Shown: positions 1 to 64,000 of the stretch, piece by piece
Position numbering within the stretch: position 1 is the stretch's first letter
Layout of the letters: each line of letters starts with the position of its first letter
Assembly: GCA_009859145.1 (NCBI GenBank)
Contig: VRVR01000060.1
Location: 62,001 to 126,000 of the forward strand
Origin: Andalucia godoyi And28
Lineage: Eukaryota > Protista > Jakobida
Length of the DNA stretch: 64,000 nucleotides
Direction of reading: 5' to 3'
Program-made: the position numbers and the translations under genes
The notes under the pieces: model-generated
The model's database searches: none
Seen by the model: only the letters and a program-made list of their open reading frames with translations
What the model was told of the DNA's origin: nothing

Positions 1-2211
1 GCTCACCGGGCCCAAATACTGCCCAGCCACGCAAGCGCTCCCCGTCTGGCACGAACTGGATCCCGGAGGCGAAGTCGTTCCTGCAGCACACGGAGTACAC
101 GCACTTGCACCAGCGCCTGAGTACGTCCCCGCCGCGCACACCGAGCACACCGAGCCGTTCGCCGCTGCATACGTCCCGGCACTGCATTGCACGCACGACG
201 ACGCACCGCCTGCCGACATCCATCCAGATGCGCACGGCAAGCATGCATTCATTCCGCTTGCGTTTGCAAATGTTCCCGCAGCGCACACCGAGCACGACGA
301 AGCGCCACTTTGTGAGTACCGTCCGGCAGCACACGGAGTGCACGACGTGCTGCCGCTCGTGTTCGACGCCGTCCCAGCAGCGCACGGAGTGCACGCATTG
401 TGATACACGTTCCAGTACGTCCCAGGAGAGCAGAGCGTCTGTGGTGGCACCGCAATATTGCACGTCGTACCTGACCATCCAGCATCACATACACATTGAT
501 TTTGAGAAGAACAAGATCCGTGACCGCCACAGGTAGACAACGGATCACAACTTGCGTTGATGTTGCACTTGTCTCCCGTCCACCCCGAGAAGCAGACGCA
601 CGCATATGATGATGCGCAAGTGCCGTGCCCTGAACAAGTTGTGGAAGCACTACACGAGGTTCGGATCTTACAAGTTGCGCCCATCCATCCATTGAAACAT
701 GCGCAGCTGTTGTCTGTATTGCATGCCCCGTTTCCAGAACACGTAGACTCATTACACACCGGTCGCGTAAGATTACAGGCAGGTCCAAAGCGACCGGGAT
801 TACACGCGCAGGTGTCGTCAGCATTGCAAGAACCATATCCGCTGCATGTTAATGCTGGTGAACACGAACATGAACCCCCTCTCCAGGGGGTATGACACCA
901 ACAAATGCCGTCGGGCGAGCACGAACCTCGTCCAGAACAAGTCGATGTACTGTTGCAAAATAGAGAGCACGTCGGTCCGTACCAGGTTGTATGACAAGAA
1001 CAAGAATTGTCGTATTTGCAGTATCCCTTTCCAAAACCACAGCTGGAAGTGGGAAGGGAAGTGTTAATTGCAAACACATATCCATATACACTCGCAGCAT
1101 ACAAGAGATCGTTTGACATGTACAAAGCGCCCTGATCCATCCCATTGGTTGTTCCGAAACGCCATAGATATTCTCCAGTTGTTGCATTGTAGGCGAAGAC
1201 CGACAATGAACCAGTGCCAACGTACGTCACGCCGTTCATCACCAGAGGAGATCCGAACTGAGCACTCGCGTCTTGCGACCACGATAATTTTCCAGATAAA
1301 GCTTCAAACGACCAGAGCCGACCTTGTTTGCCAGCCGAGAAATCCGAACCAATCAACACAGTTCGATCGACATGAGAGATTGCTGGCTGATTTTGCATCG
1401 TGTAGTAGGAAACCCACTCACCAAGACCAGCCTTCCAAATCACAGACATATTGCCGGAGCTCGACGAAATATTAACGCAGTACAGGTTTGCATCTTGCGC
1501 TGCAACGTATATCACAGGAAATCCTGTTATGTTTGTGGCTCGCGGCTGACCTCGAACCTTTCCTCCGAGAGTAATAGTCGATACCAACGCTCCATTGGTG
1601 ACATTAACGCGATACAACTTGGAATCATCACAGCCCATTATCAATGTTTTGTGGAAATGATCATATTCCATGTCCGCACCGTCGAAACCGAATCCATTTC
1701 GACAGTAAGAAACCTTCCATTTGATCGTGCCATTCACTACAAATAACGCCCAAATGTCTGTGTATAAAGAGTTGTCCATGAAGATGACAGTATCATTCCC
1801 GACGAGAAAGGGTCTCCTGTTCACATTAACATTAGTGGGAGCAGAAACACTCCAGCGCATCGTACCATTCGCAGCATTCAGAGCATACATTTTCCCGTCG
1901 TCGCTTCCGACGAAGACAGTGTCATTGCTGGCCACTATTTTGCCAAAAGTCCTTGTTCCTGGAAATTCCCACAGCACTGTTCCAGTGGAAGCATTGATCG
2001 CACGCACAAAAGCTGTTCCTACATCGTACCCCGTGGGAAGGTACAATGCGTCTCTTGCAGCATCAAGAAACAATGATCCCTCAAATCTTGCGGACTGGGA
2101 ACTTCCGAGAGGCAGTCTCCATTTATAAACGTTGCACTGCGCTTCGACGGCAACGTAAAACAGAATGGACGAAAGAAGGATAACGAAGAAAGCGTTCATA
2201 CTTACCTGCAT
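1..2211 (-). CDS. Secreted protein, 3'-truncated at window edge: signal peptide, PQQ/BamB-like beta-propeller repeats, tenascin-type EGF repeats, then Cys-rich CxxCxAGxY repeats
   Basis: Manual translation of the minus strand is open from ATG 2211 to base 1 (737 codons); probably missing from the ORF track because it has no stop in the window. Signal peptide MNAFFVILLSSILFYVAVEA; TVFVGSDDGKMYALNAANGTMRW and VFAYNATTGEYLWRF (PQQ-type); CSGHGTCASSYACVCFSGWTGDKC (EGF); CTPCAAGRY and CSVCAAGTY repeats. Confidence 0.88.
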   Translation of the reverse strand, partial: MQVSMNAFFVILLSSILFYVAVEAQCNVYKWRLPLGSSQSARFEGSLFLDAARDALYLPTGYDVGTAFVRAINASTGTVLWEFPGTRTFGKIVASNDTVFVGSDDGKMYALNAANGTMRWSVSAPTNVNVNRRPFLVGNDTVIFMDNSLYTDIWALFVVNGTIKWKVSYCRNGFGFDGADMEYDHFHKTLIMGCDDSKLYRVNVTNGALVSTITLGGKVRGQPRATNITGFPVIYVAAQDANLYCVNISSSSGNMSVIWKAGLGEWVSYYTMQNQPAISHVDRTVLIGSDFSAGKQGRLWSFEALSGKLSWSQDASAQFGSPLVMNGVTYVGTGSLSVFAYNATTGEYLWRFGTTNGMDQGALYMSNDLLYAASVYGYVFAINTSLPTSSCGFGKGYCKYDNSCSCHTTWYGPTCSLFCNSTSTCSGRGSCSPDGICWCHTPWRGGSCSCSPALTCSGYGSCNADDTCACNPGRFGPACNLTRPVCNESTCSGNGACNTDNSCACFNGWMGATCKIRTSCSASTTCSGHGTCASSYACVCFSGWTGDKCNINASCDPLSTCGGHGSCSSQNQCVCDAGWSGTTCNIAVPPQTLCSPGTYWNVYHNACTPCAAGTASNTSGSTSCTPCAAGRYSQSGASSCSVCAAGTFANASGMNACLPCASGWMSAGGASSCVQCSAGTYAAANGSVCSVCAAGTYSGAGASACTPCAAGTTSPPGSSSCQTGSACVAGQYLGPVS

Positions 2212-4200
2212 CTTCGTATTTGATTGCGCAGTCGAAATTGCACAACGTAAAGAGGAGCGACAATGCAAGAAAACAAGTCAAGAAAGGGCAAGCGACTCGT
2301 AGTCGTTCAACGAATCTTTTGCTCGTATGCCGAAACTCTCTCCGGACTCTTTTTGATGGACATGGATGGTTTGAGTATGCAACAGCAGATTGCCATCTTT
2401 GCCCAGGCAGCCGGTGAACCGGAATTTCGAACCACAGAAATCATCTGCTCTGACAATTTATGTCCTGCAGCGTCAACGATCGTAGGTCTTTTTTGTGGCA
2501 AGTGGCGAGTGGCTTGCGGTTGAATACGCTCCGGCTACACCACAAGGATTCAGCCTCGAAAATGACTTCGATTGTTTTCAAAACCAGCGCTTTTATCTTG
2601 ACGACGAGTTCGGAAGAACCATTGCTGTGTCCAATAAACTTCTGCGACATACATCAAAGACGACTTGCATGTGAAGGTTCCACGCTCCTGCTCGATCCGC
2701 ACGGGTTCGTTTCCAGTATTGTCCTTAAACTTTCTCTTGTTTGCTTCCATTTCTCAGTACGCTTCTGCCTCAGCTTCAGTTGAACAGAATTTACTGCAAT
2801 TAACTCTTTCATTCGTCAAGCGCGGTTTCAGCGCGATGGTCTCAGTGTCGAACTGTCCGTATGGATCAGCGCATGCTGCAAGGCGATCTTCTAACACTAC
2901 TGTTGGTTCGCAGCGGGAAAGACCGTTCAGCGACCGTTTCCTGTTCGCGCCTTGAAGGCATTTTATCAAGCGAAAATGCGATGAGGATGGGATCTGCACT
3001 TTGAAATTATGGTATCTTCTAATCATTCACTGTGAAACACTCACGAGAGACTGGATCCTTGCTCTTTCCCAGTGTTTGTGCGTCGCAATCATGTTTTGGG
3101 GTAATAGAGACAGAAAAGCTGTTCGAGATACGCGTCGGTGAGCATGCATATCGCTGTACTGCAAACGACGATTTCCTCGGGTTTCCCTGTCATAATATTT
3201 CCCGTGAACTATCAGGAGTGTATGGTTTCGCGCACAGTTTGTGGCTGTCCATGAATTACTGTGCGATAAATGACAAATTTCGGCCTCGTGATGCGCTATC
3301 CACCGCGGTGTAGGACGATGGTAATATTGCAATATTAAACTTGATACTACAGAACGTGAAAATCAAAGTTTATTGTTGTCTTCCTAATTCGGAAACAAGC
3401 TTCTTCCTTGAAAATGTAGAGCTTGAACGTTTCTGTAATCGAACCGTTCCTGAGCCGATGGATTCCTTGTACTGCAGTGCGGCACTCGACGGAGATTACT
3501 TGCAGCTTCATCAGAGGTAGGGCAAACCATTCCAATCTCCGAGTACACCTCTTGATCAGTTCGTCATCCACGAATACCAAGCACCAATCCTTTGGTGCGA
3601 AACTTCGGCTTGCTTGGGGCTATCTTCCTCGCGTGGATCATCGTGTTGTTGACGACAATCTTTCAGCGACGATGATGGTAACGCGGAGCGCCGAACCAAA
3701 TGAAGAAGATTTCTCAGATCAGATGGATGTTTCTGTTGAAGAGCAACGAACATTGCTTTATGGCGACTATCTGCGGATGCCTTGCTTCTCTCTGCGCTCC
3801 AGCCTTCGATCACCAGTTGTGGCTTTGCATCACTGTCAAAGTCGTAGATTGTCCGTCTTCTTGCGAATATCGTTTCCTGTGGATTTTGCATTCTTGCAAA
3901 ATACAAAATTTGGAGCATCCTTCTTTCTCGTGCTCTTGCACGTATGCATCGCAACAGCTTCCGTCATGCGTTTTGTGTTGATATTCTCGAAGTTTCAGAA
4001 ACAAACAGAGGTCGATCAGCAAACTCTTTGGGTGGTTCGACACGTGAGAGTGCTGAAATTACAAGCCGAATTGTGCATGCGTTGAAAGCTAGTCGCTGGC
4101 CAGCTTGCGAGGACGAAGTTTCCTGCGTGAGAGAAACATTTGGGACATCGAAGTTTTCCCGAACCTGCAGTGTGTTTATGTCTTCGGATCGCAATGGAAC

Positions 4201-4437
4201 GGCCGATAAAGCGTGCACACGTGCGCTCGTTGCATTCACAGCTCCGCAGCTGCTCTGCAGCTAAACAATATACAGTTTGCAAATGCTCCTCTGGGACCGC
4301 AAGCCGAAAAAAATAATTTTCAGAAAAATGGAAATGGACACTGAGATTGGGAGTCCTCTGGAGTCAGCGAGTCCGGCTCTTCGTTGTCGATCGCCCCGGC
4401 ATCCCAGTCAGATGGCCGAGAAAGCGTGCACACGTGC
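4201..4437. repeat. 24-bp direct repeat pair, 23/24 identical
   Basis: GGCCGATAAAGCGTGCACACGTGC at 4201-4224 and GGCCGAGAAAGCGTGCACACGTGC at 4414-4437. Confidence 0.8.
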
Positions 4438-4676
4438 TTGGCATTTAGAGCAGTATCTCGTCCAAAGATCATGGACCAGAAAATGCACACTTCTCTCCGT
4501 GCTACTTTCTGTGCGTTGACGAATAGATTGGTAGTAAATTAGTAAATACAAATTAGAACGTTTGGAAATCGGCCCTGGTTTTCTGTTTCTGCTGTGCGCT
4601 GCATCTTTGTTGCGACTCGCACTCGAATGCGAACTTGAGTCGATTTCTGCAGAATCGGCATATGTCGACATTTCAT

Positions 4677-5438
4677 TCAGTCCTTTTCGAAGTTCAAACA
4701 GCAATTTCCGAATAGAATGCAAGCGTTCATGATTTCTGTCCATTCTCTCGTCTTTGATTCGTCAATGGCATCTCGCAGCATCTTTTGAAACAGATTAATG
4801 GAATCAGCTGTTGGTAAATGACGAACAGAAGTACCGGGTTCTTGCGTTACGGTTGCAGCAAATGCGCAGATGAAAATTGCGCTGTCCGTCGCCCTGCCAG
4901 CGCGAGGACATTCAATTGGGACGCGGGACTAAGAAGCAAAGTCACCGTCGCTTCCGAGCGATTCTACAAACGATGGAATTGTCTTTGCAACAGGGCAATC
5001 TGGAAACCCAGACTGCTGTTCTACTGAAAAGCACGGATCATAGTATTCAAGACGTCTCTTTGGAAAGTGTACAACAAGCATGGACCAATGGCCGTCTGCG
5101 TTCTGCAATGGTACGACGATTTTGCGAATTTCGACGACTCGCAAGTCTTCGTTTGAATGGTCAAATAAGAATCCGGGCGGCAGAATTAGGCAGTTGCTTC
5201 GATTACTTCCGCCGACTACAATTCGTTGCGAATCAAACCGAGCATGTTGGACAACACGAAGGAATGTCAACATGTCTTTTGACGAGACTGAAGCGTCCAG
5301 GTCGATGCCTTTGGCGAATACTTCGTCTGCAGAAATAGACGAGACATAGCGAGCGAGCACCGCGTCTAAGTCCACTGTGACGCCAATGGAATCGTGCTGC
5401 TTCTTGTCAGCCTGCGCGACGTCAGCAGGCGCTGCCAT
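4677..5438 (-). pseudogene. Ulp1/C48-like cysteine peptidase remnant
   Basis: KIVVPLQNADGHWSMLVVHFPKRRLEYYDP matches the C48 His-Trp and Asp motifs. In-frame TAG at 4929-4931 is followed in the same frame by SRVPIECPRAGRATDSAIFICAFA, where the expected QxNxxDCG Gln and Cys appear replaced. Confidence 0.65.
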
Positions 5439-6513
5439 TTCATCGAAGCGGACGATCAGTTGAAATGAAACAAATCGTACTTTGCGTTATCTCATTTTGT
5501 TTTGTCTAGCAATCTGCGTCTTTCACTTGGTGGCTTCAAATCTGCTTTCGTACGATTACTTTCGGCTTTTCGGTCCAGCAGACCGCTGTTTAGGAACATT
5601 AGAAATTTCAAGAACTGCCGTTTTGCACTGAAACTGGAAAGGAAGGAAAATCCTTGTGCGGATGCGTTCGAAGGAGCTCACAATCGAAGATCCTCACACT
5701 CCGTTGCAGTTGCGGATCGGTTCGACATCGACATCCGCCTCTCGTTTTCAATTGCGTTCTGCAAGAATCAGTTTCAAGAGGTTGGCGCAAGCAGAACCGC
5801 GGGACGAGAATGTCGTTTGACTAGTGCGTGTTGCATGTGAGCGCTGCAAGTCAATGTTGGAAACAGGCGCTCTTTGATCGATCCGAGATACCCCAGATGG
5901 CCGTTGAGGCGCTTTCATCAAATTCGTCGATAAATGTGACAGAGAGGACCGTGGTGCTGCTTGCGCGAAAAACCTTGGTCAACCGTGATCATGTCTCGTG
6001 TACACCGGGGAGCGCACGCGTGCAGTACGTTGGTTCGGTATCCGAAAGCGTCGAGAGGAAGTGATTCTTCGTGAAGGCAGTGTTGGAAGGATTTGAAACC
6101 GGTGAACATCGCGTTCCGGATCATGGACCGAGTTTCAATCGCTGTTGACGTTCGCGCTTGATTACGAAATCGCGCGGACGCGGCGAGGGTAGGAATCCGA
6201 GAGCGATGTTATTCATCTTGTTCAGTATTTGGAAACTCACGCTAGGCACACTCGTTTTTGATTCGCCTTCTGAAGACCTGGCAATGGATATTGGCAAATT
6301 TGAAGCGCGCTTGAAAGTTTGTCGTCCTTGATATCAAACCGTGACGCGTACGCAATACGAGATTGATGTCGCGAAAGGACAGAGCAAAATGGCCATGCTT
6401 CATTCAGTCCGTCCATCTCAGCACAAATCGTGCGTCTCGTCGGCGATGAATTTGTGACAGTAATAGATGATGTTCGACGTTCGTCCTTCAGTTACTGGGG
6501 ATTTTTCTTCTGT

Positions 6514-7167
6514 AGCGGTTATGGGAAGTTCTGGAAGCTGTTTTACAAAACCAATGTTTTGGAGAGGAAGAGGGGAAACAGGAAGTTGGTACCCGAAGGC
6601 ATACGGTTATCAGAGTACGGTTACTGGAGTACGGTTACTGGAGTACGGTTACTGGAGTACGGTTACCGGAGTACGGTTATGGGAAGTTCTGGAAGCTGTT
6701 TTACAAAACCAATGTTTTGGAGAGGAAGAGGGGAAACAGGAAGTTGGTACCCGAAGGCATACGGTTATCAGAGTACGGTTACTGGAGTACGGTTACTGGA
6801 GTACGGTTACCGGAGTACGGTTATGGGAAGTTCTGGAAGCTGTTTTACAAAACTAATGTTTTGGAGAGGAAGAGGGGAAACAGGAAGTCGGTACCCGAAG
6901 ACATACGGTTATCAGAGTACGGTTACTGGAGTACGGTTACCGAGTACGGTTACGAGAAGTTCTGGAAGCTGTTTTACAAAACTAATGTTTTGCAGAGGAA
7001 GAGGGGAAACAGGAAGTTGGTACCCGAAGACATACGGTTATCAGAGTACGGTTACCGGAGTACGGTTACCGAGTACGGTTACGAGAAGTTCTGGAAGCTG
7101 TTTTGCAAAACTAATGTTTTGGAGAGGAAGAGGGGAAACAGAAACTGGAGTGAGACAGTACGGCTAC
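6514..7167. repeat. Nested tandem repeat: 5 large units (periods 158, 144, 129, 129 bp), each a constant core plus a variable number of 13-14 bp GGTTAC(T/C)(G)GAGTAC subunits
   Basis: Core GAAGTTCTGGAAGCTGTTTT starts at 6525, 6683, 6827, 6956 and 7085; length differences come from subunit copy number. Confidence 0.95.
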
Positions 7168-7441
7168 TAAATAGCCTTTTCGTTTGGTTCCTTTGGGACT
7201 CGATTCCGTTGCCAGTCGATTCCACGGCAGAAATGAGAATCGCAAAGCTTGTTCAATCTCGAACGGCAGCCGATGAACAAGCTTTGCGATTGCCTCTTCT
7301 AGGAAGAGCAGCTTTTCGAAGGAGATCTCAATTTTGAACAAGCATTTTGGATCGTACAGATTGCAAACGAGTTTGTACAGAATGCCGGAATCTCGAGTAA
7401 ACGACCTCAGGAAGCACTTTTGAAGTTTCAGAAGTACAGGA

Positions 7442-10144
7442 TCAGGTGATCTTTGCCCATCCTGCAGTGATTTCTCTGTCAGTGTGATCGCGAACGCTCG
7501 TCCATCCGATGCCTTTCAGAATGCGCGTAATAGTTAAAAGTTGTCGACGGCCGAGTGGATTCGCCGTCTCGACGTTTCCAAAGACGTGATTGTAAACTTC
7601 TTGTGCTGTCACGAATTTCTTGTACTTTCTGTGGATTCGACCTCCGTAGTTTTTGTTTTCCACAAAATCTCGAATGAGTTCTTCCAGATGCTCGTCAGCG
7701 TCAGCATCAACATCAGCGTCCGCGTCCACTTGCGGTCTTGGAAGTCCTCGTTGTTCGACAATCTCCACTTCATTCTGTTGAACATCGTATGCGAAGGGAC
7801 GCACGGGTGGTTCTTGCGCAACAAACATGTTTTGTCGTTCGCGTCTCATGTCGAGGGACTCCGGAATTTTGTAGTGTGTGTTATGTTCTGCAATCTTTTG
7901 CAAAATAACTTTCAGGAAACCAGGAGCGAACGTGGGCATCATGAGCCGCAGTTTGTCCACTTCTTGCAGTTCGACTGCAGTGGACAACGGCCAGACTCGC
8001 GCTTGCTGTTTCAACGAAGCGGGAAGCATCGTCCCGGGCAAAACAAACAAGACAAGATGAGGACGTGTACTGTGGATGGCCTCGCCTTGTTCGTTGAGAA
8101 TTGTCGAAGTTCCATCCAGCACGGCTCGGATGAGTAATGGATCTAGATTCACAACGCTGTTCTGCAACCATGACGTCAACACGATCAATGCATCTCGGGT
8201 CGTGTTCCATGCGGCGTCTCGTTTGGAAAGAAGCGTGGCATCGACTTCGACAGTGCATTTGGGAAACAGGCATTCGAGAAACAATTGGAACAAAGAATGT
8301 AATTCGGTAGTGCCGACAAACACGTGAAAACGGGGTTCATCGTCGCCGGTTCCGAACAAGACTGCGCAAATCCAGTCCAAGAAACGTGCTGCTGTTTGGG
8401 AAGCATCTGTTCCGGAAAACAAGGACCGGAGACTTGCATTCAAGTCGACGCCCACCTCGGCAAGATCGGGGTCCACCGTGGTCAGCGAAGAGAAGCATAA
8501 ATCTTGCGGAGCCCAGTCGGTTACCGCCAAGGCATTGTTTTTCATTTGAAGGACTTTGCCTGGTCCGTATCCGAAACAGCGATAATGGGAATTCCAGTCT
8601 GCATCAGCATTTATCGTTTTGAGCAGATAATCTGAAAATTGCAAAAAGGAAGGTAACCATTCGTTACGGAACGATCCGCTCACGTCTGCGTCCAAGTCAG
8701 ATTTCCAGGCAAATACCAGATATTCGTCGTTGTACAATGTTGCGAGCGTGCTGTCCTCCATTTGGACGTAATGGTTGCCGTCATATTGGAAGACGTGCCA
8801 CGAAGTCCCCACGCGTCGACTCACGAAATGCAGCCCGCGAGATAAAGTGTAGAGCAGGAAACTCCAAGACACATTCTCGACCGAAGGCGGCTGACTTCTG
8901 CGAACAAAGCGCGACCTGAGCGACCAGTGGCGGAGCATGATCCAATGCCATTGCCAATCTTTTTTCTCAATCGCGTGCATGTAGTTGCAAAACTCCAGGT
9001 AGGACACCGTGGCAGGCGGCTGTTCGTTGATGGCTATTCCAATTCGCTTTCGGCATTGCTCAGAGAGCACAAGCGATCCATCGGAATTGAATGAAAACCA
9101 CTCTGTCCAATTTTCTTTTTGCGAGCAGAGATTGCTCGATATCTCAAGGGCAGTTGAATGGCGCTGGAGGAGGATTCTTTCCGGCATTGCATACAGAGCC
9201 ATGGACATCGATTTCTCATCCGTGAAACGACTCAATGCGGTTTCTCCGCTGTACTGCAGTTGTTTCAGTTGTGAGCATCCGGCTTCGTTGATCCACCCGC
9301 AGGACAATTGTCGGTCGTCAAAGAAATCGGGAACGAGAGGCTTCATGCGCCACGTCACTTCCACGCTCATTATTAGAGGTAACAAAGTGAAATTGTCCTT
9401 TGGGGCGTATACGCCGATCACATTGCAAACGGTTTCAAGTGTTTCTGGCAAGAGAATCTCGTTCACTCGGGCGTCTTTCTGTTCATGATCGAACACGCCT
9501 ACAGGGTCGAATGGTAATTCCGTGGCACCCAGAACGACCCTGTGAAGCATGTTGAAATTATCGAGAATCGACGACTGCGCTAGGAAGTCCAAAGGCATGT
9601 TCACTTGGTGTTGTTGCAGAAGAGTGTTCATGTGGTGGAGAATCAGCCAAGTCGTTTCTGTTTCTGCAAGTTTGATATTTGGAAACACGAGAACCGTATC
9701 GAACGACATGCGCAGTCGGCTCCAAGACTGTGCGTCCGCAGAAGGCGGAATGGCATTTCGTTGGAGAACAATACAACCACAGTGTTTTGCCGCGACGGCC
9801 ACAAACAACCGAGGTAGGCTTGCTTGAATGCAAGACACGACAGGGCGTGGATCCACAAGCCTCTGTTGAATTGGAATGCGCAAAGACGCGTAGCGACGTT
9901 GAATCGGCATTCTGAAGTCGTAGGCTTCGACGATCGAGGAATTTTTCATTTGGTCTCGCGAAACTGTTTGGCGGGCACGATCTGCATCCCAGGAATCCGA
10001 AAATTCTTGCCAAATGAGCGTTTTCAGTCCTCCGTTGTAAGAACACCGGTTGATGTCCGGATGATCCTCGTCGGCCTTGTTCATTTCGCACCACTTTGGA
10101 AGCCAATTTCTTCCCAGAAGTCGTCTTAAGTTTGTTTCACCCAT
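7442..10144 (-). CDS. D5-like AEP primase / SF3 helicase homolog with degenerate catalytic motifs and C-terminal winged-helix-like domain (900 aa)
   Basis: SYNGG and VLVFPNI resemble NCLDV D5 primase motifs; WHVFQYDGNHY resembles D5_N; RFHVFVGTTELHSLFQLFLECLF sits where Walker A is expected; C-terminal AQEVYNHVFG...ITRILKGIGW. Confidence 0.6.
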   Translation of the reverse strand: MGETNLRRLLGRNWLPKWCEMNKADEDHPDINRCSYNGGLKTLIWQEFSDSWDADRARQTVSRDQMKNSSIVEAYDFRMPIQRRYASLRIPIQQRLVDPRPVVSCIQASLPRLFVAVAAKHCGCIVLQRNAIPPSADAQSWSRLRMSFDTVLVFPNIKLAETETTWLILHHMNTLLQQHQVNMPLDFLAQSSILDNFNMLHRVVLGATELPFDPVGVFDHEQKDARVNEILLPETLETVCNVIGVYAPKDNFTLLPLIMSVEVTWRMKPLVPDFFDDRQLSCGWINEAGCSQLKQLQYSGETALSRFTDEKSMSMALYAMPERILLQRHSTALEISSNLCSQKENWTEWFSFNSDGSLVLSEQCRKRIGIAINEQPPATVSYLEFCNYMHAIEKKDWQWHWIMLRHWSLRSRFVRRSQPPSVENVSWSFLLYTLSRGLHFVSRRVGTSWHVFQYDGNHYVQMEDSTLATLYNDEYLVFAWKSDLDADVSGSFRNEWLPSFLQFSDYLLKTINADADWNSHYRCFGYGPGKVLQMKNNALAVTDWAPQDLCFSSLTTVDPDLAEVGVDLNASLRSLFSGTDASQTAARFLDWICAVLFGTGDDEPRFHVFVGTTELHSLFQLFLECLFPKCTVEVDATLLSKRDAAWNTTRDALIVLTSWLQNSVVNLDPLLIRAVLDGTSTILNEQGEAIHSTRPHLVLFVLPGTMLPASLKQQARVWPLSTAVELQEVDKLRLMMPTFAPGFLKVILQKIAEHNTHYKIPESLDMRRERQNMFVAQEPPVRPFAYDVQQNEVEIVEQRGLPRPQVDADADVDADADEHLEELIRDFVENKNYGGRIHRKYKKFVTAQEVYNHVFGNVETANPLGRRQLLTITRILKGIGWTSVRDHTDREITAGWAKIT

Positions 10145-10460
10145 CGCGTGTTCTTTTTTTTAGTATAGATGTTTTGACGATGTCCACGACGTTTGAAAAA
10201 TGCAATCAAGGTCCCTTGCGGAAAGGGTACCCTTATCAGAAAGCGCAGTTTTCGTCCCGAAACCCCGCTCAATGAATCTTTAGGACATTGCGAAAATTTG
10301 AAGAGTACGCTTTGGGTGAGGTTTCATCAGATGCGCGGGACAACGAAGGAAGAACCAATCTGAAATGCTGGTCCGCTGGTCCGCAAAGGCAACACATACG
10401 AGAAGGAGCTTCAAAATCTTCTTTTTTTGAACAGAATAATGAAAACAGTGGTGAATCCGT

Positions 10461-13400
10461 TTACTCTAAATTTCGAATCTCGCGGACATCCAGCCGCTTC
10501 CACGACTGCCGATTGGCCCGAACCGCTAAGGACTGAACGAACCGACAGTGTTTGAGCACCTGTGCTAGCGAAGCGGCATTCGCGAGTCTTCGATCTTCGT
10601 TATCTTCCAACCACAGTGCATAGGCCGTTCGGATTGCGGAGAAAGGCGTTTCCATGAAATCTTCCGTTTCGTCTTTCACGTACGAGACGAGGAATCTGTG
10701 AAACATGTTTTGAGATTCTTTGACAACCCCTCGAGGATTTTGTTCTCTGAAGTCGACTTCGGCGTGTGCAGGAACGTCCCGAGCGGGTGCGGCGTGTCGT
10801 TGTTGGAATGCGTACCCAGAAAGATGCTCTTCGACAAAATGATCAGGAAACTCCGTCTGAAACTGCAGAACGATCTCATCGTCTGTCCACTGAGAAGTGC
10901 AACGACCTTTTTTGAATTCAGTGCACAACGGAATCCGGTCGATGCTGCCATCCGATGTTTCAAGTTGATGTTGCACAAATGATCTGACAAACTTGCGCGG
11001 TCGGAAATAGTCCAAAGTTTCTTGAGACTCGCGCTCCTCGATCCTGATTGACGCGGAATATCGCTGTCTCAAGAGTTGGAGGAACGTACACCAATGCGGC
11101 TCTGCCAGGCAATTCTCACCGATGCGATTCGCGAGCATACTCTTCTCAAGATTGCTCCATTCACCCGGAGGATTCACAGCTTTATCGGTGACCCGAAACA
11201 CGTGCAATCGACGCCTCCAAACTCCTTCATGATCCTTGAACAGAGGCGGCACCGAATCGCAAATGAGAACGAACATGCAAGACAATTCTTTGCAGTCTTT
11301 CACGAGATCATGCAGGGTCTTTGCTCGTTCAGCACTCACGAATACCACTCTAGCGCCGCGCAGTTGGGAAAGTATCGTTTTCTCGTTGCTACGGCCATCG
11401 AACTTTGGGAGGTCTTTGGCGTACGGTCCCAAGCAATTCGCAAGAAAGGATACGAAGCTCTGTGTATGGATTCCGCCGCCGAGCAGACACAAGACATGGG
11501 ATGCCACATCCTCCTGCGCAAACAACGACATGCAAAACAATTGCAGTACGGAATTCATCGCTCGTTCGTCCGAGAATAAAGACGTCAGCCACGGTTGCAC
11601 AAATCGACGCAATTCGCGGGAATCGTCGAAATCGTAGTCCGTCGAAATCAGGATAAAGTCTTCCGAAACTCCCACGCGCTCAATTGCGACGACCTCTTCC
11701 TGTGCTCGAAGCAAGCAGTTTCGGAAAGAGACCACGTTCTTTGAAAACGATCGCTCGAGCTGAAAATCTTTGCGCTGGAAGTACGATTGAAGCGTTGTCT
11801 TCATCTTTTTCGTTCTGTCAAAGGGGTTTGCTGGATACCAGCGATTTTGACGGTCACCTTTCGATCTTACTAAAGCTTCAAAACCGGACAAAACATCACA
11901 CAGGCCATCCCAGCCACTGGCTACCCACCGATGCTCTTTGTACTCGTACCAGATATTATCGTGGAACACGAACCGATCACAGTAAGCAAGAAAGAACGCC
12001 TTCGCACCACTATCCACATCCATAGGAAGATGAACGAGATGCAACATCGCCAAGTTCACCGACCAACGCTCGAACAAATCACGACTGGATTCCCTAAAAA
12101 GCGAGATCAGCGACCGTGCTGTGTAGCCCTTTATCGTCGAATACTCCCAGAATTCATCTTCGGAGTCCGCGCTAAAACAACGGGTATACAACGCACAGCT
12201 CTCTTCTTTCGAACACGAACAATGCGCAAGATACGCTGCAATTCGTGAACGGGAGAGGTATGCCGCATCACTCTTCCCGACGGAATCCAACATGAACTTC
12301 AAAGCCGTGATTTTCAGTTCAATGGTTTGTGTGGAAGTATTCAGTACCATCCAATTGGCTAGCGTTTCTTTTGTTGGCAACGAGGTGTTTTGCGCCAAAT
12401 CAGCCGTAGGCTTCCACGGCATCACCGCCATACCATCGCGTTTGTCGTTTTTGCCATATCCACACCCGGTCGACACGGCAAATGGAAGATAACGGAGATC
12501 TTTGTCAAATGACTCGGGGGTGTGTTTGCCCTTGCAATTCACCAAATTCAAGGAGCAATGCTTGCTGGGCTTGCACACAGAGAAAGCTTCTGGATTCTCG
12601 TTTCCACTTGCATCGAAAGCAACGGCTTTGGTCCACATGCGTTCCGGTGACGTGACCTTCGATCCAAAAACAGGAAACGTGTCCTCGGATACCAGCCACT
12701 CAATCGTACCAGACAAGTCCGAGTGTGTTTTCAACATAGACAACACAGCGGCTACGATCTCGTTGCACTTCATGGGCACATTCGGAAAATGAACGGCGAA
12801 AAACGCGTCTTCGTCCCCAGTCAACACAAAACACACGACCGATGGAAACTTGTCAGAAAGAAAACGTTGCAGAACGCGCACCACTCGCTTTTGCACATCA
12901 GCAACATTGCTGGCGTCCGGGGTCTTGATCCGAAACGTCAGTCGCAACAGCGTTGCCGGTTCTCGAAACACAATCTGCTTGCGTTGTTCATCGGACAATT
13001 TGCAATAAGCAACAAACACATCGCGCTCCGTTTCTGGATGCAGATATCCAGCTTTCCCGTTAATAGTGAACCATCGAGGGTGATACACGAACTCCTGATG
13101 GTTGGCATCCTCCCCGATTAAAACATTGATAACACTGCGATCTCGCAGATTGAACTCGCAGGCTTTCACGAATTTTTGGAGCGCAGCATCTCCGTCTGCG
13201 CCGTGCGAAGGTGGCGGATGAATATCGATGATTTGAACATTGCCGGCGCACTCTGGTTTGTGGTTTGCACGCGTAGAAACGGCAAAAACAATACCGGCAG
13301 GAGCACGCTCCCGCGTGGCTCCATCCCGCGGCTGAGAGAGCGCCTCTGCAAGAGTCTCGACCTGTTCGAAGCGGCGAGGAACCTCAACATCAACTGAAAC

Positions 13401-13532
13401 GACTGGGGTTCCTAAAGACAAAGTCGGAAGCTTTTCTTTGTCGCCACCGTCGAGGAGTTCTGCATTCGCTGAACCGCGAAATCCTGAAACGGAAACGTGA
13501 TTTTTGGCGGGAAGGAGGGACGGATCGGTCAT
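10461..13532 (-). CDS. D5-like AEP primase / PriCT / D5_N / SF3 helicase homolog with degenerate catalytic motifs (about 1023 aa; ORF track extends to 13712)
   Basis: FAVHFPNV, FPVFGSK, DRFVFHDNIWYEYKEHRW (D5_N), LCLLGGGIHTQSFVSFLANCLGPY (Walker A region lacking GKS/T), LSQLRGARVVFVS and GVWRRRLHVF resemble poxvirus/NCLDV D5. Probable start MTDPS at 13532 after an A-rich leader. Confidence 0.72.
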   Translation of the reverse strand: MTDPSLLPAKNHVSVSGFRGSANAELLDGGDKEKLPTLSLGTPVVSVDVEVPRRFEQVETLAEALSQPRDGATRERAPAGIVFAVSTRANHKPECAGNVQIIDIHPPPSHGADGDAALQKFVKACEFNLRDRSVINVLIGEDANHQEFVYHPRWFTINGKAGYLHPETERDVFVAYCKLSDEQRKQIVFREPATLLRLTFRIKTPDASNVADVQKRVVRVLQRFLSDKFPSVVCFVLTGDEDAFFAVHFPNVPMKCNEIVAAVLSMLKTHSDLSGTIEWLVSEDTFPVFGSKVTSPERMWTKAVAFDASGNENPEAFSVCKPSKHCSLNLVNCKGKHTPESFDKDLRYLPFAVSTGCGYGKNDKRDGMAVMPWKPTADLAQNTSLPTKETLANWMVLNTSTQTIELKITALKFMLDSVGKSDAAYLSRSRIAAYLAHCSCSKEESCALYTRCFSADSEDEFWEYSTIKGYTARSLISLFRESSRDLFERWSVNLAMLHLVHLPMDVDSGAKAFFLAYCDRFVFHDNIWYEYKEHRWVASGWDGLCDVLSGFEALVRSKGDRQNRWYPANPFDRTKKMKTTLQSYFQRKDFQLERSFSKNVVSFRNCLLRAQEEVVAIERVGVSEDFILISTDYDFDDSRELRRFVQPWLTSLFSDERAMNSVLQLFCMSLFAQEDVASHVLCLLGGGIHTQSFVSFLANCLGPYAKDLPKFDGRSNEKTILSQLRGARVVFVSAERAKTLHDLVKDCKELSCMFVLICDSVPPLFKDHEGVWRRRLHVFRVTDKAVNPPGEWSNLEKSMLANRIGENCLAEPHWCTFLQLLRQRYSASIRIEERESQETLDYFRPRKFVRSFVQHQLETSDGSIDRIPLCTEFKKGRCTSQWTDDEIVLQFQTEFPDHFVEEHLSGYAFQQRHAAPARDVPAHAEVDFREQNPRGVVKESQNMFHRFLVSYVKDETEDFMETPFSAIRTAYALWLEDNEDRRLANAASLAQVLKHCRFVQSLAVRANRQSWKRLDVREIRNLE

Positions 13533-14858
13533 TTTTTGCTTGGACGGATTTTTTCTTTTTTGGTTCCCGACTTGGGATAGAAGCAGAAAAAAATAGTTTT
13601 TGGATGTGGGTTTTTTTTTCCTGGAAATTTGCTCGTTGACGCGATTTGACGCAAGACGTTTTTTTGGGAATTTGATGGGCGATGACAAAAAAGCAGCGTT
13701 TGGTTCACCCAATCAACTTCGGCATTTGCAAACTGCGACTCAAGGAAAACTCAAGTAATCGGAGGTGCCAGGCGGCCGTAGACGATCTGTTGGGCGAGGA
13801 CGAATTCGAAAACAGCGTCGCAGAATCTGCGTAGGACAGCAAAATCAAGCTTGAGACCTGAGGCTGCAAATGATTGCCTCTCTTAACGGATTTAGGGTGC
13901 AGATTCAGCGACCGTTGGCGCGCTGCTCTCAACAAAGGACCAAACAAGTAATTACTTGAATTGCGAAAAGAACGGCAGATGGAAGAAATGAAAATCCGCA
14001 GTTTGGACGATTTTACTTGGAACAATTGCAAAACCAGGGGGTTTTTTGTGGAGTAAGCGTATATTGTTTCTCCTACGAAATTTGCAGCTGTGCAAAACAC
14101 CGTCGATGTCAGTAACATGTGAATCGCTTTTCATTCATTCTTTGATAGAACGCGTATTCCGCTGCGAAACTCCACGCACTTTGGGCTGTTGTCTCTTATG
14201 AAAAGAGTTCTCTGTCTCACAGAAGTCAACGTGACTCCACCATTGTCAACCGCAAATCGTTGAATCTTTCGTGTATCGCCACGCTGCTGGAAAGGAGTCG
14301 TACATTGTATCCGACAGAATCCGAGCGGGAATATTGAACAACGATACAATGCATTTTCGTAAACAACAAACAAAAAGACGATCGGTGTATCTCCGGGTTG
14401 ACTCAATCGACTCAACTGCAGAACTTAACGGTCATTCCAAGCTCTTCTTGTATAAATATTGGATTTTCTTTTCGTTTCGTCTTCTTTTTATTCTTTTTCT
14501 TTCAACGTCTTCGACAAACAACTTTCTCAGTAGGAACCAAACGTTTGTTTGCAGAAGATGAACAATGCGAATACGATGTTTGATCTTGGAAGGACTTCCA
14601 AACATGGTCCAATTTGCATGCTCCGACGTTTGACGATCGACTCGAAGTTGATCGCCGAAGACCAGTTGATTTTGTTAAGCTAATTAGCAATCGTTGTTGA
14701 TTCAGCAGCCCTTAACCCTACATCGATGAATGGCACAGAAATGTCAATCGCGTTCTGAAATTCTTCAGTTTCCTACTTTCTAACTTCTTTTTACTTGTTG
14801 TGAATCCTATTTTTTCTTTTTCTTTCTATCATTCCATCTTTATCCACCTCCAAAAAAA

Positions 14859-15224
14859 ATGCCCACTCGTTCGAAAACAGCAACAGGTCAGTTTCTGGTT
14901 TTATTCGTTTCTCCAACCGGCGAATGCTACCACAAGTCTGCGGACTGCGGCCCTGCAAAGAAGATGGCTCCTCGATCCAAGGAAGCTTGTGAAAAAGAAA
15001 ACCTCCGTCCTTGCAAAAAGTGTTTTAAACAGTCGAAGACCAAACCGGAGACCGCAAAGGATGTCACGGTCTTCAAATCCGAGACTGGTAAGTGCTATCA
15101 TCACGGCGACCACTGCGGAAAGTCCGATAAGATGAAGGCCATTCCGTTGAAACAAGCTCTTGCAGAGAATTTATCTCGTTGCAAAGGCAATTGTAAGAAA
15201 GCATGGGCTTCTCTGAAGAATTAG
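14859..15224 (+). CDS. Small protein made of two Ada-like metal-binding repeats (V-x-x-S-x-T-G-x-C-Y-H-x4-C...L-x-x-C-x-x-C)
   Basis: FVSPTGECYHKSADCG...NLRPCKKC and FKSETGKCYHHGDHCG...NLSRCKGNC. Confidence 0.8.
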   Translation: MPTRSKTATGQFLVLFVSPTGECYHKSADCGPAKKMAPRSKEACEKENLRPCKKCFKQSKTKPETAKDVTVFKSETGKCYHHGDHCGKSDKMKAIPLKQALAENLSRCKGNCKKAWASLKN

Positions 15225-15380
15225 GGCAAACTGTCTCCACATTGATCATGTGAATTAGTCAACTTTGAATGTTGCATGTTTGCAATCTTGCATTGCAATG
15301 GTCCTCTGTGCACACACTTTCCCTTTCTTCCGATCAAAAAAAAGTAATAAACCGTCGAGTTTTTGTGCGTTTGTGGCTGC

Positions 15381-17456
15381 TTATATATTTTTCTCCCTTC
15401 GTGACGCACGGCAACAGCGCAGACAGGCACGGAATCTCTCATTAGCTGCAGTGAATTTTAATTGCACTGCGTCTCTTCCTGCACACGACTTCAGTACGTG
15501 GTAACAATGTCCTTTTCCAGAAGAAGCGATATAGACAATATCACCAATTTCTTGACCAATGTTAACATCCAAATCTTTTGCTTCCGTTCTAGCGCTTCGT
15601 GCAGCGCACTGACGACAAACCTTCAAATTTTTCGAAATCGCTTTCGCAATCGCCATGCTCTTCCTCATTTCTGAGTCACTACCGCAGTCAGCAAAAAGGT
15701 GGAAAAGATCGTCGGAAGAACCAATGTGCACAACGGTCTCATCAGATAATTTCGGAACAAAGTCTTCATGTCTTGAAGATAAAAAATCCATTCCTGATTT
15801 TGCAACAGGAATTGTCCGTGATTTTTGGGAATCTTGTTGAACGCAACATCTCGAGCAAGGCCGCAATCCGAGGGATTTTGCGTCAGACTCCAGTAATGCC
15901 ACCATATCGGATGCACGACCGCAAGAAGGTTTCCCATGGTAACATTTTCCAGTTCGCGAAACGAATACTTGGACATCCTCCGTGGCTCTGCTCTTTGGCT
16001 CTAGTTTTTCACTGCGATACGCAACAAAATTTAAATGAACCACCGCCAAATCATGCATGTCGCATATTACGCAAGGTTTTTGTCCGCATGATGCTGCGGC
16101 GGTCCACGTTGTCTCTGACATTTCGTACGCCATTGTACATTCCGATTTCGCATGGAAGCACAATCCATGCGGCAAAGAGTAAACACGAGCATCTGCAGAT
16201 TGTAAATTTGCACACTGGTCTGGAACTGCGTGTGTATGCGATGGGTGCATTCCGTTAAAGTGTGCACTGTGAGGAGTGTTACACATCCGACACAGCCCCA
16301 ATTGCCAGCAATCGTCTGCAAACTTGACGACCTTCCCGTCATTGCGCCTTTTCCACGGTTTGTTCGAAGATCGAAACTCGCACATGCGAAACTCGGAGCG
16401 GCAAGCGTTCGTTCTAGGATGTTCTGGAAGCAAATTTGACGGCAAACAGGGCCCTCCGTCGGCCGCATCTACAATATGCCCAAGTTCCCAGCCACCATTT
16501 TGCAACTTCGTTTTTGACATTGTACCAAAAATCTGTCGCCAAAGGGAAGCGCCCTTCGCAGCGTCGCCTAGGTCGTTCGACGAAGAAGGACTACTTGCTT
16601 CTGAAGATTCGCTGTCGGACTCCGAACTTTGGCTAATTAATTCTGAAGACTCAGTGTCGGACTCGGAACAATTAATTCTACTTTCAGCCGCAGTGGACGA
16701 CGACTCTGAATACTCGCTTTTCTTATTACGCCCAAAACAATCAAATGAGATTAAATATCCGAAATGATCCTGGCGAACAATTCGATCCGGATCAGTAATA
16801 TTTGTGCAGTTCTCGAGAAGCCAATGCTGAATTGAGTTCCCTTTTGAAAAGACTGACTGGCGATGATACATGCTGGCACGAAGCTTGGACATTCGAATAT
16901 TCCTCTGGGCTCGTGTCTCTCGGGTGCAATCGGAGTCCGTGTCCTCCGACGGAATTTTAAGAACTCCTCTTTCTCTTTCTTCTTCAAAAGCTTTCTGCAA
17001 CATCAACTGTACCTCGTTCTCCGAAAACTGTCGAGACCCGGTGACCGGATAGACCACAGCAAACACTACAGAAGGAACAATGGAACGTCGGTGTTTTGAT
17101 ATCAGAGGTGCATCGGCTGGCAATTCGGAGAACGTTATATTCGTTCCTTCTTGAGCTGTTGAACTCAAAAATAAACGAAATTCGAATTCGTCATATCCAA
17201 CCTCCCACATCTCTGATATTTTGGCGCGAACTGCAAATGGTCGCTTGAGAACGGCAGAGTGTGACTTCGGAGTCACGTAAAACGAGTACAAAAATCGCAA
17301 GGCTTCAGGCACTTTTTTCGAAGGCGAGACGTACGTCACTGAAAGCCAGAGAAGACTGCCGCGACGATTCGGATAGGGCAAACAGCAACATGCGACAAAT
17401 TCGTCTTCTACACGGAGTCGCTGACTGTCGTCGTACGTGACTTGACAACCATCCAT
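15381..17456 (-). CDS. 691-aa protein: possible YEATS-like N-terminus, Ser/acidic linker, four C-terminal Ada-like YHx4C...CxxC repeats
   Basis: VFVSRTGKCYHGKPSCG...GLRPCSRC, VYIASSGKGHCYHVLKSC...RACLRC and two more degenerate copies; N-terminal KRPFAV...WEVGYDEFEFRLFL loosely resembles YEATS GWGEF. Confidence 0.75.
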   Translation of the reverse strand: MDGCQVTYDDSQRLRVEDEFVACCCLPYPNRRGSLLWLSVTYVSPSKKVPEALRFLYSFYVTPKSHSAVLKRPFAVRAKISEMWEVGYDEFEFRLFLSSTAQEGTNITFSELPADAPLISKHRRSIVPSVVFAVVYPVTGSRQFSENEVQLMLQKAFEEERERGVLKIPSEDTDSDCTRETRAQRNIRMSKLRASMYHRQSVFSKGNSIQHWLLENCTNITDPDRIVRQDHFGYLISFDCFGRNKKSEYSESSSTAAESRINCSESDTESSELISQSSESDSESSEASSPSSSNDLGDAAKGASLWRQIFGTMSKTKLQNGGWELGHIVDAADGGPCLPSNLLPEHPRTNACRSEFRMCEFRSSNKPWKRRNDGKVVKFADDCWQLGLCRMCNTPHSAHFNGMHPSHTHAVPDQCANLQSADARVYSLPHGLCFHAKSECTMAYEMSETTWTAAASCGQKPCVICDMHDLAVVHLNFVAYRSEKLEPKSRATEDVQVFVSRTGKCYHGKPSCGRASDMVALLESDAKSLGLRPCSRCCVQQDSQKSRTIPVAKSGMDFLSSRHEDFVPKLSDETVVHIGSSDDLFHLFADCGSDSEMRKSMAIAKAISKNLKVCRQCAARSARTEAKDLDVNIGQEIGDIVYIASSGKGHCYHVLKSCAGRDAVQLKFTAANERFRACLRCCRASRREKNI

Positions 17457-19495
17457 GCCAAATAGAAGAATTCTGTCTAGTGGGAAGTTCTGAACGGATT
17501 GGGAACGTTAGATTCATGTAAACCAAGAAGAAGTAGTACAAAAATCATACTAGTTGCCAGCTTCGATGAAGCTTGATAATCACATCCTCCACCTTGTCTG
17601 TACTGCGAATTTCGATGCTGAACTTTTCCGAGAATACTTCCTTATGTCGATTGTCGCACGCATAGATGGAGATAGCCCGAGACGAACAGTTCATTCGCAG
17701 TAAGCTCGATCTACCAGAAAGTTTACGGACAACAGGAGCTTGCGAACTGATTTGGATTTTCTCTGCCCAAAAAGAAGTTTGGTAGTTCTAGCGTCACTTG
17801 ATCTGCTGACTTGTCCGTTCCAGTGTTTTGGCAAGCGCTCAATCCGCACGGTACAGCGGATAGTGGATGACTTCTTTGCCTTTCTTCCCATCTCGACGTT
17901 GTGTTCAATGATTTTTGGAAGTTAAGAGACTGCTGTTCCTCTTGTTCAGTTGGTCGTGAATCGCGCAGCCAAAAGGAAAAGTGGTGAAGTGGGGACTGCG
18001 GCCGGTTTCTTCCTGAATTTCTTGCAGCGCAGCTGGCAAATGACTTACGTCTGCAGATTTTGAAAATCTTCTGAGAGATGCTGGAATCATTTTTGAAAAC
18101 ATTTTTCATTTTGTTTTGTAGATTAGCGAGATTGATTCGCTGGCATGCTGCTTCAGCACGACTGGTGCAAGCATCCCAGCCCAAGCCCTCGGAAGATCGT
18201 TTTGAATGTTTGTTGGGCAGCAGAAACAATGGTGTTGATATCGCCATCGAGTTGTACTTCAAGAAGCAGCCAAAGGCTTCTGCATCAATGTTGCTTTTCC
18301 GATTGCTTGCAGGCAGTAGGCGCAAGGAAATCGAGGGACAGGCCGAATCTTAAACCCAGAAATAACGCGATACACCGCGGACCAAACCACCCGTTGTGTT
18401 TCGGCCACATTTTTTCGGCATTAAAAACACTTCGGCTATTCAGTAATGCTCGGTCGCGACGTGCCGCCCGCAATAAGAACTGCGAGCACAAGCGGCAAAA
18501 CCAACAGCAGCGGCGAAGCGCAGAGGGAACTCCAAGATCAATACTGCAAACGACACTGGACGTCCATGCGGCGGCGTCCAAATCATACAAGTGCGTGCGT
18601 GCATGCCGAAATGTCGACACCACAACATTTCCTTTTTCCCACACCGTCCATCATCGTCCAAACGTTGGTTTGTAAAAGCCGGACGGCGACAATTCGACAC
18701 CGTTCGTTTCCCAATGAAGACGAACCGCGAAGACGCAAAGCTGTGATAACCGACCATGTGCGGTCCCACCGTCAGCCACATCGCGCACATTGTTCAAACA
18801 AGTTCGCTGGATTTCAAAAGATGCTGCGCGAGGCACAATTCCAAGTTGCAAAAAGGATGCAAGTCTGCAAGAACTTTCTTCTTCTGTTAACCTGACTGCG
18901 ATTTCAAGAAGAAATATATCAGTGCTCCCAATTTTGGAGTTGCATTGATAATGCACAATGCGAATGGACAGAACAATGAACAAGAATGCTTTCTTGGAGA
19001 GTGGTCGACGAACATTCGGCGTTTCCTGCAGGTTGCAGTGAAATTAAACATTGTAATTAAAGCGATTACAAGCTTGGATTTTCGGGTTTCAACAGTAATT
19101 GGACGAACGAATCGAGTCCAAACAGCGCAAGATTAAAGTGATTCTTCAACGTCCACAAGGATTTTCCAGCTCTTTACTTCTCCTTTCTCGAAGTCGTTGG
19201 GAAAGCATGCACAACTATTTTACGAAGCATGTGCGAGCGCAGGACCGATGTTGGACGCCAAACTTTTGACAAGCATTTCGACGACGACGACCGCGAGCGC
19301 GAGTGCGACCGCGAGTGCGAGTGCACGACACAATCTTCGCATGCTTTTCTTCTGACTGTTCTGAAAACTGCGAGATTCAACAGCTTCGATACACTGACCG
19401 ACCCGTCGCTGTTGTTGTGCTGTTTCCAGTTGCGCGCTGTTCGCTTGCCAGATCCCAATTCAACATTGTGCTGCTTTGACATTCAAACTCGTTCT

Positions 19496-19741
19496 TTATT
19501 TGTCCTTCCACCAATATTTAGTTACTTCGTAATTCTTGTTGCAGAATTGGAGTTTTGCAAATCCCAACTGTTTCAGTATTGCACGCACTGCTTTCCTTTC
19601 CTCTCGTGACACCGTGGATGTTCCGTAGCAGAAAGCCATGATTTCAGCATTTTTGAGGCCTATAATCGACTTACTGCTGTCTAGAGTGCTGATGAATTGC
19701 TGGACTTTCTGGAGCAATTGCTGATCGTTGATGGATTCCAT
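19496..19741 (-). CDS. Small winged-helix-like protein, similar to the C-terminal domain of the 7442-10144 protein (81 aa from ATG 19741)
   Basis: NAEIMAFCYG...VRAILKQLGF...EVTKYWWK aligns by eye with AQEVYNHVFG...ITRILKGIGW...EITAGWAK; A-rich leader. Confidence 0.6.
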   Translation of the reverse strand: MESINDQQLLQKVQQFISTLDSSKSIIGLKNAEIMAFCYGTSTVSREERKAVRAILKQLGFAKLQFCNKNYEVTKYWWKDK

Positions 19742-19863
19742 TTGTTTTTTTGCAGTAATCGTTTTGTGCGTCACCAATATAATCCGTGTGAGTTTTTTTA
19801 AAATTTTTGAATCTAACTTTTCGGTCTGGAATCAACGGATGCGCCCTGCGGAGCTTCTTATTT

Positions 19864-19969
19864 CCACGGCTTGGATCATCGGATGCGCATCCGCGTTTGC
19901 AAGCGGAAATCCGCAAGTTGGCTTGACCAAAACACCGAAACCGCGGTCGTCTTTAGGGATCCGCCGTGG
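19864..19969. promoter_or_regulatory. Palindrome-rich region between divergent wHTH and recombinase genes; candidate recombination or regulatory site
   Basis: Perfect palindrome CGGATGCGCATCCG at 19880-19893; GCGGA-AA-TCCGC nearby; flanking imperfect inverted repeat CCACGGC-TT-GGATC (19864-19877) / GATCCGCCGTGG (19958-19969). Confidence 0.3.
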
Positions 19970-20242
19970 GTCCGAGGAACCTTCTTGGAGTCTCTGCGTC
20001 GCAACAGGACCAAATCATCGTTCGCACATTGTTGAAAACGCAAGTTTTCAGAGATCCTTGCCATACCACCTACAAAGGAGGTCCTACCCTTGGCGGCCAT
20101 GATCGACCTTTTGTAATTTTACAATTCTGCAGGAACGGGCGCGTCTTCAAATCCAGCACGAAAAACGCCTGGCGCTTCTGCGACGACGCGCAACTCTAGA
20201 AGCGTGGAAGCAACAAAGGGCACATAAACAAAATAAACTTCA

Positions 20243-21325
20243 ATGACAAATCCGCACCAAGCAACGCCGCAAGACCAAGCACAATGGAAGGCCATGCTTC
20301 CCGACTGCATCTTGCATCGAGCAATTCGGTCCGCACCAAAGACACACGATGTGGACCTGTGCAACGTCGAAAAGTGGACAGCCGTTTTTGGGTACGTCCG
20401 TGCTTCGACGACGCTCCAGGAGCACAGTTGCGACATCCAGGAAGCAGCGATTCGTCGCTATGCTACAGAGCACCTGCACCTGCGCGTTCGCTTCGTGTTT
20501 CGCGACGACGGAATCTCCGGAGCACAGGACGAAACCAAAAGACCAGGACTTGCCAGGCTGCTGCATCACCTTCGTCCAGGGTACGTCGTGATCGTCTCGG
20601 AGGTGAGTCGATTGGCAAGAAGCATTCCCATTGCCGTTCGCTTGATGGACCAGATCACAAAAGCACAGTGCCGGTTCATCGAACTGCGAACGGGGCTTGA
20701 CACGCTGCAGCCGGGCTCGGCGACATTCTTGACAATGAACGCCTCGTGGGCGCAGACCGAACGAGAACACTTGCGACAGCGTGTCAAAAACGGGATGGCA
20801 CACGCGAAAAGCAAAGGCCTCGTGTACCATCGTCCGCCGTACGGATACAAAGTCGATAAGACAACACACACGTTCGTCAAGGATCCGGAAATCTGGCCTG
20901 TGGTGGAGCGGATACTCGAAATGCGACGCTCGTCCATGTCCTACGCCGCGATTGCAGAGGGCTTGGAGTACATGAGCGATCTGGGGCCTCCGAAAGCACC
21001 AGGCGGAGCAAAGCGATGGCAGTCGGGTACGATTCGAGTCATCTGCCAACGAGAGATGGGAGCCGATGTTGCTCGCGAGTGCGGCAGAGCAAAAACGGAG
21101 GCACCGCAAGACGAAGAGTTGGACGAGTGTGACGAAGAGCCAGAGAAGGAGGAGACGAGTCAAGCAGCAGACGCAAACACGGAAGCGTTGGACGAAAAAC
21201 CGCTCGCCGTCTTGCGCGCCATGGTGTTCCAGCGATCCCTTTCACTGGGATTGTCCGACAAAGAATGCAGATCTTTAACAAAGGAGGATTGCGTCTCCTT
21301 GCTGAAGTACACGGCATGTACTTGA
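20243..21325 (+). CDS. Serine recombinase: resolvase catalytic domain, recombinase-type DNA-binding domain, acidic tail (360 aa)
   Basis: VFGYVRAST (catalytic Ser), DDGISG, RPGLARLL, VSEVSRLARS, AQTEREHLRQRVKNG, then PPYGY...DPEIWPVVERI...SYAAIA...WQSGTIRVI. Confidence 0.93.
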   Translation: MTNPHQATPQDQAQWKAMLPDCILHRAIRSAPKTHDVDLCNVEKWTAVFGYVRASTTLQEHSCDIQEAAIRRYATEHLHLRVRFVFRDDGISGAQDETKRPGLARLLHHLRPGYVVIVSEVSRLARSIPIAVRLMDQITKAQCRFIELRTGLDTLQPGSATFLTMNASWAQTEREHLRQRVKNGMAHAKSKGLVYHRPPYGYKVDKTTHTFVKDPEIWPVVERILEMRRSSMSYAAIAEGLEYMSDLGPPKAPGGAKRWQSGTIRVICQREMGADVARECGRAKTEAPQDEELDECDEEPEKEETSQAADANTEALDEKPLAVLRAMVFQRSLSLGLSDKECRSLTKEDCVSLLKYTACT

Positions 21326-21611
21326 CGAAAAAAGGAAGCCGCATTCACATTCCTACACCCCGTCGGAAACTTGCAATCCAACAAAGTCGAAAACACAATC
21401 TTGCTTGCTGACCGAAGAAAAAAAAACCCTGGAGTGTTCTGCTCCCGTTCGTTCGCCGTACCGAACGCACAATTAAGAAATGACCGCCGTTTTGGATTCG
21501 AGAACCGCAGCGCATGCGAAAGAACTGCACCTTCTCCAGCGCTCTCTGTGTGCGGTTGCCGAAACCCGTTCGCAAATCCCGGTGCTCTCGTTCGAACGGC
21601 TGAATACCATT

Positions 21612-22157
21612 CTAGACAGCGTCTTCAAGAAGACAACTGGCTGTCAGCGGTCTCCGTACAAGACATGTTTGGAGGAGAGCGAATGTCTTGTGCCGGGGGA
21701 TCATTTGCATGATCGCTTGTGCAAGTGGATTCGATCCAGCCTCTGTCTGCTGTTTGCGGGATGCCGGTGCAGCTTTGTTCTTTTCAAACAGTTTGTCGAG
21801 GAGTGCCATGCGCTGGCGACACACGTTGAAACGCTGTTGGTCCACGCTGGTTGTCGTGTCGATGCCAAGTTCTTCTGGCCCGCTGGATTCCTTCTCAGCT
21901 TGACGGAATGACACTGTTATGTCCAGAATTGCAATCTTGGTGTCGTCAGGAAGCGCTGGAAGAACCGACGAGCCGGTTGAAAGACAGGGACTGCAAAAAA
22001 CATCGAACACGCAGTAAAAACGTACGACAATCAGATAAGCTCTCACTCTCTTTACTGCAACGTCATTTGGAACACAAAGGAATGAACGTTCCCATCTCTG
22101 CAGAATTCGCCTTTTCATTTTCATTTCGCAACACGAGGAAATATCTCCCACGCGCAT
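21612..22157 (-). CDS. Hypothetical helical protein in IR arm; true start uncertain
   Basis: 181-codon ORF whose C-terminal two-thirds looks protein-like (QQRFNVCRQRMALLDKLFEKNK); no motif recognised. Confidence 0.3.
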   Translation of the reverse strand: MRVGDISSCCEMKMKRRILQRWERSFLCVPNDVAVKRVRAYLIVVRFYCVFDVFCSPCLSTGSSVLPALPDDTKIAILDITVSFRQAEKESSGPEELGIDTTTSVDQQRFNVCRQRMALLDKLFEKNKAAPASRKQQTEAGSNPLAQAIMQMIPRHKTFALLQTCLVRRPLTASCLLEDAV

Positions 22158-22382
22158 CTTGCGGAACGCACATTCCCAGCATCAACAGCCAGGGAGCAAA
22201 GCAGCAGAGATGAAAAGGCACTCGCCAAAGAACGCGGATGGAGGTGTGTCATTCCTTCAGCAACGTAGGTGCGTCCGCAGTAGCAGACACCTGGCGTCTC
22301 ACGTCTGCCCAGAAAAAAAGGCATTTCTGCGCATAACGACAACATGCAAGCATTTTTAATTCGCAGTTGGAAAGAGTTTACA

Positions 22383-23078
22383 TTAGATATCCATGTAACG
22401 CAAAAGTTGCTGTCCGAGGGCCCTGCAACGACGTCTTTCGTAATCTCGACCATCGCGTGCGCCTGCTTCGCGCAACAACTCGAGCAACTCCGTGCACATG
22501 GCGCGAACAGCCACAACGTCATCCCGGCTGACCAACCGCGCCCGGAGCTGTGAAAAGAGCTCGTCGACAATCAGGTTCTGTTCATCGACTTCCTCGTCCG
22601 TGTCGTCCTCCGCAATTTCGCCTTCGTCCGTCTCCTGCTGGTACTCGGAGCCGTCACTCGTCGAAGAGAGATCGCTGTCATCGCTGTCCCCGTCGTCGTC
22701 CCCATCGTCGTCGTCGTCGTGCATCGGTTCCGCATCCCCGTCCTCAGCAACACCACGGTCTGCTGCAACGTGCCGCTGGTACGACTCCAAGACCATCCGA
22801 ACACTGCGAGCATTCCAGCCATGTCGGGGCGTCGCAAGATGCAGCAGCTCGTCCCAGTCCTGTGTGGCGTCCGCAATATCTTCGACAGTGAGACCATTCA
22901 CAGCCAATGACGCCATGCGCTCGACAATCGCAAACTCCTCGGGACGAGGAACGCGCTGGCCGGTCGAATCAAGCATAAAGCCGAAATCAGATGTTGTTGC
23001 GTTTGACGTCATGAGACAGAAGGATTTGTTTGGGATTGTTGCTATCGTTCTTCCGGAGCGCACCGCAGGAAACGCCAT
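22383..23078 (-). CDS. Stand-alone recombinase-type DNA-binding-domain protein with no catalytic domain, acidic linker
   Basis: DFGFMLDSTGQRVPRPEEFAIVERMASLAVNGLTVEDIAD...WNARSVRMVLE aligns with the C-terminal domain of the neighbouring recombinase; no YxRxS motif; ATG at 23078. Confidence 0.75.
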   Translation of the reverse strand: MAFPAVRSGRTIATIPNKSFCLMTSNATTSDFGFMLDSTGQRVPRPEEFAIVERMASLAVNGLTVEDIADATQDWDELLHLATPRHGWNARSVRMVLESYQRHVAADRGVAEDGDAEPMHDDDDDGDDDGDSDDSDLSSTSDGSEYQQETDEGEIAEDDTDEEVDEQNLIVDELFSQLRARLVSRDDVVAVRAMCTELLELLREAGARDGRDYERRRCRALGQQLLRYMDI

Positions 23079-24654
23079 CTGGGTTTTTTGGTTTTTGCTT
23101 CGCGAAAGCAAATGCGTCAACGCACATCAATTCCCTTTCTGAAGCAAAAAAACCCACACGAGACGGCGGCACGAAGCAAATCAACGGTGGCGAACGATGG
23201 AGCGTTGAATAGTAGAAGAACGATCGGTTCCATTAAAAGAGCGAACCGTCTCTCTTGAAAAACGCTTCTTGATTATCGAATGGAGCCAACGAACAGCGCA
23301 GAGCGTGTCTAAAGAAGACGAACAACAAGGTTTTAACATGACAGTGAGCGTGCATGACAAGCAGGCCGCAGGAACGAGCCGAAGACGAATCTGCATTCGC
23401 GTCTCCGCAAATCAAAACAGCAACGACGCTTTCCGAAGACACGCAGAGGGACCACTGCTCGTCTCCAGTTGCGGATTGTTCGCTACCCTCTGTTCTCTAT
23501 TGAGAATTCCTCGATGCGCTATGGACCTTGAGCACTTCGCAGTCGCCACGGTCACCGTGGCAACGACGCAACAGCGCGTTCCTAATGCTCAGAGCCGCAC
23601 GAACGACCGGTCGCGACAGACGCTGACTTGCAGCCCCGGCCTCCAACAAGAAACTCGCAGATCAGTGCATCTCGATTTCAATTGAAGACTATCCAGTGAA
23701 AGTCGCTACAGGATAGCAAAATTTGAGCTTGCTACGATCCCAGCCAGAACGGAGAAAAAACTTTCTGGGTTTTTTTCGCGACGGAGGTTGATGGGGGTTG
23801 ATGGATCCGAGCCGGAAAGTATCCGCTCTGTAGGACCAGTTTTTCCTTTCGAAACGAGAATTGCGTTGACAAGTGGCGACTATCTCTTTTCCAACCCAGT
23901 TCGTACGAAAGATGGGAAAAACCCATCATCGCGACATCCAGGAATGTTTGCTTCGTTTATTTGCCAGTTACGAAACCCGGTCGTTCGTCATTCTCACAGA
24001 CACGTCGAGATAGTGAGTGCTTCCTCCGCTCTCGCAGCAGAGCGCCGGAAGTTCGAGGATTTCTTGCTGTGTTTTCTTTCCTGTGTTTTCGAACGGCTGC
24101 CGGTCTCAAACCTTGCGGGATACAATTGTTCGCCGTGGGCTTTTGCCTCGATCAATCACGAGGGAACTCCGTAGCTGCGACGGGGTCATCGAAGTCGGCT
24201 CCGATACGAACCAATTCTCGGTACAAGGGTGCCGCGTCCTCGTTCTCTTCATGAATGGAGACGCAATCAGCGGAGATGTTGGTAGCGGGAGCGTTGTCCT
24301 CCACGCTTCCCGCAACAGGCGGATCGTTATGGAAAACGTGGGGGATCGGTATTGTTGTCAATTGACGGTTTTGCATCGAGAGAAAAGGACTTCTTCTTGA
24401 TGCTCTTTTTATTGTTTGAAAAGTTCTGGCAAAAGATGCTGCCACTTTCGTTGCGGAGTGGTCAGTTGTTTTTTCGTTCCTTGATAGCGTGTGGAGCCGT
24501 TGGTCAGCAATGCGCAAGGGAAGTAGCTGTTTGTGAGGCAGGACTTTCCGTTTCCAGATGAAGATGGATGAACCAAACATTGAAAAGATTCAAAGAATTG
24601 GAAAAGTTGATTGAAAAAAAGGGAGCGATGGGAGCAAATCAATCCGTTTCCATT

Positions 24655-27324
24655 TTACCGAACGTCCGCCGTCACATACATATTCCGCATCTCCGCGCGT
24701 TCGAACCGCGCCAGATCCACGAGCAGCGACTTTGCCTCCTCGGGGTTCAGCCGACACAGGTCGAGCACAATTGTCTGGAACTCCTGCGGAAACGCTGCGA
24801 GACGCTCTTCTGCAGACGTTGTCCAGCACTTCCCACACAACGTCTTCAGCCACTCAGGGACGTTCGAATCGGAAGGCCACGTTGGCTTGTCCCCGTCGCG
24901 GACTCGGTGCTCGGCATCGCGGTCGTCTTCTTCCTCGTAGAATGGAGTCTTCCCCGTCGCACACTCGTACAACACATGGCCGTATCCCCACAAATCATGC
25001 GACACCGATTGCTGGTACTTCATTCGCACGGTCTTGCTGCCAAAATACTCCGGCGATGCGTACCGCGACGTCGGTCGAAACTCCCCCGTCACGCCGATCG
25101 GGATCGTGTGTTTCTGATTGTACTCTGAGAAATCGGCAGTCCCGAGATCGCCAACCTTCACGATCTCCTTGCCGTTCTCATCACGACAAACGAGAAAATT
25201 GCACGCCTTGACGTCGCGATGTACAAATCCTGCAGAACGCACGGCAGACAATCCCAGCGCCACTTGCAGCGCAATGCGAAAGAGAACACTCTCTGATCGT
25301 TTGTCTTCCTCAAGAAGACGCTTGCTGAACGTCGAAAGATCGCCCAATGGACACAACTGCAGTAGCACGCCAGCGACATCATTCGTTCCGGGCTGCACCA
25401 CAAGTCCGATCGGATGCACCACATTTGGACTCGAGAGGGCGCGAAGCGCTTCGTACTCATTTCGCAGAGATTCAAACGCAGCTTGACGACGGGGTTCCAA
25501 TCCCGGAATCACAGATCCGTTCGCCTTCACAATCGGTCGGAACACCGGTTCTTTGAAAGCTGCATCGCGGCTCTCAACAACACACTGGTGTACCACTCCC
25601 TGACCTCCGTATGCAAGCATCTCGCTGACTTGCAGAGAGTCGACTGAAAACGTTTGGTCCACTGCTATCGGTTTTAGCGACTGCTTCAGTTCTTTCAAAG
25701 AAGCCTCCTGCGATTCATGGAGACTCGACAGCGAGGCCTGAATCGTTTCTGCAGATCCGCGTGTGTCCAGCTTCGAAACCGAGAACTCCAGATCAAATCG
25801 GAGGCGATCGATTGTGGACTCGAGCGACGAGATGTACGAACGAAGGGATTTGGAAAGTTCATCTGCTTCGGCAACCTTTGATTGGGCAGTTTTCTGAAGG
25901 TTAGTCAGCGCTTCTTGTTCCTTCTCCGCGAGTTGACGGAGACTCGCTTCTGCACTGCGCAACGTGCTCGCGCCTTCGCCAAAGACGCATTGAGTATCAG
26001 AGTCGGACGTGATCGCAAGCAGCGTTGATTCCGTGAATGTCTTTCCCTTGGCAACATCATTCCACACCAACTGGCCGTTCTCAATGATGAATGCTTTCCC
26101 ATTTGCTTGCTCGCCCATGATGATGGAGTCCGTGTAGAACGACATCCATTGGACGTCTGGCAAATTCAAGTTGACAGTGTTGACACACTGATCGCGCTGC
26201 CAAATGTTGAGCTCTCCGTTTTCATGAACAGTGGCAAAATGATCGGAATCGTCGGAGACTGCAAGAGCGATGGCAGGAGACGGGGAAGTTATCTTGTATT
26301 GCAGTTTCTCAGGAAGACTCCACACTTTCACCGTCTGGTCACTCGACGCCGATGCGATGCGCTTGCCGTCTGGCGAGAATGCAACGTCCCAAACACGCTC
26401 CGAATGCCCAGTCAGCGTCTGGATGCACTGGCCATCCTGCCACACTTTCACCGTCTTGTCATCAGATCCCGATACAATGCGCTTGCCGTCGGGCGAGAAC
26501 GCAACACCATAAACATAGCTTGAATGTCCACTCAGCGTCTGGATGCACTGACCATCTTGCCACACTTTCACCGTGTTGTCGTTCGATCCCGATACAATGC
26601 GCTTGCCGTCCGGCGAGAATGCGACACCAAAAACAGTGTCCGAATGACCACTCAGCGTCTGAATGCACTGACCATCTTGCCACACTTTCACCGTCGTGTC
26701 GCGCGATGCCGATGCAATGCGCTTGCCGTCCGGCGAGAATGCAACACCACAAACATAGTTCGAATGACCACTCAGGGTCTGGATGCACTGCCCATCTTGC
26801 CACACTTTCACCGTCGTGTCGCGCGATGCCGATGCAATGCGCTTGCCGTCCGGCGAGAAAGCAACACCATGCACATAGCTCGAATGTCCACTCAGCGTCT
26901 GGATGCACTGGCCATCTTCCCACACGTTCACCGTCTTGTCGTCCGATGCAGATGCAATGCGCTTGCCGTCCGGCGAGAAAGCAACACCATGCACATAGCT
27001 CAAATGTCCACTCAGCGTCTGGATGCACTGACCATCTTGCCACACTTTCACCGTGTTGTCGTACGATCCAGATGCAATGCGCTTGCCGTCGGGTGAGAAG
27101 GCAACACAACGAACATAGCTCAAATGTCCACTCAGCGTCTGGATGCACTGGAATTCTTTATCACCTTTTGCGCTGGCATAGACCACAATTTCGTTGTTCT
27201 CATTTGCCACATACCGATGAGTCGCAGTCTCCCATTCTCGGAAACTGTTCTCGACATTAAGCGTTGGAAACAGACATTTCTTCTTCAGTACCTGAAGAAC
27301 ATCAGACAATCGCTGTTCCTTCAT
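24655..27324 (-). CDS. WD40 (7 near-identical 40-aa repeats) - coiled coil - protein kinase, copy K1 (889 aa)
   Basis: Repeats QCIQTLSGHxxxVxxVAFSPDGKRIxSxSxDxTVKVWQDG; kinase motifs YGGQG, FKEP, HRDVKACN, DLG, YASPE, HDLWGYG. Confidence 0.95.
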   Translation of the reverse strand: MKEQRLSDVLQVLKKKCLFPTLNVENSFREWETATHRYVANENNEIVVYASAKGDKEFQCIQTLSGHLSYVRCVAFSPDGKRIASGSYDNTVKVWQDGQCIQTLSGHLSYVHGVAFSPDGKRIASASDDKTVNVWEDGQCIQTLSGHSSYVHGVAFSPDGKRIASASRDTTVKVWQDGQCIQTLSGHSNYVCGVAFSPDGKRIASASRDTTVKVWQDGQCIQTLSGHSDTVFGVAFSPDGKRIVSGSNDNTVKVWQDGQCIQTLSGHSSYVYGVAFSPDGKRIVSGSDDKTVKVWQDGQCIQTLTGHSERVWDVAFSPDGKRIASASSDQTVKVWSLPEKLQYKITSPSPAIALAVSDDSDHFATVHENGELNIWQRDQCVNTVNLNLPDVQWMSFYTDSIIMGEQANGKAFIIENGQLVWNDVAKGKTFTESTLLAITSDSDTQCVFGEGASTLRSAEASLRQLAEKEQEALTNLQKTAQSKVAEADELSKSLRSYISSLESTIDRLRFDLEFSVSKLDTRGSAETIQASLSSLHESQEASLKELKQSLKPIAVDQTFSVDSLQVSEMLAYGGQGVVHQCVVESRDAAFKEPVFRPIVKANGSVIPGLEPRRQAAFESLRNEYEALRALSSPNVVHPIGLVVQPGTNDVAGVLLQLCPLGDLSTFSKRLLEEDKRSESVLFRIALQVALGLSAVRSAGFVHRDVKACNFLVCRDENGKEIVKVGDLGTADFSEYNQKHTIPIGVTGEFRPTSRYASPEYFGSKTVRMKYQQSVSHDLWGYGHVLYECATGKTPFYEEEDDRDAEHRVRDGDKPTWPSDSNVPEWLKTLCGKCWTTSAEERLAAFPQEFQTIVLDLCRLNPEEAKSLLVDLARFERAEMRNMYVTADVR
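26311..27150 (-). repeat. 7 x 120-bp coding tandem repeat (WD40 array of K1)
   Basis: 120-bp periodicity visible directly in the DNA. Confidence 0.95.
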
Positions 27325-27608
27325 TGCGAAAGTGGTGAAGCGTACGATGCGGAAAAAGAAAAGAAGAAAGGATGCAGAAAATGGTGGAAAACAGAATCAC
27401 CGAGAGAAAATCCGACAGGGATTCATGTCCCATCCACATTCCGTCGTCGTTTGTCGACGACGAAAAACAGTGTGCTCGAAGATTGCTGCATCAATTGACG
27501 CGCTGCCACGAAGAGTGAATCGCTGCTGCGGATCGTCTTCCATTTTCACGAGCAGTTCGGCTTTTCTTGGATCCTGTTTGTGAAGTTTATGTTCACCGCA
27601 ACGAAAAA

Positions 27609-28424
27609 ATGGGATCGAGCGGCAGTCGACACGCGTCTTCTGACAACCAAGAATATAGCCAAGCAATCGCACGATTGTCTCCGCTGGAAGGAGACCACTG
27701 GAGACGCGTTGCGGAAGCGCAGGATTCGCTGCAGTGGCTCCGACAAGAGTACTTGCGTGTCGTTGATGAGAACCGTCTTCTTCGCGCAGAACTCTCTGAA
27801 TTGCAGCATCGAGGCCCTGCAACGGCGAGTCATCAATATTCCAATGCATTCTCTCCGTACCCTTCGAGAGTCAATCAAAGAAATGAATTAATCGGTTCTT
27901 TTCGATCTCAACCCCCGGAAATTCTGTTCAAAGCCTGTGTTCACGTGATGACAAACACATCTACGGATCCCGTCGTGGATGCGATTGTAAAATACGTGTT
28001 GGGGAAGATTGAAAACAATGCAGTCGCAGAGTTGCAGTCGAAGCACAAGCCAAAGATCGCTCGGTTTTCGATCGTGAAACTGGAAGGTGGCCGTGCCGGG
28101 GCTTCTGGTCTGCGAATGTTGTTTTTCCGGAAATCGTCTCGAGTGGATCCCAAGCATGTGTCAAGTTTGCTTCAAACGGCACAACAATCTCCGCGAACGG
28201 TGCTGATTGTCTTGCATTATGGCCGGGAAGAAAATGCCGAGCATCACTTGGAAGATGAAATGAAGAAATTGGGAGTTGTCCTCTTGAATCTGTCTTTCGA
28301 TTCTGCGCTTCCTGCGGAATTCGGGCACCTGGCGGATATTCCATCAAATTCCCAAGCAATTGGCGAATTGACCAAAAGTGTACTTGCCGTGACATCTGCT
28401 GCGGATGGCTCAACAAGAACCTGA
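27609..28424 (+). CDS. Hypothetical protein with predicted N-myristoylation signal, coiled coil and alpha/beta C-terminal domain
   Basis: ATG 27609 gives MGSSGS (M-G-x-x-x-S); heptad segment LQWLRQEYLRVVDENRLLRAELSELQ; ORF track start 27567. Confidence 0.7.
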   Translation: MGSSGSRHASSDNQEYSQAIARLSPLEGDHWRRVAEAQDSLQWLRQEYLRVVDENRLLRAELSELQHRGPATASHQYSNAFSPYPSRVNQRNELIGSFRSQPPEILFKACVHVMTNTSTDPVVDAIVKYVLGKIENNAVAELQSKHKPKIARFSIVKLEGGRAGASGLRMLFFRKSSRVDPKHVSSLLQTAQQSPRTVLIVLHYGREENAEHHLEDEMKKLGVVLLNLSFDSALPAEFGHLADIPSNSQAIGELTKSVLAVTSAADGSTRT

Positions 28425-28515
28425 ATTCGCAATTGCTTTCGGAACCACATGCCTGGCAACGTATAAAATAAGCAAACAGACACAAACAAACAAATTTACG
28501 GCGCACAAACAACGG

Positions 28516-29970
28516 TTACGATGCAGCAGATTTTTGAGCAGCAACGTATTGACCAGAAGAAAGCCAATTGTCGAATAATCCACGAATAAGCGGCTTCATG
28601 TCCAACAGCACGTTCATTGCGACACAATCTATTGCGGGATACGTCTTGTATTCGGACGAGTAGCAGCGCACTACGTAAAGCGAATTCAAATTCAGTCCAG
28701 TGTGTTTGCCGATGCTCTCCCGCAACTTTGCGAGACGAGCACTGGAATAGCATTGCCAAGTGCTGGCAGCGGTCTTGAGCAAATCCTGGTCATACTTGTC
28801 AATTTTCGTTATCACAATGCAAACGTGGAGTTGGCCCTCGCAACGACGACGAGCGTAATTGGTAAGCTTCCCAATTCGCTTGCAGTAATCCACGTTTTCC
28901 GCGTCTTCTGCCGATGCGCAAACGCACATGACGTGCATCCGGTCAACTACACTGGGCGAGGAATTCATGGAAGACGCCGGAATCGGAGACTGGTCCAGAC
29001 GGGTTCCCGATTTCAGTTTCCCGTCCAAAATGAGTCCCAATTTCTCGTAGTATTCTGGATCGTCCTCGTCTTCGTATCCCATCGTATCCCACAAACGAAA
29101 TGGAAACGTTCCTTCTTCTTCCGCACCTACGTTGAAACCAACAAGCGTCTTGCTAACGGAAGTACTTTGGGACGCCATGGAAAGCTGAGACAGCACCAGT
29201 TCGTACTTTGCACAACTATCAATCGTGCTCACGAACGAGGACTTACCAGCACCGACATGTCCCACGAGCAGAATGTTGATCCGGTCGATTCCAAGCTTTG
29301 CACGTTCTCGATGCAGGAAGTGGCGCAAGGACTCCCGAAGTTCTTCACAGTGAACCTTGAGATCGATGTCCTTGTCGAGTTCCTCGTGCGCAAACGGCTC
29401 GGAAATTGTGGGTGGAGGGGCAGGAGGCGGTACGGTCACAACCGTTGCCTCAAACACGTAAACCGCATTCGGAGTGGATGACTTCAGAATTGTCCAGAAA
29501 TCACTGTTGCCATTCGAATGCTTGTAAGAGTTAGATTGGCCCGAGACGTTCCAAGAAGTATTCTGGAATATAAGCAACTCATGTCCAGCTCCAAAAGTAG
29601 GCCCGTAAGTGGCATTATCTAGAAATGCATGCTGAGAAACGGTTACAGGATAAGACAGACGATGTTCTGAACCGCTAGCATTTCGCAGGACGAACAGAAA
29701 CGCCTTTGCGTCTGGAAGCCATGCACCACTTGAACCATTTGGACCAACAGAAGTGTATCCACCAAGCATTGCACCGTTGTTTAGCTTCAACACACAGAGC
29801 TGTGCACCCTTATTGTTGCATTTCGTGTGGTAGACAGAGGAATTCAAAGAATCCTTCGGTGAAGCGTAAAGTTCTGCAAATGCAAGCGTCTCTTTCGCGC
29901 CGTTTCCGCGAATTGTTTGCGTGAGAAAGGAGATGTCCTCCTTTGAAAGAATGGGGTGTGTAGACGTCAT
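28516..29970 (-). CDS. TLDc domain plus P-loop GTPase, IFI44/IFI44L-like architecture
   Basis: TLDc: YHTKCNNKG, LGGYTS, DAKAFLF, YGPTFGAG. GTPase: INILLVGHVGAGKSSF (G1), LWDTMG (G3), ITKID (G4). Probable start MTSTHP at 29970; ORF track start 30216. Confidence 0.85.
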   Translation of the reverse strand: MTSTHPILSKEDISFLTQTIRGNGAKETLAFAELYASPKDSLNSSVYHTKCNNKGAQLCVLKLNNGAMLGGYTSVGPNGSSGAWLPDAKAFLFVLRNASGSEHRLSYPVTVSQHAFLDNATYGPTFGAGHELLIFQNTSWNVSGQSNSYKHSNGNSDFWTILKSSTPNAVYVFEATVVTVPPPAPPPTISEPFAHEELDKDIDLKVHCEELRESLRHFLHRERAKLGIDRINILLVGHVGAGKSSFVSTIDSCAKYELVLSQLSMASQSTSVSKTLVGFNVGAEEEGTFPFRLWDTMGYEDEDDPEYYEKLGLILDGKLKSGTRLDQSPIPASSMNSSPSVVDRMHVMCVCASAEDAENVDYCKRIGKLTNYARRRCEGQLHVCIVITKIDKYDQDLLKTAASTWQCYSSARLAKLRESIGKHTGLNLNSLYVVRCYSSEYKTYPAIDCVAMNVLLDMKPLIRGLFDNWLSSGQYVAAQKSAAS

Positions 29971-30296
29971 GCTGCAAGGACCGATGAATACACAACAAAT
30001 AAAGCAGAAAAAAGAAAAAGAAAGAAATAAAGGACAGAAAGAAAGGAAGAAGAATGCTTTCGCGTGGGGACAGCTCATGCGAGCCTGACAGACTCTGACC
30101 GACTGACTTCGCATTGCGTTCAATTTGTGCTTTCTGCAGCCGTTCCAGAGTCCAGACAGAATGAAGTCTGCATTGGCAGCAAAATACTCGGCAGTCTTTC
30201 CAGGACGAATTTCCATTTCCCGTCCTCGTCCCCTTTGTTTTTACTAAGTTTTGATTTTCTTCTTCTTCTTCTCCTACTTTTTCCTGGCGCATCATA

Positions 30297-39827: not shown

Positions 39828-41819
39828 ATGGCCACTCGTACCGTGAGTGATCTGCTTGCGGATTATATCCGACGGATCATCCTTGCTCCTCCCAGCTCTT
39901 CGGAGCTGCAAGAATTGATTGCAGAGGCGTTCACGTTTGCAGATCGAGGCATTAATGTGTTGCAGAAAATTGAAGGTGGCGTGATGTTTACCGATCCAAA
40001 CGGAAAAGAAATTGAACGAAAAGACCTCAGTTCGATTATAATTGCGTCGATTGCTCGCGGTGATCCGGATCTTTTCCGGGCGTTGTTGAACGGTGCAGTG
40101 GTAAGCACTCGACAAAAGCAATGGCTCGCGGGTGTCATTCAGACTGTGTTTTCCGGAAAGACAGATCCGAAGGCCCAAGACGCGAAGAGGCGGTTTGAGA
40201 GTGATTTGCAGAACGTGCGTGTGGTTGAAGCCGTTCAACCGGATGCTGAATCGCGATTGAAGATGATTGTGGAGACCATTTTCACCAGCGAGAAAGTGCT
40301 GGTGCAGCTTCAGAACCTGCTCGAGGGAGAGAAGAAGATCGATTTGAACCAGTCCGTCAAGTTGGTGGGATTCAGTTGCCTGGAGGTCCATTTTCCGAGC
40401 CACTCACCGTTAACGGCTGCATGCAGCACCAAGTTCATCAGCTCCGAGGTCGTGGACCTTCTTATTTTGCATGGTGCACATCCGAGCATGCATGTGGGTG
40501 GAACCACTCCTCTCATGTTGGCAGTTGCTCGAATGGATGGAGAGGACGTGGTGCGGGCCTTGCTTGCATTTGGGGCGTCCGTCGACGACAAGGATGCTCA
40601 AGGAAAGACTGCGTACGACCATGCATTGACTCCGGTGATGACGTATTGGCTGGATCGTGCAAAATCGTTTGCGATACTCAGCGACGAGCAGAGGAAGAAA
40701 CTGCGGTTGCTCAAGCTGGAGCGTCTTCCCACCGTCTTGTTTGCCGCGATTGGCCAGACTGCTGCCCAATACCTTGTCTTTGAACGAGTCTTTGGGCACA
40801 TCGCCTCGGCAGGGCGCCAGCAACGCCCATTGACCATCTTGCTTCCCGGGCCTCCGGGCCATGGCAAGACCCAACTCGGCAAGGCTCTTGCTCGTGCCAT
40901 TTGCGCCGATCTGCAAGTCGGAGAAGAGGCATTTTGCCGTGTGGATTTGTCCATTCTCAATACAAAGGACTTCCTTGCGGGCGCCGGGGACCATTTTCGC
41001 GGCGGAGACATGGGCGCGAAGCTGATCAACCATCTCAAGAAGTTCAATGGGAAGCGAAATGTTGTGCTCCTGGACGAACTCGACAAGTTCAATCCTTACG
41101 ATTTGGACGTGTTCTATCCCACGTTTGACGAAGGGATCTTTGTGTCGCGCTCGAACGGCGGATCGGAAACATTCGATTGTAACGCCACTATATTTCTCAT
41201 TACGACAAACTGGGCTCAGAATACGATTGTGAAGTTTTGCAAGGAAGAAGATGCGAAGAAGCGACAGCTGTGGCATGATGTTCGTGATTCGAAAACTTGC
41301 AAGCTGCTGCAGTCTTCTCTTGATGCACCTGTGAGGAAGGAGCTGTTATCGCAGCTGCACCGGTACGAGCGAGACGCGTTGGTGAGTCGACTGCTCATGA
41401 CTGTGCCGTTTGTCTTCTTCACCGACGAGGAAGTCCGGCTCATTGCCATGTCGTTGCTGGAGAAGATGCGCAGAGACTATGCGAGACCTGCTGTGATGCC
41501 CACGGAAGACGCATCCGGTAACGTCTTCGGTGTTGATCCGTCAAAGGTGCGCATGGCGGGCGGTTGCTCCTTGGAGATTGCGGACAGCATCGTGGATTTT
41601 GTCGCCCAAGCATACGGTGCCTGTGATCGCATGGAGGGGGCGCGTTCCATGCTGACCCGTGTGTCCGAACTGGATGCCGCCGTCAATTTTGAGAGGCTTT
41701 TAGCAGATCCAGAGGAACCGAAAGCATTTTCGCTGGTCATGGAAACACTGTCAGAATCGAGTACCGCCAAGGTTCCCGTGGTTCACAGAGGGGTTGAACC
41801 GCCTTCGCCACACTGCTGA
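39828..41819 (+). CDS. Ankyrin repeats plus ClpB-D2/torsin-like AAA+ ATPase
   Basis: Ankyrin: TPLMLAV...VVRALLAFGASVDDKDAQGKTA. AAA+: IGQ, GPPGHGKT (Walker A), VVLLDELDK (Walker B), IFLITTN (sensor 1), LVSRL, GARS. Confidence 0.88.
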   Translation: MATRTVSDLLADYIRRIILAPPSSSELQELIAEAFTFADRGINVLQKIEGGVMFTDPNGKEIERKDLSSIIIASIARGDPDLFRALLNGAVVSTRQKQWLAGVIQTVFSGKTDPKAQDAKRRFESDLQNVRVVEAVQPDAESRLKMIVETIFTSEKVLVQLQNLLEGEKKIDLNQSVKLVGFSCLEVHFPSHSPLTAACSTKFISSEVVDLLILHGAHPSMHVGGTTPLMLAVARMDGEDVVRALLAFGASVDDKDAQGKTAYDHALTPVMTYWLDRAKSFAILSDEQRKKLRLLKLERLPTVLFAAIGQTAAQYLVFERVFGHIASAGRQQRPLTILLPGPPGHGKTQLGKALARAICADLQVGEEAFCRVDLSILNTKDFLAGAGDHFRGGDMGAKLINHLKKFNGKRNVVLLDELDKFNPYDLDVFYPTFDEGIFVSRSNGGSETFDCNATIFLITTNWAQNTIVKFCKEEDAKKRQLWHDVRDSKTCKLLQSSLDAPVRKELLSQLHRYERDALVSRLLMTVPFVFFTDEEVRLIAMSLLEKMRRDYARPAVMPTEDASGNVFGVDPSKVRMAGGCSLEIADSIVDFVAQAYGACDRMEGARSMLTRVSELDAAVNFERLLADPEEPKAFSLVMETLSESSTAKVPVVHRGVEPPSPHC

Positions 41820-41838
41820 TAGTTCGAACATAAAATCT

Positions 41839-43572
41839 TCACGCTTGTTTATTTTCTAGATTTTGACGAATCAAGGCAGCAGACTGGCGCAACTCTGCCG
41901 CTCTGGCACGCATTTCTTGAACAGTCAGTCTCTTTCCGCCTTGAAGTTCCGAACGATCGACATGCATGTCGTCTGGCGCCGGCGGGTAGATCGAAGAATC
42001 ATCAAGAGGCATCCACGGAAATCGAAGAGGAAACTCGGAAGGGGGTTGTGGATCAATGACCGTTTGCAAGGAACGAGTGGAACCGCTAAGCGGAAACTGT
42101 TCCGAGGAGGAAATGGTGACGGGGACTTCCATGCTTTGCACATTGGTCGTTGAGCTCAAGACAACGGCTGGTATTCGCTCTTCGCATCTGGTTCCATGTG
42201 CGTGTCGAGACGACTCGTCATCGCCTGCCTTGCGAGCAGGAACCGCCGTTTCTGCGGCACACCTCTGGCTGTGTCGAACGGTGACAGCTGGAACGGGCAT
42301 TCCAGTCGATGGAAGCTCTGGAACCGAGTCCAAAATGGAAGCCAACAAAAGGTGTTGATTTCTCCATTCGGACTTTCTCGAAGCAGATTCTTGTTCTTCT
42401 GAAGAAAAAGAACTAGAGTGGGATTCAGTGGGAGGAAGGGATGGAATTTCCGGAACGTCTCTCAACACTTCCAGCAGCGTCGGAAGCGGTTGATGAGCGA
42501 TTTGGGCGGCCATGTTCTTCTTACTACTGTCTCGAGAGACATTCTTACTTTCCATTTCCGCAAACTCGACAGCTTCTGCGATTTGCAAGAGGGTAGTCGG
42601 CAGGCAACAGAGATCTGGCTGTGATACTGGAGAGGAGCTCGATTCTTCAAGACAAGAAATGGAGGGAAGATCCTGGATGCGCTGAATCACAGTTGAATGC
42701 AGAAGAGCGTTCGAGGAAGACTCGGTCGATACACTGTCGTCCTCGATGACTGTTTGCGATTCACTCTTCACAACATTGGTAGGGCTGTCGTCTGTCGACT
42801 GGATTAATGTCGGAAACACAGGCAGTGCGTTGAGTAGCGCTTGCAATCCAATGTGGATTCGGTCATTTCCGACATCGGGCACGCGTTCGTGCTCTTCCAA
42901 TTCGACGACCATGATCGCACTCCCCTGCGTTTCTTCACCAAGTACAGGACTGGCCGGTGCTTGCAAGCGAGAAGAGGGATGTGACGAGGATTCTTCATTC
43001 GCAGACTTTCGCTCTCCGGAATCGTGAATACCTACCTCAGTCCCTGCGTTCTCGTTCTCGGTCTCCTCGTCTTGATCCAACGAGAGGATTTCGGGAAGTC
43101 CCACCAATCGCGTATCGATGGAGACAGTTTCCGGGGCAGGATTCCCCGCTACTGTGCCCGAGCATCTCGAAGGACTCGTTCTCGAAATCACCTGGCATTC
43201 CAATCGAGCATTCGAGGGAGCTCCGTGCTCCACGTCTTCCTCTTCCATCTGGGTACTGACGACGACTTCTGAAGTTGACGGTTCAACGTCATTGGTATAC
43301 TCGTCACCGTCCTTGTCTTCCCAAAAGGACGGCAGTTCTCCAATTGCGAGCAATTCAGAATTCAACCAAAGTATTGGGGCATCCACGGAATCTGCGGAAA
43401 TGGACACTTTTGGATCGGGCGAAGGATTCTCTGGCAATGAAACCACGTTGGGTGCAGAAAAGTTGGGATCTTCGCGTTCAAAATCAAACGGCTGCCCGTT
43501 GAGAATTTCCAAAGCATGATAGTCAAAAGACACCGGATGGGACCCGTTATCAGTCCGATAAAAGTTGCTCAT
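41839..43572 (-). CDS. Ser/Glu/Pro-rich, probably disordered protein with recurring LxxL(L)xxLPxxP motifs
   Basis: Open 577 codons from ATG 43572; LQALLNALPVFP, LLEVLRDVPEIP, LASILDSVPELP. Confidence 0.75.
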   Translation of the reverse strand: MSNFYRTDNGSHPVSFDYHALEILNGQPFDFEREDPNFSAPNVVSLPENPSPDPKVSISADSVDAPILWLNSELLAIGELPSFWEDKDGDEYTNDVEPSTSEVVVSTQMEEEDVEHGAPSNARLECQVISRTSPSRCSGTVAGNPAPETVSIDTRLVGLPEILSLDQDEETENENAGTEVGIHDSGERKSANEESSSHPSSRLQAPASPVLGEETQGSAIMVVELEEHERVPDVGNDRIHIGLQALLNALPVFPTLIQSTDDSPTNVVKSESQTVIEDDSVSTESSSNALLHSTVIQRIQDLPSISCLEESSSSPVSQPDLCCLPTTLLQIAEAVEFAEMESKNVSRDSSKKNMAAQIAHQPLPTLLEVLRDVPEIPSLPPTESHSSSFSSEEQESASRKSEWRNQHLLLASILDSVPELPSTGMPVPAVTVRHSQRCAAETAVPARKAGDDESSRHAHGTRCEERIPAVVLSSTTNVQSMEVPVTISSSEQFPLSGSTRSLQTVIDPQPPSEFPLRFPWMPLDDSSIYPPAPDDMHVDRSELQGGKRLTVQEMRARAAELRQSAALIRQNLENKQA

Positions 43573-43835
43573 CTCATTGTTCCAAAGTAGCTTGTAAAAA
43601 ACACGAAAAGGCAATTTCAGTTCAAACTCTCAGTTTCACGTTTTTTGAATTCTGTTGCAATTTGAGAAAATTGGATCAGAAGACACACGACCAAATCTCG
43701 TTGCCACTATCCTCACGTGAGGCTACCGAGCTAGCGAAGCGATTCTCGCAGAAGCTGTGAGAAAAGTGCGGATATTGGAAAGTTGGAATCAGAGGATTTC
43801 TGTGTTACACAGTTTGCTCAAGAACTGCGCGGCAA

Positions 43836-46049
43836 ATGAGTTTCATGACTTCTGGTATGAAATCCTCGGGGATTGGAGACAAGGAATTTTGCAGTTTCAA
43901 ATCGGAACTGCAGAATCTTGCTCGAAATCCCGAATCTCCGAATCATTTGGACAGTGTTTTCCAGTGCATTCAGCAAAACCCGAGCATTGCGAAACATGTT
44001 GACAAGGAAAACCATTCGGCCCTGTTCTATGCAATAACATCTCTTCGGGGGTCTACTCGAGGAAGGGTGCGAAAGCGTGTCTTGGAATGGTTGATTGATG
44101 CGGGTGCAGAGATCGATGGTCGTGCTGTGGAAGCTGCGTTATTGAGAGACCAGATCGATACGATTGAGTATCTAGCGTACCGTGCGACCGCTCCCGGAAT
44201 TATGGAAGAGGCTGTTAAGAATGTTGAACAAAAGAGGACTCAGAAACAGCAAGTGGACCGTGGGTTCTGGGGTCCTCGGGTGCAGACGAACAGTCCTTCT
44301 AGACAGCAACAGTCGTGCGAGGTCGGGAGTGTCTCGCCTGCGGCACCTGTTTCCACTCCCCACCGAAGTGGCAATGGTGGGCCTGCCGCTCCGTCTCCTC
44401 GAACACCCGCCAGCACTTATTTATCTTCACCGCACAGTTCAGGAGGAAGCAGCTCTCCATCATCGCCTGGGACACCTTCGATTGCAAACGAGGAGCAATC
44501 CAAGAACGTTCAGGATGCCATTAAGCGAGGACAGAAACTGAAAGAGTATGAGCGGTCGGTGGAATACCAGATGCATCAGCGCCTGCAACAGCAGCTGCTT
44601 GACCAGGTGCAGAATCATCTCGAAAAGAATCTTGCGGACGTACAGGAACTCAACAAGATCAACCATCAAAGTGGCAGAGCTGCCCGCGAGATTCGGAGGG
44701 CGGCAGAAGAGTTTGTAACCAATTTCCAAACGACCGCGAGCGAAGCCGCCGCTGCATTGAATGGTCTGGCCGAAGAAGCTGGCAGTGACCTGCGGCAACA
44801 ACTCTCTGCCGACTTGCAAGAGATGCAAGCCAACCTGCTTGACACGGGGGCGGATATTCAATTGCAAGTCGAGGAAAAGGGAAATGAAATGATCCAAAAG
44901 ATGGAAAGGCTGGTGCACGATTTCGAGCAACTGAAGACGAGATCCGCAGCGACGCACGAAGGATCCTCACAGGCAGTGCCGTTTGTTTCCTTGGAACGAT
45001 TGTGCTTTCCAGGAAAGAGTATCAAGGACATGGAAAGCGGTGTTTGGACAGCTCTGGGGAAAGGCGGAAGTGGCGTCGTGTATCTGGCGCCGTGGAACAG
45101 TCCCGTGGACGGCACGAGCTGCAAGATGCAAGATCGTTTTGTGGCAATCAAGAAGTGCGCTTCGGACAAGGAAGCCAAGGCCGAATTGTCGAAAGCACAT
45201 GCCGTGATTGGCGTGCCCTCGGCTGTCAAGGTTCAAGGAATTGTGGACTGTGCGCCGTATTCCATGCTTGTCATGGAATTGATGGGCTTGTTTTCCAAGC
45301 CGACGCTGGATGCAACGCCGCGCGGCCCTATTGTCACGAATCTTTTACAGCTCAGATGCGTTTGGGAAGCGTCGTTTGGCTTGGGCTTTCCTATTCCCTG
45401 GAAGTGGAGGCTCACTTGGCTTGTTGAGATTGCTGCTGCATTGCGTGAGTTTTCCACGCACAGAATCTGCCACCGGGATGTCAAGTCCGTCAACGTACTC
45501 GTGCGAGAATGTCCGTTTTCTCACAATAACGGGTGGGTTGCAGCGTGGATCGAGAGTGTAGAAAACGGAGTCCTTCCAGCGAATTCCGACCTCGATGCAT
45601 CCATTCCGCATGACTGTCCAATCGAAGCCAAGATTGCAGATTTTGAACTGATTTTGGATCAGAAGACGCAGTATCTAGCACCCGCTTTATGCTCCGTTGG
45701 CACCAGCGAGTACATGGCTCCGGAAACGTTCCTTGACACCGAGTCAACGGACCGCGCGGACGTGTATGCGTTTTCGATGATCATGTACGAGTTGCTTCAC
45801 GGTTTCTCTGATGCGCCGTGTCCATGGCATGATGTTGGTTCAAGTCGCGATGAAAAACATCGTCTCGTCAAAGAACTGGTTCTGAAAGGACTGCGGCCAC
45901 GAATTGTCGCAACGGCGTCTGCTGGCGATGCGATTTTCGAACCGTACAAGTCGTTGATGGAACAGTGTTGGAGCCAGATCCCCGCATTCCGACCAACGTT
46001 TGGCGATGTCCACAGAGAACTTCTGTCCCTGTGTTCGAAAGCCAGTTAA
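43836..46049 (+). CDS. Ankyrin-like N-terminus, Ser/Pro linker, coiled coil, protein kinase (737 aa)
   Basis: DKENHSALFYA...WLIDAGAEID; LGKGGSGVVY, VAIKK, HRDVKSVN, IADFE, GTSEYMAPE, ADVYAFSM. Confidence 0.9.
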   Translation: MSFMTSGMKSSGIGDKEFCSFKSELQNLARNPESPNHLDSVFQCIQQNPSIAKHVDKENHSALFYAITSLRGSTRGRVRKRVLEWLIDAGAEIDGRAVEAALLRDQIDTIEYLAYRATAPGIMEEAVKNVEQKRTQKQQVDRGFWGPRVQTNSPSRQQQSCEVGSVSPAAPVSTPHRSGNGGPAAPSPRTPASTYLSSPHSSGGSSSPSSPGTPSIANEEQSKNVQDAIKRGQKLKEYERSVEYQMHQRLQQQLLDQVQNHLEKNLADVQELNKINHQSGRAAREIRRAAEEFVTNFQTTASEAAAALNGLAEEAGSDLRQQLSADLQEMQANLLDTGADIQLQVEEKGNEMIQKMERLVHDFEQLKTRSAATHEGSSQAVPFVSLERLCFPGKSIKDMESGVWTALGKGGSGVVYLAPWNSPVDGTSCKMQDRFVAIKKCASDKEAKAELSKAHAVIGVPSAVKVQGIVDCAPYSMLVMELMGLFSKPTLDATPRGPIVTNLLQLRCVWEASFGLGFPIPWKWRLTWLVEIAAALREFSTHRICHRDVKSVNVLVRECPFSHNNGWVAAWIESVENGVLPANSDLDASIPHDCPIEAKIADFELILDQKTQYLAPALCSVGTSEYMAPETFLDTESTDRADVYAFSMIMYELLHGFSDAPCPWHDVGSSRDEKHRLVKELVLKGLRPRIVATASAGDAIFEPYKSLMEQCWSQIPAFRPTFGDVHRELLSLCSKAS

Positions 46050-46929
46050 TCATTGTCAGTTTGCAGCATCGGTTCTTGGATTCTTGCCTGACGATATTTT
46101 TAAGCGAGAAGTGTTTGGTCTCGGGCAGCTCCAGGAGTGCATCAGTGTACTGTATTTGGCTTGTCCTGAATCTGATGTGCTTACCGTTCTGCAACTTTTC
46201 CTCCCCTAGATGCTCAGTGTGTAAAGAAGCGTAAACGACCACATGTGCAATTCATGCACATGTTGATCAACCTCCGTTTATGAACTTTTTTTCTTCATTC
46301 TTCGTTGCGACTTATTAGAAACTGATCTTTGACGTATGTTCCTACAACACGCGTTGGGCAAATACACACATACAATCTCGGAAATTCCTGAGTATTGTCA
46401 TTTCGAAGCAACTGTGATACGAGGCGATGAGTGACGTCATTCATGTAACAAGATTCGTATGATGGGTGAGAAACGTTCAGTTGTCGATGAACATGCAGTT
46501 CCAGCAACTTCCAAGGGACCCAAATTTCTGTTTTAGTGTCTCTTCGCAAGAGCTCAAATCGGCTAAGTCAAGAATCAAGCATTCCTCAGAAAATGCACCA
46601 TATCTATCCTATTTTGCGGTGACGCATGAATCGAGTTAACCGCGTTTCTTAAGTTCCTGGCGTTGTCCCTTTTGGAAGACCTCTTTTTTCCCCTTCTCGC
46701 GATAAGACAGAGGACTTCTGTCCAGTCTCTCCGGAATGCCGAAAGGAGGAGAAATAGAATGTTTGTTTCCCTACTGTAAAACATGCAGCGCCCCAAACGA
46801 GGATGACTTGAGCAGATTTGAGCCTTTCGCTGGGTCTCGACCCTTTTTGCGGTTTTTTCCGCAATTCTTTGCGATTTTCCTTCCTCTTTTCTCCACTTAC
46901 TCTAAACTGCATTCTTCACCACTTTCGCA

Positions 46930-49900
46930 ATGAAAGAACAACGATTGTCTGATGTTCTCCTGGAACTGAAGAAGAAATGTTTGTTGCCAACTGTTGACAA
47001 TGTGAACGGCTTTCGGATTTGGAGGACTCAAACAAATCTATATGTGGCAAATAAGAACAACGAAATTTCGGTATATGCCAGTGGAGAACGTGAGAAGGAG
47101 CATGTATGCATTCAAACACTCGTTGGACACTCAGCAAACGTTTCTGGAGTTGTTTTTTCTCCAGATGGCAAGCGCATCGCATCGGGATCGTGGGACAAAA
47201 CGATAAATATTTGGCAAAATGGACAATGCATCCAGACGCTGAGTGGACATACAGCCTCTGTTTGGAGTGTTGCATTTTCTCCAGACGCCAAGCGCATTGC
47301 GTCAGCGTCGGGTGGTGACATGATGCAAATATCTCAAAATAGTCCGTACAATCAAGGATCTTTTGGATATTCGGGCAGTGTTGGCGGTGGTGCGCAGTCA
47401 TCAGACAATACGGTGAAAGTATGGGAAGCTGGTCAGTGCATCCAGACATTGAGTGGCCATAAGAAATGGGTTTATGGTGTTGCATTCTCTTCTGATGGAA
47501 AGCGCATCGCATCCACCTCGGCAGACAATACGGTGAAAGTGTGGGAAGCAGGTCAGTGCACCGAAACGCTGGGCGGATCTTCAGTTCAAGCCAATGAACG
47601 GTACGGACATGGGACTTATCCTCCAGGAAAACAACATATGGGTGATGTTTCGAGTGCTGTCGCGTTTTCGCCCGATGGAAAGCGTATTGCGTCGGCATCC
47701 GAAGACAATACTGTGAAAGTATGGCAGGGTGGAAAGTGCATAGAGACGCTGAGCGGACATTCAGGCAGCATTCGTAGTGTTGCATTCTCTCCCGATGGAA
47801 AGCGTATTGCGTCGGCATCCGAAGACAATACTGTGAAAGTATGGCAGGGTGGAAAGTGCATAGAGACGCTGAGCGGACATTCAGGCAGCATTCGTAGTGT
47901 TGCATTCTCTCCCGATGGCAAACGTATTGCGTCTGCATCGCATGACAATACTGTGAAAGTGTGGCAAGATGGTCAGTGTATCGAAACGCTTCTTGGGCAT
48001 TCAGGTGGAGTGAATTGTGTTGCATTCTCACCGAGCGGCAAGCGCATTGCATCCGCGTCATCCGACAAGACGGTGAAAGTGTGGGAGTCGCCATTAGACC
48101 TGCTGTATACTGTTGCAATTCCAACCTCTTGGTCTCTTCATGTACTGGGCTTTTCATCTGAACTTGATTGTTTCGCTTCTACGCACAACGATGGGATGCT
48201 CAAAATTTGGAAGAAAGACCAGCTAGTTCACACTGTTCTTTTGCCAAATGTCAGTTGGATGGCATTCCACAGTCCATCCATTCTTTTGGGTGAGCAGGAT
48301 GACGGAAAAGCATTCATTGTCGAGGATGGCCATCTGATTTGGAATGATGTCGTCCGTGACCTATTGTTCACCGAGTGCTCGTTATTCAAGATCTCAGTAC
48401 CAAAACAGTCGAATAATAACTTCTTGTTTGGCGAGGGTGCGAACTCTGTGCGACTGGCAATGGAACAGGGCAAATGCATGATTTCCGTAGAAAAATCACG
48501 AATAGAAAAATTGCAAAGTTCTGTTGAAGCAAGGCTTACAGACGCACAGACACTATCGGCATCCTTTCACGCTTACGTTTCCACACTCGAATGTGCTCTC
48601 GATCGCCTTCGCTTTGAGTTTGACTTCTCCGTGAAAAAGTTGGATTCTCGTGATCTATCCGAAATTGTCGAAACGTCGCTGACGCGCCTTCAGACAATGC
48701 AGGAATCCAGTTCGGAGGAATTGAAGAAACTCGCCCCTTTGCAAACTGCTGAAAACGTGTACTCAAGGGGGTCGATTGCAGTCGGCGACATGCTTGCGCA
48801 CGGCGGCCAAGGATTGGTACACAAGTGTCGTCTAGACGAACACGAAGTGGTTCTCAAGGAACCAGTGCTCCGGCAATTGGTCAAAACAGATGGAACGACG
48901 GTTGCTGTATCCGACTCTTATCGTTTCTCGGTAGTTAATGCGCTGCGAAATGAATACGATGCGCTGCGTGCCATCTCGAGTCCGAATGTGGTGCGTCCGA
49001 TCGGGCTCGTGGTCCAGCCGGGTACGAACGACGTCGCTGGCGTATTGCTGCAACTGTGTCCGTTGGGCGATCTTTCGACGTTTAGCAAGCGTCTGTTTGA
49101 AAAGAGCAAATTGTCAGATAGCATGCTGTTTCGCATTGCGCTGCAAGTGGCGCTTGGACTGTCTGCGGTGCGCTCGGCAGGATTTGTGCATCGCGACGTC
49201 AAAGCGTGTAATTTTCTCGTATGTCGGGATGAGCACGGCAAAGAGATCGTGAAGGTTGGCGATCTCGGAACTGCGGATTTTTCGGAGTACAATCAGAAGC
49301 ACACGATGCCGATCGGCGTGACGGGCGAGTTTCGACCGACGTCTCGGTATGCGTCACCGGAATTCGTGGGCGGCAAGGTACTTCGAGCAAAGTACCAGCA
49401 GTCGGTGTCACATGATTTGTGGGGGTACGGCCACGTCTTGTATGAATGTGCGACCGGGAAGATTCCTTTCTACGAAGAAGAAGAGGACCGTGACGCTGAG
49501 GACCGAGTCCGCGACGGAGACAACCCAACATGGCCTTCAGACCTGCCTGTGCCGGAATGGTTGAAGTCCTTGTGTGAAAAGTGCTGGACAACGTCTCCAG
49601 AAGAGCGTCTCGCAGCGTTTCCGCAGGAATTCCAGACGATTGTGCTGGATCTGTGTCGCATGAACCCGGAGGAAGCGAAATCGCTGCTCGTGGACCTTGC
49701 GCGATTCGAACGCGCGGAGATGCGGAATGTGTATGTAACTGCGAGCAATTGGGCAGAAACTGCCACCCTTGGATCAACAACAAATCATTCTCCAATTGCA
49801 GAACAAGAAGGGGAAAAGGAAGGTCTCATCTCTGGTCAAGAAGAAACCACGGTTGTGTTGCCTGCGGCAGAACAGATAGAAGCTTCTCATGATATGATCA

Positions 49901-49992
49901 ATATCGTACGCGCAAACATTGCGAACAGGAAACGAAGGATGAAGCGACTCCCTGCATCTTTTGATGCGAAAAAGAAGGTCGTGGAAGAATGA
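46930..49992 (+). CDS. WD40 - coiled coil - kinase, copy K4 (1020 aa), with 30-aa and 20-aa insertions in repeats 2 and 4
   Basis: Same architecture as K1; linker more diverged than K1/K3/K5, kinase domain close to them. Confidence 0.95.
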   Translation: MKEQRLSDVLLELKKKCLLPTVDNVNGFRIWRTQTNLYVANKNNEISVYASGEREKEHVCIQTLVGHSANVSGVVFSPDGKRIASGSWDKTINIWQNGQCIQTLSGHTASVWSVAFSPDAKRIASASGGDMMQISQNSPYNQGSFGYSGSVGGGAQSSDNTVKVWEAGQCIQTLSGHKKWVYGVAFSSDGKRIASTSADNTVKVWEAGQCTETLGGSSVQANERYGHGTYPPGKQHMGDVSSAVAFSPDGKRIASASEDNTVKVWQGGKCIETLSGHSGSIRSVAFSPDGKRIASASEDNTVKVWQGGKCIETLSGHSGSIRSVAFSPDGKRIASASHDNTVKVWQDGQCIETLLGHSGGVNCVAFSPSGKRIASASSDKTVKVWESPLDLLYTVAIPTSWSLHVLGFSSELDCFASTHNDGMLKIWKKDQLVHTVLLPNVSWMAFHSPSILLGEQDDGKAFIVEDGHLIWNDVVRDLLFTECSLFKISVPKQSNNNFLFGEGANSVRLAMEQGKCMISVEKSRIEKLQSSVEARLTDAQTLSASFHAYVSTLECALDRLRFEFDFSVKKLDSRDLSEIVETSLTRLQTMQESSSEELKKLAPLQTAENVYSRGSIAVGDMLAHGGQGLVHKCRLDEHEVVLKEPVLRQLVKTDGTTVAVSDSYRFSVVNALRNEYDALRAISSPNVVRPIGLVVQPGTNDVAGVLLQLCPLGDLSTFSKRLFEKSKLSDSMLFRIALQVALGLSAVRSAGFVHRDVKACNFLVCRDEHGKEIVKVGDLGTADFSEYNQKHTMPIGVTGEFRPTSRYASPEFVGGKVLRAKYQQSVSHDLWGYGHVLYECATGKIPFYEEEEDRDAEDRVRDGDNPTWPSDLPVPEWLKSLCEKCWTTSPEERLAAFPQEFQTIVLDLCRMNPEEAKSLLVDLARFERAEMRNVYVTASNWAETATLGSTTNHSPIAEQEGEKEGLISGQEETTVVLPAAEQIEASHDMINIVRANIANRKRRMKRLPASFDAKKKVVEE
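47104..48093 (+). repeat. WD40 coding tandem array of K4 (7 units plus two insertions)
   Basis: 990 bp = 7 x 120 + 150; a near-perfect 120-bp duplication lies around 47690-47930. Confidence 0.9.
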
Positions 49993-50145
49993 ATCAATAT
50001 GCTTTGTTCCTCTTTATTTCCTTGAAAGGAAATAGACTGGCAACGATATTATTTCTTTTCCCAGGAAGGTCTTCTGAAGAGAGAAGGACTTAGACATCCC
50101 CAGAAAGGATGAAATGGATGTTGGGTGCTAGATGGGAAGAAACAG

Positions 50146-50322
50146 TCACCGTGGATCTACTACGCGTTGCAGCGAACTTGTATTTTTGCCGATCTGTTTT
50201 CCCTTGACTTCCATGGAAGCACGAAATGAATCGATGCATGCTGTGCAATATTCAGCGAGCCCTTTCGCTGCTTTACCGACCTCATTTTCTTCCTTGGTCA
50301 TTTTAACATGTTGTTCCAGCAT
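50146..50322 (-). CDS. Possible G-protein gamma-subunit-like small protein or remnant
   Basis: MLEQHVKMTKEENEVGKAAKGLAEYCTACIDSF resembles the G-gamma pattern L..Q......VSxAxxxLxxYC....DP(L/F); no C-terminal CaaX. Confidence 0.35.
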   Translation of the reverse strand: MLEQHVKMTKEENEVGKAAKGLAEYCTACIDSFRASMEVKGKQIGKNTSSLQRVVDPR

Positions 50323-51062
50323 CTGAGATTCCTTGAATTCGTTGCATCCCTGCTTCAGGTCTTGGAATTGAGTTGGGCACAAAGGAATCAAGTTAACTCC
50401 GTAAAGATATGCGATGTTGCCAATCCTCTAATCATCCCGTTTCCAACTCTACGATAATCTTCTTCTGTATTTCAAAATCTATCGTCATTTTTTCCCTTCC
50501 GAATTCCCGTTTTGAACTGCTGGATTCTCTTCCCAGTTTTCATCACAGTTGCTTCCAATCTTCCGGTCGGCGGAGGGATCTCTCTTTCCGAGAGATTGCT
50601 TCGATTCCTTCTTTATCATCAGATAAGAAGAGGGAAGATGAAGAAAAAAAGGCGTTCAAACAGGAATTCGGAAAGCAGAGGAACGCAAAGCACATGAAGA
50701 AGTACAGAGACCGCAGAAAATTGCTCGGTAACTGGGAGAACAGTGAAGGAAAGAGCGGCAAGTGTCAGAAAATCTGCGAACCAGAGGGAAGTGCCCTGCT
50801 GGATACAAATAGTTTCCCGGCGCAGGTGGTTATCGTTGTGGAGGAGGATCTCACTTTGTTTCGAATGGCGATTTGACGTGAAAACGAGGTTCTTGTCGTC
50901 TATTGTTCTATGCGCAGAAGATTTCACCGTGTTTGGAAACCAACACCTTCTTACAATGTTGGTCGAATCGTATCGAGGAGATCGAACGTAAAATCAAAAA
51001 ACGGAATCTGAAAATGCAGTTTGCACGAACGTATTGTTTACAGATTCCTCAAGTGATGGTCC

Positions 51063-53804
51063 TTAATCCGAAGCTTGGACCATTGCGGCTTTCGCCTCCA
51101 TCATCCGCATGATGAACAATCTTAAAATCTCATGCACCGGAGGAATGTGACGAGTGTAGACAGATCGTTCATTCGCAATGTACGCAGTCGGAGAAAGATG
51201 GTCTTTGAAATCGTGAAACCGCATGCAGTACTCGGAGACCGAAAACGAGTGCAATTCGGACTTTGCTCCGGAGCTTGTTCCTACAATTTCTTCGAGTACG
51301 GATTTCCACAATCCAGAGAAGATGCCGTGCGAGCATCCAGTGTTTCCAACAGACTTCGCAACATCTGCCTCGTACTTTGCAGTGGGGCAGTTGGGCAACG
51401 CGGACGGGATGTCCCAGATCCGCTTGTTAACAAGCAATCCTTCAATATCCGCAATCCAGTAGGGCCAAACGAACATTTGATTTCCGGACCATTTGAACAA
51501 CGTTTCAATCAAATCATCGAATGCTTTCATAAACGCATTGAAGTCTCCTCCGTCCAATGATTGCTGTGCCTTTCGGTGCACGGACATGAAAGAAGAGTAG
51601 AATCTCGACGCATACCCGTTCTTCATGAACATCTGCTGACACTCGTTCAGGAACTTGGCACGAAGATGCGCGTCGGGTAACAACCTTATAGGTTTCTCTC
51701 GCAACTCCATCGACGATCCCTCCATCTGCGCATTCGTGGGGGGTGCTTCATTCATGGATAGCTCTTGCAAGATGGTGTCCAAATCCGAAAGCGGCGTTGA
51801 TCGCACATCTTTCAAGAATGAAGACAGTTGTTCCTTGCCGAAAAGCGACGCAATCGTTGGATATGCGATTGTAAATTCTTTGGTATTTTCCGACGAGAGG
51901 TGATTCAAACATCGGTATCGAATCAGCATTTCGGCCATCATCTCCTCGAAACCCATCAGCTTCTTCACCAACGACACGTGTCCGCCCTTCTTCGGGTAGC
52001 CCATCACGACTTCCGAGTCCAGTATCATGATGCACGGAATACCAAGACGATCGCAAGCTGACTTGACAAATGCCTGCGAATGACAACCGAAACAGTCGAA
52101 AATCATCCAACGCAAGCCGTGCCACGCACCAATGGAATGCGACGGGGGGAGATTGAGCTGCGCAAAGTCACTCGACGAGAAGGACTGCAAACACGAATCC
52201 AAGGCGTGAAGAATGTTGCAATCCGAACGACCCTCGACAAGGATGACACCGCGAGCAAAGAAGAATGGAAGAATCTCCACGCGGCGGCAGAAACGATAAA
52301 ACAACACGTCCTCGACCTCGAAAATGGACCGATCGCGGCAGATGGGAACGATGCTTGTCTTTGTTTCCACGCGATTCCAACTTCCACGCCCTAGCCTGCG
52401 CGCAACGGAAAACATTCTATCGGGAAGAGACACAGTGTCCAGCATCTCCACGTGGTGTGTAACGAGAAACACTTGCACATCTCGCCGTGCTCGTTCGGAA
52501 ATGAACCGGCGCAAAACACTTCGTTCAAAGGCGCCCAGATTCTGACCTGGTTCATCCAAAAGAACAATCAAAGGATGATGATTCTCCTGTGCAACAGCAT
52601 CGCTTGAGTCAGTGCGTCGAACACCAAAGAGACCAAGCACCGTCATCAAGCAATCCTTCTGGCCTCCGGAAAATTCGGATGCCGCAAAACGCAAGTGAGC
52701 TGGTTGCTGTTGCGCCGGCGAGGGTTTCGGAGAATTGGGCTGGCCCGGAGAGGACGACGATTTCTTCTTTTGAGATGGTGAAGTAGTCGCAGCAGCCTGT
52801 GCAAACGAAACTGGACGTTTTTCCTGCGGCGCAATGGAAGGCGACTGCGGTGCATTCGCAACGACAACGGGTTTCACCTTCAAGTCGGACGGATCGCAGC
52901 GAGCAAACGACTTTCCGTCAATTGGATTGAGAACACGAATGTAAGGAGCATTCGCAGATGGCCCGGGAACGGAAGCGGAACGGGCGTAGGAAAGATGAGA
53001 AACATGTTCAAGAACTTCGAATGCTTCGACTGCGACATCAATCGCATCCGCTTTGCTTAGCGATTCCCACGTCACCAACCAGGGATGTCTGTCTCGCAAA
53101 CACATATTCGGAAAATCCACTTCGCACGGATTCTTCGATTCCGAAACACAAATTCGTGGTCGGATGTAACACGGATCGCTGCGTCCATGATCTTGAGGAA
53201 CGTACGAGAAAGAACGGCAAACGGCTGCCACAAGCGCAGACAAAGTTTCTTTTTGCTCCTTTTCATTCTGTTTCAGCGGAAGCCATTCCCGTGGAACCGA
53301 AAAAGATACAACCCACGGAGCGCCTTGGGAGGCTTCGCGGAGGACGTGGAGAATCAACGATCCCGTTTTTCCATCGGCCGTTGTTGCAGAAAACGTCAAT
53401 CCGAGCTCCACACGTCGCGCATCTATGTGTTCCTTGTCCGATGCAAAGTTGATCAGTTTTTCATTCTCTTCGTCCGACAAGGCAAACGACGCTTTCAAAC
53501 CGAATCGACCATGCGCTTTGTCTTTCACGGTTGTCACGCACTCGCTGGAATCGACGGCGGTCAACAATGCTGCATGCGTGGACCAAAGAAACTGAAGTCC
53601 AACATCGATGACGCGAAGCACGGACGTCTTGCCTTCTCCCGAAGGACCAACAAAACAGTTCACATTCGGAGACCGCACGAGAGATTCCGCACTCTGGAAC
53701 GATGTTGTGACAGCACCGACACCGAAAGAAAGCAAGTTCTTGATGTGGAGGCCTGTCAAATGGAGACCACTCAGTTGGAGGGTGCGAACTTGATCTAAGG
53801 ACAT
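51063..53804 (-). CDS. OLD-family-like ATP-dependent nuclease (ABC-type ATPase plus TOPRIM)
   Basis: GLHIKNLLSF, NCFVGPSGEGKT (Walker A), FSGGQ (signature), IVLLDEPGQNL (Walker B/D-loop), VFLVTHH (H-loop), FFARGVILVEGRSD and LGIPCIMILDSE (TOPRIM). Probable start MSLDQ at 53804; ORF track start 53909. Confidence 0.85.
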   Translation of the reverse strand: MSLDQVRTLQLSGLHLTGLHIKNLLSFGVGAVTTSFQSAESLVRSPNVNCFVGPSGEGKTSVLRVIDVGLQFLWSTHAALLTAVDSSECVTTVKDKAHGRFGLKASFALSDEENEKLINFASDKEHIDARRVELGLTFSATTADGKTGSLILHVLREASQGAPWVVSFSVPREWLPLKQNEKEQKETLSALVAAVCRSFSYVPQDHGRSDPCYIRPRICVSESKNPCEVDFPNMCLRDRHPWLVTWESLSKADAIDVAVEAFEVLEHVSHLSYARSASVPGPSANAPYIRVLNPIDGKSFARCDPSDLKVKPVVVANAPQSPSIAPQEKRPVSFAQAAATTSPSQKKKSSSSPGQPNSPKPSPAQQQPAHLRFAASEFSGGQKDCLMTVLGLFGVRRTDSSDAVAQENHHPLIVLLDEPGQNLGAFERSVLRRFISERARRDVQVFLVTHHVEMLDTVSLPDRMFSVARRLGRGSWNRVETKTSIVPICRDRSIFEVEDVLFYRFCRRVEILPFFFARGVILVEGRSDCNILHALDSCLQSFSSSDFAQLNLPPSHSIGAWHGLRWMIFDCFGCHSQAFVKSACDRLGIPCIMILDSEVVMGYPKKGGHVSLVKKLMGFEEMMAEMLIRYRCLNHLSSENTKEFTIAYPTIASLFGKEQLSSFLKDVRSTPLSDLDTILQELSMNEAPPTNAQMEGSSMELREKPIRLLPDAHLRAKFLNECQQMFMKNGYASRFYSSFMSVHRKAQQSLDGGDFNAFMKAFDDLIETLFKWSGNQMFVWPYWIADIEGLLVNKRIWDIPSALPNCPTAKYEADVAKSVGNTGCSHGIFSGLWKSVLEEIVGTSSGAKSELHSFSVSEYCMRFHDFKDHLSPTAYIANERSVYTRHIPPVHEILRLFIMRMMEAKAAMVQASD

Positions 53805-54015
53805 TGTTGGTGATCGAAGTCCGTGCTCAGTACTGTGTTGCGCAGTGTTTGACTCGACGAACCATTCGGCGCAATATACGTGACTGCTGACGGAAAGAAA
53901 GAGTGTCAAGGAAAGCCATTTGAGGCAATGCGAATTCGTATTCGGAGGCTGACTTCTGCAGCGTCAGAAACTGACAGAAAGCAGTCCCATCGGATGTTGC
54001 CCTCATTTTGGTTTT

Positions 54016-54030
54016 GTTTTCCGCCATTTT
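54016..54030 (+). promoter_or_regulatory. Conserved motif GTTTTCC(G/A)C(C/A) about 70 bp upstream of the WD40-kinase start codons
   Basis: Similar motif at similar distance upstream of K1 (about 27380-27392, minus), K3 (about 36086-36098, minus) and K4 (46855-46866) in otherwise diverged leaders. Confidence 0.35.
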
Positions 54031-54085
54031 CTGCATCCTGTCTTTCATTGTTTTCTGAAAGATCATACCCTCCACCACTTTCGCA

Positions 54086-56956
54086 ATGAAGGAACAGCGA
54101 TTGTCTGATGTTCTTCAGGCACTGAAGAAGAAATGTCTGTTTCCAACTGTTGGCAATGTCAACGGCAGCCAAGAATGGGAGAGTGCGACTCATCGGTATG
54201 TCGCAAATGAGAACAACGAACTTTTTGTGTTCCGTGGACTTGATAGCGATTTCGAGTGCATCCAGGCATTGAGTGGACATTCGGATGCTGTTCAGAGTGT
54301 CGCATTCTCTCCCGACGGCAAGCGCATTGCATCGGGATCGTACGACAACACGGTGAAAGTGTGGCAAGATGGCCAGTGCATCCAGACGCTGAGTGGACAT
54401 TCGAGCTATGTTAATGGTGTTGCATTCTCGCCGGACGGAAAGCGCATTGCATCGGCATCGAGTGACAGCACGGTGAAAGTGTGGGAAGATGGCCAGTGCA
54501 TCCAGACGCTGAGTGGACATTCGAGCTATGTTAATGGTGTTGCATTCTCGCCGGACGGCAAGCGCATTGCATCTGCATCGGACGACAACACGGTGAAAGT
54601 GTGGCAAGATGGCCAGTGCATCCAGACGCTGAGTGGACATTCGGACTCTGTTAATGGTGTTGCATTCTCGCCGGATGACAAGCGCATTGCATCTGCATCG
54701 GACGACTGCACGGTGAAAGTGTGGCAAGATGGCCAGTGCATCCAGACGCTGAGTGGACATTCGGACTCTGTTAATCGTGTTGCATTCTCGCCGGACGGAA
54801 AGCGCATTGCATCGGCATCTGATGACAAGACGGTGAAAGTGTGGCAAAATGGTCAGTGCATTCAGACGCTGAGTGGTCATTCGGACACTGTTTTTGGTGT
54901 CGCATTCTCGCCGGACGGCAAGCGCATTGTATCGGGATCTGATGACAAGACGGTGAAAGTGTGGCAGGATGGCCAGTGCATCAAGACGCTGACTGGGCAT
55001 TCGGAGCGTGTTTGGGACGTTGCATTCTCGCCAGACGGCAAGCGCATCGCATCGGCGTCGAGTGACCAGACGGTGAAATTATGGCAAGACGGCAAGTGCA
55101 TCCAGACGCTGAGTGGACATACAGCCGCCGTTATTGGTGTTGCATTCTCGCCCGATGGCAAGCGTATTGCATCGGGATCGATTGACAACACGGTGAAAGT
55201 GTGGAGTCTTCCTGAGAAACTGCAATACAAGATAACTTCCCCGTCTCCTGCCATCGCTCTTGCAGTCTCCGACGATTCCGATCATTTTGCCACTGTTCAT
55301 GAAAACGGAGAGCTCAACATTTGGCAGCGCGATCAGTGTGTCAACACTGTCAACTTGAATTTGCCAGACGTCCAATGGATGTCGTTCTACACGGACTCCA
55401 TCATCATGGGCGAGCAAGCAAATGGGAAAGCATTCATCATTGAGAACGGCCAGTTGGTGTGGAATGATGTTGCCAAGGGAAAGACATTCACGGAATCAAC
55501 GCTGCTTGCGATCAAGTCCGACTCTGATACTCAATGCGTCTTTGGCGAAGGCGCGAGCTCAGTGCGTGATGTTGAAACAACCTTCCGGCAACTCGTAAAG
55601 AAGGAGCAAGAAGCGCTGACTAACCTTCAGAAAACTGCCCAATCAAAGGTTGCCGAAGCAGAAGCAAACGTTCATCGATTAGCGGAGAACGAACGAGAAA
55701 CTCTTGCGAACCTGGAAAAGACTGTCCAATCAAAAGTGGCCGAAGCAGAGGCGCTTTCCAAATCGCTTCGTTCGTACATCTCGTCGCTCGAGTCCACAAT
55801 CGATCGCCTCCGATTTGATCTGGAGTTCTCGGTTTCGAAGCTGGACACACGCGGATCTGCAGAAACGATTCAGGCCTCGCTGTCGAGTCTCCATGAATCG
55901 CAGGAGGCTTCTTTGAAAGAACTGAAGCAGTCGCTAAAACCGATAGCAGTGGACCAAACGTTTTCAGTCGACTCTCTGCAAGTCAGCGAGATGCTTGCAT
56001 ACGGAGGTCAGGGAGTGGTACACCAGTGTGTTGTTGAGAGCCGCGATGCAGCTTTCAAAGAACCGGTGTTCCGACCGATTGTGAAGGCGAACGGATCTGT
56101 GATTCCGGGATTGGAACCCCGTCGTCAAGCTGCGTTTGAATCTCTGCGAAATGAGTACGAAGCGCTTCGCGCCCTCTCGAGTCCAAATGTGGTGCATCCG
56201 ATCGGACTTGTGGTGCAGCCCGGAACGAATGATGTCGCTGGCGTGCTACTGCAGTTGTGTCCATTGGGCGATCTTTCGACGTTCAGCAAGCGTCTTCTTG
56301 AGGAAGACAAACGATCAGAGAGTGTTCTCTTTCGCATTGCGCTGCAAGTGGCGCTGGGATTGTCTGCCGTGCGTTCTGCAGGATTTGTACATCGCGACGT
56401 CAAGGCGTGCAATTTTCTCGTTTGTCGTGATGAGAACGGCAAGGAGATCGTGAAGGTTGGCGATCTCGGGACTGCCGATTTCTCAGAGTACAATCAGAAA
56501 CACACGATCCCGATCGGCGTGACGGGGGAGTTTCGACCGACGTCGCGGTACGCATCGCCGGAGTATTTTGGCAGCAAGACCGTGCGAATGAAGTACCAGC
56601 AATCGGTGTCGCATGATTTGTGGGGATACGGCCATGTGTTGTACGAGTGTGCGACGGGGAAGACTCCATTCTACGAGGAAGAAGACGACCGCGATGCCGA
56701 GCACCGAGTCCGCGACGGGGACAAGCCAACGTGGCCTTCCGATTCGAACGTCCCTGAGTGGCTGAAGACGTTGTGTGGGAAGTGCTGGACAACGTCTGCA
56801 GAAGAGCGTCTCGCAGCGTTTCCGCAGGAGTTCCAGACAATTGTGCTCGACCTGTGTCGGCTGAACCCCGAGGAGGCAAAGTCGCTGCTCGTGGATCTGG
56901 CGCGGTTCGAACGCGCGGAGATGCGGAATATGTATGTGACGGCGGACGTTCGGTAA
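54086..56956 (+). CDS. WD40 (8 repeats) - coiled coil (extra 29 aa) - kinase, copy K5 (956 aa)
   Basis: Kinase half lies in the IR arm and translates identically to K1; WD array and N-terminus differ. Confidence 0.95.
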   Translation: MKEQRLSDVLQALKKKCLFPTVGNVNGSQEWESATHRYVANENNELFVFRGLDSDFECIQALSGHSDAVQSVAFSPDGKRIASGSYDNTVKVWQDGQCIQTLSGHSSYVNGVAFSPDGKRIASASSDSTVKVWEDGQCIQTLSGHSSYVNGVAFSPDGKRIASASDDNTVKVWQDGQCIQTLSGHSDSVNGVAFSPDDKRIASASDDCTVKVWQDGQCIQTLSGHSDSVNRVAFSPDGKRIASASDDKTVKVWQNGQCIQTLSGHSDTVFGVAFSPDGKRIVSGSDDKTVKVWQDGQCIKTLTGHSERVWDVAFSPDGKRIASASSDQTVKLWQDGKCIQTLSGHTAAVIGVAFSPDGKRIASGSIDNTVKVWSLPEKLQYKITSPSPAIALAVSDDSDHFATVHENGELNIWQRDQCVNTVNLNLPDVQWMSFYTDSIIMGEQANGKAFIIENGQLVWNDVAKGKTFTESTLLAIKSDSDTQCVFGEGASSVRDVETTFRQLVKKEQEALTNLQKTAQSKVAEAEANVHRLAENERETLANLEKTVQSKVAEAEALSKSLRSYISSLESTIDRLRFDLEFSVSKLDTRGSAETIQASLSSLHESQEASLKELKQSLKPIAVDQTFSVDSLQVSEMLAYGGQGVVHQCVVESRDAAFKEPVFRPIVKANGSVIPGLEPRRQAAFESLRNEYEALRALSSPNVVHPIGLVVQPGTNDVAGVLLQLCPLGDLSTFSKRLLEEDKRSESVLFRIALQVALGLSAVRSAGFVHRDVKACNFLVCRDENGKEIVKVGDLGTADFSEYNQKHTIPIGVTGEFRPTSRYASPEYFGSKTVRMKYQQSVSHDLWGYGHVLYECATGKTPFYEEEDDRDAEHRVRDGDKPTWPSDSNVPEWLKTLCGKCWTTSAEERLAAFPQEFQTIVLDLCRLNPEEAKSLLVDLARFERAEMRNMYVTADVR
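54254..55213 (+). repeat. 8 x 120-bp coding tandem repeat (WD40 array of K5)
   Basis: 120-bp periodicity visible directly in the DNA. Confidence 0.95.
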
Positions 56957-58532
56957 AATGGAAACGGATTGATTTGCTCCCATCGCTCCCTTTTTTTCAA
57001 TCAACTTTTCCAATTCTTTGAATCTTTTCAATGTTTGGTTCATCCATCTTCATCTGGAAACGGAAAGTCCTGCCTCACAAACAGCTACTTCCCTTGCGCA
57101 TTGCTGACCAACGGCTCCACACGCTATCAAGGAACGAAAAAACAACTGACCACTCCGCAACGAAAGTGGCAGCATCTTTTGCCAGAACTTTTCAAACAAT
57201 AAAAAGAGCATCAAGAAGAAGTCCTTTTCTCTCGATGCAAAACCGTCAATTGACAACAATACCGATCCCCCACGTTTTCCATAACGATCCGCCTGTTGCG
57301 GGAAGCGTGGAGGACAACGCTCCCGCTACCAACATCTCCGCTGATTGCGTCTCCATTCATGAAGAGAACGAGGACGCGGCACCCTTGTACCGAGAATTGG
57401 TTCGTATCGGAGCCGACTTCGATGACCCCGTCGCAGCTACGGAGTTCCCTCGTGATTGATCGAGGCAAAAGCCCACGGCGAACAATTGTATCCCGCAAGG
57501 TTTGAGACCGGCAGCCGTTCGAAAACACAGGAAAGAAAACACAGCAAGAAATCCTCGAACTTCCGGCGCTCTGCTGCGAGAGCGGAGGAAGCACTCACTA
57601 TCTCGACGTGTCTGTGAGAATGACGAACGACCGGGTTTCGTAACTGGCAAATAAACGAAGCAAACATTCCTGGATGTCGCGATGATGGGTTTTTCCCATC
57701 TTTCGTACGAACTGGGTTGGAAAAGAGATAGTCGCCACTTGTCAACGCAATTCTCGTTTCGAAAGGAAAAACTGGTCCTACAGAGCGGATACTTTCCGGC
57801 TCGGATCCATCAACCCCCATCAACCTCCGTCGCGAAAAAAACCCAGAAAGTTTTTTCTCCGTTCTGGCTGGGATCGTAGCAAGCTCAAATTTTGCTATCC
57901 TGTAGCGACTTTCACTGGATAGTCTTCAATTGAAATCGAGATGCACTGATCTGCGAGTTTCTTGTTGGAGGCCGGGGCTGCAAGTCAGCGTCTGTCGCGA
58001 CCGGTCGTTCGTGCGGCTCTGAGCATTAGGAACGCGCTGTTGCGTCGTTGCCACGGTGACCGTGGCGACTGCGAAGTGCTCAAGGTCCATAGCGCATCGA
58101 GGAATTCTCAATAGAGAACAGAGGGTAGCGAACAATCCGCAACTGGAGACGAGCAGTGGTCCCTCTGCGTGTCTTCGGAAAGCGTCGTTGCTGTTTTGAT
58201 TTGCGGAGACGCGAATGCAGATTCGTCTTCGGCTCGTTCCTGCGGCCTGCTTGTCATGCACGCTCACTGTCATGTTAAAACCTTGTTGTTCGTCTTCTTT
58301 AGACACGCTCTGCGCTGTTCGTTGGCTCCATTCGATAATCAAGAAGCGTTTTTCAAGAGAGACGGTTCGCTCTTTTAATGGAACCGATCGTTCTTCTACT
58401 ATTCAACGCTCCATCGTTCGCCACCGTTGATTTGCTTCGTGCCGCCGTCTCGTGTGGGTTTTTTTGCTTCAGAAAGGGAATTGATGTGCGTTGACGCATT
58501 TGCTTTCGCGAAGCAAAAACCAAAAAACCCAG

Positions 58533-59228
58533 ATGGCGTTTCCTGCGGTGCGCTCCGGAAGAACGATAGCAACAATCCCAAACAAATCCTTCTGTCTCAT
58601 GACGTCAAACGCAACAACATCTGATTTCGGCTTTATGCTTGATTCGACCGGCCAGCGCGTTCCTCGTCCCGAGGAGTTTGCGATTGTCGAGCGCATGGCG
58701 TCATTGGCTGTGAATGGTCTCACTGTCGAAGATATTGCGGACGCCACACAGGACTGGGACGAGCTGCTGCATCTTGCGACGCCCCGACATGGCTGGAATG
58801 CTCGCAGTGTTCGGATGGTCTTGGAGTCGTACCAGCGGCACGTTGCAGCAGACCGTGGTGTTGCTGAGGACGGGGATGCGGAACCGATGCACGACGACGA
58901 CGACGATGGGGACGACGACGGGGACAGCGATGACAGCGATCTCTCTTCGACGAGTGACGGCTCCGAGTACCAGCAGGAGACGGACGAAGGCGAAATTGCG
59001 GAGGACGACACGGACGAGGAAGTCGATGAACAGAACCTGATTGTCGACGAGCTCTTTTCACAGCTCCGGGCGCGGTTGGTCAGCCGGGATGACGTTGTGG
59101 CTGTTCGCGCCATGTGCACGGAGTTGCTCGAGTTGTTGCGCGAAGCAGGCGCACGCGATGGTCGAGATTACGAAAGACGTCGTTGCAGGGCCCTCGGACA
59201 GCAACTTTTGCGTTACATGGATATCTAA
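58533..59228 (+). CDS. Stand-alone recombinase DNA-binding-domain protein (IR copy of 22383-23078)
   Basis: Identical translation to the left-arm copy. Confidence 0.75.
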   Translation: MAFPAVRSGRTIATIPNKSFCLMTSNATTSDFGFMLDSTGQRVPRPEEFAIVERMASLAVNGLTVEDIADATQDWDELLHLATPRHGWNARSVRMVLESYQRHVAADRGVAEDGDAEPMHDDDDDGDDDGDSDDSDLSSTSDGSEYQQETDEGEIAEDDTDEEVDEQNLIVDELFSQLRARLVSRDDVVAVRAMCTELLELLREAGARDGRDYERRRCRALGQQLLRYMDI

Positions 59229-59453
59229 TGTAAACTCTTTCCAACTGCGAATTAAAAATGCTTGCATGTTGTCGTTATGCGCAGAAATGCCTTTTTTTCT
59301 GGGCAGACGTGAGACGCCAGGTGTCTGCTACTGCGGACGCACCTACGTTGCTGAAGGAATGACACACCTCCATCCGCGTTCTTTGGCGAGTGCCTTTTCA
59401 TCTCTGCTGCTTTGCTCCCTGGCTGTTGATGCTGGGAATGTGCGTTCCGCAAG

Positions 59454-59999
59454 ATGCGCGTGGGAGATATTTCCTCGTGTTGCGAAATGAAAATGAAAAG
59501 GCGAATTCTGCAGAGATGGGAACGTTCATTCCTTTGTGTTCCAAATGACGTTGCAGTAAAGAGAGTGAGAGCTTATCTGATTGTCGTACGTTTTTACTGC
59601 GTGTTCGATGTTTTTTGCAGTCCCTGTCTTTCAACCGGCTCGTCGGTTCTTCCAGCGCTTCCTGACGACACCAAGATTGCAATTCTGGACATAACAGTGT
59701 CATTCCGTCAAGCTGAGAAGGAATCCAGCGGGCCAGAAGAACTTGGCATCGACACGACAACCAGCGTGGACCAACAGCGTTTCAACGTGTGTCGCCAGCG
59801 CATGGCACTCCTCGACAAACTGTTTGAAAAGAACAAAGCTGCACCGGCATCCCGCAAACAGCAGACAGAGGCTGGATCGAATCCACTTGCACAAGCGATC
59901 ATGCAAATGATCCCCCGGCACAAGACATTCGCTCTCCTCCAAACATGTCTTGTACGGAGACCGCTGACAGCCAGTTGTCTTCTTGAAGACGCTGTCTAG
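59454..59999 (+). CDS. Hypothetical protein (IR copy of 21612-22157)
   Basis: Identical translation to the left-arm copy. Confidence 0.3.
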   Translation: MRVGDISSCCEMKMKRRILQRWERSFLCVPNDVAVKRVRAYLIVVRFYCVFDVFCSPCLSTGSSVLPALPDDTKIAILDITVSFRQAEKESSGPEELGIDTTTSVDQQRFNVCRQRMALLDKLFEKNKAAPASRKQQTEAGSNPLAQAIMQMIPRHKTFALLQTCLVRRPLTASCLLEDAV

Positions 60000-60285
60000 A
60001 ATGGTATTCAGCCGTTCGAACGAGAGCACCGGGATTTGCGAACGGGTTTCGGCAACCGCACACAGAGAGCGCTGGAGAAGGTGCAGTTCTTTCGCATGCG
60101 CTGCGGTTCTCGAATCCAAAACGGCGGTCATTTCTTAATTGTGCGTTCGGTACGGCGAACGAACGGGAGCAGAACACTCCAGGGTTTTTTTTTCTTCGGT
60201 CAGCAAGCAAGATTGTGTTTTCGACTTTGTTGGATTGCAAGTTTCCGACGGGGTGTAGGAATGTGAATGCGGCTTCCTTTTTTCG

Positions 60286-61368
60286 TCAAGTACATGCCGT
60301 GTACTTCAGCAAGGAGACGCAATCCTCCTTTGTTAAAGATCTGCATTCTTTGTCGGACAATCCCAGTGAAAGGGATCGCTGGAACACCATGGCGCGCAAG
60401 ACGGCGAGCGGTTTTTCGTCCAACGCTTCCGTGTTTGCGTCTGCTGCTTGACTCGTCTCCTCCTTCTCTGGCTCTTCGTCACACTCGTCCAACTCTTCGT
60501 CTTGCGGTGCCTCCGTTTTTGCTCTGCCGCACTCGCGAGCAACATCGGCTCCCATCTCTCGTTGGCAGATGACTCGAATCGTACCCGACTGCCATCGCTT
60601 TGCTCCGCCTGGTGCTTTCGGAGGCCCCAGATCGCTCATGTACTCCAAGCCCTCTGCAATCGCGGCGTAGGACATGGACGAGCGTCGCATTTCGAGTATC
60701 CGCTCCACCACAGGCCAGATTTCCGGATCCTTGACGAACGTGTGTGTTGTCTTATCGACTTTGTATCCGTACGGCGGACGATGGTACACGAGGCCTTTGC
60801 TTTTCGCGTGTGCCATCCCGTTTTTGACACGCTGTCGCAAGTGTTCTCGTTCGGTCTGCGCCCACGAGGCGTTCATTGTCAAGAATGTCGCCGAGCCCGG
60901 CTGCAGCGTGTCAAGCCCCGTTCGCAGTTCGATGAACCGGCACTGTGCTTTTGTGATCTGGTCCATCAAGCGAACGGCAATGGGAATGCTTCTTGCCAAT
61001 CGACTCACCTCCGAGACGATCACGACGTACCCTGGACGAAGGTGATGCAGCAGCCTGGCAAGTCCTGGTCTTTTGGTTTCGTCCTGTGCTCCGGAGATTC
61101 CGTCGTCGCGAAACACGAAGCGAACGCGCAGGTGCAGGTGCTCTGTAGCATAGCGACGAATCGCTGCTTCCTGGATGTCGCAACTGTGCTCCTGGAGCGT
61201 CGTCGAAGCACGGACGTACCCAAAAACGGCTGTCCACTTTTCGACGTTGCACAGGTCCACATCGTGTGTCTTTGGTGCGGACCGAATTGCTCGATGCAAG
61301 ATGCAGTCGGGAAGCATGGCCTTCCATTGTGCTTGGTCTTGCGGCGTTGCTTGGTGCGGATTTGTCAT
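60286..61368 (-). CDS. Serine recombinase (IR copy of 20243-21325)
   Basis: Identical translation to the left-arm copy. Confidence 0.93.
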   Translation of the reverse strand: MTNPHQATPQDQAQWKAMLPDCILHRAIRSAPKTHDVDLCNVEKWTAVFGYVRASTTLQEHSCDIQEAAIRRYATEHLHLRVRFVFRDDGISGAQDETKRPGLARLLHHLRPGYVVIVSEVSRLARSIPIAVRLMDQITKAQCRFIELRTGLDTLQPGSATFLTMNASWAQTEREHLRQRVKNGMAHAKSKGLVYHRPPYGYKVDKTTHTFVKDPEIWPVVERILEMRRSSMSYAAIAEGLEYMSDLGPPKAPGGAKRWQSGTIRVICQREMGADVARECGRAKTEAPQDEELDECDEEPEKEETSQAADANTEALDEKPLAVLRAMVFQRSLSLGLSDKECRSLTKEDCVSLLKYTACT

Positions 61369-61869
61369 TGAAGTTTATTTTGTTTATGTGCCCTTTGTTG
61401 CTTCCACGCTTCTAGAGTTGCGCGTCGTCGCAGAAGCGCCAGGCGTTTTTCGTGCTGGATTTGAAGACGCGCCCGTTCCTGCAGAATTGTAAAATTACAA
61501 AAGGTCGATCATGGCCGCCAAGGGTAGGACCTCCTTTGTAGGTGGTATGGCAAGGATCTCTGAAAACTTGCGTTTTCAACAATGTGCGAACGATGATTTG
61601 GTCCTGTTGCGACGCAGAGACTCCAAGAAGGTTCCTCGGACCCACGGCGGATCCCTAAAGACGACCGCGGTTTCGGTGTTTTGGTCAAGCCAACTTGCGG
61701 ATTTCCGCTTGCAAACGCGGATGCGCATCCGATGATCCAAGCCGTGGAAATAAGAAGCTCCGCAGGGCGCATCCGTTGATTCCAGACCGAAAAGTTAGAT
61801 TCAAAAATTTTAAAAAAACTCACACGGATTATATTGGTGACGCACAAAACGATTACTGCAAAAAAACAA

Positions 61870-62115
61870 ATGGAATCCATCAACGATCAGCAATTGCTCC
61901 AGAAAGTCCAGCAATTCATCAGCACTCTAGACAGCAGTAAGTCGATTATAGGCCTCAAAAATGCTGAAATCATGGCTTTCTGCTACGGAACATCCACGGT
62001 GTCACGAGAGGAAAGGAAAGCAGTGCGTGCAATACTGAAACAGTTGGGATTTGCAAAACTCCAATTCTGCAACAAGAATTACGAAGTAACTAAATATTGG
62101 TGGAAGGACAAATAA
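61870..62115 (+). CDS. Small winged-helix-like protein (IR copy of 19496-19741)
   Basis: Identical translation to the left-arm copy. Confidence 0.6.
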   Translation: MESINDQQLLQKVQQFISTLDSSKSIIGLKNAEIMAFCYGTSTVSREERKAVRAILKQLGFAKLQFCNKNYEVTKYWWKDK

Positions 62116-64000
62116 AGAACGAGTTTGAATGTCAAAGCAGCACAATGTTGAATTGGGATCTGGCAAGCGAACAGCGCGCAACTGGAAACAGCACAACAAC
62201 AGCGACGGGTCGGTCAGTGTATCGAAGCTGTTGAATCTCGCAGTTTTCAGAACAGTCAGAAGAAAAGCATGCGAAGATTGTGTCGTGCACTCGCACTCGC
62301 GGTCGCACTCGCGCTCGCGGTCGTCGTCGTCGAAATGCTTGTCAAAAGTTTGGCGTCCAACATCGGTCCTGCGCTCGCACATGCTTCGTAAAATAGTTGT
62401 GCATGCTTTCCCAACGACTTCGAGAAAGGAGAAGTAAAGAGCTGGAAAATCCTTGTGGACGTTGAAGAATCACTTTAATCTTGCGCTGTTTGGACTCGAT
62501 TCGTTCGTCCAATTACTGTTGAAACCCGAAAATCCAAGCTTGTAATCGCTTTAATTACAATGTTTAATTTCACTGCAACCTGCAGGAAACGCCGAATGTT
62601 CGTCGACCACTCTCCAAGAAAGCATTCTTGTTCATTGTTCTGTCCATTCGCATTGTGCATTATCAATGCAACTCCAAAATTGGGAGCACTGATATATTTC
62701 TTCTTGAAATCGCAGTCAGGTTAACAGAAGAAGAAAGTTCTTGCAGACTTGCATCCTTTTTGCAACTTGGAATTGTGCCTCGCGCAGCATCTTTTGAAAT
62801 CCAGCGAACTTGTTTGAACAATGTGCGCGATGTGGCTGACGGTGGGACCGCACATGGTCGGTTATCACAGCTTTGCGTCTTCGCGGTTCGTCTTCATTGG
62901 GAAACGAACGGTGTCGAATTGTCGCCGTCCGGCTTTTACAAACCAACGTTTGGACGATGATGGACGGTGTGGGAAAAAGGAAATGTTGTGGTGTCGACAT
63001 TTCGGCATGCACGCACGCACTTGTATGATTTGGACGCCGCCGCATGGACGTCCAGTGTCGTTTGCAGTATTGATCTTGGAGTTCCCTCTGCGCTTCGCCG
63101 CTGCTGTTGGTTTTGCCGCTTGTGCTCGCAGTTCTTATTGCGGGCGGCACGTCGCGACCGAGCATTACTGAATAGCCGAAGTGTTTTTAATGCCGAAAAA
63201 ATGTGGCCGAAACACAACGGGTGGTTTGGTCCGCGGTGTATCGCGTTATTTCTGGGTTTAAGATTCGGCCTGTCCCTCGATTTCCTTGCGCCTACTGCCT
63301 GCAAGCAATCGGAAAAGCAACATTGATGCAGAAGCCTTTGGCTGCTTCTTGAAGTACAACTCGATGGCGATATCAACACCATTGTTTCTGCTGCCCAACA
63401 AACATTCAAAACGATCTTCCGAGGGCTTGGGCTGGGATGCTTGCACCAGTCGTGCTGAAGCAGCATGCCAGCGAATCAATCTCGCTAATCTACAAAACAA
63501 AATGAAAAATGTTTTCAAAAATGATTCCAGCATCTCTCAGAAGATTTTCAAAATCTGCAGACGTAAGTCATTTGCCAGCTGCGCTGCAAGAAATTCAGGA
63601 AGAAACCGGCCGCAGTCCCCACTTCACCACTTTTCCTTTTGGCTGCGCGATTCACGACCAACTGAACAAGAGGAACAGCAGTCTCTTAACTTCCAAAAAT
63701 CATTGAACACAACGTCGAGATGGGAAGAAAGGCAAAGAAGTCATCCACTATCCGCTGTACCGTGCGGATTGAGCGCTTGCCAAAACACTGGAACGGACAA
63801 GTCAGCAGATCAAGTGACGCTAGAACTACCAAACTTCTTTTTGGGCAGAGAAAATCCAAATCAGTTCGCAAGCTCCTGTTGTCCGTAAACTTTCTGGTAG
63901 ATCGAGCTTACTGCGAATGAACTGTTCGTCTCGGGCTATCTCCATCTATGCGTGCGACAATCGACATAAGGAAGTATTCTCGGAAAAGTTCAGCATCGAA

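What the first reader, a model, noticed from the sequence alone, without database searches (positions are those of the whole stretch)
24655..56956. Family of WD40-coiled coil-kinase proteins with near-identical repeats that vary only at surface positions
Seen: across K1, K3, K4 and K5 the 40-aa unit is almost invariant except positions 10-12, 14-15, 30 and 32 (for example SSYVNG, SDTVFG, SERVWD, SNSVQS; SYD, SDD, SRD, SLD), and repeat number differs (7, 7, 7, 8). Known: fungal HNWD/HET-E NLRs have highly conserved WD40 repeats under concerted evolution with diversifying selection at equivalent top-face positions, defining non-self recognition. Inference: a variable sensor wired directly to a kinase through a coiled coil with no NACHT/NB-ARC switch, that is, an NLR-independent diversifying immune receptor class.
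Basis: partly seen in the sequence, partly recalled or inferred. Interest (0 to 1): 0.86.

Follow-up and report, generated by a model that had tools for sequence, protein, structure and literature searches.

The report
Hypervariable WD40-repeat kinase gene family
A free-living protist (Andalucia godoyi) carries a clustered family of kinases whose WD40 repeats stay constant except at the four binding-face positions that fungal HET-E self/non-self receptors diversify, so they look like receptor kinases under diversifying selection, with function untested.

Summary
Five WD40–helical linker–kinase genes lie at 24655-56956. K1, K3, K4 and K5 carry 7, 7, 7 and 8 forty-residue units. Variation peaks at unit positions 11, 12, 14, 30 and 32, and is lower at 10 and 15.

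"Near-identical" is overstated. Units are 78-82% identical in protein in K1, K3 and K5, and 68% in K4. Synonymous divergence between units is 0.3-0.4 in K1, K3 and K5, and 1.5 in K4. The constant scaffold therefore reflects purifying selection (omega about 0.15-0.3).

At the four sites equivalent to the HET-E selected sites (12, 14, 30, 32), a codon model gives omega 2.2-3.9, with omega=1 rejected. Pairwise tests are weaker (1.2-1.6). These sites fall in the d-a loop, the start of strand a and the b-c turn, which form the top face.

No NACHT or NB-ARC domain is present, and the kinase catalytic motifs are intact. The source is Andalucia godoyi, where the genes are auto-annotated "HET-E-1". Only about three environmental relatives were found.

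An immune or allorecognition role is inferred, not shown. WD40-kinase fusions already exist in bacteria (PkwA type) and in wheat (WTK8-MSP-WD40), so this is a new variant of a known kind. K1 and K5 share a 100% identical 3' half inside a perfect inverted repeat of at least 8.3 kb.

The parts
24655..27324 (-). K1, 889 aa. N-terminal degenerate blade, then 7 highly repetitive WD40 units (aa 59-338 = 26311-27150), 2 degenerate blades (aa 339-430), a helical linker (aa 455-548 = 25681-25962) and the kinase (about aa 561-860 = 24745-25644).
   Evidence: Exact sequence present in EukProt.
30297..32903 (+). K2, 868 aa. Divergent family member with the same architecture but ordinary, diverged WD40 repeats. 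It is 32-37% identical to K1 in the C-terminal half.
33289..36030 (-). K3 (ANDGO_01358), 913-aa ORF. Its 7 units span aa 58-331 (35038-35859). Unit 3 (35518-35619) is a broken 34-residue unit inside a tandem duplication at a 222-nt offset, 209 nt of it exact.
   Evidence: EukProt isoforms of 913, 879 and 839 aa.
46930..49992 (+). K4, 1020-aa ORF. Its 7 older, more diverged units span 47104-48093. There is a 90-nt in-frame GT..AG insert (likely intron) at 47315-47404 and a 20-residue insert in unit 4. The exact ORF is not in EukProt.
54086..56956 (+). K5, 956 aa. It has 8 units (54254-55213) and a 29-residue duplication in the helical linker. The 3' part from 55658 onward is identical to K1.
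17611..25953 (.). Left arm of a perfect inverted repeat. It contains the K1 3' half, a serine recombinase gene (20243-21325, +) and small ORFs.
55658..64000 (.). Right arm of the inverted repeat, cut by the window end so its true length is unknown. It contains the K5 3' half and the second serine recombinase copy (60286-61368, -).

Best explanation
K1, K3, K4, K5 and the unlinked paralogue ANDGO_01348 are cytosolic receptor-like kinases of the jakobid Andalucia godoyi.

Shown:
- An array of highly repetitive WD40 blades folds into a beta-propeller.
- The scaffold of that array is under strong purifying selection.
- The residues in the d-a loop, at the start of strand a and in the b-c turn evolve faster than synonymous sites.
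- The arrays change by unit duplication, loss and exchange.

Inferred:
- The variable top face is a ligand-recognition surface under diversifying selection.
- The long helical linker holds the protein as a dimer or oligomer.
- Ligand binding, or ligand-driven clustering, switches on the intact C-terminal kinase by trans-autophosphorylation.
- The output is a non-self or biotic-interaction response (defence or allorecognition), without a NOD/STAND switch.
For: Architecture. In the six-member family alignment, the invariant residues include K591, E623, H702-R703-D704, N709, D726-L727-G728 and P758-E759.

Hypervariability: it is concentrated at positions 11, 12, 14, 30 and 32. These equal the HET-E selected sites, which that paper places on the top face.

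Structure: DSSP on the model puts positions 7-12 in a loop, 13-18 in strand a and 30-32 in the b-c turn. pLDDT is 90-97 over the array. The model superposes on 7-bladed WRAP-T propellers with TM 0.97.

Selection: omega at the hypervariable sites is 1.6-3.9 against a scaffold omega of 0.13-0.31, and the LRT rejects omega=1. A parsimony count gives 1.2-2.0. K1 against K5 in register gives pN at hypervariable sites 0.31 against pS 0.20.

Array turnover:
- Unit dS is below the paralogue dS.
- K5 unit 1 is closest to K3 unit 6 (90%), and K1 unit 5 equals K5 unit 6 at 95%.
- K3 carries an exact 209-nt tandem repeat.
- Unit numbers are 7, 7, 7 and 8.

Clustering: five paralogues lie within 32 kb, among genes with conflict-system flavour. 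These are an OLD-like ATPase/TOPRIM protein, a TLDc-GTPase, an ankyrin protein with a ClpB-like AAA domain and a vWA protein.
Against: - There are no functional, expression or population data.
- Tree-free omega estimates are only 1.2-1.6 and are borderline.
- Recombination among units can inflate tree-based omega.
- Units are below the 85% identity used to define fungal high-internal-conservation repeats, and synonymous divergence is substantial. Concerted evolution is therefore slow or episodic.
- The kinase and linker were modelled at low confidence, with pLDDT below 50.
- The neighbouring 'defence-like' genes match only weakly.
- K3 and K4 show damage (a broken unit and inserts), which could mean decay.
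Confidence: 0.5

Rival explanations
1. These are ordinary lineage-specific signalling kinases. The WD40 array was re-amplified fairly recently from one blade. Loop residues are simply unconstrained, and the apparent omega>1 is an artefact of unit shuffling and gene conversion on a wrong tree. No non-self recognition is involved.
For: - Nine independent close pairs give omega 1.2, p=0.22.
- Synonymous divergence between units is large.
- Highly repetitive WD40 proteins arise continually in protists, fungi and bacteria.
- Divergent relatives with ordinary repeats exist: K2, and P0049, which sits among housekeeping-type genes on a metagenome contig.
Against: - The LRT rejects omega=1 with three different tree constructions, including half-unit trees and trees built without the hypervariable codons.
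- The fastest sites are exactly the four a-priori HET-E sites and not the other loops. The a-b loop SPDGK is invariant.
- In typical WD40 proteins, top-face residues are the conserved binding surface (established knowledge).
Confidence: 0.25
2. The family is cargo of, or is shaped by, a large mobile or palindromic element. Its role would be element-host conflict or allorecognition (addiction, exclusion, mating or fusion compatibility) rather than anti-pathogen immunity.
For: - A perfect inverted repeat of at least 8.3 kb brackets the cluster, and each arm carries a serine recombinase gene.
- The left flank holds a weak P4-type primase C-terminal match.
- The HET-E analogy is itself an allorecognition system.
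Against: - No relatives were found in IMG/VR viral contigs for either the primase-like protein or the kinase family.
- Element boundaries cannot be seen because the right arm is cut by the window end.
- ANDGO_01348 is a family member that lies outside the window.
Confidence: 0.17
3. Part of what is seen is an assembly or annotation artefact or reflects pseudogenes. The K1/K5 duplication, the K3 broken unit and the K4 inserts would be mis-assembly of repeats or decaying copies.
For: - The two arms are 100% identical.
- K3 has an exact 209-nt repeat with a scrambled junction.
- EukProt lists 913-, 879- and 839-aa products for K3, differing by exactly the broken unit or by the duplication.
- The removed 102 nt has no GT..AG ends, whereas all verified A. 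godoyi introns do.
- The K4 ORF is absent from EukProt.
Against: - K1 and K5 differ by many substitutions, one whole unit and a 29-residue linker duplication in their 5' halves.
- All five ORFs are open over 868-1020 codons.
- The hypervariability signal does not depend on K3 unit 3 or K4 unit 4, which were excluded.
Confidence: 0.08

Closest known systems
Fungal HNWD/NWD NLRs (HET-E, HET-D, HET-R of Podospora anserina)
   Same: - The same WD40 repeat subtype.
- Repeats are highly similar within and between paralogues.
- Hypervariability and dN>dS occur at the same two site pairs, which flank a conserved residue in the d-a loop and in the b-c turn.
- Repeat number varies among paralogues, and there are signs of unit exchange.
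   Different: - There is no NACHT domain and no HET domain.
- The array is N-terminal and the output domain is a C-terminal kinase.
- Units are 40 residues rather than 42.
- Internal identity of 78-82% is below the 85% criterion, and synonymous divergence is substantial.
- The organism is a jakobid, not a fungus.
- Polymorphism among isolates is unknown.
Bacterial WRAP / highly repetitive WD40 proteins (Npun_R6612, PDB 2ymu) and PkwA-type Ser/Thr kinase-WD40 proteins
   Same: - The best sequence and fold matches of the array are 2ymu (1185 bits), its WRAP-T designs (65% identity, TM 0.97) and the PkwA WD40 domain (43%).
- A kinase and WD40 repeats in one chain is common in cyanobacteria and planctomycetes.
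- Disrupted blades occur in that group too.
   Different: - PkwA has the kinase at the N-terminus and the WD40 repeats at the C-terminus. Here the order is reversed, with a helical linker in between.
- WRAP proteins are STAND ATPases.
- Npun_R6612 has no synonymous differences between blades, whereas here dS is 0.3-1.5.
Plant kinase-fusion / tandem-kinase resistance proteins (wheat Lr39/Lr41 = WTK8-MSP-WD40)
   Same: An intracellular kinase fused to a WD40 domain acts in pathogen recognition without itself containing an NB-ARC domain.
   Different: - It is a tandem kinase-pseudokinase with a C-terminal MSP-WD40.
- The effector is bound by kinase 2, not by the WD40 domain.
- The WD40 domain contacts a helper NLR that is required for signalling.
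- Its WD40 repeats are not highly repetitive or hypervariable.
ROCO kinases (LRRK2, Dictyostelium Roco4)
   Same: They are large cytosolic kinases that combine repeat domains, including WD40, with a kinase. Roco4 is among the best, though weak, PDB matches of the kinase domain (E about 5e-13).
   Different: There is no Roc GTPase or COR domain. The domain order differs, and the repeats there are not hypervariable.

Membership tests
Fungal HNWD/NWD NLR family (HET-E type) | Central NACHT (STAND) NTPase domain | tested here: not met
   A Pfam scan of K1-K5 finds only WD40/beta-propeller and kinase families. The region between them is predicted helical.
Fungal HNWD/NWD NLR family (HET-E type) | WD40 repeats with high internal conservation (at least 85% amino-acid identity, PMC4986451) | tested here: not met
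   Mean unit identity is 0.81 (K1), 0.82 (K3), 0.78 (K5), 0.68 (K4) and 0.69 (ANDGO_01348). This is close to the criterion but below it.
Fungal HNWD/NWD NLR family (HET-E type) | Positive selection at four codons in the d-a loop and b-c turn (top face) | tested here: met
   Omega is 2.2-3.9 at positions 12, 14, 30 and 32, and the LRT rejects omega=1 with p from 8e-4 to 3e-10. Placement in loops and turn comes from DSSP. Tree-free tests are weaker.
Fungal HNWD/NWD NLR family (HET-E type) | Repeat-number polymorphism among wild isolates | not testable with these tools
   Only one genome is available. The three EukProt products of K3 (913, 879 and 839 aa) differ by whole units, but this can be explained by collapse during transcript assembly.
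Fungal HNWD/NWD NLR family (HET-E type) | Concerted evolution of repeats within and between paralogues | tested here: inconclusive
   Unit dS of 0.31-0.40 in K1, K3 and K5 is below the K1-K4 paralogue dS of 1.15, and units are mosaic. However, K1-K3 unit dS (0.42) is about equal to their paralogue dS (0.44), and the K4 units are old (1.47).
Highly-Repetitive WD40 proteins (Hu et al. 2017: internal identity at least 0.7) | Internal repeat identity of at least 0.7 | tested here: met
   K1 0.81, K3 0.82 and K5 0.78 meet it. K4 at 0.68 and ANDGO_01348 at 0.69 fall just below.
PkwA-type bacterial Ser/Thr kinase-WD40 proteins | N-terminal kinase followed by a C-terminal WD40 propeller | tested here: not met
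   Here the WD40 array is N-terminal and the kinase C-terminal. The WD40 fold is similar at 43% identity.
Plant tandem-kinase / kinase-fusion resistance proteins | Kinase-pseudokinase tandem with an integrated C-terminal domain | tested here: not met
   There is a single kinase domain per protein, with all catalytic motifs.
ROCO kinases | Roc GTPase plus COR domain | tested here: not met
   No Roc or COR hit.
Catalytically competent eukaryotic protein kinases | Beta3 Lys, alphaC Glu, HRD, catalytic Asn, DFG-type Asp and an APE-type motif | tested here: met
   K591, E623, H702-R703-D704, N709, D726 (as DLG) and P758-E759 (as SPE) are invariant in all six aligned members. Activity itself was not tested.

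The most novel reading that the evidence does not exclude
Jakobids have a NOD-less class of intracellular recognition receptors. In it, a HET-E-like, concertedly evolving WD40 array under diversifying selection is coupled through a dimerising helix directly to a kinase. The palindromic, recombinase-bearing locus that holds the paralogues would keep the signalling half identical by gene conversion while the sensor halves diversify by unit exchange. This would be an independent invention, in a deep-branching eukaryote, of the 'variable repeat sensor plus constant signalling module' logic.
Probability: 0.3. Interest if true: 0.82.

Novelty: new variant of a known kind. Interest (0 to 1): 0.6.

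Why it matters
Hypervariable, internally conserved repeat arrays are a hallmark of fungal NLRs and of bacterial STAND/WRAP proteins. There they are read as fast-evolving recognition modules.

Here the same site-specific pattern, with dN>dS, sits on a different signalling chassis: a kinase with no NOD domain. The organism is a discoban protist. If the inference holds, it suggests three things:
- The WD40 recognition cassette is portable across output domains and across eukaryotic supergroups.
- Protists outside the well-studied lineages have diversifying receptor families.
- A STAND switch is not required for this kind of sensor.

It also gives a concrete family, with defined variable residues, for binding and kinase-activation experiments. 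The caveat is that function is entirely inferred and A. godoyi is not a genetic model.

Tried and rejected
- First impression of a giant virus or prokaryotic origin, based on intronless dense ORFs and a D5-like look of 10461-13712. Rejected: K3 equals ANDGO_01358 of Andalucia godoyi. The 'D5' idea rests only on a weak TIGR01613 hit (E 1.2e-4) with no Pfam hit and no IMG/VR relatives.
- Exact-protein look-ups of K1, K2, P0002 and P0003 to extend the contig and find ANDGO_01348 all came back 'not on record'.
- A word-indexed search with the K1 array returned only generic bacterial, fungal and metagenomic WD40 proteins (32-61% identity, all under 500 aa). It did not even return the K paralogues, so it says nothing about other A. 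godoyi proteins sharing the unit.
- Pattern scans for the C-terminal half in IMG/VR and in JGI metagenome contigs found nothing.
- All-pairs Nei-Gojobori dN/dS is saturated (pN 0.51 at the hypervariable sites) and gives a misleading 0.78. I replaced it with tree-based, close-pair and ML analyses.
- PADLOC hits of K1 (mad6, PD-T4-6 and others) are generic kinase-fold matches and were not used as evidence of defence function.
- The extra kinase at 43836-46049 is not a family member (24% identity).
- The 102-nt segment missing from ANDGO_01358.mRNA.3 cannot be a canonical intron because it has no GT..AG ends.
Full report
**What is there**

The window holds five long ORFs with the same architecture:
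- K1, 24655-27324(-), 889 aa
- K2, 30297-32903(+), 868 aa
- K3, 33289-36030(-), 913 aa
- K4, 46930-49992(+), 1020 aa
- K5, 54086-56956(+), 956 aa

Pfam finds 5-8 WD40 repeats in the N-terminal half of each and a protein kinase domain in the C-terminal third. Nothing resembles NACHT, NB-ARC or any other P-loop module.

**Source organism**

A search with the C-terminal half of K1 identifies the source as the jakobid Andalucia godoyi. K3 is ANDGO_01358. A further paralogue outside the window is ANDGO_01348. Both are auto-named 'Vegetative incompatibility protein HET-E-1'. The genome paper does not discuss them. It reports a compact genome of about 20 Mb with few introns, all GT..AG.

**Checking the observation**

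I analysed 27 clean units. K3 unit 3 and K4 unit 4 were left out, and the K4 unit 2 insert was removed.
- Twenty of the 40 positions are invariant.
- Entropy peaks at positions 30, 14, 12, 11 and 32, then 15. Position 10 is modest.
- Positions 1, 28 and 38-40 vary moderately.
- The seven named codons carry 103 of 168 inferred non-synonymous changes.

So the pattern is real and far from random. 'Near-identical' and 'only' are too strong, for two reasons:
- Unit identity is 78-82% in protein and 83-85% in DNA for K1, K3 and K5. It is 68% and 70% for K4.
- Synonymous divergence between units is substantial, with dS 0.31-0.40 in K1, K3 and K5, and 1.47 in K4.

The invariant scaffold is therefore maintained by purifying selection (omega 0.13-0.31), not merely by very recent amplification.

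**Irregularities in the arrays**

- K3 unit 3 is a broken 34-residue unit. It sits at the junction of a tandem duplication at a 222-nt offset, of which 209 nt are exact.
- K4 unit 2 carries a 90-nt in-frame insert at 47315-47404 with GT..AG ends. Removing it restores a perfect 40-residue unit, so it is probably an intron.
- K4 unit 4 has a 20-residue insert.

- All-pairs Nei-Gojobori is saturated and uninformative.
- A parsimony count on a neighbour-joining tree gives omega 1.2-2.0 at the variable sites against the unit-wide synonymous rate.
- Nine independent close pairs give 1.2 (p=0.22).
- K1 against K5 in register gives pN 0.31 against pS 0.20 (ratio 1.57, p=0.023).
- I wrote a fixed-partition codon likelihood model with a shared synonymous rate, kappa and a tree scale.
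  - It gives omega 1.6-2.1 for the seven sites.
  - It gives omega 2.2-2.9 for positions 12, 14, 30 and 32.
  - The LRT against omega=1 gives p from 2e-3 to 6e-7.
- The four-site set was not chosen from these data. It is the translation of the HET-E sites 7, 9, 25 and 27, which flank conserved sites 8 and 26, onto this register, where 12 and 14 flank V13 and 30 and 32 flank D31.
- The result survives separate trees for each half-unit (omega 2.6) and trees built without the variable codons (omega 3.4-3.9, p down to 3e-10).

Caveats: the tree topology and branch proportions were fixed, units are not independent, and recombination among units can inflate such tests. My reading is that excess non-synonymous change is supported but not beyond dispute.

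**Are the sites on the surface?**

An AlphaFold2 model of K1 has pLDDT 90-97 across the array. It shows 40 strands between residues 29 and 424, which makes ten blades: one degenerate N-terminal blade, seven repetitive blades and two degenerate C-terminal blades.

Per unit, the DSSP assignment is:

| Unit positions | Element |
|---|---|
| 1-6 | strand d |
| 7-12 | loop |
| 13-18 | strand a |
| 19-23 | loop |
| 24-29 | strand b |
| 30-32 | turn |
| 33-38 | strand c |

The variable sites thus sit in the d-a loop, at the start of strand a and in the b-c turn. Paoletti et al. place these elements on the top interaction face. The a-b loop (SPDGK) on the other face is invariant.

The model superposes on 7-bladed WRAP-T designer propellers (TM 0.97, rmsd 0.8 Å, 65% identity) and on the PkwA WD40 domain. 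The best sequence match in the PDB is the Nostoc highly repetitive propeller 2ymu. I could not obtain coordinates, so exposure is inferred from topology and was not computed.

**Linker and kinase**

Residues 455-548 are predicted as two long helices at low confidence. Heptad periodicity is modest (p=0.03). K5 has a 29-residue duplication there. 'Coiled coil' is plausible but not shown.

All catalytic kinase residues are invariant across six family members, including K2. The kinase is not close to any characterised group. Its best PDB matches are FAK, TBK1, Roco4 and NEK7, at E about 1e-13.

**Evolution of the family**

C-terminal-half dS values are K1-K5 0.03, K1-K3 0.44 and K1-K4 1.15. K2 is saturated.

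Units within K1, K3 and K5 (dS 0.31-0.40) are much younger than the K1-K4 split, although K4 has the same 7-unit array. The arrays of the K1/K3/K5 clade were therefore homogenised or re-amplified after that split. The K4 units are old, apart from one recent pair (units 5 and 6, 92%).

Units are mosaic across genes:
- K5 unit 1 is closest to K3 unit 6.
- K1 unit 5 matches K5 unit 6 at 95%.
- K1 unit 7 matches K5 unit 7.

K1 and K5 are themselves a mosaic. They are 100% identical over aa 1-20, 281-440 and 492-889. They diverge over aa 21-80, by 5-13% through units 2-6, and over aa 441-490.

The identical 3' part belongs to a perfect inverted repeat, 17611-25953 against 55658-64000. It is cut by the window end, so its full extent is unknown.

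**Distribution**

A profile search of 1.84 billion representative proteins with the C-terminal half finds:
- one further full-length relative, P0049 (979 aa, with ordinary repeats), on a 41-kb gene-dense metagenome contig whose called neighbours include BLTP1/Csf1-type, ubiquitin-domain and Ofd1-type 2OG-oxygenase genes;
- two fragments, one of which is 55% identical to K1.

There are no relatives in IMG/VR or in a JGI metagenome pattern scan. The architecture thus predates the highly repetitive subfamily, and the subfamily is so far confined to Andalucia.

**Comparison with what is known**

The site pattern, the repeat subtype and the array dynamics are those of the fungal HNWD family. The defining NACHT domain is absent, and internal identity is just under the 85% criterion. 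It works like HET-E at the sensor end but is not a member of that family.

It meets the definition of 'Highly-Repetitive WD40' (at least 0.7 internal identity).

WD40-kinase fusions are known:
- They are frequent in cyanobacteria and planctomycetes, and PkwA has the opposite domain order.
- Wheat Lr39/Lr41 is a tandem kinase with MSP-WD40 that needs a helper NLR, and its WD40 domain is not the sensor.
- A kinase domain is listed among the N-terminal domains of fungal NLRs.

The idea of 'a repeat sensor wired to a kinase without a NOD' therefore has precedents. What I did not find described in the libraries I searched is the combination of three things: a HET-E-type hypervariable array, a single C-terminal kinase and a discoban host.

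**Verdict**

- The structural and evolutionary parts of the interpretation are supported.
- The immune function and the claim of a new class are unproven.
- Novelty: a new variant of a known kind. Interest: 0.6.

Noticed in passing
window 17611-25953 and 55658-64000: A perfect (100%) inverted repeat of at least 8343 nt brackets a 29.7-kb unique segment. The right arm is cut by the window end, so the repeat may be longer. Its inner boundary lies inside K1 and K5.
   Followed up: partly
window 20243-21325 (+) and 60286-61368 (-): Each repeat arm encodes a 360-aa serine recombinase (Pfam Resolvase, E 3.6e-32). It is 26-30% identical to phage serine integrases. This is unusual for a eukaryotic nuclear genome and hints at a mobile or invertible element.
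   Followed up: partly
window 51063-53909 (-): A 948-aa protein with an ABC/SMC-type ATPase and an OLD-like TOPRIM domain. It has weak matches to the defence-system proteins AriA, GajA and PtuA. OLD-family nucleases are typically prokaryotic defence genes.
   Followed up: partly
window 28516-30216 (-): A 566-aa protein that combines a TLDc domain with a P-loop GTPase-like region. It lies between K1 and K2.
   Followed up: no
window 39822-41819 (+): A 665-aa protein with ankyrin repeats and a ClpB/ClpV-like AAA domain. Its best PADLOC match is DolB (E 1.9e-16).
   Followed up: no
window 36933-38663 (+): A 576-aa protein with a C-terminal vWA domain, a long helical region and a short MDA tandem repeat (MDAMDAMDAMDAMDDDDDDE).
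   Followed up: no
window 43836-46049 (+): A sixth kinase gene (737 aa) in the cluster, without WD40 repeats. It is only 24% identical to the K-family kinase and has DFE in place of DFG.
   Followed up: partly
window 33289-36030 (K3), units at 35038-35859: EukProt holds three products for ANDGO_01358: 913, 879 and 839 aa. They differ by exactly the broken unit (34 aa) or by the 222-nt tandem duplication (74 aa). The 102-nt gap has no GT..AG ends. This could be real array heterogeneity or collapse of repeats during transcript assembly.
   Followed up: partly
window 47315-47404 (K4): A 90-nt in-frame insert with GT..AG ends lies inside a WD40 unit. Removing it restores a perfect 40-residue unit, so it is probably an intron that happens to be translatable.
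   Followed up: partly
window 7442-10144 (-), 10461-13712 (-), 15381-17456 (-): Three large ORFs (900, 1083 and 691 aa) left of the repeat have almost no family matches. The only hit is a weak P4-type primase C-terminal match in the 1083-aa protein (E 1.2e-4). The 691-aa protein has repeated Cys-rich 'CYH..SC' motifs. No IMG/VR relatives were found for the 1083-aa protein.
   Followed up: partly
L001 8144-11083 (JGI metagenome 3300042934 contig, 41 kb): An environmental full-length relative, P0049, with diverged WD40 repeats. It sits among eukaryotic housekeeping-type genes (BLTP1/Csf1, an Ofd1-like oxygenase, a ubiquitin-domain protein) on a gene-dense contig, presumably from an uncultured relative.
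   Followed up: partly
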